A stretch of 64,000 bases of DNA from Magallana gigas (lineage: Eukaryota), in contig NC_088855.1 of NCBI RefSeq assembly GCF_963853765.1, positions 41,726,001 to 41,790,000 on the forward strand, given 5' to 3'. The notes under the pieces are model-generated. The model ran no database searches. It was not told where the DNA came from and saw only the letters and a list, made by a program, of their open reading frames with translations. Position numbers and translations under genes: made by a program. How positions within the stretch are numbered: position 1 is the first letter of the stretch; the number at the start of each line of letters is the position of its first letter. This document shows positions 1 to 64,000 of this stretch, in pieces.

Positions 1-189
1 GCAGACTAACGGGTACCTGGTACATGTACTTCTACATGTAGGTTACAAGTTAGAACTATGCGTACCATTCTACCAGTTCACATAATTTTTCTTGTTTAGC
101 AGTTATGATGTGTACTTAAATTGTCTTTGTTAATGTTTTAAATGTTATAGTAATTTTTTATTCTCTTTTTTTAATCTGACTACTGGCAG

Positions 190-340
190 TACTGGCGTGC
201 GAGCAGTTCTCGCCGAGGACCATTTCTCGCTGGTGCACTGTTACATCATATTTTCGTATGTAATTTTATGTGTTGATAAAATGACGTAACAATGCACTGG
301 TGAGAAATGGTACTCGGCGAGAACTGATCGCACGCCAATA
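190..340. mobile_element. Fold-back MITE (~150 bp) with ~60-bp imperfect terminal inverted repeats
   Basis: TACTGGCGTGCGAGCAGTTCTCGCCGAGGACCATTTCTC... at 190 is mirrored by ...GAGAAATGGTACTCGGCGAGAACTGATCGCACGCCAATA ending at 340; TA at both ends. Confidence 0.75.
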
Positions 341-421
341 TTGATTAATTACAGACAAAAACTGAAGGTTGCGAGTGTTATTTTTAATTGAACAACATTG
401 TTTAAAATAATTCTTTATATA

Positions 422-776
422 TGTGACGATCAGACCGGTTTGAATACCAGTGCCAGATGGCTCAGTTGGTAGAGCACCTGACTAGAGATTCAGGGGGCCC
501 AGGTTCAAATCCCGGTTTGGTCCTTCATTATTTCTACCATCCTGTTACAATATTGGTGTTGTGACCAACCCCTGGAACTAACAGGTTAACTTGATCCTGC
601 CAGGGGTGATCTTCGAGGGTGAAGATCATTTAAGGGGGGAGGAATGTGACGGTCAGACTGGTTTGAATACCGGTGCCAGATACATGTAGCTCAGTTGGTA
701 GAGCACTTGACTAGAGATTCAGAGGGCCAGGTTCGAATCCCAGTTTGTTCTATCGTTATTTCTCCAATCTTTTACA
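422..776 (+). mobile_element. Complete TRIM (miniature non-autonomous LTR retrotransposon) with tRNA-like LTRs, Helenus/TRIMp3-like
   Basis: LTR1 422-549 and LTR2 645-776, both TGTGAC...TTACA; PBS TGGTGTTGTGACC at 554-566 (tRNA-His-type TGGTGCCGTGAC after CpG decay); PPT AAGGGGGGAGGAA at 632-644; 4-bp TSD TATA (418-421 and 777-780); A box TGGCTCAGTTGG (458-469) and B box GGTTCAAATCC (502-512) inside the LTR. Confidence 0.88.
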
Positions 777-3451
777 TATACATGTATATCAGATATATGA
801 CAGATGATTAAGGGTCATCACATGTTTTGCAAGATGCAATAAGTGTTAAAAACCTTTACTTTACAACACAATACATTTAAGTGAATATTTATGTTTCTTG
901 TTATTATTTGGTGTGGTTTTCTTGACAGTGTCGCATAAACAATTTACCCGCTCCTAAAACACAAACTTTCTTTTTGTGGATTCAGCTTACCGCTGATTGG
1001 CTGCTGTTGCAGCAGACAAATAAGATATGCACGCACAAAACACAATGAACTTCTCAGAGAATGAGTTGAGTTTATTTCAACTGTTGGAATTTGGGTATTT
1101 TTTTTTTAAATGTATACTTGTGACAAAACATATATGTGGTACATACAGCTGTAGCTTTATGAAGAAAATTTTGGTTAGACCATATATACCTATCATGCAA
1201 GTAAATGATATTTACAAAAAACTTGCAATTTATGGCGAACGAAATATACGCTAGTTTTATAAAGATTGACATACATGTAATGTAACACATTCTGTGAAAA
1301 ATAATCTATTAAAAATTCTTCATTAAGTTTACTCATACATGTTTTATGCTTATTACACATAGTATTGTTTTTAAAACATGTAATTTATAAGAAAATAAAC
1401 AAAAACCCTCGCTAAATTTATTTGCCAAAAAAAACAAAACACAGTAGAATTGATAAAAAATGGTATACCAGAAGCTAATACCAGTACATGTACTTTGACG
1501 CTGTTCGGTGGGTAATATTCATTTGTAATTTACGAATTGAAATATTGACTGTTGCACTACAAGTACGGTACCGTAATAAACTCTCTCTCTCTCTCAAACT
1601 CTCTTTCTCTCTCAATTTGATAAGTGTTTATACCTATGAAAATTTTTTAATATTATATTATGACTTGATATGCAATTTTTTGATCTTGTACTGCCTAAAT
1701 GTTATATCATGTATTGGGATATGTCATACTTATTACACTGCATGGTCAGTGTATTTTTTACAGAAATACTATGCATATGTTAATGTAAACACAGCTATTA
1801 CTAGTACATGTATGTAAACACAGCTAATTATCTTTTTTTTTTTTATTTCAGCTCAAAACAGCCTCTTGTTACCACATGGCTTTTACAGGTACCTGTTGAT
1901 TCTTGTGGGTCAGCTCCTGAGATTAACCTGTCACCTCTATCCACATGCATATTCCTTGTGTTCTACAGACTATTTACCGGTAATTCAAATTAAATCCAAT
2001 AATGCATGAACAATAATGGAACTTGAAGAAAGCATCATACCATGTTGTGGTTTGTGTTTGATAAGAAATTATGAAAACAAAATTAAGGCTGTTTAAAGAA
2101 ATTCATAATTGCTGTGAAAATTTGTTTTTCAATAAAAGTATGCAATTATGTTTCCTTTATTTTTTATTTCATAAAGATATTTAGATGTGTTTACATAATT
2201 GAAAAATTCCCCCCCCCCCTCTATTTAATTGTCTGCATTAAGATTACATGTAGGATATGTAAATGTACATTTGACTTTGAAATAACATCTGCTATGATAA
2301 TTACTTTTGAAATGAACAAGAAACAACCTATTTCTACCTTTCTAAGGTATATATGCAGAAAAAAAGTAGAAAAACATGTCAAATTTGAACATTTTTCATT
2401 GAAATCAACTCTGTCTCCAGCTACCTGGGTGTGTTTGAATTTAATTCTAATTTAAGGCAGATGTCTAACTTGTAGGTTGTAACTTACTGTTTTAGCATGG
2501 TTAGAAGGAGACTAGAAATCAGAATAGATTAGATATTCACTAAATATGATTGTTAGCTTACTTTTTTCATGAAAACAAGAAATCACAAGCAGGACAGCTG
2601 TCTATTTGTTAATTAAAATGGTACAAATCATACAATAAACAAATAAAGATCAAATTTTAGAATCATTGATGATTGTTTTCAAATATGTGTGAGAAATTAC
2701 TCAAGGAAATTGCCACACGTTTCATAAAATTAGGTAAAACATTTCAAACCATGACTTTTTATGAAAATCAAAAGATTGGGGGGGGGGGTATACATGTAAG
2801 GGTATTTCTAAGTGATGTGAAGCTTTTATCATGATTATATCATGTAGGCATATGTTGTATTGTATAAGGTTTCTTTTTAAAGGTGGTTGAACAACAGTTG
2901 ACCTCTAAAAGGTCAGGTAAAGATGTTTTACTATGGAGAACCCTGTAAATCTGTGTTTACTAAAGGAAATTGGAAATGGTGGGTTCACTTAAATGGCCAT
3001 ATTTTTATTAAACCTCAATGGAATTGGCAATATGTAGTATTCTTTTTCTCAGAATTGCTTTAGCTTTCTTATTCTAAGACAAACCGTCTTTTCATAAAAA
3101 TGTTAGTGTACTAAGTTAAAGGTACAAGGAACAGTTTCGGATAAAGTATCGTCAATATTTTTGTAAAATTGAGAGTGACTGTACTTGAAGGTTTATCATT
3201 GTTGCGTAGATTCATGAAATGAATTTTAATGATTATCAATAGTTAGAGGGATGTCTCTTGTTGGAATTGGTAAGCAATATTAAGGCCCCTAATTTTAAGT
3301 ACATGAGAAGCAGAAATAAATTGTGAAACTTGCGGCTATGACAGATGTGTTGACTTTACAGTGAAATTGAAGGTTACAAACGGGAGGTTATATAACATGA
3401 AATGTAGGTGGATGGGATATTATATGCCTATTTAGTATTTACTGGGTATGA

Positions 3452-3554
3452 GGACAATAGCAAGTTTATTGTCCCCCAAGACAGCAACTATTTAATGAGG
3501 CAAAGCCAAGGGAAATAGTTGCTGTGGAGTGGGACAATAAACTTGCTATTGTCC
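3452..3554. repeat. Long palindrome (core of a palindromic non-autonomous element)
   Basis: GGACAATAGCAAGTTTATTGTCCC..ACAGCAACTATTT versus AAATAGTTGCTGT..GGGACAATAAACTTGCTATTGTCC; centre GGCAAAGCC at 3499-3507. Confidence 0.85.
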
Positions 3555-3703
3555 GAATAGTCAGTTAATTGGTATTTCATTATACAGAAGAAAACTTTAT
3601 TTGTCAGCGATGCAGAATTTCTTGATGATAAACAAATTAGAGTTAAATCAAACTTTGTATTTAATGCTGCGATCTTAATAGGTCAGAGGTGTTCCGAGTT
3701 TAA

Positions 3704-4027
3704 GGTGATATGGGACACTTCCATGTTGTGACGTATTGTTTATCGAAATAAACAATAAAATAAAGTGTAATTATATAAGTACATGTAGTTTCTTTTCAAA
3801 AATGGTCACCTAACTCCTTAACGCAGTGGGTTAGAGGGTTTACTAGGAACCTGTAAGTCATGAGTTCGAATCCCGCTGGGGTTTTTACAATTTTTACCAT
3901 TTCAAATATTTTTAAAAGCTATTTTTTGGTTAAATATTGTAAAATTTGAAAATTCTAAACCGGTGAAAATTTTTCAATTATATAGTACTTTAATCTACAT
4001 TAATATCGACAGATGTCCCATACCACC
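3704..4027 (+). mobile_element. Kolobok-type MITE (TTAA TSD, GG...CC ends) with an internal tRNA-like Pol III promoter
   Basis: TTAA at 3700-3703 and 4028-4031; TIRs GGTGATATGGGACA / TGTCCCATACCACC (13 of 14 match); internal A-box-like TAACGCAGTGG (~3819-3829) and B box GAGTTCGAATCC (3862-3873). TTAA TSD with RR..YY termini is the Kolobok signature (piggyBac ends are CC..GG). Confidence 0.72.
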
Positions 4028-4130
4028 TTAAAAAGGAGGGAAATCAAATTCTGCTGATGAATGGTTTTGATGACTATTCACCAAGGGCAGATAGCATGGA
4101 TACTATTTTAAATTAGATAAAAAGGCATGT

Positions 4131-5119
4131 TTATGCGGGCGCCTTCTAGTGATCAATTTGTCCGTCTGTCCATCCGAGATTGCTTGACTGGAGCATAGCT
4201 TCTCTCCCCTTGGCCCAATCTGGCTCATACCTCATCCACAGGGTTCCTTTGGTTGAAGGATGCGCAGTGACCTTGAACCATGTTTTTAGGTATAAGGTTA
4301 AGGTCATAGCAGAATTATATATATAAAATCCTTGTCTGGGGCATATCTTTTTTCCCTTTGGTCCAATCTGGCTAATACTCGCAGAGTGTCTCGATGGTTA
4401 AACGATGTGCAGTGACCTTGCATGAAATTTCTAGGTAACGGGTGAAGATCATATCGGATCATGCAAAAATCCTTTTTTGAGAGCATATATACTTTCTACT
4501 AACCCCTATTTGGCTCAGACTTCACATAAGCAGAGCTTTTGAGTAAAGGGTGTGTAGTGACCTTGAACCTATTTTCAGTGAAAAGAAACTGAAGGTCATA
4601 GCAGAATTATATTTTTAAAAATCCTTGTCCGGAGTATATCTTCTCTCCCTTTGCTCCATTCAGCCTCATACTTCACCCACATGATGCCTTTGATCAAAAT
4701 ATATGCAATGACCTCGAATGATATTTGTAGATGAAGAGTCAAGGTCATATCAGAACACACAAAAATCCATATTTTAAGAGCATAGATATACTCTCCTTTT
4801 AGCCCCTATTTGGCTAATATTTTACCTTTACAGAGTTTATTGGTTAATGGCGTGCAGTGACCTTGAACCAAGTCTGTCAATGTGAAGGTCATAGCAGATC
4901 TTTTTAAAATTAGTTTTAGACAGTAGATTATTTTCCAAATATGCTTAATCTTGGTCAGATTGAACAAAAATGCATGTATGTTAGGGGGAATGAAATTGAA
5001 ATAAAAGTTCTATGCCAGCTGGAAAAATTTCAAGTTATAGGTCAAGGTCAAAGCAAAATTCTCTGAAATAACATAAGCGGGGCCCTTTGAAATGTTCACC
5101 ATTTCAATGTTGTCTGGTT
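4131..5119 (-). mobile_element. HINE/Helentron-like non-autonomous element with degenerate ~145-150-bp tandem core (family copy 1)
   Basis: Repeated GTGCAGTGACCTTGAAC...AAGGTCATAGC...CTCCCCTTGGCCCAATCTGGCTCATAC units; GTCCGTCTGTCC microsatellite near one end; end GGGCCCTTTGAAATG(T/C)TCACCAT shared with the copy at 31025-31739. Confidence 0.65.
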
Positions 5120-5374
5120 CATAGTAATTTTACATAGAAAATATTCACAGAGGTACAGTAAAGTAAACTTTACATCGATAAGTTTCTGACAATTAATGAC
5201 GCAACGAGCACACAGTACGAAAGGTCAACCCTTTGAAAAGCAGTGAAGAGGAAAAGTTGCTCAGAATTATGTTTTAAACAAAATTGATTTTTTACGTAAA
5301 TTTTAATTTTGCATTCTGGGTTAAGAAAAAAGATGTTAGTTCAAGGTAAAGTTAACTTGTACCTAAAATGAAGT

Positions 5375-5505
5375 CAAATTTGTTAAGTCGTACTTAAACA
5401 CATTGTTTTTTTTGTTAAGTCGTTCTTGAAATGGTAAAGGGTTTTTGGTTAAGTCGTGCTTAAAACCATTCGGATTATGTTAAGTTGTACCAAAAATCAT
5501 TCGTT
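5375..5505. repeat. Degenerate ~32-bp minisatellite (4 units)
   Basis: GTTAAGT(C/T)GT recurs at 5382, 5414, 5448 and 5479. Confidence 0.6.
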
Positions 5506-5814
5506 TTTTTTTTATCTTTTTGTACCTAGGTTTCTTTGTTACTAGATTAAGAACTCTGCTTCTTAGACGTACTTCTAGCGTTGCTTTCGACATTAGCGGA
5601 AAACCCACTCGTTGCTTTGCAACGAGCTTTGCTCTAGTTTTTCTTACGATCGCCTACAAATCCATCTTCACTAGCCAATAGTTTCTGGTCCGCATCGTTC
5701 TTTCGTGAGGACCGATGTGGATCAGAAACCCTTGGCTAGCGAAGATGCCACAAATCCTGATTGTTGTTGGTTGGGTAGTGGGGGTGGGGGTAAAGGGGGG
5801 TCAGGGTGCCTTAC

Positions 5815-7795
5815 CGACGGACAACAAGCTCCAGCCCCCGCCGTGGAGGTAGATGAGGACCGGCCGATCTGTCCGACCCAGCCCGCTCACTGGCTCGTAG
5901 ACCTTCACTCGGATGTCCCGGATGTGAGTGTCCGTAATCTGATTAATAAAGCAATATATTTATATTTAAACAACACTTTTAAATCTTTTTATAAACACCG
6001 GTCTAAAAGTGTTTTAGTTGAAAAGATAATAAAATGATTCTAATGATGCAGACACTAACATGAAATTAAAATAATCAAATTTCTTCGTGAAATAATAACA
6101 AAATTTAGCAAATCGGTAATATATCAACAATTTCAGCTTTAAAATCATACGCAATAATTTTTCCCGTTTTATTTTTTACGTCATTTTCTTTATGTCAACC
6201 ATACTGAAACTTTAAAATTAAATCAATAATCCAGCAAAAAAAAAAAACACACAAAAATAATAATCGCACAGACAACTATAACAATAAATTAAGCCAACAA
6301 AAACAACAGACTGATCATGATTATTATAGCGTAAATTGGCGTAATCTAAGATCCTTCAAGCTACCGTATTTTGATATCTTGCAATTATGATCAAAGAACA
6401 TCATCAGAGATGCACGCCAAAAGAGAAAAGAATGAAGAATCTAATATTAATTAGTTTGCATATAATATTACAAACATGAATATTCTTAGATTTGTATTTT
6501 AATGAGGCTAGATAGTCCTGGCATTTCTACCTCCATAAAAAAGAAAGCAATGATGTGGATCAAATCAATAATCTATCAGAATTTAATAGAATAGAATTAG
6601 GCCTAATTTTTATTGCGTTTGCAAAGATTTTAAATTGTGTTAAGTAAGTGTATAGACCAGCCTCCTCAACTAATTTGTGGCTAATGATACTGTTGCTTTG
6701 ATAAAAAAATTATATATAATAATTACAAGTCTGAAGATAAAACTTGAGTTACCTTTAGTCTGGGATCGTATGGAGCAATCCCCCACGGGAATCCTGTGAC
6801 CATCGTAAGAACGAACCAATCAGCGATCTTTCTGACGAAGTCTGAAAATGGTTCCGTAATTCCCAAACAGACCAAGACGTTTACCTAAAAAATGAAATTC
6901 CATGTGATACGGTATTTTGACAGCAATAGGTGAACGTAAGTTTATTCGTATACGAACATACTAAGTTCAAATTCAAGCCTCACATCTTCACCAAAAGAAA
7001 ACCACTCAATAATATATTAAAGAACGTTACACTAGTACTATGCAAGAAATTACGTGAATCAGAATCCACGCCCATAACTCCTTAAAGTTAGTTTTACTCT
7101 TCAGATACATTTGTATTTTTAAAAAAATAATTTTATGCCTGTCAACAAACAATAATATTTCGACATGTAACAACACTATTGTTGTCTCTTAAATCCTCTA
7201 TAGCAATTTGTTTGTACATTATTTCATGATTTTATTTTTGTAAATCGTTACAACAAAGTTCATCGTTTACACACAAAAACATTGAGGAAATGGAAAAGTT
7301 GCACTTATAAAGAATAAGTGATTATATAGGGGCTATATGGTTTGTTCCTACGATTCAGTACAAAGCAATTGAGCCTTTACTATTCTCTTTCTGTGGGTAA
7401 GAATTACTTATAGCGATATGTATAGATCTACATATGTATTATACAATTCATTTCTAATTGTCTATACATATACTACTTAATCTATTTTAAAATATATTAA
7501 TCCTGGGTAGGTGATTGGCCCTAACGACATAATGTAATATTAAATACCGTATGACGAATTTCCCTATATTTAGAAAGAGGCAAGACAGTTTAGGTCTATT
7601 TCTTGAGTGCCTTTGACTTTCATGACGATACCATACCGTGTGTCCGTAAGTCTTCATCATCGCGTCCATCACTTTCACCTTGAACTTTTCGGGGATGGGC
7701 TCCGGAACACGTGCGTCCAGATAGAAGTACAAGAAAAGCGCGACGAGCACCACTAGCGGGGGGATAGTTCCACACGAGTAGTTGTTGTAGGCCAT
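5815..7795 (-). CDS. Arylacetamide deacetylase / NCEH1-like esterase (HSL family), first three coding exons; the rest is not found in the window
   Basis: Exons 7795-7637, 6884-6753, 5938-5815 (GT-AG, phases 0,0,1) give MAYNNYSCGTIPPLVVLVALFLYFYL (membrane anchor)...VKVYEPVSG..RPVLIYLHGGGWSLLSV with the HGGG oxyanion motif. An in-frame upstream ATG exists at 7825. Confidence 0.82.
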
Positions 7796-10359
7796 GCTGC
7801 CTCTCTGGGGATCCCGAGAGACCATGATAGATTCGGTGATAAAAATTACACTCACTCCAATGAAGTCGCCATGATCCTTAATGATCCCTTGATTGTTAAC
7901 TGACCAAAGTGAACTGATAATTCGATAAGTTAATAGTGACACAGATAATGAAACAGATAAGAAATATATCGTTATAGTTATCTACTGTATATTATAATTT
8001 CCCAGTTTTCACATAATTTTCCTCCGACAGTCCGACTACTCCTGTCGCATAAAACAATTGGTATGGTACATCTAGCTGTCGGTACTATTGCAAAATGGGT
8101 CACGTGTTCACAGTCAATTGACTTTTGACCCACATGTGCAAGTACTTTGTTACTTTTCATCCCTTTTGATAATATTATGTCATATGTGTGACTGTGTGGT
8201 AAACAAAAGCAGAACTCGTTTGACCTACTGTACTGTGAATGAGCGGGCAAAGACCGACGGGCGTTATATAACATGCCCGCATATATAAGGAGTGTTAAAT
8301 CAAAGTCTCAAGTCGATGTACTATAGTTTCCACTGAAATATAAAGATATTACATGCAGTGCGTCAATATTTGACTAGCTAACATCCTAAACATAGCAAAC
8401 ATATAATTCATTTGTTTTCTGTTTTGGAACACATTTTTCAAGTGCCACTTTTCAGTCTGAGTATCGTCATAAATACAGAGTACTCAGTGCAGGGTTACTT
8501 GGACTTTAGACTTATCTATTGTAGCTAGCTTGCCTATTAATATAAATAGGCTGTATTGTAAATTTATCACCTCAGCTTGAAGTAGATTATCAATTTGAGT
8601 GATACTATTAAACTTTCAATTCCTGATGAAATTGAAACCGCACTGTCATTCGAAACTACCTTTTTCAGAGAAACAACAGAATGTCAACCTTCTGTTACAT
8701 CACATACTTCTGCTACTGATCCGTTGAATACGTATTGAGCTTATAGTTTTGACTTTTCTTTATTGTATTCGGAGAGTATAACGTTTAGAATTGTGGTGGA
8801 TTCCAGTGAATGGTAAACTGGTATTGGATAATCAAAGTCGCCCCGTACATGAATATGATCTTTGATCTTTTGAAAATTATTGATAAAATTATGATCGATA
8901 AAAATCTTTAAAAGTGTCAGTTTAGTATTTTTATTTCAGAATCTTTATTGATTAGCCCTTGTTGTATTACGTTTCTTACCACCCCCTGAAAAATATGTTT
9001 TAACTCAACCAATAAACTCCAACACATAAGTACGTGTACTTGTTATTTCATACTATTTATAGTATACGCAAGTGTACACATGTTAAGTGTTTAATCAGTA
9101 ATCTATGTATAAAAAGTATGACACAACTACTATTAATATGGAAACTGTTGTTTTAAAATTTTACTCATTAGTGAGGTTTAATTTCTGTGATGAGCTACTG
9201 TTTCACAAGGTAAGAAAGAAGTACGGTTGGGCCGGGGGGGGGGGGGGGGGTAGCCAGTGTTACTTTTAGTACAATGAAATACAAAACATACGACACCATT
9301 TTTTGTATTAAGGACAAAAACTTAGTTTGTGCCTTTAAAACACACTAGCCTTTAAATTAAAATCTTCTGTGCACATAATAATACATATGGGTATGCCTTT
9401 ATTTTGAAGCTATCTTATTTTTATAGACATTTATTACCATACCAAGTAATAATAGCAAAACATGTACATGAGCACATAAGGATCAAAAACAAATATGTTT
9501 AAATACAAATATTCACATAAAAGATGGACATAAAAATGTTATAAATATGAAATTTACTTTGTCAATGAAATAAAAATAACTATTTAGATTTATAATTTAC
9601 AGTAAAAAAGACTGATAGACAATCATGTTAAAACATATCAAAAACAGTAGAAATTCTCTCAAAACACTTTTTTTTAAAAACAGAAGTTGAAGTTTTTCCA
9701 AATCAGATGTACACTTTTTGTAAGGTTCTTAACTGTCTAAAACTTTCTAACAAATGGTAAATATTTTATTATTTACTATATAAAATCAAGATTAAAACAT
9801 AGTTTTCTTTAATTATGTTTGCTAATCAACATCAATAAAAATGCAGACAAAACAATGCGCAATAAAAACAAGCTCACAAACACAAAATAAAACAACAAAA
9901 CGTCTATAGCTGATATACAGGTATGATTTCCTACCATCTGGTATTTACTGTATACAGCTACTTCATCGCCCCTGTTTTGTTTTCACCTCATTTTTCCTTA
10001 ATGACAAAGGGTGAATTCAAAATGAATACTGCAGCTTATGTATATGCATCCCTTGGAACACAAGTTTCCAGGGGAAATATCAAAACTGAGAGAAATCTTT
10101 TTTGCAAATGTGACTGGGTGAAAATAACCTAGGCAAAATAAGCCTGCATACCGTTCATGTATATTCCTCATCAATAATCATGAAACAGAAATACAGAGAT
10201 AACAGTACATATATGTATCAATATGTATCTATCTAAACATGTATTTTTTGTTGAATGTTAATTCTCATGCTTCTACAGCTACAGATCTTTCAAATCTATA
10301 GAAGTGAGCAGTGATTTAATTGAACACATGACCTGGTGTCTGTATGGGTGTTATACAAT

Positions 10360-13300
10360 CTATATCTCGTAATCTTTCCACAGACTGAAAGGAGAAATTA
10401 CAACTAATGAATACAAGACATCTAAAGATAAAAAAAAATATGGATATGCTTTAAAATCTTAATTTACAGAATGTTAACAATTGTCGCTTACAAAACTACA
10501 AAAATATAGCTAACAAAAAATCATATGACCAAGTCTAAAACCTTATGAATGCATTTAACTTCTTAATTGGAATGGTTATAACTCATTTTTTTTTTATAGG
10601 TAACTTTAAGTTGCAATAAATCTTACCACATCTGGTATTCTTCATCTTTGCTTTTTAGAAGAATGTCTTTGACTTCATCAGGGGGATTTAAACCATGTTT
10701 TTGAGCCCTTTCCCATCGTTCTAATCGTGTAATTCCTAAAAAAAAAAAAAAAAATTACTTACTGTAACACTTATTTTCGACCCCCCCCCCCCTTTTTTTT
10801 AATCATTAAATCTTTTCTGAATTTTGATACCATTACATGTTCTAGAAGGTTAAAACACATGCAACACTTCAGAGCATTTTATAATTAATGGACCACATAT
10901 AAATATAATGGTTTTAAAAATATATCGAAAAAGCACATAGAAACTTGAAATAGTTATTAATTTGACAGATATGATTTTATAATATCTAAATATTATGTTT
11001 CAGAAAATACAATCAGAAAAACTTTGTTAGACCTTTCACCATTTTTGCCATTATTTTTTTGTGCCTGTGTGATTTTGAACTCCAGACAATTAAAATTAAA
11101 AAAAAATAAATATATAATTGCAATTAAATCAATAGTTTGTATAAATTCAGAGCTAAAATTACTGAAACTTACCAGTACAGGGCCCAAACTCTAAAGTAAG
11201 GTCAAAGTTCTTTAGGATTTGTAGATCATCAATGGAGTCTACAGCTGCCTGATCGTGTGTACTAGTTGATGGCAGCTGATCAGAATCTTGGGGAAAAGGG
11301 ACAAGTTCATAAATTATTCAATGGATACTAGTTTTGCATATCAACATAATATAAAGCATTATACATGTACTTTTGTAAAGTGTAAAACACTAAGCCTCAT
11401 ATGATTCAAGTTCTGGTATATCATAGCAGATCATGAATAGCAAAAAAACCAGCTCTTCAACTTAATTTTTTTGTAATCAAATCACATAAGGTAGTGCTTT
11501 AAAAAAATTTTAAGACAAAAACTTGATTTTTCTTTTTAGAAACCTTATACAATTAACTATGGTTTACCTTTCACTCAGATTACCAGTAGGTAGATTTCTT
11601 TATAATCTACTTCAAAATTTATTAAATATTTGCTTGTTGTTCAAATTCACCTAGAAAATCCTCCATATATATTTGACGAGATGTCATCAAATTTAAGCTC
11701 ATTTTAAAATTCCAGATCATTAAAAACTACATTTTTTTTTCAAAGCAGTATTTAGAACTATTTTAACAAGAGCTTGGACTGTGGGTAGTTGTGTCAAACG
11801 GCAATGTGACGTAAGCCTGTCTTTTTCATTGCTGGCCACTCGGCCATGGCTCTTTGAAATGAACAAGATTTGTCCGGCTTTTGAGCCAAGACTACGCAAT
11901 CAGTGCATATTTCACTTGAAACCGCGTCATTTTAACTTGCTTGGACGCAAGAAATAGATAGCTTGCTCTACTGAAAGTCCAAGGTCTTGTTAAAATGGTT
12001 CTAATAAATGTCTGTCTTAGGTTATACTCGTGCTCAGACACATAAAGTCCATCTCACTTCACTAGTGAAACTGACTGTAGATACAAGAAAAAAAGATATA
12101 ATTTTACTTCCTTTTATAATTCTTTGTAGATTACATGTACTTAGCATTCAGGAATTTCTTATTTGGATAAAAGAAGTATGCGTTTGAAATATGTACTTGT
12201 GAATTAAAAGAAGTGTGTGCAAATTAATTATACATAAACTGGGGTTTATAATTATAGTTAGTCAAACAGCTTTAGTCAGTACATGATTCAGACTGACGTA
12301 ACTGCAGAAACTAGCAATATAGCTCAGGCTTCTTGCTAACTTCAAATGCCAGTGCTACTTTCAAGCCAAAGATTCCTGTTACTTAGTATTCAATAAAGAA
12401 GTCAACACCAGGAAGTATATTATCTTGTGAATGTAAAGTATTAAGCCAAGCAGCTTCAAGATGACTTACAGCAAAATGCAAGAGACCATAAGAAAGTACA
12501 TGTATATATGTACCAAGTTCACAAAATACATTGTTTCTTCACCATGACAACTATAAATGCTAAGAAAGGCATTTTATAATAAAAATCTTTTTTAAAAAAT
12601 AATACTGTTGGATTTTAAGTTTTAAATTTCATGTGGAAGTTCAAGTAAATTCTTTCCAACAATAATGTCATCTGGCAATGATGATTTGGTAGAGTTAACT
12701 AAAACAATGAGACAATAACAGATGTTAATTTCATAATTTTTTACATTTCACAATTGAAAATCAGATTGCTATATCTGTTTATTTGTTTTATCAAAGCTTG
12801 TTATAATCACAGAATTTTTTATCCTGTTTATTGAAGAATTTGTAAAGAATTCTGTTGGGTACTCGCCAATTTCCAATATCCTTGTTCATGATAAACACAC
12901 ATATGGCCAGAAATTAGTCCTGACTTTTACCCCTTTCTACTTGTAACCAGTAACCTTGGACTTATTAGTTAACTACAAATCTTTAACACAATGTCTCATG
13001 AAAAGGTTGACAGCAGGTGAAGATTGACCAATAAAAGTAATTGTAAGTTCAAATATTTAATCTCAAATGCAAAACAGCTCTTAACAAGCTTCAGCAACTG
13101 ATACAGTTTAGTAAATTAGTATGAATACAATAATTATCTATGACAACATATTTGTGGATTCGCAATCGCACATTTATATAACAAATAAGTTCTATTCAGT
13201 TATATAGTACATACACTGATACAACAAAGATCAGGACTGGAATATTTTTAATGACTAAATGTCTTAAAACATTTGATTATTTTTTACTAAGGAGTCGCCG

Positions 13301-13378
13301 TTTACCTTTCATGGACTTTTGTCCCCTATTTGGTTTCTTGACTATCGGAAATGCGCTTGTTATCTGTTTTGCAGCCAT
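10360..13378 (-). CDS. POLD4: DNA polymerase delta subunit 4 (p12), 106 aa
   Basis: Exons 13378-13306, 11286-11173, 10735-10627, 10384-10360 splice in frame: MAAKQITSAFPIVKK (PIP-like)...LKNFDLTLEFGPCTGITRLERWERAQKHGLNPPDEVKDILLK...CLWKDYEI*. Absent from the ORF track. Confidence 0.93.
11753..12003. mobile_element. MITE with ~30-bp TIRs in POLD4 intron 1
   Basis: TAGAACTATTTTAACAAGAGCTTGGACT at 11753 versus AGTCCAAGGTCTTGTTAAAATGGTTCTA ending at 12003. Confidence 0.72.
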
Positions 13379-13900
13379 GGCAGAATATCTAAGTTTTGTT
13401 GTAGTTAGGACGAATCGACGATATCAAGGTTGTTTTACGATATTACGTCATATCCGGTTTACAAGTTTTCATTAAAATTTACTTGGATATTTCGTAATTT
13501 TTCAATTTTGTTTAATTTCAGTATGTGAATGAGATTTCATAAGATTGAAATGAAAAATATCTTTACTCTGTTAATGTTACTGTTCTACAAATTGAAACAA
13601 TAGCGTCCTTTCCATATTAGATCCATGGGGAAGTAATCGATACAATGAAGTAATGTGCATGCGCATTGACACGAAAGGAAATCAAGATTTGTGTGAAGTC
13701 CTCCCAAAGAGGGGTCTGCAGTTCAGGCTCAGTGATCTTTCGATACTTTAATTATCGAAATAACCACAGTATATTTGGTAATTGAATACATTGTTACTTA
13801 TTGTAAAATGAGCTGTTTTCCGTTATAGTGAAATGTCATACAACTAAAGCTATTTAAGATGTAAGATGGCGGGTCATTTTTGCATAATTTTATGCACGGT
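13379..13900. promoter_or_regulatory. Probable bidirectional promoter between POLD4 and LIS1
   Basis: Head-to-head genes; locally CpG-retaining DNA; TCATATCCGGTTT (ETS-like) at 13448-13460; YY1-like AAGATGGCGG near 13863. Confidence 0.5.
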
Positions 13901-14864
13901 TTTGTGGAATAAATCATCAAATGAAACTATGTCCTAAACGACCTCCAATGTTTTGGAAAGTGACTATAAAAGTTTCTTGTAGTCTTACAATAGATCAAGT
14001 GTCAATCGCTGAATTAATTCATTTCAATCTTGTTGTAAATATGCATGTTTACAATCATCATGATTATAATTATTTGCAAGGAATTGTCACATCATATATG
14101 AGGCATCAAAACACTTATTTATATAACCAGGCAATATACAGATATATGAAATTAAATTTAGGAGTTATACATTTTTGTTGATTGAAACATGAAATCGCAA
14201 TATGTTGTAAGCACTCTGTCCCAGATTTTTAATGCCTTCAGTTCTTGTTGATTTTCTTGAAAATTCTCATGCATATTTGCCAAGAACATTTGCAATGTAG
14301 ATGTAAGGTAAAATTTTCTCTTTGACACTTGACATGAAATTAACAAGAATGGGAACAAATTTCTAAAGGGAATATTATCCATTCATTATTTCTCGGAACA
14401 AACAAGGACTTGCAAATCATTTGAAATGATTTAAGACTTTATCTTTAGTTAGTTGTGTCCTTCACCATGACACAATAGAGGGGACTTCTTGGACTCTTTT
14501 CATTCTATTGATTGAACAAAGGTTGGATGTAAATATTTATGTGAATATGGAAATATTGTGTAAAATGTGAAGGAAATTGGAACCTGTGATAAAGTGTTAA
14601 TAAGGTTTTTCTAATGGAATGAAAAATAAGAGAATTTTGTAAGCATTGCATGATTGATTTGATTTTAGCTAACATTTACGACAAAAAATCCACACTTGAT
14701 CCACCCTTTTTTATCAATGTAATTAAAATGTTTAAGCAAGCAAATAGAAATTCTGTTGGATAAAAATGCTACAGCTATGCATAAAATTTAAACAGTTTTT
14801 AAAACAAAAGAAGAGAAAAACTATGGTAGGTGGCAGAGAAAATGAAAGCAAACTTATATGAGTA

Positions 14865-15079
14865 CTGGGGAATTATTAGAATTCATGTTGGGTCAATTTT
14901 TGTGGTATTCATAAGTAGTCCTACCCCACAAATTTATATCTTTGACGAAAACAAAATTGTGAAGTGTTATCTATCTTACTGAAACTGCATCCATGAAATT
15001 ACATCCCCACAAATATTATAAAGCAAAAAAATGCAATCCACAAAAATTGGCCCCCACAATTTTGAATGATTGCTTACTA
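14865..15079. mobile_element. Degenerate copy of the TA-flanked CTGTGG..CCACAG MITE family
   Basis: TACTGGGGAATTATT...GCAATCCACAAAAATTGGCCCCCACAATTTTGAATGATT; similar to the copies at 39179-39389 and 51495-51717. Confidence 0.6.
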
Positions 15080-15269
15080 CATGTATTTGTTATGACATTA
15101 ATTATTATTAGATCTGAAGTGTGCCAACCTTGTAACACATTTTAAGTTTCTATTCTATATTGTAAACTTAATATGTTGTCTTATTCATATTTCAGGTTGG
15201 TTTTTGAAAATGAAATAAAAAAGACCCCTTTTAAATTCTCCTGACATTTCGGAAGTATTCAAAACAAAA

Positions 15270-17992
15270 ATGGTTTTATCACAAAGACAAAAAGATGAAT
15301 TGTAAGTACACAAAACTAAATGCATATTTTTAGCCAGTGTAATAAACTTTTTTTTTCAATTGAATGTCTCATTATATATTTGGTTATTTTTTATGCAGAA
15401 ACAGAGCTATTGCTGATTATCTTAGCTCAAATGGATACCTTTCAGCACTAGGTGAATTTCAAAAAGAAGCCAGTTTGGTAAGTTTGTAGGTTCCTGTTGT
15501 AAAATCATCCATTATTCGAAAAAATCATGAAAAATTTTGGTGGTTTTTTTTTCGTGATTTGCATTCTTAAAGATATTTTAACGAAAAATTTAACTCTGCA
15601 GCCAGGAGATATAGATAAGAAATATGGCGGCTTGCTTGAAAAGAAATGGACGTCAGTTATCAGATTACAGAAAAAGGTATGTACATATTGAAAAGCAGAC
15701 AGGATGGGTAAATTTGACAAGTCAATTAAGTTTGCAAAATGTACTGTAAACTATGTTTGGATATTTACGGTACTAAAAGATATAAAAGAAAAAAGCAAAA
15801 GTAAACACAAGTGAATAAAAGCATGAATAGGATAGGACTTTTTTAAATTTACAAGTTTAATAAGACAGCATCAGTAAAATGTATCAGACAAGGCAAACAT
15901 AAAGAGAGGATATGTTATTGTAGGTCATGGACCTAGAAGCAAAGCTGTCTGAAGCAGAGAAAGAGTACAATTCAGGAGGGCCATCTCGTGACCGTCGCAG
16001 TCCAGCAGAGTGGATCCCCCGACCCCCAGAGAGGTACACGCTCAGCGGTCACCGAAGCCCAGTCACAAGGGTCGTGTTTCACCCTACTTATAGCATCATG
16101 GTGTCATCCAGTGAAGATGCAACAATTAAGGTTACTTTTTGTTCTTGCATGGTTTTAGCTTTGCTGTACAGGTTTATGTTTTGAGAGAAAATTCTATAAA
16201 ATAGACACATTTTTGTATATTTGCCTTTCCAACAGCTTTGGGATTATGAGACTGGTGACTACGAAAGAACTTTAAAAGGCCATACAGATACTGTGCAGGA
16301 CATAGCTTTTGATCACACCGGAAAGTTTTTGGGTAAATCATCTTTATAATAATATGAACAGTTTTAATTATTCTGAACCCAACATTTTGGTCTTATAAAA
16401 AGTCAACATTGTAAAAATAAAAATGTTTAATTGCTAAGTACTACAGCCATCAGTAAATTAAGTAAATTGAAACCCATTTTGTCTGAAATCAGACATCAAT
16501 TTGATATTATAATTGTAAAGAAAACTAAATTCAAGAAAAAAAAGCTTCTGAAATAAAGGTATTTCTGTGGTAACTATTCCCCAAGAAATTATTTTTCCTT
16601 GTTTATTTTTATTTTTCAGCATCCTGCTCTGCTGATATGAAAATTAAACTTTGGGACTTCACATCATATGAGTGTGTCAAAACTCTGTATGGTAGGTATA
16701 TTGTAGATCAATTTATGCATTGCAATAACATTGCAGTGAACAAAATTAAGACATCGGTTACATTCAAGCATGTACATATATGCTGCAGGTCATGATCACA
16801 ATGTGTCCAGTATTTCGTTTGTGCCAAGTGGAGATCATCTTGTTTCCTCTTCCAGAGACAAAACCATCAAAATGTGGGATGTCAGCACAGGGTAGGCTTA
16901 ACATGACTATTTCATGTTTTTATTACAAATTGTATAAAATATACGCTTCTATTTAAGGAAGCAGGAAATATTTTTAAAACATTGATGCCTAAGATATCCT
17001 CCTTTCTTTTCAGGAAGAGCCTTCTTTCTTTTACTTTTTTTCACATTTTTTTTTGACTCCTTGTTTCATACCTGATAGAATTTCATATAAATGTATATGC
17101 ATGTTTCAATTTTATGGTACAGTGTATGTTATTTTAATGACCAGATTTTGTGTGAAAACCTTCACCGGCCATAGAGAATGGGTGAGAATGGTCAGAGTCT
17201 ACCATGATGGATCACTCTTGGCCAGCTGTTCAAATGACCAGGTATAGTACAGAAAATGCATTTTTTTTTATTTGTAGACCAAGATAAATATTGGGAGATG
17301 AATTGTTTATGTACCTCATAATGAAACAATTCATTTTTTCATGTGAACAAGAGGCAATACAGTATGTTACCTCTAAACTATTTTATATTATGCAAAGGAA
17401 ATGTTTCAGCTTTGTACATCAATTAAATACAATAATGGATTGTCATTTATTGTATTTGATTCAAAGATTTACACATGTACTGATAATTGAAATCTTTGTC
17501 CTTGCCATGACTGACAAAATTTTGATCCCTTTGAAGTCATTCAATACTCCTTTATTCATGAATATTCTCTTATTTTCAGACTGTTAGAATTTGGGTAACC
17601 GCCACCACAGAATGTAAAATGGAGTTACGAGAACATGAGCATGTTGTTGAGTGCATCGCCTGGGCCCCTGAGTCTGCTCAGCCAACAATTAATGAAGCAA
17701 TCAGTGTTGATGTGAGTTGTTAAGATGGTAATGAACAGTGAAAGCAAATCTATTGTGATGGTCTGTAGTATAGTAAATGAAACATCGTTGGTGTGTGTTT
17801 TATTTTAGAACAAGAAGGAGAAGAGATCTGGTCCATTTCTGATATCTGGATCACGTGACAAAACAATCAAGATGTGGGACGTTAGTGTGGGACTGTGTTT
17901 GTTCACTTTGGTAAGTGATGATGCTCCACTGTATAGGAACTTCAAATAAAAAGGAAGAACCATGATTTTGTTTTAAAAGACATGTAGATTTA

Positions 17993-18029
<37 letters not shown>

Positions 18030-18139
18030 ATTCTGATCACTTTTTGTCCGTCGTCCGTCTGTCCGTCCGTCCGTCTGTCCGTCTGTCTGTCCGTCTGTAA
18101 ACTTTTTACATTTTGAACTTCTTCTCTAAAACCGCTTAT

Positions 18140-18171
<32 letters not shown>

Positions 18172-18264
18172 TTATGGGAGGGCGAATATAAATTGCAGAA
18201 ATAAAAGTCCGATCTGTATTCAAAGCGGAGAAAACCTTGAAACTGTAGAAAAAGGGGGGTGCAT

Positions 18265-18295
<31 letters not shown>

Positions 18296-21200
18296 TTCCA
18301 ATTCAACGTAGTTTAGCATAAATTATCCTTATGGGAAGGAAAATATAAATTGCAAAAATTAAGGTCTAATACTGTTTCAAATCTGAGTTATTACGAAAAT
18401 AATAATAAAGGAAAGGCGTGTTTCAATCAGTTTAATAGCCTCGGATTCGGCATCCGGTAAAATGGGTAGACAAGACTTGGCCTGGGCAAAACAAAAGATA
18501 AGCAGTTATTAATCTGCCAATCTCATTAAAATTTCAGGATATTTGATGGACCAGTATATTTGTATTTGCTGTAAATATTGCTGCAAAATAATGCGTATTT
18601 GGAATTGACGATAGCCGATCTGCCCCGGCTTTTATTTTGCCACGGCCCGGTTTTGCTTACCCATTTTACCAAGACTCGTATTCCATACTTCTAAAACGAG
18701 GTTCTTTGTTTAAAGCAGCCATGACATTATACGAAAAAGGGTCGATCTGACTATGATGAATTTGCTTGTTGTGCAACAGTTCGCGTATGAAGGAAAATTT
18801 TTGAAACATGAAAAATATATTGGTGCCGATTTTGTGAAGTAAATTGAGGCTAAATATTTCAATGCGTTGACAGTTTTCACACATGACGTTGATGTTAGCT
18901 TGTTTTGATTTTCGTTTCGTTTTCATTATTTATGCTTTGTAACCTGGAAATGTCGTCTGTATTTCGTGATTTTTACGTATCAAATCAAACAGAGACTTCG
19001 GTAAATCAAACAGTTACGTTAACTGTTTACCTGCGCAAATTAAGCAAAATCTGATGTAGGAGTACTGAAATACAATTCATTCTATCGGTAATTCGGCATT
19101 ATTTTTTGCGTAATGGTAGATTAATGCAATAGGTTTTTGTTAAGATGCTCGGCATTTTCTCTAGTTTATTCAGTTTAAATAGAGTTTGATATCGCTTACG
19201 GAAATATGTAGGTATATACATGTATATATATGATTCATTTCGAAAAAATAAATTGTGTTCTTTATTTGTTATACATGTAGTGCATGTTTCTTGTGTTTAA
19301 TTGTTAACAATTTCTATTTACTAACCATTTTTGAGTGTTTGCTTCGAATTATAATCAAGATACAGAAAATTGCTAGCAATTCTATGTTTGTACACAGATC
19401 TTAAAAGCTAAAGATTAAATCAAAGTACTGATAGTACTGAAAAGCGCTAACCAGCTTCTGTATGTATATAACAGATATATGTATATAGCATTTCAGCTTC
19501 TGTATACGCACTATATTTCCTCATCACTGCATGACAGTCCCTGCAATGATGTATGTAAGCCCCGTACATTAATTTCACAATAACCCGTAAATTAGATTCA
19601 CAATAGCCCGTGCAGTTATGTGCATAAACCTCTGAAACTGGTTCCCTAACCAGTTTAAATGATGTATACTTTTGCTTAGAGGGGGCGGTTATTCGATGCA
19701 CCGGAAGTTGAAGTCTAACGACAATAAAGGGCTGAGCTATGCTTAGCGCTTTAAAAAGTAAAATAATTGTCAATATTTATTACGAAAATTTTCAAAATCT
19801 GTTCTTCCAGAAACCAACTTATTGAATTGTAAACTTAACCTTTTTAGCTCACCTGAGAATAGGGCCACAATGGGGGGTCGAAGTTTAACAAATTAATATA
19901 TAGAGTAAATCTTTAGAAATCCTCTTCTCAGAAACTAATCGGCCAGGAAAGCTGAAAATTGTGTGGAAGCATCCTCAGGTAGTGTAGATTCAAAGATGTG
20001 AAAATCATGACCCCTGGGGATAGGGTGGGGCCACAATGGAGGGTCGAAGTTTAACATATGAATATAAAAAGTAAATCTTTAAAAATCTTCTTCTCAGAAA
20101 GTAATTGGCCAGGAAAGCTGACACTTGTGTGGATGAATCCTTATGTAGTGAAGATTCAAATTTGTGAAAATCATGACCCCCGGGGGTAGGTTTGGGCCAC
20201 AATGGGAGATCGACGTTTTACATAGGAATATACACAGTTAATCTTTAAAAATCTTCTTCTCAGAAACTAATCAGCCAGGAAAGCTGACACTTGTGTGGAT
20301 GCATCCTCAGGTAGTGTAAATTCAAAGTTGTAAAAATCATGACCCCCGGGGGTAGGGTTGGGCCACAATGGGGGATCGAAGTTTAACATAGGAATATATA
20401 TAGTAAATCTTTAAAAATCTTCTTCTCAGTAACTAATTCGAAGGCAAAGCTGGAACTTGTGTGGAAGCATCTTCAGGTAGTGAAGATTCAAAGTTGTGAA
20501 AATCATGACCCCTGGGGGTAGGTTGGGGCCACAATGGGGGATTGAAGTTAAACATATGATTATATACAGTAAATCTTTAAAAATCTTCTTCTCAGAAACT
20601 AATTAGCCAGGAAAGCTAAAACTTGTGTGGAAGCATCCTCAGTTAGTGTAGATTCAAATTTGTGAAAAGCATGACCCCTGGGGGTAGGTTTGGGCCACGA
20701 TGGGAGGTCGATGTTTTACATAGGAATAAACAGAGTCATCTTTAAAAATCTTCTTCTTAGAAACTAATCAGCCAGGAAAGCTGGAACTTGTGTGAAAGCA
20801 TCCTCAGGTAGTGTAGATTCAAAGTTGTGAAAATAATGATCCCCAGGGGTAGGGTGGGGCCACAATGGGGGGGGGGGTCAAAGTTTAACAAAGGAATTTA
20901 TAGGGTAAATCTTTAAAATCTTCTCAGAAACTAATCAGCCAGATGATTCTTTATAATTGTTAAGACTTTGGCCTCAGGACAATTCTTTGGCCTCACGAGA
21001 AGGTTGAGAGTTTACTGTACGTTTATATCCCATAAAAACTATTGTTAGGGATCTTTTTGAGAACTGCAATACTCAACACATGATATGACTATAAAATCAT
21101 CCTGTTAGAAAAGGGACTAATGATTATAAACATTAGAATATCCAGGGGAAAATGGATTTTATTTATACAGGATTTACATGAATTATTGTATATTGTCCAG

Positions 21201-21885
21201 AAAGTTTGTATTATGACTCCATTGAGCTGATTTTATCATACCTATTGTTCCTCAGGTGAGCGATGCGGCCCATGGGCCTCTTGTTTAAAAGAAGGAAGGT
21301 AATTTTCTTTTATCAGGTCTTGATGAAGATGATTATCCACCTTTCAATGCTCTTTTTGAAATATTTTTTTCAAAGCCATTACCACTAAAATCACTTTCAA
21401 AAAACTCTGCTTTCAAGGCTAGTGTTTTATATTGAGACCTCTTTGTATTTTTGTACAGACGGGACATGACAACTGGGTGAGGGGACTGGTGTTCCACCCA
21501 GGTGGCAAGTATATCCTGAGTGCCTCGGACGACAAGACCCTGAGAGTATGGGACATCAAAAACAAGAGGAACCACAAAACCCTGGAGGCCCACTCCCATT
21601 TCACAACCTCTTTAGGTAATTTGATTCTTGACCTTTTGAACTATTTTATGTATATTGATAAGAATTAAGTTCATAATTCGGCTTTGAACATATTGTATGG
21701 TGTAATCAATGGATCAGATACAAATTCTTACAACTTACTTCTCAGTGTCTGTATATACATGTACATTGTAAATCATTTGGTGTGTTTAATGCATGGGATA
21801 TTTTATTTCAGATATGCACAAGAATGCTCCATTTGTGATAACTGGCTCGGTCGACCAGACGATCAAAGTATGGGAGTGTCGTTAG
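15270..21885 (+). CDS. PAFAH1B1: Lissencephaly-1 homologue (LisH + coiled coil + WD40), 408 aa
   Basis: 12 coding exons: 15270-15301, 15399-15477, 15602-15676, 15924-16130, 16236-16332, 16620-16691, 16789-16891, 17145-17241, 17580-17711, 17809-17910, 21459-21615, 21812-21885 (1227 nt). [70 protein letters not shown]. Confidence 0.98.
17994..18430 (+). mobile_element. 5' part of a HINE/Helentron-like element in LIS1 intron 10
   Basis: TTTTTAGCTCACCTGAGCTGAAAGCTCAAGTGAGCTA start, (GTCC/GTCT)n microsatellite at ~18045-18097, then about two degenerate core repeats. Confidence 0.7.
18456..18670. mobile_element. MITE-like segment with ~42-bp imperfect TIRs nested in LIS1 intron 10
   Basis: GGTAAAATGGGTAGACAAGACTTGGCCTGGGCAAAACAAAAG versus CTTTTATTTTGCCACGGCCCGGTTTTGCTTACCCATTTTACC; no clear TSD. 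Confidence 0.65.
19841..21286 (+). mobile_element. HINE/Helentron-like element carrying a Cg170-like 166-bp satellite array (~6.5 monomers, ~19860-20940)
   Basis: Sub-terminal inverted repeats AGCTCACCTGAG (19846) / CTCAGGTGAGC (21251), 3' palindrome GGCCCATGGGCC (21267-21278); CCACAATGG(G)/CCACGATGGG at 19865, 20031, 20197, 20363, 20529, 20695, 20860 (period 166). Monomer resembles the recalled oyster Cg170 satellite. Confidence 0.85.
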
Positions 21886-24800
21886 GAACCAAATTGGCTT
21901 TATCAGACTTTAGTACTGAACTATATAGTTATTTATTACTGCATCATTGTGCTCTTTATACCTGCAAACCACCTCAGTCTTGAGCTGGCAGGATCATATT
22001 TGTCTCGACTCTTGCATACTCAGCTTGCTACTGTGTATATCTGCATTTCCCCTACCCCTGTTGTGCTGTAATTGGAATAGCATTGAGCTGTTCAGTCATT
22101 TTTAAAACCATGTGAAGTTTTACTAAACCCAGCAGGGGCTAAACATTCATGTTTTGAGCCTTTTTAAAAAAATCATTATGCAGTGTCATCAATGGGAAAT
22201 GTGTATTATGGCAAGAGAATAACCAGATATGTGTGCATATCAAAGATGCCAGTAAACTCCAGGGTGAATTGAGTGTTCAGTTGGTTACATACTCAGGATT
22301 TCGAGTCCCGTGTTCAAACCCACATTAAGTGATCTCGGAAAGTTAGATGTCAGATTTTTGCTGGACAGTTGTTTCTGCGTTCTTGGTGAAGGGAGAAATG
22401 TGAGTTGAAACACAACTCAAGTATAGTCATCTATGTATCTTACTGGTGTAACAGTAGGAGGGGGTGTCATATAGATAAACAACATTGTAATAGTTATATT
22501 CAAAGATACTTAGATCCCATTTCATACTGCTGTTGTGGATTAGCATAGGAAACACATATATATGTATTTCTTCATCTTCAATGTTAAAAAAGGTTTTGGA
22601 TCATTTTCTTAAAAGAATTTTCCATTTTCTGAAGATTCCTCACCCCAAATTTATGTAACTCTGTGCATGTATGTGTATTAAACAGACTCTCTTGCAATAT
22701 GTTATTCACAAGCAACTCTTGTCAAAAATAAACAGCTGTTTTCTTTGTGATTTGAAATGGGTGTGAATCATTATGATGTACATGTACCTGTATTTAGAAA
22801 CATTAGCTTTTATGTGATTTTTCTTTTTTGTGGTTAATATTTAATTAGACAGTGTCTGTAGTGATTTGGAAATATCTGTACCATTCAGTGTGTATAGTAT
22901 TTATGCATATGTTCCCTATTATTCCATTCATTTCATTGCCAGTCACATTTACATGTAAAAGGCATGTCATTGATGCTGCTTTGTAAACAGGTTTTATTGA
23001 GGTACCGGTATATATTTTGTGTCGACTATCGGTACATTTGTACTTCTTTTTGACACTTTAATACAAGTTCACTTGAATTGTTGATGAAGTAACTACTGTC
23101 TTTCATACTAAACTGATTACATGAAACAGCAATATTCTAATGTATGTGATTATAACTGTATGAAAATTTTATCCAGTCTATTGCAATGTCTAGAAAAAAC
23201 ACCGGATCCTTTACTAAATTATCCTTAAAATTATTTTTTGAGTTGTGACTCCTGCCTTTTTTAGGATCAATATTATTTTGCCAGTATTCTACAGTATTAT
23301 ACAAATTAATTAATTGTTGTTCTTAAAGGTTGAAAGACAGTATTATCTTTTTCAACAATGTTTAGCACATCAGTATATGTGGAATAGAAATGGTGTTCTT
23401 TTCAAGATTTGAGGTTTGTTGTGACTGAACCAGTTAAGTAGACAACTGTTGACAATCAAAACAAACCTTTGTATCAAGAACTCAGGGAGACTCATACTCC
23501 ATACCCTCCTTTAGCATGTTGCCAAAGGACCAACTTTGTGATTCAATCTTATCAAACCGCAATAGTCAATATCCTGTGGTTTATTTCATTAGTACTCTGT
23601 ATATCCGTAGTTGATAACCGCAAGCTTTTATACTTGCCGAACCCGATGATATTACAGGTTCCAGGTGCTAACTGTCAACCTCCTCCAAGTATGAATTGTT
23701 TTGTTTTGTTATGTTTTCAGCTTGTTGACTGTGATAAACTTCATATTATATTTTTTCTACAAATCTGGTATTACAATGTCAATTTTGTTGAATTTTTTTT
23801 TTTACATTGTTTCTTTTTTACTATTTAAATTGAATTTTGCTGAAGTTGTGTTCCATTGAATCCTCACAAGAAGGGTGTGGCATCTATGCAAAGGATGGGT
23901 GCTGGTGTGTGATGAATTTCTCCTAGGTTGAGATCTCCACATAATCAAACAGCTACAAATATGCAAATCAGGTCCATCAAACCGACCAAAACTTGAAACT
24001 GATTGCAGTTCAATTTGCCTGGTATGTGGACTTGAGATGTGTGGTTGTACCGGATACGTGTATTTCATCTGTACTTGTATAAAATCTTAGTACAGCTGCA
24101 ATACTGTAATGTTGATGCTATTTGTTGATCAAAAGGAAAAGTGAAAGAATCTGGTTTCATATTTACTTGTGGTGTCGCTAAATCACATTTCATGTTTTTA
24201 AGTAAATTTTTGCATTATGTGTTATAAAAAAAATTAAATCAACTAAAAGTAATTCATTATTTAAAAATCAATTGTTTTTGGAGTATATTTTATAATTTAT
24301 TACAGCTTTACTCAGAAAACAAACAAAAAAGAGAACCAAATTAATCCGTCATTCAATATTCATGTCATTGTGGTTTATAGTGTGTATTTATAGTGTTGAT
24401 GTTTGTAGCAAAAGCATTGTTTTATTGCTTTGAGACTTTTCTTTAGTTTCGGTCCATAAAATCCTTTCTTTTCTTGTTTTTCTTGCCTACATTTTACCAA
24501 AACTAAATTGTTTGTGAATTATGTAGGCTGAATTGAGAGGATTTTTTGTGATAATTTTGTCTCTGTCAATGCACCAGCATGAAGAACAATTTGCACCAAA
24601 CCATGGCCAATTAATCTGTTGATTTCAAACAGTCTGTAATCAAATCAATGCTTTTTGCTGTTTGTTAAGCTTTGTGTGATGTCAAAGTGAATATGCCAGC
24701 CTTAGACACAAATCCAAAGTGTAGACAATATTTGCTTGGGACAGAGTTGCTGTCCTGTGCAGTTTGTAGGTATGTGCCGATTTGTGGCTCTTTGAAGGGA

Positions 24801-25699
24801 GAAGTCGCATGACCTTTTTCAGTTGAGGATTTTTAATCTTTGATCTGATTGTTATTGTGTATTATGTCAATAAATCGTAATGCTAATTAACTTGTTATTT
24901 TTCATTGATTAATTCAGTCATTTTGTAATTGATTACTTTAATGTGGATTTTTCTACGTGTATTAATTATACCGGTATTGTAAACCAGCTTTTATTAGCCT
25001 GCAAGAAATTTTTGGAAGATTCGCTAGACCCTTGCCCTCCCGAATGTTTCTCACATGAATCAGTTCTCCAATGTCTCTGGTATATTATTTTCAAGACAAT
25101 CTTCTTGAAAATAAGTCGCGATGATTCAGCTTATCTCCTGTAATTTGTGAAATTGCCGTCATGAATAAAAGTTGGTTTACAGTACACATATCTATGGAGA
25201 TCTGCAAACTGTTGAGTGTGCTTCCTTAAAATTTTATATTTGGGTATGTCTTAAGAGAATACTATCTGATGCATTTCATATACATGACTTCAATGTCAAA
25301 ATTCTCAGATTGATCAGAGAATTTTTTGTTGAATCAATAAATGGTGATTGGGGGAAGGCAGTCCTCTGAATTTTTGGTTGGGTTGTTGTAGGTTTCAATG
25401 ATGTTTTAACTTAATTGTACTCCTATCCAGAGCTTATTACTTATTAAATTTTAGATTTATCCCAAATTATAGCACCCCTTGATAGTAATTAAAATGTAAC
25501 TAATAGCTGTATCAACAAAAATGATATGTAGTCAAGGATCCTCCACACACCTGGGAAAGTTCTGCATACAAACCTGAACGTCTTAATTACTTAAAGATAT
25601 GGATTTCTTGGGTTTAACTTGAAAATGCAAGGTGGGGGGGGGGGGGGGGGGAATCAGTTTGGGGGAAAAGGCAATTTTCAAATATTATTCATCAAAATA

Positions 25700-25790
25700 A
25701 AAGTCGCTGCGGTATTCAAACTTGGGACCTGCGGATGGGTAGCCACAGAGATGCACAAAAAATATTGGCCACATGAACTGTGTTACAATG
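25700..25790 (-). mobile_element. Degenerate tRNA-like (SINE-head-like) fragment
   Basis: Minus strand reads ...GCAGGTCCCAAGTTTGAATACCGC, a B-box/T-loop-like segment; the A box is poorly preserved. Confidence 0.3.
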
Positions 25791-27096
25791 CATTCAAATC
25801 GCCATGTCATGACGAACTGTCATAAAAAAATAGAAGTCGTGGGATGTCGAGGATCCTTAATTTCACAAAGTACCATTGCAGATCAATGTTAAAAAAAAAA
25901 CTAGTCTAGAGCTTTTTTTTTCCTTTTCACACTTTACCTTATCTGGCTACTTCACCCATAGTGTGATTTTAGGATTTGTAGTTACATGTACCTTAATTGA
26001 AACAATTTGATCAGATGTCAAGGTCAAACATCTATGATTTCCTTGACCAGCCAGAACTCCTTTTTGTTGCCTCATAGGAAATGTTAAGTTCATGTAATTA
26101 TTAGCCCTTTACAATGCTTTTCACCCTAATTTCCTGTATAATAAAGTAATGCCAATAATTTGAGATGGCAATTAACCATCTCGATCTGTTTATGTTATTA
26201 TTATTTAGTTTATTAGAGTAAAAATAGCAAATTCTGCCATAGAATTGCATAATATTTGTTGTAAGGGTGTCGTTATGTAAATAGAAAATATTTATTTACT
26301 TTTTTCAATACTATTTAGTTGAATTTATCATTCACATAAGATATTCCAATTTTATCAGTGTTTTAGTTTCATCTTTTTTAAACCGACTCAACATGGCTGC
26401 GCCCAGCAGATGAGGGATGATCGCAACAATTTTGTAGTTTTTGTTTTTACTTTATTGATCCTTTAGCCAAACAATCTGGTATGTTCGATACAGTGATATT
26501 TTATTTTGGTTTCAAATTATTTAATTCTTAAAAACAGACATGTAAAGCAATCTAGTGGTATTATACGTTAAAACAGGGACGTATATATGTTACTGGTGTA
26601 AATAATATAACTTCTGGCGCCAAAATCTCTTGATTACTTTTTTATTTTCAAGATATTTCGCATGCATCCTTCATTTAGTGTGGGGTATTCAATAAAATGA
26701 CAAATAAGTGTTTACTGTAAGACTTAGAGTAAACTCTACACAAACATGATTCGATGTAAGTTGATCTATATAGTTGTATATAATTTTATGCTTACATGTT
26801 GTTTATGAAGTTAGAATTGAAGTCCTGAATGGACAAAATTAATTTTGGCTCAAACTCCTATCATTACAGTATTGTGTAGAGTAATACATGATCTTGCTGT
26901 AAACCATTTTTCCATCGTTGGCAATGATGCATACACTTGTACTGGATGTACGTTTAAATCTTGTCTTTATTATGTTACTCCCTAATTTATTAACTCATTT
27001 TTACAATAGTGTCTTATTTTTAGTTCATTAGCTTTTGATAAAAAAGAAATTTAGGAATTACAAATATATACTTTTGCAGAGAAAGCTGATGTCAAC

Positions 27097-30000
27097 ATGG
27101 CATTAAATAAGTACATGCATCCAAGAAACCTATACAAAGACAAGGCACCAAACTTTAAAACACTTGCAGAGAAATATCCAGACTTTGCAAAATGTGTTTT
27201 CAAAGACTTAAAGGGGAAATGTCACCTGGACTACAAGAGCCCTACTTCTCTGAGACAGTTGGCCATTGCTCTCCTTAAAGAGGACTTTGATCTGGAGGTT
27301 GAGATGCCACTTAATAGGCTTATTCCAACGATTCCACTAAGACTAAACTATATTTTGTGGATAGAAGATATTTTGAAGGACCTTACTGATGTCGGAGGAA
27401 AAGGCATAGATATAGGTTTGTAGAACTTATTGACAAGCTATAGATTCTGACTTTGATTTTTATTACCTGGTAATGAAAATGGACTTGTCTCACCATACAA
27501 TCAGGACATCACTTTACCTTTTCCATCAATAAAAAACTTGACGGAAAAGGCAGAGTAATGTTCCTGTTGAACCATTACATGCATGATTTCCCATGAATTT
27601 CATAATTCATCTACATTATTTTTCTTTAATGTTACAGTAAGATATGAGAGATTAGATTTATAATTTATTTTGTTAACCATACCTTTTAGATTAGTCTTGA
27701 AGGAACAGGGAACATATACCACATTGGCACTAAAGTTAGAATCTTCATGAGAAATCTCTATTCTTATGTACCGGGTATGTAATCTGACTGTCTATCATTG
27801 TTTTTGTAGGCACTGGTGCTACTTGTGTTTATCCATTACTTGGCTGTAAGAAAAATAACTGGGAATTTCTAGCATCAGAAGTAGATGAAACAAATTTTAC
27901 CATCGCAGAGAAAAACATTCAAAAGAACAATATGCAGGAAAAAATTAAAGGTAATATCTATTTTCAAAAAAGTAATATGCAAAGTTTTACATGCTTCTCA
28001 TTTCTGAATGTTGATGCACATGGTACTTATTTTCTTTTACAGTCAAAAAAGTTTCAGGTAAAACAGCTCTTTTGGAACTGCTAGAGGGCAACTCTGATCA
28101 GTTTGACTTCTGCATGTGTAATCCTCCATTCTTTGCTGATCACATGGATGCTCAGGCAATTATGTCCTCTCGGTCAGATGAAAGACCGGAGCCTTCTTCC
28201 ATCAACACAGCTAGTGTGGGGGAGAGCATCACAGAGGGAGGGGAGGCAGAGTTTATCAAAAAAATCATTGTAGAGTCTGTAGATCTTCAAGGGAGAATTA
28301 AGTAAGGTTCTAAAAATTAAAATGTAAGCTTCAATCATCAAAGAAAAATGAAATACGCTTTAATTGAGAATTAATAAGATTAAGAATCTGTTTAGTTGAT
28401 ACTTCATTTGCACAAACAAGACAATATGACTCTTTTGACTTATTATCCACTATGTACATGTACTAGTCTCTTATTAAGCATCATCTTAAAAATTCAATTC
28501 TTAAATAAAATCCAGAAAATATCCTGTTTGTTGGTAAATATTTCAGTTTGTAGAACCAATGATATTGTGTGTGTGTGTGTGTATATATATATAAAGAATG
28601 TATACACATGGAATTGATTCCATTTATTTGTGTATTGTAGAATTTTCACTAGTATGATTGGGAAAAAGACCAACATACCTCTAGTGAAAAAGGAGCTTAG
28701 AGATCATAAGGTAATGCATTGTACATGTAAATATGTAGCAATAGGCATTGGGGTGAAAGACTCCAATACCACAGGAGAAGAAACTACCAATATTAGTATT
28801 TCAGAAGTTATAATGATTTTCTGAAGAGGTGTAAGAGAATAAGGAGTAAGAGGGTTTGTTTTTTTTTTGCTCCATGTGTCCTTAGTTTAAAGCTGATATT
28901 AAAGTGGGGGTCTTTCTTCTCAAAAAAAAATTTGTTTGATAGCTTACAAGTGTGATATGCATACAAATTTATTACTTTTAAGATTGGATGCCAAATATAT
29001 AATGCAAAAACACTTCATATACTGGTAATTTTCTGTAAAATAATCTTTTAATGTTGATAAGAATAGAATTTAATAATTATGAAAATTACACCTATGCATA
29101 TTTCAAACTGCCATGCACAAATAAATCTATAATTTGTGTGTACATGTATGTTGTAGAATAGTATCCAAATGATATGCACAAATAGATCTATAATTTGCAT
29201 GCATTTTGTAGAATTTTATCTAAATTTTGTCCAAATTCTGTTTGTTGTAGATTCCAAATTACCAAACAACAGAGTTTTGTCAGGGAAAGACCATGCGGTG
29301 GGGGATTGCCTGGACCTTTGACACGAGTGTTATATTTCCTGTAGGTATCCTTCATATGTCATTTAGTGCCATATTTGTAAATTGGGTTCTCTAATCAATA
29401 ATATCTAGTATTTGGCATTGGTTTCTGACATTGGATATTAATTATTATTCAGTATTACCGGTACATGTACTAGTATATCCATGAAAAAAGGTGGTTTGGA
29501 GAGGGGTTGTTGTTGGAATTTAAGAATAAATTTCCGCTGTACTGTTGTGTCATAGCTACAAATAATGAGGTTATCGTCAGTACACTTAGTTTCTGTTGTT
29601 TAAGAGGTCATTGTTTCAAGAAACAAAGAAAAGCAGGAAGCTGTCCTTGCCCCTGACCTTTGAAGTTCCACAGTCTGCGGTCTCTATGTATGATGTGGAC
29701 CATGTGGCTAACAAAGTGATGGAGATGCTTAAAGTTCTACAGGTATGTGTACACATGTAAGGAAGACTCTATAGACACACTGAAGCATAAGTATGCAGTG
29801 GTTCATTGAATAGTTGCTTATTCTTTTGAGAATTGTGTTTTAAAAATTGAAGGAATCCAAATAGAATCTCAGGAGAATTTAAAAAGAAGGTGTTATTATT
29901 TCATGACATGTTCTTATTTATCTTAACACTGCCAAAAATCAGTATCATAAATACTTGGAAAAGTAATTTGATCCTAGCTTGACATTAGTGAAACATGTTA

Positions 30001-30631
30001 CCAGTATTTGAAAAATTTGGCATACCAGTACTGATAATTTGAAAATAAATCATTTGTTTTATAGATTGAGAATTTAAAGTCCGTTGACAGCAAAACAAAA
30101 ACTGTTCATTTAAAGCTAACAGCTTTTAAGAACACTTGGTCACATCAACGGCGAAAACGTCGTGAAATGAAGCGGCGTGGGGAGGAGCAGACATCCGAGG
30201 GTACAGAGGTGAAAAAACTGAAGGTCACAGAGAATTTCACAGAAAGAGAAAAGTCTGACAAGCAACTGGAAAATTCTTGTGAAAAATGCCAGGAAAGTCC
30301 ATGTAATCAAGGTGAAAGGGAAGTAACATCTGTCTCAGATTTTAATGATGATCAGACATTCAAAGGAAAGAAAATTGAAGAGAAAGTCAATAAATCTGGA
30401 GATGGTGAGAAGGCAGCTAACCAAGGAGCATCATCTTCAAAAGACAACGTGGTGCCATGTGTGACCGGTGACTCTCTGTCTGAAGAAGACAAGGACCAGT
30501 TCCTTGTTAAGTGTGACATGTTTATTAAAATAGCAGCAGATTCCATCAGTTTGGAAATGGTGTATAGGGAGGGGCAGAAAGACCAGATGCATCAAATTCT
30601 GCAATACTTAAAGAATCACATCACTGATTAA
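27097..30631 (+). CDS. METTL16: U6 snRNA / MAT2A m6A methyltransferase, 527 aa
   Basis: Exons 27097-27415, 27810-27950, 28043-28301, 28641-28710, 29251-29340, 29605-29742, 30065-30631 (1584 nt). MALNKYMHPRNLYK..PLRLNYILWIED..GIDIGTGATCVYPLL..FCMCNPPFF..TEFCQGKTMRWGIAWTF..NTWSHQRRKRRE..LQYLKNHITD*. Probable non-coding first exon ends at 26478. Confidence 0.96.
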
Positions 30632-31024
30632 TTGTTGCACGTTATCATAATTATAGAAAATAAATGTGAATGGTTTGAGAATAGTTCTGTTTATTGGTTC
30701 TTGGTTCAAGATAGTTATGTTCTTTCTAAGATTCATTTCTACAAATACATGTATCTACTACCAGAAATGTTTTTTACTTGTGATAAAGTGTCTAAATCAT
30801 ATTTGAGAAAATGATGTTTAGGTTTGGTATTAAAAAACAAGATTCCCTATAATTCTTAATTAAGAATTTGCAGTCTTCATATGTTATTACACACATGGAT
30901 TGCAAATTGGAGCAAAGTATTAGATAGAATTTGAATTCATTTGATGAGTTAGATGTCATTTAGATGTATACAACCATCTCAAAGGTCCCTTCTTTTAGTG
31001 AAGAGCATTTCATTTCAAAACTTT

Positions 31025-31739
31025 TAGGGCCCGTTCAGCAAGTGCCCTTTAGTGATCTTGGTCTGTTCGCCCGAGATTATGTCCAGAGAATATTTTCTCT
31101 CTCCTTGCCCCAGTCTGGCTCATAATTCACCCAGAGAGTGCCTTGGGTAAATGGGTGTGCAGTGATCTTGAAACAAGTTTCTAGGTCTTAGGTAAAGGTC
31201 ATAACAATATCATATGGAATATCCTTGTGCAAATCATATACATGCACCTGTATTCTCACCCCTTGGTCCAATCTGGCTTATAATTCGAACACAGGGTGCC
31301 TATGGTTAAAGGGTGTGCACTGATCTTTAATGAAGTTTGTAGATCAAGGGCCAAGTTCATATCAGACAACACAAAACAAAATTCTTTTCAGAACATATCT
31401 TCTCTCCCCTTAGCCCTATCAGGCTCAAACTTCACATAAATGGAGCTTTTCAGTAAAGGTTGTGACCTTGAACCAAGTATCAAAGCCAAATGTGAAGGTC
31501 ATAGCTGACCTCTTTAAAATCCAGTTTTAAACCATAATTAAATTATTAACCAAAGACTTAATCTTGTTCAGAACAAAACCAAACGAAAACCTTTAGGTAA
31601 GGGTAATGAGCTTGAATTAAAGTTCAATGCCAACTAGTCGTAGGTAAATCAAAGCAAGTCTTCTGAAATGCTTTTTATCCTAACTTCCATTATTTAGTCA
31701 GGGCCCTTTGAAATGCTCACCATCTCAACTTTGTCTAGT
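31025..31739 (-). mobile_element. HINE-like element, family copy 2
   Basis: Same core units and terminal GGGCCCTTTGAAATGCTCACCATCTCAAC as 4131-5119. Confidence 0.6.
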
Positions 31740-31755
31740 AATAGATCCCTGTTTT

Positions 31756-32330
31756 GTGGATGCCCTATCATGATATCTGTCCATCCGAGATCAATTGTCC
31801 AGAGCATGTTTTCTATCTCCTTGGCCCAATCTGGCTTATATTTCACGCACTAAGTGCCTTTTGATAGAAGGGTGTGCAGTGATCTTGAGCCAAGTTTCTA
31901 GATCTAAGGTTATGATCACAGCAGAATTTGTCTGAATCATATATTCATGCTCATAGATCCAATCTGATTCATACTTTACCCAGAGAGCCTTACGTCAAAA
32001 GATGTGTGCAGTGACCTTGAACAAAGGTTCAAGGAGGTTCAAGGTCAAATCAGACCACGTTAAAATAAAAATCTTTGTCCAGAGCATAGATTCTTTCCCC
32101 TTAGTTTTATTTGGCTCATACTTCAACAGATGTTTGAAGAGACCTTGAACTATGTTTCTAGGTCAAATGTGAAGGTCATAGCTGATATGTACAAAACTCA
32201 GTTTTGGACCATAAATTCATTCCCACTGGCTCAATAATGCTCATATTAAACCAAATAAATGCCCAAAGGTTTGCAATGAGCTTTAAAAATAAAGTTCTAT
32301 TCCAAATGAAAAATTTATAAGTCATCGTAT
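31756..32330 (-). mobile_element. HINE-like element, family copy 3 (truncated, tandem to copy 2)
   Basis: CTGTCCATCCGAGAT..CTCCTTGGCCCAATCTGGCTT..GTGCAGTGATCTTGAGCC matches copy 1; boundaries approximate. Confidence 0.55.
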
Positions 32331-32714
32331 GACAAAGAGGAGATAATTATATCCTATAAATGAATAGTCAGACAGACTGATCACTGCAGGATTACCACAG
32401 AATGGGATGGTAATTATGAGTAACAATAGTAGGTATAAGCCCTGATTTATTGCCCTTGGAAATCTTATTTATAGGATTTAAAGGAAGTACATGTAAAAGC
32501 CAGCGTGTCATTGCTTCTCTTTAACAATAAAAAGATTTCAATCTACCATTAACAAACATGAACTTAAATTGCACAAGTTGCATCTTGGCCTAAAAATAAA
32601 ACAAAGCCAACCAGGTTTATTTTTTCCATTTGTAATCTTAAAAACTTAATAGCACTGATTCCACTGAATGATAAAAACATCTAAGAAATTATGACTAAAA
32701 TTTGGTTCATTAGA

Positions 32715-35700
32715 TTAGCTTGGCACATTTTTATATAATTGTCCCTCAGCTTCAGCATTCAGAAATCCTATAACACATTCCAGGAACTCAAATGGATTGT
32801 CTGAGTGCACCCAGTGACCTGCCCTTGGTATGTGTACAATAAAAGCATTGGGAAAGAGATTCATGATGTCTGGCGTTGTGCTTGGGCTTAAAAAGAAAAA
32901 CATATTCTCTCTTTAAAAAATATCAACAGTTTTGTTTAACATACTTTATAATATAATACATGTACTGTATCAAATGTACCATGTTGAAATTTAAAAAATA
33001 TGTTAATTTTTCTATTCAATACTGTGAAACACATTTTCGGGTTAAAAAGAGGAAAGTAGAAAAGATAAGAGAAAACATTATCCCACCTAATATACTCAGA
33101 CTTCTCTCCACCCACAAACAGGGTAGGTCCCTCATACTTTGTGTCAAACTTGGGAAAACTGGCCAAATCCTGATAATTATTGATAATTGCATCCAGATTC
33201 ACTCTCCATTTCAGCTTTCCATCCACTTGGATAAGGTTTGCTGCCAGAAACTGCCGAACACCCAGGTGCTACAATCAAAGGAAATCAAACAGAAGATTTA
33301 AGATGTCCCACAAACACTTTTGACATGACTGTAAATCAACTTTAATTATAAAGTACTTAATTCTATTTATTGACTGTACAATGTAAAAACAGTTTGCAAC
33401 CATTTTATTTTGCATGTACCAGGAAGGTATGTGAAAATTCATTTATTTTGTTTACTTACAGGGCAAATACTGAACCAGTATATATTTCTCACATTACAGC
33501 TGCATGTGTACTCCGGAGCATAGAGAGAATAAGTAAGTACAGTGTATATATTTCTCAAAGGAATTAAATAGTTTATTTTACCATACAAACATCATTTGCC
33601 TGTGGAAAATGATACCTTCACACACACCCGGTAACCATTTTTCTTCTGAACTTTGCAGCAGTACATACCTCTTCTACCTCCTCCAGTGCCTCTACAACCA
33701 TGTTTCTGGCTTTTGTGAGGGGTACTCCTTCCATCTCTGGTAGTTGTGAACTGATCTTTAACATACATTGTAGGTAACTCGGGAAGTATTTGGCACCGGG
33801 ACTAAGGGTGGGTGAAACATCCACCACAATTAAGCTTGAAACCCTCTCTGGCTGGAAGAAAACTTAAACAATTTATCTGATAATATCTCTATCTCGAAAT
33901 TTAAAAGCATACAAATAGTACCTAAATATTCCATCAAGTGCTTTGGAATAACAATGTAACCCTTATTGCAAATACATGTAGTGAAACTTAGGTACATTAT
34001 GGTCCTGTTCAGGGCACATATAAATTGTACATACATTTGCATTGCTTCAGAAACATTGATGTTTGATAATACAAGTAATAGGAAGATAATGCTAATAAAG
34101 ATAAAAGATGTGTGCATTACATGTAGCAGTGCTGTTGTCATGAAAGCTTTCCCTCCCATACTGTGGCCCATCAGACAGGCTTTCTCGATCTTCATGTTAT
34201 CCATCACCTTCAGCACATCATAGGACATTGCTTCATAAGACATATCTTCACTGTGTGGGCTATTACCATGATTACGAGCATCTAATCTTATTATCTGAGA
34301 AAGAGAAAAAGTTTATTTCATTTACTATGTGGTAATATTTGCATCTCCAAATCAATACTTCATCTATTTCACTGAAAAAATAACAGTTGTTAAAAAAAGA
34401 GGGAACTACTTAAATTTCAAGGAGGGTTTAAAATACTGGTATTTCCCACTTATTACTGGGATTTCCCTGGAAATACTGGGAAAAAAGCACAACTGCATAC
34501 TACATACTTTTAATCAAATCTGTTGGAATGAACACAGAAGTACACCTTATAGACAAAGACATTTAGTCATTGTTCTTGAATTTAACAGGTTTTGGCTACC
34601 CAGTAATGCATTGGGCATCTACTTATAAATAATTACAAAATTTTTGATTTCCAGTAATTAGAAAACAGTTTAGAAAACAATCAGTAGTATTTCCCGGGAC
34701 AGGATCAAAATGCCAGTATTTACCACTGGTATTTTCCGAGAGGGGTATTTTCTGGCCAATGGTACCTTTCTATCAGTGTTTGCCAGCACCTTGGATATGG
34801 TGGCCCAGTTCGAAGAAGAACCCATTAACCCATGCATTATGATCAATGGGGGGAGGACATCGTAATCATTGGGTGTTTCTTGGTAGTCATATGCAAGATT
34901 AACAGCAGAAACTTTGGATGATCTGAAAAAAAAAGGTGAATACGCCATTACTTTTTCATATAGTTAATTACATGTACATTCATAATGTATTTTGTGTTCA
35001 CAATTTTACCAATAAGAGAAGGACCTCAGCTGGTACAAAGAGCCATTGTTTGAATAGATTAACTGGACAAGGGATGATAAGTCTAACTTTTGATATACCA
35101 AAACGAAATTTGTCGTTGATTGTGAATAAGTATTTTGCACCTTGTATTTAACTGTAATTTGATTCATATTTATATAATATATATCTAAGCTAAATTAAAT
35201 ACATTTTGGCATGTGATATCCTCTTAATGTAGTTAAAGGTGTTCAAGACATTTCGTGCATGCATTTTATTCCATGAAAGAGATCAATTTTGAAAATCTTA
35301 AAACAGTAGTTAAAGTTTGGGTCTTCGAATCTATGCTAGATTTGTATTTTTAATTTTGTATGTAATTTAGGATTTTTTCCCCGTTCTTGGCTCCTGACGA
35401 TCTTTGATGAAGTACGAACTGAGTGATGACTCGAAAAATATCCTATCGCAAAATAACAAATCTAAATTGTTTCAGTTTGTTGTGTTGTAAGATCCAATGA
35501 CTATAAAATTTATACTCTTAGTTAGAAAAAAAAGTCATATTGAACGAACTGAAATAATAATATTATGATATTATCATGTCAAGGGTCTCATTACTAAATA
35601 AAATATCATGTCTTCAATGTAAATTATGTTATCATTTTCATAAAGTTTACATTATACACTATTTATTTTAATTTAACACACATTCAATGATTCATGCAGT

Positions 35701-35835
35701 GACATTGTAAATGTTGTATATGATATATGTAAATTATTACCCTACATTCTGTATGTTACGGGAAAGATTTAAAAACAAACATTTTCTGCAAATGCTTGTT
35801 TGACCTAGAATTCGTTTAACCACAACTCCGGACAT
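32715..35835 (-). CDS. ABHD11: Alpha/beta-hydrolase domain-containing protein 11, ~318 aa
   Basis: Exons 35835-35805, 35082-35025, 34922-34766, 34294-34121, 33851-33669, 33268-33087, 32886-32715 (957 nt). PPLIIMHGLMGSSSNW..DARNHGNSPH..GHSMGGK..VVDVSP..WRVNLDAI..IPRAGHWVHSDNP. The two 5'-most exons have weak donors (gtcaaa, gtcctt) and are less certain. Confidence 0.9.
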
Positions 35836-36027
35836 ATCGGTTCCTCAAGGTTGGTCAGTTTACACCCTACTGATGTTAGTGTCCTCCTTACGCAACACCG
35901 GAAAACGTTTTATTGACCAAGACCGATAACAAATCATGCGCAAAGCGTACATCACGCCTCATATCCGGTTTGAGATTTTGTTGGAACTTCCGAGTTAATA
36001 AATTTGGGCTAAGAAAGCTCAACAAAT
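35836..36027. promoter_or_regulatory. Compact bidirectional promoter between ABHD11 and RAB35
   Basis: Only 192 bp between the two predicted start codons; CpG-retaining; ETS-like ACCGGAA (35897-35903), TCATATCCGGTTT (35959-35971) and ACTTCCG (~35985). Confidence 0.6.
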
Positions 36028-40352
<4,325 letters not shown>

Positions 40353-41531
40353 ATGCACGTAATTTAGGATGTGAACATTTATTTTCAATACATGTGAAGT
40401 GCACTGATGGTGCCAGGAACATAGCAATACATGATGCGGGATTCATGATACTAAATGGTAGAGTAATTAGTATTCCTCGTTGTTCATTTGTACTAAATGA
40501 GAAATGTGTTGCTCACACTGTCAGGTTACTTTAAAACAGGTTTGGCTTTTATCCTCCGAGGAATTTTACGACTCTTTTGACACAATTTTTTTTTTTTATG
40601 GAAATATACAACAATTTATTGTATTGTTAAATCTGTTGATATGCTTCTTGTTTGTTACTCCCTGAGTTTTCCCCAAAAAACAGTCATAATTATAAATGAT
40701 GTTTTGTTAATGTGTGTTTCATGTCTTCATATTGATAATTTTTGGTGCACATACAGCATAGTATGGAAATAGACGTGTAAACAGTGAAAGATGTAGGATA
40801 TTAGTATAATAATTTACTTGTAGATAAAACACATTGCATTCCTAAATTTTTATTTTTTTAGATCAAAGCTATTTCCCCTGTGCACATTCAAATTAAGATT
40901 TATTTTTTTATTTGCACAACAATCCCCACTTTCAATTATTATTTCACCATTTATCTCTGCAAGTCTTGTTTCAACTTTCAAAGCTGTACATCTTAAGAAG
41001 CTATGTAAAAGAATCATGCATGTTTGATAACCTTATGCTGCATCTAATGCTTGTTTGCAAGCATATCAGAACTGATTTACAGTTGCGGTGCCACAAGCCA
41101 ATTTTGAGTACATACATGCAACTCTTATCAACTAGAAAATTTTTATAGGGGTCTTTTAACATTGAAATGTTCAGGTTTTCAAAGTGCATTTGTTATAAAA
41201 ATACATGTAATTGATACACAATGTCTCGCATTTCCACTCTGCAAGATATTATAATATTTCTAGGAAAGATAAAATTTAGAAGTGTATGCATTTTTTGTAT
41301 ACAATGTTTTGAAAAATAATTTAATTTGTACCCAAACATTCTTCCCATCAATATGAGAATGCTATCTTGTGACATACAGAGTCAAATTGTGAAAAATATG
41401 GCAGTCTACAAATTATTGTATCATTAATTACCAGAATAGTGTGTTGGAGTTTAAATGTGTAAGTTGATTGTTTAGGGTCATTCATTTTATTCATGCTAAG
41501 ATGCTGCATGTAATTGTGTCAGTTTCAAATG

Positions 41532-41665
41532 GATGTAACAGAATACAGTTCTGATAGGATGTGTAACTCCCCCCCTTATCATAGTATCACAATGCAGATG
41601 TAACAGAATACAGTTCTGATAGGATGTGTAACTCCCCCCCTTATCATGGTATCACAATGCAGATG
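41532..41665. repeat. 65-bp tandem duplication downstream of RAB35
   Basis: GATGTAACAGAATACAGTTCTGATAGGATGTGTAACTCCCCCCCTTATCAT(A/G)GTATCACAATGCA at 41532 and 41597; one mismatch. Confidence 0.9.
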
Positions 41666-42627
41666 CTTCCCTTTGTATGTTGTTTAATTGCATTTGATAT
41701 TGCCAAACTTTGTGTGCAATTGTTTGACTTAATATTTTTTTACTTTTTTTTAAAATTTTCTTTGCATAACATTTGTTTAAAAATACATGTTTCACTGAAT
41801 CATGTGAACAAGGGTTTAACTGCAATGTAGAAACACGAGCATGCCATTAATACACTTCAGGCTGTGACATGTAAGATATATGTATTATTTTACTACAATT
41901 AACCATACTTCAATTTTCCTAATCATCATCAACCTCTTTATAATCCAAATATTCTGTTTTTTTCTTTGTATCTGTGAAGCATTTTGTAATACTTAATTGT
42001 ATCAAGAAATCCTGAAATGTTATCAACAAAAATGATGTGCCGTTTCATTGAACGAGACAACAAATTAGATAAATGACAGAAATAAACAATTTTAGATTGT
42101 GTTAATGTCTACAGAAGAATCAATGTCCATGTGAATAGGTAGTTGACTTGCAGTTTGCAGGTGCTTGTACTTGATGGTATTACAAGGTACCAGTGTAGTA
42201 TTTATTGTTATAGACTGTGTAAACAATTCTTTCTTTGTTATGTATTCATAGATACTAAGGTAATCCATAATGAGTAACATCTAATTGTGATATGATTTAT
42301 TACAATAAAATGTATATATAAAATCATGGATATTCTCAGTTCATACTTTAGTTACAACAAACAATACGGACCCCAAATATTCTTTGCAAGAATGTGCCTG
42401 ACTAAAAATCTGGATTTTAACAGATCAGAAAAGCACCGAGATTATATTGGATGTATGCACAATATATTCCATGGCTTACAGTCCTATAAAATCTTCCATT
42501 GAAGACCTAATGTTCATATGTCAACCTGTCCGATGCGTCTATTCTTTCCAACACTTGGAGTGTATGAAAGGCGAACTGAATTCCATACTACGAATATGAT
42601 GAATGACTAGGCAGTTTTTCAATCATT

Positions 42628-44438
42628 TTAAAATTTTGTCTGGGTGTGACTAGTAACAAAGGTCTTTCGAACGTTTGTTTCATCAATCAGCGTTGTGCTC
42701 CCGCGTCTGGGAACAACCACGTGACTACCGTCATTGTGTGACCGATGCGTTTCACTAACGCCAGTTTTAAAGGCCTCTAGCATGCTTTTCAGGAACCTTG
42801 ATATGTGCTCATACTCTGGGTTGCGCTGCAGTGTTGCGAGGTTAACATTTGGTTTGGCACAAAGCTGTAAACATTTTGTCCAAAGTGCAAAAAGCTTGTA
42901 AGTGTCAGATATCTGAAGACAACGAAGTAACTGGTCATCTTTGACAGACTTCTCCATATTTAATGAGTTGAGAAGAATCTCCTCACATCGCTGCTTCAGA
43001 TTCCATATCTGATACTCCTCTGCTATAGGTAGTATTTGGAAAGCTGTTTGATCTGGAAAATAATAATCTATGGTTAAAAATATGCAACTGCATAGCAACG
43101 TTTTTAGACTGTAAGAAATAGGAACCGTCAGGGTTGGCAATCTTTTTATCTGTTTTCTTGGTTTACAGGCCGGATTTCCTTAAAACAGGACTTGGTGATT
43201 TTGGAACCAAGTGTATTACTTAGCCGTTGTTTGCAACGACATACAAAATGCAACAAGTACGTTCTTGTAGTTGCAAAATGCCATTCATTTGCAGATTTGA
43301 TTGAAAATCTTTTAATTTATGCACTTAATCACTCGAAACAATATAATACTATATAAATAGTGCCTGTTTGGGAGGGTAACAGTTGAAATTGACACCCCGA
43401 GAAAACCATTGTCAACCGACGCGAAGCGGAGGTTGACAATGGTTTTCGAGGGGTGTCAATTTCAACTGTTATCCTCCCAAACAGGCACTATTTATTTTGT
43501 TATACTGAATGTCTTTTTTAAAATTTTTAAGAAAATTTTACTGCTTTTATATAGGAATAACGTGAATTCTACAGCGAACCGTACGCGCATAATTTTCGCG
43601 CATGTAACATTTTTTAATGTTACCTGTTGCCAAGTGCGTTGCTAACGCTGAGGGTAATAGTAAATATTATTAACTGCGTCTTAACCAATCAGATTTCAGT
43701 ATTTAACATGAAAGTATAACAAAAAAACATATCACACACTCATTCACAAATAGCAGACTAAAATTCCGAAGGATTTAAGTCCTTCACCATCCCACCCAAC
43801 CCTTTTTTGTATTTGAATTTAATTTTCAAATGCTAAACATTTGTTTTAAGGACAAAGGATATAAGTTCTCTTTAAGACTTTGCTTTAAAAAAAATGAATA
43901 TTTTTAAAATTTTCTCTGCAGAGAACTTTGAATTTTTTTCTTCTTTACTTTAATATCCATTTTGAAATCAATTGGAACGATTAAATGTAATCGATTATTA
44001 CAAAAACAATGCAAAACAATGCGTCTCTTCGACCTGAGATCTGTAAAAAGTTCACCGTTTACCTGTGACCTTTCGTTGGTAGGCTGGATGTAGGATGTAC
44101 AGGAGTTCGTGGATGGTGTCGTAGGACTTTCCCTGTAGGGGGAATTCCCGCTGGTCCTTCTGTTCCGGGGACGCCAACATCCTGGCGAGCACGGGGGAAG
44201 ACATGCACAGCAAACTCCGAGACGTGTAGAGACGTTTCCCTTCCACGACCAACACAATATCCGAAAATCCATCCTCCTGCACGAAAGGGACAGGATTTTT
44301 CTCCTCGCCCTGGGGACGCGGCTTCTCGAAGTCCCGGCTGCTGCTGACGGCAGACAACTTGTCATCGCTTTGTCTGAGGGACAGAGGGGTCCCCAGGATG
44401 CCTTTTCTAGCGGGCATGGCTGCGCTTACACTACTCAT
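42628..44438 (-). CDS. BTB/POZ-domain protein (BTB plus BACK-like helices), ~266 aa
   Basis: Exons 44438-44063 and 43052-42628 (phase 1). FSDIVLVVEGKRLYTSRSLLCMSSPVLARML..LQGKSYDTIHELLYILHP..DQTAFQILPIAEEYQIWNLKQRCEEILL. Confidence 0.8.
43353..43495. repeat. 143-bp near-perfect palindrome with central CGCGAAGCG, in the BTB gene intron
   Basis: ATAAATAGTGCCTGTTTGGGAGGGTAACAGTTGAAATTGACACCCC..AAAACCATTGTCAACC / GGTTGACAATGGTTTT..GGGGTGTCAATTTCAACTGTTATCCTCCCAAACAGGCACTATTTAT; followed by a segment bounded by GTTATACT..AGTATAAC (~43499-43720). Confidence 0.92.
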
Positions 44439-46834
44439 ATCGTCCCGGTAGCTGAGCGCGGCAAGCGTTTGTAGATTGTAATGAATTACACCTTTTATTT
44501 GTGTATACCATTGGTATTTAATTTCTTGGGTTATATAGTTATCAAATGTTTACAAGTCACCTGAAAATAAATTAAGAGAGAGTAGCGATAAATAATGGCA
44601 GCGACAATATATTCAATACATTAGGAGACCGGCGTTTAGGAGCTTATAAAGGGTGAAAGATTCCGGCGAGTGCTGGTATGTTTGAAATCGGGTTGTTTTA
44701 TGTCAAATGCTTTTCAAATAGGGAACTGATTATCTTATGTATACTGCACACACACCAAGATTTCCCGCCTCAATGCGATTTGATAATTAATATCATTAAA
44801 GCTCCCCATTATCAATTCTACTTTTATTGAAATGGTGCAGCTCTTTTCACTACCTATAGAACCTTTGTTTGTTGGGCTATAACGCGATAGATAAAAAGTT
44901 CTTTTGTTCTCACTCTAGTATATATACCCCCTTGGAAGTAAAAACACTTTTTTTTTGAAAGATTAAAATCAGATCTGAATGCATTATTAATACAGCTGTC
45001 AGTGCGTGGTATATATAGGCGCTTTAAATTTAAACAAATGAGATCCGACGAGACTTCAAAAAATCTTGACAGAATATCATATATGAATGTAATGAAAAGA
45101 TACCGCTGATGAAAGAGGAGACAAGTCACTAACGCTATCCTCTTTTATAAAACAGGATTTATGTTTTGTTAAAACCATCAGACAGTGCGATGGTTTGTCT
45201 TGTTTTGGTATAGTTGTGCATTTGGAGTGTGTGTGGGGAGTGGGGTGGGGGTGGGGTGGAGGAGACAAGGGAACGAGTAAGAGTCTTTCCTAGGAACACC
45301 ATGTAGATATACAACAATTTTCTCTGAATTTGTCCTTGTCGTTTTGAATATTTTCCATTCACAAGTCTTCCAGACAAACACCTCTACATTGCCAATGACG
45401 GTTGGTATATTCACTATGACATGCGGGAGAGTGTAAAGGTCTTTGCTTATTTGGACCCTTGCTATCATGCGAAGTGTTTTTATTTTTTTAGATTTCGACA
45501 GAGGATGATTATTACATGGTTACGAAGATGGACATCAAAGCAGCCAATTTCCGGTACAAGAATTCGTTGTATCCGCGTGCAAAATCGCCCAAATTGCAAT
45601 CGACAAATCTGGCGATCTTTCTCCGGGGCCACTACTAAATTGTGCTGCGATTCCATAGATCTTTTTTTCTGGATATTGTATTCTTGTAGTTGAGTCTGTA
45701 GTTTGGGGGGGGGGGGGGTATTGGTTTAACAATTTAAGTTGTCTTGGGGTATTGGTCTGTCACGTGTCACGTTTCGTTACCGTACGCGTTGGATAGAGTA
45801 TATATAACGATTCAACAAATATAACAGCAAATTGCTGTTTGAACATTTGTTCGTCAAAAACCGACAGATGGTCCCATCTTCCCTTAAACGACAGTTACGA
45901 CACCAATCGGGGTTTACAGCAGGATGATACAACTTACAGGCTAATGTCTCCTCCACATATTAGGAAACAATCATGTTGTCTATACTACTGGTCCATTTCG
46001 ATTATGAAACCGAATTTTTTTTAATAAGATACTTCTACTTGTACTTACAAAAGACTTTACCATATGATCAACAACAACTGCAGTATACAGTTTTTAATTA
46101 ACAGCATTCTAAACAGAACCTGATAAGATAGTGTTAAGCTCTTCAGTCTATAAAAAAGTCACTTCTTGATCGCTTATTTATAGTATTTTGTAGGTTCCTT
46201 TACTTACTTTATCGATATAATCGATGAAAGATTCAAAAACAGGTGTATAGAAGATTTTTGGTGATCATTTTGGCATCTAATATCTTGGAATTAGTGCTTT
46301 TAAATGTTTAAGAAGGTAACAATATACTAGTACACATGTATATGCATTTAACTTTTTTGGTATTACTATTTGGCATCAAGATTTGGTTTGAACGTATTTT
46401 ATTGTTAGGTGATGGTAACAAAGAGATAAGGCTCAATCAATTTCTGTAAACATAGAACGGCTTTTCCCATTTCTGACAGCATCATATGCTTAGCATCCAG
46501 GTCTACCGTCCATCTTTATTGTGTAAACGTTGTTTTGGCAAAGCGGGAATTCAACGTGAAAACTCTTAAGCAACAAGAGATTTGACTTTTTGAGAGCTGA
46601 AGTGTTTAGAAACATGTTGTATCATATTGCCCTGCATAATTAGATCCACCTACATGTATTCAGGAACAAGCCATAAATTTTCTGTTGTATAATGGAACAT
46701 AGAGCTCTATACAATTCTGCCTGTCAACCAGTGCTAGTAAATACTAATTGACGACATGGTGCTCTCCGGTCAACTAGACTGAGATGGGAACCGTAACAAG
46801 TTATGGAATTTACTTACACACCCTGCAGCCCCAG

Positions 46835-46842
<8 letters not shown>

Positions 46843-46887
<45 letters not shown>
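46843..46887. repeat. (CT)n microsatellite preceded by poly-C
   Basis: About 22 CT units seen directly. Confidence 0.95.
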
Positions 46888-46891
<4 letters not shown>

Positions 46892-47826
46892 AAAGTATTA
46901 ATTTTGCAGAGTAGAATCACACACTTTGTTTACTTTTACATGTATTTTATGACCAGTTAGAGTTTTATCTATAGTTTCGCCAGGCATCATCACGCATCTA
47001 TTGTAACTGCTGTCAATTTTGATTTATAGTTTGTTTGTAATTGATTAATAACTAATGGTAAAGATGATCCCAGGGGCATATTCTTAAGACTGTGTACATA
47101 TTATGTCATTACTTTTTAAAAATTCCATAACCAGTTTGACAAAGCATTGGACACCTCAGTGACGTTCGAATAAGCTGAAGTAACGACTCGGGGGAAATCT
47201 TGTATAATAATTGATACTTTGTACAATTTTTCCAGTTGAAGAATCAGATGTACTTTAAATTCAATTTGCAAGGATGTGATTATGTAGATAGTTAAAGCTA
47301 AAAGCCAGGTGACATTAGCGTGGATGCGATAGATAATCAGATTTACTGTACGGAGTTTTGGTACCAATCGCGCGCCGTCACTTTCCCACACGCTCAGGTG
47401 TTTTCCGACAGTTTGTTTACCTGGCCATATGGACGCACAAATCTACTACAATATTTTACATGCTGTCGTGAACAACAAAATCAGGTAAATGGGTTCATCA
47501 ATCACGATTTCGATCGTAGTTTTTAAACATAAAAAAAATAATTATTAGCTGCCAGTTAAAGAATTAAGTGTTCTTGCTTCAAGAACAATAAAAATCGATG
47601 CCTTTCGTCCTTTCTTAGGTAATCATCTAATCAGCGCTTGCCCCGTAGCAGAGGACATCAATTGAGCTGCCATTACATCAGAACGGTGAAGTGGTTATAG
47701 TGGTTCTATCTTGGGCAAGTATTACTCAGAATTTGTTATAAATTAACAAAATGAGATGATAATCAGGTACATTGACATCATCGCGTCTATTTCTTTCCGG
47801 CATTTCCAGCGTTTGAAACATGCCAA

Positions 47827-50800
47827 ATGGCTGATTACAGGTTTGACACGCAAGTTCCCTCACCCAGTGAATACGGGGACGTGGAGGATTACTGTGTGAG
47901 TGGGGACAATATGGCGGACACCCCGGGGGTCAGGGAGGAGGGGGGTTACCCGGGGGAGGAGGAAGAAGAGATGGATGTGTTTGCCCAGCTGGAACAGAAA
48001 GAGAAGGATCTAAGGCTGGCTGCGGAGTTAGGGAAAGCCTTGTTGGAGAAAAATGAGGAACTTGAGATTAAAAATGGACAAATTATTGAGGAGTTTGCTC
48101 AGAAAATGGAGGTAAGGCCATTGAGTTTAGTGTTATTGATTAAGGGTTTATTGTTGTGTCATCTTGCATTTCCCCTGTTTATGTATTGTATATTTATTGA
48201 TTTCTCTTTTATTATTCTAAACACCAGATTTAATCAAATGCGAATTTGCTTTTTTATCTCTCACTACAAAAGAAAAATCCCAGAATAAATGAAAACGAAA
48301 GGTTAATTATTTTTGATGATTTTTGATCTATTGTCATTTATGGTCTAATTAAAGACAAAGAGACACTATAGATGATAGAAACTCTTTGGTCTGGCATTAT
48401 TGTCTGGCTTTTGTAATGCTCTCATTATCACTTTCATATCATATCCCATATCACAATAGTCTGCCTCCTGCTTGGTTTCCCCTACACTGTTTGATGTCGA
48501 CCTAAGCCTATATTTGCTTTCTATGCCTTATTTTTAAGGATGAACTTTGTTTATTTACAATATGCGGTACATCATCTGAAAAGTCACAATTATGTTATAT
48601 TGAACTTCCTTGTACATGTTTATACATTAATGTACATGCATGTATATAGATGCATATTGAGGAAATTGTTTGAAGCCTCAAATTTAGTTCCCCTTTTGAA
48701 CTGGGACACGTACCCTCTGTTTTAGTAAAAAAAAAATTGAAGCCATTGATTCAAAGTAAAAAACTATCACGTAATTGTTATACAATTTGGATAAAAAGCT
48801 AACTAGCTAGCCCCCCCCCCCCCCCCCCAGTCTTTGAACAAAATATTATACAGTATTTAGATATACACCTATATATTAATTAATCTCATGGGCATAGGCA
48901 AGATAATTTTTCAGCAGTAAATGTATTGATCTCAGTATTGCTTGTTAGAGGAAATGGCATATGTAGACTTAGGGGATTTTCTGTTATGCATTATTACTCA
49001 GTATATCTGACCTTAATCCGACTTCAATATCTTCACAAGTTTTGTTTTCTGAATTTGAGATTCTTATTCCATAATGATACCCTGAAAAAAGGAATGCAAG
49101 TAATATATGATCAAAAAATGTTATTTTTGTTAGGAGTTAGAACAAGAGAAGTATGAGCTGTTTCTACGTTTGGAGAAGAAGGAGTCGGAATACGAGAACA
49201 CGATTAAGGAGCTCCAGTATGACATTAGTCAGCTGAGAGAAGAGCTCCAATCCCATCAGCAGCAGGGGTCAACAAGGGTCAAGGAGAGCTCCATGGCGAT
49301 AAGGGAGCTAACTCTTCAAAACGAGCGACTGACAGAGGATATGAGGGTAGCCACATTGAGGGAGGAGGAACTAGAGGCAGAGAACCAGACCCTGAGGGAG
49401 AAAATCTCAGCAAGGAGTTCATCCATGCATGCTCATGTTGGACAGCTTGAACATCTGCAACAAGAGGTAGGACAGTTACCGGTATATACTAGTATATGTA
49501 ACCTTTGAAGATGAAATGCCCTAATTATTGCCCCTGCTTATTGGTTGAGGGAGTTAGACAGAAATGTCATTGTTTGCATGCATAGTCCCTCTATAATTTT
49601 TTTATACTATATGTATCTACATGAAGCCTAACTTTTAATGCAGTTTTAAATTTGTTACATGTATAGCTACATGTATATTTACTGATGTAATCAGTATTGA
49701 AATACTAAAGTGAAAATTTCCTCTTTTATCATAACAGATTGTTAACAACAGGCCATTTGGAAAAACATAAATTTTATAAACAATATTGTAAAAAAGCACT
49801 TTACTCTTTTAAAAGGAAACCACAAATATATTGCATTGCCATATGCAGTATACATGTACTTCTTTCTTTGGATGGCCTTGGTTAGTTGATTCTCCTTGAT
49901 TTTCAGTGGTCATTGGGTTCATGTACCTCTTAAATATACAATATACATGAAAGGTTGAAACTTTACACCATATTCTTTATCCTGATTTAACGTCAATTGC
50001 ATTCAACATTTTCAAATGAATTATTTCTGGCTGAAAATTATCTCCCTTTTCAGAGAGGTCTTGATACCTTGATTAGTACCAATAAATAGTCACCATATAT
50101 AAAGGTAATGATGACTAATAGACAAAATAAAGATAGTCGTAAACCTAGAGATGGTACAGAGATATTTTCCAACCATTAATAAAAATGATAAAGGTTTTCA
50201 TTATCAATGCTTTAAGATCTGTGAGATGAAGGAGCCATGCCATGCAGTCATATGGAAGAATGATAATTTGATCCTGCGCAACATATTAATTTAAACCTAG
50301 CTCTTTATATAAAACTTCTGTTTTGTTCCAGTCAATTAATTATTCATATTTAAAGATGATGAAAAGAAATTGATTCTGACAGCTATAAAGTTAGAATTTT
50401 TTTTGTTCAAATTAAATTGAGACTGCATGCATGTGGTTATCCTTAGGATTGAAGGCATATATGTTACATGGGGTACTATAACTCCACTACTAGGCTTTTT
50501 ATTTTGGAGAGGGTTAATATCTACAGGCTATGTCTCTTACCTTTAAGTTTAAAAAGTAATTAATGGGGTACTTCTATATAAGGGCAAATACAAGTTTACA
50601 GATCGCGATATATATGTACATGTATTAATTAAAGTAATAAATTTTCTGAACAAGAGTTGGCATTCAATTGATATACCCCACATTATATGCATGAATCAGT
50701 GTTAGAGCAGACACACTAGAATAAGATCAAGGAGCGATAGCTGTGAGAGTTTGAATGCAAATAAATGTTAACACTTCAGCCTGAAATTGCAAAAGGTAAA

Positions 50801-53800
50801 TGTCATGTACCGTAATAAAAAGTGATTATCTCCAGTCAATATCCTTCGCAATCCAGACATTTTTTATCCATGTCTTCATCGAGTCAAGGCACTCCTGAGA
50901 ATGGAAATGGTAACAACAAAATTACACCAGACTAATTGCTTTCCAATTCCGTTATGGAAATGAGAGATCAGGATATTGCATGGCTCTAAGCCTAAAAAGT
51001 CTGTGGCAAAAACGTTTGCATTTGATCAAACACGGGAAAGGAAGGACATTTGCAGAATTCTATGGAAAAATGACTGACTGTTAAATATTGTTTTTCAGAT
51101 TAATGAGCTGCGATCCAAGCGACAGGAACTGGAGAAGAGACACAGCATTGTTCTGGAGGAGAAGCATGCACTGACCTGTAGCCTGGAGGAATCGCAGGAA
51201 CGAATTCTCATGTTGGAAAAATCAAAAAGGGATATTGAACAAACTGTAAGCTGGATTTTAAAGTACATGTACAAACAAAAAAATTATCAGTTTGAATACA
51301 AAGCATATTTAAATTCAAACTCATTATAAGCAGCCCCTATTTTTATACCCCTGCTCCGAAGGAGAAGGGGAAAATTATACTGTTTTACCCTTGTGTGTGT
51401 GCCTGTCTGTCTGTCTGTTCGTTGGTAACAAAAATTTCTGTCGCATTTTTCTCAGCAACTTTTTATCGCATTTGCTTGAAATTTTAACCCACTATTGTGG
51501 AATCATTAGATTTTTGTGGTGGCTCCATATTCGTGATATTCGTGGGTATACCTCTCATCCACGAATTAACTTCCTCCATGAATTAATAAATCAAGGCAAT
51601 AAAGTCATATTTCCTTTCGTAAGTATACGAGAATACACGAAGTTACGTCCCCAGGAACCAGTAAAATTTAAGCAATCCACGAAAATTTGCCCCCACAAAT
51701 TTTTTATGATTCCACAGTATTTGTTTAGGCATGCCATATTGTGGGATATATTTTTGTGCTTATTAGACATAAACTTCCTGTTAAATGACACCTTTGTTTA
51801 TTTTTAGCCTAAATTTTCAAACAAATTTTCATCAAAGATTTCTCAGCAACTATTTATCGCAGATGCTTGAAATTTTAACACACTATTTGTTTAGGCATGC
51901 CATATCATTGAATATATATTTGTACCAATCGGATATCAACTTTCTGTTAAATGACAACTTGTTTATTTTTAGCCTAAATTTTCAAACAAGTTTTCGTCAA
52001 AAATCTCTTATCAGCTATTTATCGCAGATGCTTAAAATTTTAACACACTATTGTTTAGGCATGCCATATTGTGATATATATTTTTGTACCAATTGGATGC
52101 CAACTCTCTGTTAAATGTTGACTTTGCTTATTTTGCGTATTCACATCAGAGCGGGAGTATCACTAGTTTGCTAGCTATAGTGAGCTTTGGCTCACAGATA
52201 TCTTGTTTGTCGAAAGTTTTAAATAAAAAAAATATATCTTGCTCTTTATGGTTAAATAAAAAGAAACTGTTAGAAATGTGTATTTCAGATGTTCTAAGGT
52301 ATCTGATTGGGTTACTTAAGGAAGGGAAAGGTCTAAATATAATGATAAAGTTTGTTTTCCTGTTGTCAATAGACTATTTTGTGGTTGTTGCTGAAAATAA
52401 GTTCCGATGGTAGGCAATCTTTTCCAACCAACAACTTCAGATTGCAAATTCTTGATTGTACCTACAAGTTCTTGATCACTGCAAAACACTAATACAATAT
52501 CAATAATCCAGCGTTGTATATTCACTGTGTCTGGGCGTCTAAATCCTAATTGTGCTCATTAGTATAGCCTTTAGGAATTCAGGCTAGTGAAAAAATCGCT
52601 TTTTTAGAAAAGTCTGAGAAAATTGCACAAATTGGGAGCTGACGGCAGCAAATAAAAAATATTTAGCAGACCAAAAACTGGATAATGACTGGTGTCATTA
52701 GTTTGGAAATTATACTACATCTGTCAAAAAAAAACCAATTAAAAAGGATTTCTTTTGTGTCAGAAAAAAAAAAATGATAAAGAAAAGAGCTTTTAGAGGT
52801 TCTTGACTTGCACTGAATTCTGTTATCAGTATATATCCTTTTTTTTAAAGTACGGTACAATTAATATGATCTCTTTGGTGAATTTAAAGAAAAATACAAT
52901 ATTATAAATGATTTTGTCAACTTAATTTTCAGATGTAAATAGATGATGCACAATTTATGAGTGGAGTCCTTTTGTCTCCTTGATTAATGATATCAAACTG
53001 AAAATTGATTTTGTCTAAATAATTACAGACTTGCATTAAGTAAATGTCAGGATTAATATTGAATATTGATTGCAAGTTGTACGTGTTCATTCTCAGCCAG
53101 CAAAGCTTTTTTTTTTTATCAAATTGACCCATTGTGATGACAGCTGTGTTCTCAAGAGGGAGGTTATTTAATGAAATGCGTAACTTTTTCATGTATTGAA
53201 TACCTAAAGTACATCCAAGGGGAGTTACAGTAATTTTGTTAATGTAATTTTATGAATAAACATGCAATCATGGGGATTTAAAGACATATATATCAGTATA
53301 CAATTGTGTATTCTATGGCATAGAAACCCCAGATAAATATATGTACTGTTATTAATATGATAATTGAATGTATATCTGATGGGTTATCAGAGTACGTTTA
53401 ATAAATGTATTTCTTAATGAACCTGTTTGATTTCCGTTCAAAATGTTTTGAACCTTTTTTAATTTTGTTAACATGCAATGAACTGGTTTGGTTTCTATTC
53501 ATTGAGAAATCTCCCTGTTCAATTTTTGTTCAGTGTATAATGAACCTGTCTGTATTGTAGATCCAGACTGTTCAATATGAAATGAACCTTTTCGATTTTA
53601 GTTCAATGCCAGAAAAGCCTGTTTGATTTCTTTTCAGTAGTTTAAAATGAACCTGTCTGCTTAATTCAATAACTAATTAACTTGTCTGATTTGTTCAATA
53701 ATCCCCAGATTGGGCGATGAACCCTTCTGATTTGTTTAATAACTAATGATATAACCCTGTCTGATTTGTTCATTACTCCATTACCCTGTGTGATTTATTC

Positions 53801-56800
53801 AATAACTAAGGAACTTGTTGGATTTCTAGGTTCAGAACCAGGAGCGGGATATCCTGGAGCTCCAGGAAAACAATGTCCAGCTCCAGGCTCAGCTTCATCA
53901 CATGTCCACAAACCTAGTCACCTCTAGTCACCCCAGTAAAACTCAGTCCCTCTCACTGTTCAGCGAGATATCTCAGATGTCTCCAGATCATATCTCACCT
54001 GTCACATCACCTGACTCATCCAAAACAGTGAGTATATTGACTGTAACACACATTTTTTATATAGTACAAAGAAAAGCATATAGAAATTTAGACTAATCAG
54101 TGAAGTACCATCTAATTTTATATTTTTTTCTCCAGTTTCCTCATGATTCTGATACAAGCGGAGGATCATTCCTTGCCGACCTCATGGAAGAAGACGAGTA
54201 TGAATGCGATGATGACGACATTTACCTTACATCCCCCATTTCACAGCTTCCACTTCATTCCACCCTCTCCGATTCTCAGTTTTTGGAAAACTTCCAGTAT
54301 TCATCTCAACTTTATCATGAAGACAAAGAAGTAATGTCTTATAGCTCTAATGTGGCTAATTTACATGCTGATCTTTATATACATTGAGATTGTTTTGTAA
54401 AAAGGGATTTTTTAATACAATTTTATTCTCTCTATTTTTTTTTCTTCTCAAGTTTCATCAAGAACTAGTCAATGTATATACCCAGTTAAAAGACATGTGT
54501 GCAAGCCTTAGGCATAGAGGAGTGAATATGCAGGATTGTTCCGATTTCACGATGTGTGAAGATATTCGTCCTGGTGTACTGTCCAATTTACTGGAAGAGT
54601 TCAAAGAGCTAATGCAGGATGTTCTCACCTTTAAACCAACAGTAAGACATTTCAAATTTTAATAATTATCTGTAAGATGTATAGAGAGTATAATAGGTAT
54701 ACTTTTATGCTGTATTTAGCCTTGTACAACTAATGAATGAAAAATATTTTTGGTTCATCAGGTGATGGAAGAATCTCAAGTGTGTTTGGATGGTGAAGAT
54801 CTTGTATCCGTCTCAGAGCTCAGTAAACACATCAGTGATCTAAAGGATGATCTCAGAGGTGCTCAAGGTGATCTTGATCGGCTCAAACAAGAGATGACCA
54901 TCAGGGACTCGCAACTTGAACAGAAAACACAGGAGCTTAAGAATCTCACAGGAAAGGTAAAGGTAATTTACTGTTTTTAATATGGCCAGGCCACATTGAA
55001 GTTTAGTTAATTTATTACTCCAGGTAAGTCAATATCAACAACCAAGGTTAAAAAATGGGAAAATTTGGGGATGGAGACCAGTCCTTTTTTTTTTAAATTT
55101 ATTATTCAAAAAATATAAGTCAGTATAGAACGGAATCAATGTGGCCTTGCAATAACACAATTATGAATTGAAGAAATTCATAAAAGTACAAAGTTTGGGT
55201 GGTTCAAGTCATGCTTAAATTGCTTTTGTAGGTGTCTATTTTAGAGGTAAGTTTTGAAATGGTGTGCCTAGTTGTTGTTCTCCATTGATTGTTGTCATAA
55301 ACTATACATGCAGATAAGGATGCTCTGAAAAAAGCGGAAATTTATGCAATATATTTGTTAGAAGCATCTCTTGTGTGTTGTTTGTTTCTTTTGAGTTTCC
55401 TTCCCGCCAGACTTCTTCCTATATATTCAATCAATGAAAATCATCGGTTTCATATATATTTGAAAGATTTTTAAAAAGCATTCATTCAGTATTAATGTCA
55501 CTATATTGGCAGTTATTAAGTTTATAAATATTTTCTGTTTGATAATTTCAGCTATCTTTACAACATGATGCACTCTCAGCTGTTCAACAGGAGAGAGATC
55601 GTTATCACTCCGCACTGCTTAGGGAGGGTTGCATGACTGAACATGAAATCGTACAACAGGCTCGGCAGGAAAGGGACTTTGCAATAGAAAAGTGAGATAC
55701 ATTTACTACAAATTTAGAAGCATGCATGAGTACATGCACTTGGAAGATCACTGTTAGGCTTATCCCTCGAAACAATTAAGAAATAAATCTTGAAAAAATA
55801 AATGATGCATCTTAAACCATTCACTATCTTGAAGTTCATTAATGACCTTGACATTGAGAAGTCCCTTACTTTTGATCTCATCAGAAACCCATGGCCAGTC
55901 TTGGATGCACATGCTGATCATTGGCAGAAAACATTCAGTGACTTAGTCATAGTCTGATGGCATAGGGCAGACTGGCTGTGAGTTTCTGGTGATGAATGAC
56001 AAAGAACAATACATGCTCATTTGAAAATTTATCATATATTTAATAAATAACCTAATTTAATTCTTATTTCAGGAAAAACAAAATGGAAATTCAATTGGCA
56101 GAGTCCAAGTTTGAATTATCATCATTAAGTGATCAATTAATGGAAGCTATTCAGCAAAAGATGGCATTAAGTCAGGAACTTGAACAATGGCAGGTGTGTC
56201 AATTAGATAAATATATTATGGGTGCTTTCCATCAACATTGTCTTGCAAGCAACGTCACTGAGAAACCTTGAAGTTACTGGAATGGTTAGCAACGTCACAT
56301 CGCTCCAACCTGGCATTATAGAATTTGGTACAATGCCAGGATTTCTTTAACTACAATTTGTCCTACTACATGTACAAGGAAATAAATTAAAACAAATAGC
56401 CAAACTCTGTGGACAAAATTTCAAGATAAATATCAGTTTAAAGCTACAATCGTCCTCGCTGGAACGATGTGACGTTGCCAACCATTCCAGTAACTTCAAG
56501 GTTTCTCAGTGACGTTGCTTGCGAGACAGCATTAATGATGACCAAGACGCCATATTGTTTCCTAATCAGCAATGGTAAAATACATTGCCACAATCGCTCG
56601 CCAGCAACCCGCATTTCAGCGATCAATGACGAAGGCAAGACCGGCAAATCCGGCAATGCCGGTTTAATGGAAAGCACCCTATATCTCCAACTACTCATCT
56701 TTGGTAGATGACTCCACTTTTTTTCTAATGCTTATAGACACGTATCGGTTATGGTGTGTATCATACATTAGACCCTTGACATTACTATTTAATGTAAGTA

Positions 56801-57239
56801 TACCATTGTATGTAAATGGTTTTGGTGAATAAATGAATTTGAGCAGAGTGGATCATTAGTTGGGCTAGCAATGATGCTTACCAGTACACGTACCAATTTT
56901 GATCAAACCTCAGGGATATTAATAATACTTACATTGTCTGTATATATCTTGTTAGGAATTCCATCAATATTATTGAAAACATTAAATTTTCATAGCAATA
57001 TCAATATTAAGGCAGTTGTAAACATTATGAATTTGTATTATTTCTGTCTTTTGTATATGTAAATAATATCAATCTTGTTACTTGTTTTTCAGAGTGACAT
57101 GGAACGGTTGTTTGATGTTCATATAGAGAAAACCTTTCAAAATGACAGTAATAGACAAGAAGTTTGCCAAGAGTTGAAAAAGAGCATGCAGGGCATGAGA
57201 AAGTCCAAATCTGCAATAAACTTCACCACCTATCACTAG
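47827..57239 (+). CDS. BICDL1: Bicaudal-D-related dynein cargo adaptor (BICDR-1/CCDC64), ~649 aa
   Basis: Exons 47827-48111, 49134-49466, 51099-51245, 53830-54027, 54136-54330, 54453-54641, 54762-54956, 55552-55691, 56073-56193, 57093-57239, all phase-compatible. CC1 box [21 protein letters not shown] and C-terminal [21 protein letters not shown] match the BICDL1/2 family. Confidence 0.9.
51340..52208 (+). mobile_element. HINE/Helentron-like element with ~166-bp core repeats in BICDL1 intron 3
   Basis: Sub-TIRs TATACCCCTGCTC / GAGCGGGAGTAT; (GTCT)n microsatellite; 3' hairpin GTGAGCTTTGGCTCAC (52180-52195); TTGTTTAGGCATGCC recurs at ~51721, ~51887, ~52052. Confidence 0.75.
51495..51717. mobile_element. 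TA-flanked MITE inserted into the HINE core repeat
   Basis: TA|TTGTGGAATCATT..TGATTCCACAG|TA. The uninterrupted sister monomer reads CACTATTTGTTTAGG, so the TA was duplicated on insertion. Confidence 0.85.
53416..53835. repeat. Degenerate ~30-35-bp minisatellite ending at the BICDL1 exon 4 acceptor
   Basis: Recurrent AATGAACCTGT(C/T)TGATTT..TTCAAT units, about 12 copies. Confidence 0.65.
56220..56679. mobile_element. MITE with an internal 68-bp inverted duplication in BICDL1 intron 9
   Basis: TIR GGGTGCTTTCCAT (56220-56232) / ATGGAAAGCACCC (56667-56679); internal arms 56240-56307 and 56460-56527 are reverse complements with 3 mismatches. Confidence 0.75.
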
Positions 57240-59201
57240 CAGTGACAGATTAAATATTCTTTACCATTGAATTCCAGTCTGTCATTGCAGAAACCACTCG
57301 TCTTTCATCCAGATTATTAATGTGTCCGTCTTGGTGTTTGTTGGGCCACACCAATATAATTTCTTGTTCATCAGATATTCAGTGAAAAAAGGTACAAGTT
57401 GGCGAACAATTGAATAATAAATTTATATTAAACTATCTACAAAATATAAATTTTTTGGCCGTACATAATTAATTTTGTAAGGATGGAAATAGAACAGAAA
57501 ACAACGCAAAATTTCCTAGGTGCAGGAAATCAATGATACAATGTAATATAAATACGAGCGTGCAGGATTTGATGAAAGAAATTATATTGGTGTGGCCTAA
57601 CATCTTTTGGTATTGTGAGTTTAAGAATGGGTACCAGATAACTCCACAGTGCTAGTTAATGCCCAATATCAAAATGCTTGTACACCTCCACTGTGTCTGT
57701 GTTGGCTTAAATTGTAGCTTTGCCAAATCTTTTAAACCAATGTGATGAAAACTTATGAAATGTTTTTGGTCACATTCATTGTGCTTGCCATGTTTTGTTG
57801 TTGCAATATTAAAAGTTGAAACAAATTCTATGTGTTTTCATTTAATTAAATCTTCAGAATTTCTTTTAAAATTTTTTGCTACTCTGCATATGAACGCATG
57901 AAATTTGACAGTCAGAAACAAGGTGCATAAATCTGATACCTTAAAGCTGAACACCGCTCGTAAATGGGCATCGTCACACAGATACCTGGTATATAAACCC
58001 TTCGATTCCGTTACACCCGATTGCACACTTGAAACTTGTGGCCGACGCGTAGTATTCCTTTTGTGCTCTTTTGATTTTATGCATTTATTTCTTATTCTAT
58101 GTGCATATTCTGCTTGTAATTAATGCATTGACCAACTTATTTGATGTTAGTATTCTCCTGGCTTGAAAAAAGTTCAGAAAATTTGATATTTCATCGCGAC
58201 CTAGTAACACAGCGAGGCGAGATGTTCTCCACACAGGTGAGACCTCTACAGCAAAGTACTTTGAATTGTTTAGAGGTCTGTACCTTATATAGGGGTTGTA
58301 GGGACAGCAGTGATGAAAGAGAAACATGGCAGACTGTGCCCATTTACAAGCGGTGTTCAGCTTTAAAACTTTACAAAGATTCATTTGAAAAGTTTCATTG
58401 GTCCTTTATAATTATAGAGGACATCTTTCTCTACATAGTGAGAAGAATTAATCGAAATAAATTAAAATTGGCAGGCAATTGGAGAACTTTTTATTGTACA
58501 AATGTATCAGCTGTCCATATTCAGTTAATACTGCAATCACAGAATGGACATTTTCCTGGGTTCAGTTGTTTTCTGCCTCACCTTTGCCTTATTATAACCA
58601 TCAATTAGAAGAAAAAAATGAAATCAGAAGCAGGATGTTCAAAGTTTATTGAGAAAAGAAAGTATGAGAAATTTACCAGGTATTGTTCATCAATCACTCA
58701 CTACAGTAGATATTTCAGAAAAAGGATTTCTTAGGGCTAGTAACATACATGTATAATTATATATTCTGAACAAAAACTGTTTATTGTTTTCATTTAATGT
58801 ATTACTATAATAAATTATTTTTTCTTAAAATTTGTACAAAATTATTGAAAAATAGAAATTATTTCTTTTATGAAAAAAAAAATATTTCAGATAAGATACT
58901 TTGACTGACTGTCAACCATTATATATTTTGGTGTAGCTTAACTGTGTTATGCCCTAATGAAAAGTGAAAGTTTTAAAGGTATGTAAGAAACAAAACTACA
59001 TTTAATGAGCTCACTTCACTTTTTACAGTCCAAGTCTGTAAAGATTCTAATTATGAGCTTGAATAAATTACTTCATATAAAAAGCAGACAAAAGTCATTT
59101 GATAAAAATACCACCAAAACTTAATGGAAAAACCCCCAAACTGAGCTAGAAATATACATGAGTAACACTAAAAATAATCATGCAAGATGTCAAAGTTCCC
59201 T

Positions 59202-61285
59202 CTATTTTCCATCAAACATCATTTTGACGGGGGATATAAAATAAGTGTCCAATGTTTCCCACAGACTTTTTCCAAAACTAAGTCTTTCTGTTTTTGAACT
59301 CCTGAGACTGGAGTCTGCTTTTGACATCTCTTGCAGTTTAATGTCTTCAGCGATTTCTTCCCTCTCAATCAGATGTCTGTCTTTGACAGGAAAGTTTACA
59401 CTCCTTTTATTACGCCCATTTGCTCCTTTTTCGGGTTCACTCCTGTTAAATCTACTTAAAGGAGTTAAAGAGTTATGTGCATTTTTCCATCCCTCTTTAG
59501 ATTCTACACTTGATTCACCACCTGGGCTGAGAAAAGTGTGCTTGAAGTTTAACTGCTGTGTCAAATTAGACGACGGTTCATTAAGAGAATTTTCCAAACT
59601 AGGCAGGTTCATCAAAGGAGTATCAGCAACCTTGTATAAATTAAGACCCCTTTTTCGCCTGGATGATTGCTCAAGGACAGAAATATTATCCTTATCTGTG
59701 GCATGTTTCTTTTTCGACTTCTTAGATGAGGTGCCCAGAATATCTGCTACCTGCACATCATCTTCTTCCTCAATTATGTCTGCTGTTGCATGGAAGGATT
59801 TACCACCCTGCATTGTCAGATCCACTTTCTTGGCGCAAGTCTTATCAAGAAGAATGCTCTCATTTTCCTTCCTTCTTTTATTTGCAGACATTTTGGTAAG
59901 TACATTAAGAGGAATATCCCCTGAGGTGTTGAGTCGAGTATCCGGGGACTCGACCACTATCTTTGTTTTATCTGCCCAATCTCCACCAGACTGACATTTT
60001 TTTGCTGCCTTTCGCTTTTTCGGTTGATGATATTCCTCTTCAGATTGTTCTTCAGACTCATCTTCTTCATTTTCCGAGGATGAGGAGGTTTCATCTTGAT
60101 CACAGCTCATCACAGGAACAACTTTCTCACATGAATTAGGTCTACGTTTAACCAGCAATTTTTTTCTACGAGACGGAAGGCTTTTGAGAGGTCTTTTTCT
60201 CTTTTTTATAGCTGAAGAACATTTTGTTTCATTTTGTGTTTCTGGATCATCTTTCCTTGCATTTAGCTCATCATGTGGTTGTCTACTCTCAATTCTTGAA
60301 GAAGATCTTGTCTTGCATTTTCTTGTTGTATTTGTAGATTCAGCGCTGTTTTTTTGTTCCAATGTACTTCTTTCAGGGTTACACTCCTGTTTGTTGAAGT
60401 AGCTCTTCTTGCAAGTAAAAGATACTTCAAATAAGAAAGGGCACACTTTTAGAGCTTTCCCATTCTTCTTGAAGTTTATTTTCTGTGAAATTTTCCAGGG
60501 CTTCCTTTTGAATGTTACAACATAGTTTTCACTGCATACTGTCTTGAGGATTTGATTTCGCTGTGAAAGGTACAACAATCCTCTAATGATATTCTGTACT
60601 TCGGATGTTGATGTTCCTTCTGAAAAAAAAATAATTCTCAACTATAGCTGTTAAGTTGTTGATGTGGGTATACAACTTGCTGATTTCTTTAAGATCATAT
60701 ACAGGAACTAAGCTCATATCGTACCTAACATGTCTTTTGGCAACTGACAATTGAAAATCTGTGCAACAGGATAAAAAAGAACTTAACCTAAGTAAGGGCA
60801 TTGAGAATATGACACTTTGTTGATGAGATAAGCAAATCATAACAAAACAAAGCAGGGAGATTAACATACAACAAATTTCCTCATACATGAAAATATAAAT
60901 TAATTTGCACTGATGGTGAATTGATAAAAAATTGGGGTGATCTGACATTGAAATTTTCATTTTAGTTTATGAATGGGTGACCTGCACTTAACCTTAACCT
61001 AACTAGATTTCTTTTTTAACCAAAGCAAAATCAGTATGAGGAAATGATTGTAAAACATGGGTTGTTATTTGTGCCAGCCAAAAGTAACATTGCCAAATGG
61101 AATTCTGGTCCATTGTGTCAATTTTTTAAAATCCAATAAGAAACAATTTACAAACCTTTATCACGATCACCATCTAGCAGTCGATCTAATGTTGTATTGC
61201 AACAGTCTGCATCATGGAAGTGATAGAATTTAATCTTGTACAAATGATTCACATGTAACATTAATTTCGTTCTACAGGCATCCAT
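59202..61285 (-). CDS. MAJIN: MAJIN-like meiotic telomere/nuclear-envelope junction protein, ~515 aa
   Basis: Exon 61285-61156 (MDACRTKLMLHVNHLYKIKFYH...DRDK) joins in phase 1 to exon 60619-59202 (EGTSTSEVQNIIRGLL..LKTVCSENYVVTFKRKPWKISQKINFKKNGKALKVCPFLFEVSF). This matches recalled human MAJIN (FLHAGPNVYKFKIRY..VRVVL..LQPFATEHFIVFPYKSKWERVSHLKFKHGEIILIPYPFVFTLYV). Alignment by eye only. Confidence 0.72.
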
Positions 61286-61507
61286 TGTCTCTGAAAAGAT
61301 GAAACAACAGCTGATGACAATGATAAGGCAAAATCATTCAAGATCACTAAATGGATTGGTAAATCTGATATTTTTGGGACTTACTGGCCATATGGGTTTA
61401 TCATAATTGCCCATTTTGGATATGATATTGAATTTATTATCAATTGATCAAATAAGTGCTTCCTCAGAGAAGTAATCAGCCCTAATAAGATATAGCAAGG
61501 ATGAAGA

Positions 61508-61571
61508 CTATTCTCTTTTGAGAAGTGGACAGGCATAGCCTACTGCCTGTCTACTTCTAAAAAGAGAATAG
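61508..61571. repeat. 64-nt hairpin palindrome
   Basis: CTATTCTCTTTTGAGAAGTGGACAGGCA / TGCCTGTCTACTTCTAAAAAGAGAATAG (2 mismatches); AGGCATAGCCT next to the centre. Confidence 0.85.
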
Positions 61572-61623
61572 GATGAGGACTATACGTTCATTTGTTTACT
61601 AAGAGTAATCGATGGATATAAAT

Positions 61624-63520
61624 AACACAAAAGATGTTTGTGAAACATTTATGCCCCCCTCCCTTGGAAACATCCACAAAGAAAACTGCAAATAACTGGT
61701 ATTTTTCTAAGTTCAAGGGCCATAACTCTGTCGAAAATTGCTCGATCATACCCAAAATCAAACTTGACCTAGATATTATTTAGATAAATCTGTGTATCAA
61801 ATTTCATATCCATATGTGCACCCTCTGCGAAGAAAATGAGCAGAAACTGCAAATAACTGGAATTTTTCTATGTCCAAGAGGCATAACTCTGTCGAAAAAT
61901 GCTCGATCATACCCAAAATCAAACTTGACCTTGATATTATCATGATAAACCTGTTTACCAAATTTCATTTCAATATGTTCATCCTCTGCGAAGAAAATGA
62001 GCAGAAACGGCAAAAAACTAGAATTTTTCTAAGCCCAAGGGCCATAACTCTGTCGAAAATTGCTTGATCGTACCCAATATCGAACTTGACTTAGATATTA
62101 TCATGATAAACCTGTATACTAAATTTCATTTCAATATGTTCATCTTCTGCGGAGAAAATGAGCGGAAACAGCAAAAAAATAGAATTTTTCTATGTCCAAG
62201 GGCCATAACTCTGTCGAAAATTGCTCGATTGAACCCAATATCGAACTTGACCTAGATATTATCATGATAAACCTGTATACTAAATTTCATTTCAATATGT
62301 TTATCCTCTGCGAAGAAAATGAGCGGAAACAGCAAAAAACTAGAATTTTTCTAAGTCCAAGGGCCATAACTCTGTTGAAAATTGCTCGATCATACCCAAT
62401 ATCGAACTTGACCTTGATATTATCATGATAAACCTGTATACTAAATTTCATTTCAATATGTTCATCCTCTGCGAAGAAAATGAGCAGAAACGGCAAAAAA
62501 CTAGAATTTTTCTAAGCCCAAGGGCCATAACTCTGTCGAAAATTGCTCGATTGTACCCAATATCGAACTTGACTTAGATATTATCATGATAAACCTGTAT
62601 ACTAAATTTCATTTCAATATGTTCATCTTCTGCGGAGAAAATGAGCGGAAACAGCAAAAAAATAGAATTTTTCTATGTCCAAGGGCCATAACTCTGTCGA
62701 AAATTGCTCGATTGAACCCAATATCGAACTTGACCTAGATATTATCATGATAAACCTGTATACTAAATTTCATTTCAATATGTTTATCCTCTGCGAAGAA
62801 AATGAGCGGAAACAGCAAAAAAATAGAATTTTTCTATGTCCAAGGGCCATAACTCTGCCGAAAATTGCTCGATGGTACCCAATATCGAACTTGACCTTGA
62901 TATTATCATGATAAACCTGTATACTAATTTTCATTTCAATATGTTCATCCTCTGCGAAGAAAATGAGCAGAAACGGCAAAAAACTAGAATTTTTCTAAGC
63001 CCAAGGGCCATAACTCTGTCGAAAATTGCTCGATTGTACCCAATATCGAACTTGACTTAGATATTATCATGATAAACCTGTATACTAAATTTCATTTCAA
63101 TATGTTCATCTTCTGCGGAGAAAATGAGCGGAAACAGCAAAAAAATAGAATTTTTCTATGTCCAAGGGCCATAACTCTGTCGAAAATTGCTCGATTGAAC
63201 CCAATATCGAACTTGACCTAGATATTATTATGATAAACCTGTATACTAAATTTCATTTCAATATGTTCATCTTCTGCGAAGAAAATGAGCCGAAACAGCA
63301 AAAAAATAGAATTTTTCTAAGTCCAAGGGCCATAACTCTGTCGAAAATTGCTCAATGGTACCCAATATCGAACTTGACCTTGATATTATCATGATAAACC
63401 TATATACCAAATTTCATTTCAATATGTTCATCCTCTGCGAAGAAAATGAACGGAAACTGTTGGTAACCGACCGACAGCAGCAAAGCAATATGCCCTCCCT
63501 TCTTCGAAGGGGGGCATAAA
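61624..63520 (+). mobile_element. HINE/Helentron-like element with 11 x 161-bp satellite monomers
   Basis: Sub-TIRs TTTATGCCCCC (61648-61658) / GGGGGCATAAA (63510-63520); 3' hairpin ATGCCCTCCCTTCTTCGAAGGGGGGCAT; monomers start at 61715, 61876, 62037 ... 63325 (exact period 161). Confidence 0.9.
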
Positions 63521-64000
63521 ATTGTAGAACTAAACATCATTTTGTTGTAAATTTACATTAAATAATATAAAATGCAGTACATTTTAATTGTTAATATGCA
63601 AAATAATTTTTTCTAACAGAGACATATCAAACTTGTAAAGTTACGGTTTCAAAATGTCTCTTAACTAAAAATTCGTATTGTAATGAGGATTTTCAAAATA
63701 TTGGGTAACTAGAATTACCGAAATACCCGTGATTTACCGAAATGCCCTTCAAAAACACCGAAATGCCTCATTTGAGCACAAATATTTAACATTATAGTTT
63801 GAATCTAAGTGTTTAAATGTGTTTCCCCAATTTTCAGTTTGATAATGTATTTTGACATAAATACTAGCGATTTTTAACATTTGTAGACATTGGGTTAAGA
63901 ACGATAACTCTTGCAGGAATTGCTTTTCACTCGAATAGAGGTGTGAAGTTTATTCCCAGAATAAAATAACTAAGAATTAAAAATATCAGTTTATCAGCTT

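Follow-up and report, generated by a model that had tools for sequence, protein, structure and literature searches.

Results

The window, by which we mean the whole 64,000-nt stretch of oyster DNA analysed here, begins inside a copy of a large young repeat and is dotted along its length with the palindrome TACATGTA. A conserved ORF lies at 59202-60641, with relatives at 98%, 88% and 52%.

21..58753, unstranded: all 44 TACATGTA copies by exact-match count, with flanks unrelated to one another
Starts of copies 1-22: 21, 33, 681, 779, 1272, 1485, 1805, 2245, 2791, 3780, 11362, 12132, 12497, 15078, 19217, 19272, 21756, 22779, 22950, 25983, 28455, 28722
Starts of copies 23-44: 29141, 29462, 30746, 32488, 32957, 33973, 34118, 34969, 37459, 37778, 39632, 39954, 41202, 46651, 46937, 49656, 49668, 49851, 50617, 51264, 56367, 58746
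1..5600, unstranded: copy of the large young repeat, which is at least 5.6 kb long, carrying at least seven inherited TACATGTA copies

Dinucleotide-preserving shuffles of the window held on average 2.3 copies of the word and at most 6 (none of 100 reached 44), an excess of about 19-fold. The first-pass annotation had put the count at about 40 and the excess at about 15-fold; every position that it gave was recovered, together with further ones. Counted on both strands, the 88 occurrences compare with 3.9, 7.8, 16, 43 and 77 expected under Markov models of order 1, 3, 4, 5 and 6, respectively. The excess thus survives the higher-order correction proposed as its check at orders 3 and 4, and the near-match at orders 5 and 6 is circular, because 44 of the 52 TACATGT and 44 of the 77 ACATGT in the window belong to TACATGTA itself. 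Against a Markov background, no other non-homopolymer 8-mer of the window reached so high a z-score. At least seven of the ten copies in the first 6 kb ride in one amplified repeat, and these are inherited rather than local events. The position on element boundaries that had been proposed for the copies at 779 and 15078 found no firm confirmation.

The same excess was found throughout the genome (564 Mb), where TACATGTA occurs 225,258 times and its reversal ATGTACAT 75,442 times. It is scattered over introns and intergenic DNA and occurs on every chromosome; its density was 0.44 per kb in 20 random 10-kb pieces drawn from all ten chromosomes. Over 264 kb it exceeded an order-3 Markov model 8.2-fold, followed among the TANNNNTA words by TACCGGTA (7.1-fold) and TACTAGTA (4.0-fold). 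One-mismatch neighbours of TACATGTA numbered 350 versus 278 expected, an excess that fits neutral decay. The forms with five extra letters, TACAGTA and TACTGTA, were enriched 1.46-fold. A comparison with TACATA and TATGTA, suggested earlier as related footprints, gave little, since these forms with four extra letters were barely enriched (1.09-fold). A weak flank preference was also observed, with a purine at −1 (A 0.41, G 0.28, versus 0.36 and 0.18 around TA generally). In the literature on TACATGTA in the oyster, as a footprint or in connection with Tc1, we found no account of the phenomenon.

In every case that could be polarised, TACATGTA arises as a gain of six letters at a pre-existing TA. 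Three sites in the window illustrate the comparison, and we refer to such gains as scars.

29141..29148, unstranded: polymorphic scar, read as GTGTG-TACATGTA-TGTTG in the reference and in run X16
3780..3787, unstranded: scar fixed in a young subfamily, inside a MITE (3700-4032) that is flanked by TTAA and itself lies within the big repeat
681..688, unstranded: scar in the second unit (644-776) of a tRNA-like repeat, whose first unit (421-549) has TG at this place

Contigs of runs X5, X9 and X1, three of four runs and from separate studies, are 6 bp shorter at 29141 and read GTGTG-TA-TGTTG, and so this indel is segregating in the population. Across roughly 5 kb of single-copy sequence there, the four runs display just one other indel. 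The tandem copy next to it, at 29174, is of the short type. Slippage had been offered as a possible explanation of this difference, which proved instead to be a clean segregating TA/TACATGTA indel. All nine TACATGTA copies in 28400-34399 lie at single-copy depth; one of the nine sites checked, 28455, shows a point change (TTCATGTA) in other runs, and some copies are therefore of chance or mutational origin, about 12% being expected under the order-3 model. At 3780, older relatives of the MITE (L009 and L005) have a plain TA (...AAGTA-GTTTC), and the six added letters are kept in all 40 copies at 98-100% identity. Likewise, scars born at a pre-existing TA and bordered by TA on both sides were recorded at 2330, 2962, 3983, 4119, L003:5104 and other sites. 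At none of the polarised bare-TA sites was a CATGTA present beforehand on which slippage, the origin named in advance as fatal to an insertion footprint, could have acted.

The site at 681 is less clean. It had been described as the LTR of a TRIM in which 6 bp added at a TA break the A box. The 6-bp difference between the units is real (AGATGGCTCAG versus AGATACATGTAGCTCAG; unit spacing 223 versus 229), and the copy lacking the insert is the only one in which ARAGORN predicts a tRNA-like gene, the insertion breaking the tRNA-like fold. The clean TA was not borne out, as the other copy has TG and one extra substitution has to be assumed.

The large repeat offers a natural experiment, with at least 209 copies at 97-99% identity genome-wide (2,483 first-look candidates). 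Thirty copies, which differ from their consensus by about 1.65%, were compared. Slippage and homopolymer changes aside, every insertion of at least 5 bp among them is TA-flanked, comprising +CCGGTA at 2330, +CCGGGTA at 2962, a 13-bp insert with TACCGGTA at 3432, three alleles at 3983 and +CATTGTA at 4119. Loss of the six letters of an inherited scar was seen in none of the 30. One TA in the repeat is a hot-spot.

3983..3984, unstranded: empty hot-spot TA in the window copy of the big repeat, ATTATA-TA-GTAC

In other copies this TA is replaced by TACATGTA, TACAGTA, TACTGTA, TACACTA or TACTTGTA; genome-wide, seven copies bear scars of five types and 209 are empty, 216 in all. Heterogeneous end-joining products thus occur at a single donor site, including both canonical products of the Sleeping Beauty type, TACAGTA and TACTGTA. 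About 7-8 events in about 8,640 TA-copies correspond to roughly 0.05 substitution-equivalents for each TA. With decay at eight positions set against it, this rate predicts that about 0.6% of TAs are scarred, and the observed TACNNGTA excess amounts to 0.5-0.8% of 24,001 TAs. Each TA in the young copies is thus scarred at about 0.05 times the rate at which a base is substituted, which is enough for the genome-wide density. With a mutation rate near 1e-8, this would give roughly one fresh scar in tens of gametes. Scarring is very probably still going on and accounts for many small insertions.

Scars are also chained through shared TAs.

29456..29475, unstranded: triple compound scar TA-CCGG-TA-CATG-TA-CTAG-TA in single-copy DNA
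1479..1492, unstranded: compound scar TA-CCAG-TA-CATG-TA inside the big repeat
1799..1812, unstranded: compound scar TA-CTAG-TA-CATG-TA inside the big repeat
21..40, unstranded: TACATGTA-CTTC-TACATGTA, where repeat copies elsewhere in the genome read TACATGTACTTGTACATGTA
49477..49494, unstranded: TACCGGTA-TA-TACTAGTA, two sister scars adjoining
22779..22792, unstranded: compound scar TACATGTACCTGTA

The triple scar at 29456..29475 showed no indel across the four runs. The pair at 1479 and 1799 recurs 320 bp apart at many places in the genome. Given the reading of the other repeat copies, 21..40 is a triple compound scar in which the window copy has since acquired one substitution; in one example elsewhere, about 1,440 bp separate the pair C1:965685/965691 and the next compound scar, versus 1,458 bp in the window. 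Close to 49477..49494, two TACATGTA copies stand 12 bp apart (49656 and 49668). Nine compound scars were counted in 264 kb versus 0.25-1.1 in simulations, and 13,965 genome-wide versus 3,519 for the reversed control. Eight of the nine arrays mix different cores (CATG, CCGG, CTAG, CCAG and others), which slippage cannot make; the one homogeneous array was TACATGTACATGTA.

In the 364 kb read we found no clean-ended element of the form TA-CA...TG-TA. TA-flanked inverted repeats starting with CA, CC or CT were discarded as element ends, as the inverted repeat continues past the TA. A comparison of paralogues for nested insertions yielded differences in tandem units and one 547-bp element in L040, flanked by TTAA, and nothing else; clusters of HSP boundaries yielded TTAA-type MITEs, AT-ended MITEs and a satellite, with no CA-ended TA element. 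Alleles with a full CA..TG element at a scarred TA, which the first-pass annotation had proposed to look for, were found neither among the 30 repeat copies nor in the four runs over 28400-34399, limited data that are not evidence of absence; within the same limited data, no site combined the three states of empty TA, element and scar. A genome-wide pattern for a filled hot-spot TA was unspecific (112 matches versus about 99 for the control). Scars far outnumber any visible candidate elements.

The window itself contains no transposase ORF. Elsewhere in the genome, the DDE_3 model (PF13358) gave at least 150 matches above the Pfam cut-off, among which are many open frames of 340-380 aa with no stops, including six of 371 aa that score almost identically (65.6-66.1 bits), and DDE_1 (PF03184) gave 33 strong matches. 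The 371-aa family has members at C5:46948529, C3:41042792 and C4:9710680. These open Tc1-type and pogo-type frames are potentially active transposases of the superfamily. The mariner model (PF01359) had no match at E<=1e-25, a threshold too strict for a model of 80 positions and hence uninformative.

Discussion

Our results make it very likely that TACATGTA and its sisters TACCGGTA and TACTAGTA are donor-site scars of TA-duplicating cut-and-paste transposons of the Tc1/mariner/pogo type. The insert-and-excise turnover leaving TA-CA-TG-TA, put forward in the first-pass annotation, fits all the tests run: the gain of six letters at a bare TA, the several products at one TA, the sister palindromes and the chained scars. 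The cores CA/TG, CC/GG and CT/AG presumably fit common ITm termini. In the mechanism that we propose, an element with 5'-CA...TG-3' ends would sit between two TAs, and its transposase would cleave precisely at each 3' end and, at each 5' end, a few nucleotides into the element, so that terminal nucleotides would remain on the flanking DNA as 3' overhangs; host end joining would then seal TA-CA to TG-TA. The cuts might lie 2 nt inside each end, with both overhangs kept. Alternatively, 3-nt overhangs C-A-T, C-C-G or C-T-A could anneal via their self-complementary last two letters, which would explain the dominance of the palindromes TAC-AT-GTA, TAC-CG-GTA and TAC-TA-GTA. TACCAGTA and TACTGGTA would be CpG-deamination products of TACCGGTA. 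Since the forms with four and five extra letters are little enriched here, the dominance of six would need a bias in joining.

The biochemistry of such excisions is already known; it is the scale that is unusual. The Tc1 end reads CAGTG... Arca et al. are said to have described in 1997 a 6-bp footprint of Minos, a Tc1-like element of Drosophila hydei, reportedly made up of four element-end letters and TA. Minos and the oyster would thus share a scar of six added letters, although that of Minos consists of the four terminal letters of either end, whereas the oyster cores are palindromic and both ends could contribute equally. In Tc1/mariner elements the 5' cuts fall 2-3 nt inside the element, and in Tc1, Tc3 and ISY100 they fall 2 nt inside and the terminal nucleotides stay at the donor site (PMC2170065). 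As we propose for the oyster, the TA is duplicated in Tc1 and Tc3 footprints and at the ISY100 donor-backbone junction, and the rejoined donor consists of TA, element-end letters and TA. In the soma of C. elegans the usual Tc1 scar (78%) adds four letters, one overhang being kept (PMC13148408); the oyster, in contrast, is dominated by six, with letters that would come from both ends of a putative source element. Sleeping Beauty/mariner scars result from NHEJ sealing of 3' overhangs at a TA-flanked donor site (PMC7827188). Their TAC(A/T)GTA form has its counterpart in the oyster in TACAGTA and TACTGTA at the hot-spot TA. However, these scars add five letters by fully overlapping 3-nt overhangs, while the main oyster product adds six, and 3-nt overhangs in the oyster would require the ends CAT, CCG or CTA, with only two letters annealing.

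It is much less probable that a TA-specific process inserts the six letters with no resident mobile element, as would be the case if a nuclease or repair activity added C-N-N-G-T-A at TA breaks. To our knowledge no such process has been described. The search that returned neither source element nor filled site (364 kb, 30 copies, four runs) speaks for it, as does a dominance of six added letters far above that of the model Tc1 system (PMC13148408). Yet an inverted repeat ending in CA/TG, CC/GG or CT/AG would leave behind exactly the letters that are added, TACAGTA and TACTGTA at one TA are the two forms into which a heteroduplex of CAG/CTG overhangs is canonically resolved, and the genome is rich in open Tc1 and pogo transposase frames.

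A selected function of TACATGTA, as the binding site of a dimeric factor or as an RNA motif, is more improbable still. A perfect palindrome dispersed in introns and intergenic DNA and found on all chromosomes would invite such a reading, but the word is born by insertion at TA and not by point change, segregates as presence or absence at 29141 and arises freely within junk repeat copies; moreover, its one-mismatch neighbours fit neutral decay, and the sister words with other cores and the chains show no obvious binding logic.

Slippage of the (TACATG)n type, point mutation in a TACA/TGTA-rich genome or carriage by one repeat family is just as improbable and is largely refuted: despite the roughly 3.6-fold excess of ATGTACAT itself over base composition (75,442 versus about 21,000, a rough estimate), the homogeneous TACATGTACATGTA array, the seven or more window copies inherited in one repeat and the point change at 28455, the short alleles are a bare TA with no neighbouring CATGTA to slip on and the arrays are mixed in eight cases of nine, neither of which is the behaviour of a hexanucleotide microsatellite, most copies have flanks unrelated to one another, all nine copies in 28400-34399 lie at single-copy depth, and the excess outlasts the order-3 and order-4 models.

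Genomes usually record the insertions of transposons, and their excisions are thought to be nearly invisible. With excision scars as the preferred reading, departures become countable as a word, of which about 225,000 copies of TACATGTA and its sister words are left, and these counts provide a direct handle on past and current DNA transposon activity in a bivalve. The origin of the genome's top-ranking complex 8-mer is explained, and k-mer and motif screens need not take it for a regulatory sequence. The scars likewise account for a class of polymorphic 6-bp indels, which is relevant to marker design, and the chained scars show how hexamer repeats can be seeded. What makes these observations valuable is their scale and the use to which they can be put; the principle is not new.

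Whether germ-line cut-and-paste turnover in the oyster is high is nearly evenly balanced, and we lean slightly to the cautious side. Such turnover would imply scars arising at every TA at about 5% of the per-base substitution rate, about 0.5-1% of TAs scarred, most non-slippage insertions of 5-7 bp being scars, and hexamer arrays seeded by them. The indel polymorphism of oysters is famous; if the high turnover is true, scars would be a measurable contributor to it and a clock for departed DNA transposons.

Abundance of the palindrome and of related words

The palindromic 8-mer TACATGTA (TA-CATG-TA) occurs 44 times in the window, where dinucleotide-preserving shuffles gave a mean of 2.3 and a maximum of 6, and both strands together hold 88, where Markov models of orders 3 and 4 predict 7.8 and 16 respectively, which bears out the over-representation claimed by the first-pass annotation. 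At Markov orders 5-6 the expectation nears the observed count, a convergence that is circular since the 6- and 7-letter sub-words mostly come from TACATGTA itself, which supplies 44 of the 77 ACATGT and 44 of the 52 TACATGT in the window. Once G/C homopolymers are set aside it is the top-scoring 8-mer of the window, and the 30-bp flanks of its copies share no relationship. The excess is genome-wide and not confined to the window: twenty 10-kb pieces sampled at random from all ten chromosomes held 88 copies (0.44 per kb), and the 564-Mb assembly holds 225,258, against 75,442 of the reversed word and roughly 21,000 expected, by our own arithmetic, from base composition only. Literature searches turned up no paper that describes the word in oysters.

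The 256 TANNNNTA words were ranked by observed over expected occurrence.

Leading TANNNNTA words (order-3 model, 264 kb)
TACATGTA, 8.2x
TACCGGTA, 7.1x
TATATATA, 5.5x, microsatellite
TACTAGTA, 4.0x
TACCAGTA/TACTGGTA, 3.4x

The complex leaders TACATGTA, TACCGGTA and TACTAGTA are all three palindromes of the form TA-C-x-x'-G-TA, and TACGCGTA, with its doubly CpG-bearing GC core, had 0 occurrences among the ranked words in the 264 kb. The TACATA/TATGTA footprints suggested earlier for comparison showed no such enrichment, these +4 words reaching 1.09x versus 8.2x for TACATGTA; the +5 words TACAGTA/TACTGTA stood at 1.46x. Sites of TACCAGTA/TACTGGTA numbered 30 versus 8.8 expected, alongside 13 intact TACCGGTA, and both are presumably CpG-deamination products of TACCGGTA.

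Polarity at single sites

In all polarisable cases, comparison of alleles and copies shows that six letters were gained at a bare TA, with site 681 needing one extra substitution. Site 3780 lies inside a TTAA-flanked MITE, itself nested within a large young repeat; MITE relatives of 77-85% identity read ...AAGTA-GTTTC..., and TACATGTA is kept in all of the best 40 genomic copies (98-100% identity). For site 29141, sequencing runs from four separate studies were compared: in three of them the Logan contigs are exactly six bases shorter (GTGTG-TA-TGTTG), and the fourth carries the reference form. The adjacent tandem copy is also of the short length, and this is one of only two indels seen in the ~5 kb single-copy part of the 6-kb stretch compared. 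Slippage, suspected there at first, fails because the short allele has no CATGTA beside its TA. At site 681 the six-letter difference between two tRNA-like units proved real, and ARAGORN makes a tRNA-like call only for the unit without the six letters; the matching position of that unit, however, reads TG and not the bare TA supposed, which calls for one additional substitution. At 28455 the other runs read TTCATGTA, a point difference that fits the ~12% chance copies expected under the order-3 model.

Other features of the window and sampled loci
31000-32200, high-copy repeat, contig depth 10-100 times its flanks in all four runs, many alternative joints
behind 32969, 13 additional bases (TCAGACAAATTAC) in all four other runs compared with this assembly, explained by a private deletion in the reference haplotype or by a mistake in it
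34118-34125, TACATGTA where an Abhydrolase_1-like exon frame on the minus strand ends; GTAATG directly follows the frame on that strand, so the word may overlap a 5' splice site
43353-43495, MITE of 143 bp whose terminal inverted repeat reads ATAAATAGTGCCTGTTTGGG, found in several random loci (L018:331-473, L020:4742-4883)
59202-60641, minus strand, 479-aa open frame without Pfam hit; Logan assemblies contain relatives of 98% and 88% identity, and two Saccostrea species have uncharacterised proteins at 52%
19862-20942, ~166-bp satellite, units ending ...CTTCTTCTCAG/AAACTAATCAGCCAG, in 6 of 21 sampled pieces (L003:3131-5540, L005:5572-5960, L006:3029-4310, L007:97-434 at other loci); the unit at L003 5104 bears a TACCGGTA scar

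A young repeat as a natural experiment

The large repeat, at least 5.6 kb long, begins upstream of position 1, reaches to about 5600 in the window and has at least 209 copies at 97-99% identity, with 2,483 first-look candidates genome-wide. It contains a tRNA-like pair (421-776), poly-C/poly-G tracts (about 2209 and 2780), the TTAA-flanked MITE (3700-4032) and internal ~290-bp tandem units (4190-4910); no ORF of at least 130 aa was found in window 1-5600. Together with the window copy, 29 further copies of 3.3 kb each (97-99% identity) made a set of 30 with 1.65% divergence from the consensus and 293 TA sites each. All indels were listed, homopolymer and tandem-unit changes being set aside, and the remaining insertions of at least 5 bp were all TA-flanked.

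Insertions among the 30 copies
2330, +CCGGTA
2962, +CCGGGTA
3432, 13-bp insert containing TACCGGTA
TA at 3983-3984, three different alleles
4119, +CATTGTA

A 6-bp deletion of any of the three inherited TACATGTA was seen in none of the 30 copies. The insert at the 3432 homologue of one copy reads TATTAAGTA-CCGG-TATTTAGTA, the CCGG being flanked by two imperfect 9-bp direct repeats and not by two TAs, and may represent a scar with templated repair synthesis. One copy carries a 547-bp insertion (L040:889-1435, TTAA-GGTAGCTCC...CTACT-TTAA), missing from the 29 others, which is a recent insertion by a TTAA-targeting element.

A genome-wide pattern search at TA 3983-3984 retrieved seven scarred copies, of five scar types, and 209 empty copies.

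Scar types at TA 3983-3984
TACATGTA, three copies, two in a segmental duplicate
TACAGTA
TACTGTA
TACACTA
TACTTGTA

These products include the two forms to which a CAG/CTG overhang pair canonically resolves, and such a variety at one TA is characteristic of end joining that follows excision, not of a binding site or of slippage.

Independent scars, 7-8 per ~8,640 TA-copies at 1.65% divergence, correspond to ~0.05 substitution-equivalents per TA. Balanced with mutational loss at any of the 8 positions, this predicts ~0.6% of TAs scarred. Among 24,001 TAs, TACNNGTA was in excess by 125-185 (0.5-0.8%). On these rough figures the present scar rate suffices and selection is unnecessary. One-mismatch neighbours of TACATGTA (350 versus 278 expected; perfect sites 132 versus 16) suggest that scars decay neutrally and that their mean age amounts to a few percent of divergence.

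Chained scars

Scars join in chains via their own TAs, in the window and also at random loci.

Chains in the window
1479, TA-CCAG-TA-CATG-TA
1799, TA-CTAG-TA-CATG-TA
22779, TACATGTACCTGTA
29456, TA-CCGG-TA-CATG-TA-CTAG-TA, in single-copy DNA

The 264 kb held nine such arrays, eight of them mixing different cores, versus 0.25 (order-3) and 1.1 (order-5) in simulations and 1 in reversed sequence; genome-wide, the TACNNGTACNNGTA pattern occurs 13,965 times versus 3,519 for the reversed control. As ~250 scars supply ~500 of the 24,001 TAs, random re-use predicts ~6 chains, and repeated hits on TA thus explain them. The arrays at 21-40, 1479 and 1799 are carried by the large repeat; they are met again, at unchanged distances from one another, in many parts of the genome, and therefore at least seven of the window's first ten TACATGTA are inherited and not local events.

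Excision as the probable source of the scars

Tc1/mariner elements duplicate TA, with 3' ends cut exactly and 5' cuts 2-3 nt inside the element (PMC2170065). From this cut geometry a TA-CA + TG-TA junction could arise by either of two options, 2-nt overhangs that would both be retained or 3-nt CAT overhangs that would anneal via AT. Both models account for TACATGTA and cannot be told apart here; the 3-nt model predicts the observed palindrome set exactly (AT, CG and TA cores, GC core absent). Transposase matches in the genome comprise at least 150 of Tc1-type DDE_3 and 33 strong ones of pogo-type DDE_1. Many of the DDE_3 matches have an uninterrupted frame 340-380 aa long, among them six 371-aa frames of near-identical score (65.6-66.1 bits). 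No TA-CA...TG-TA element with clean ends was found in the 364 kb examined, nor a filled allele at a scarred TA among the 30 repeat copies, in the four runs at 28400-34399 or by a genome pattern search of low specificity. In the C. elegans soma the Tc1 scar is typically +4 (PMC13148408), whereas +6 dominates in the oyster, so this dominance would rest on a joining bias that we infer. Like Tc1/mariner footprints, the oyster scars arise at TA and are bordered by TA on either side, one site can carry several different products, and transposases are present in the genome. These features uphold the earlier reading of excision by a TA-duplicating element, and TACATGTA very probably works like a Tc1/mariner excision footprint.

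The excision mechanism is already known, and the interest lies in its scale and readability here. Our data add a segregating indel, a five-scar hot-spot with its denominator, a rate-versus-density check, chain statistics and the CpG-decay reading of TACCAGTA/TACTGGTA.
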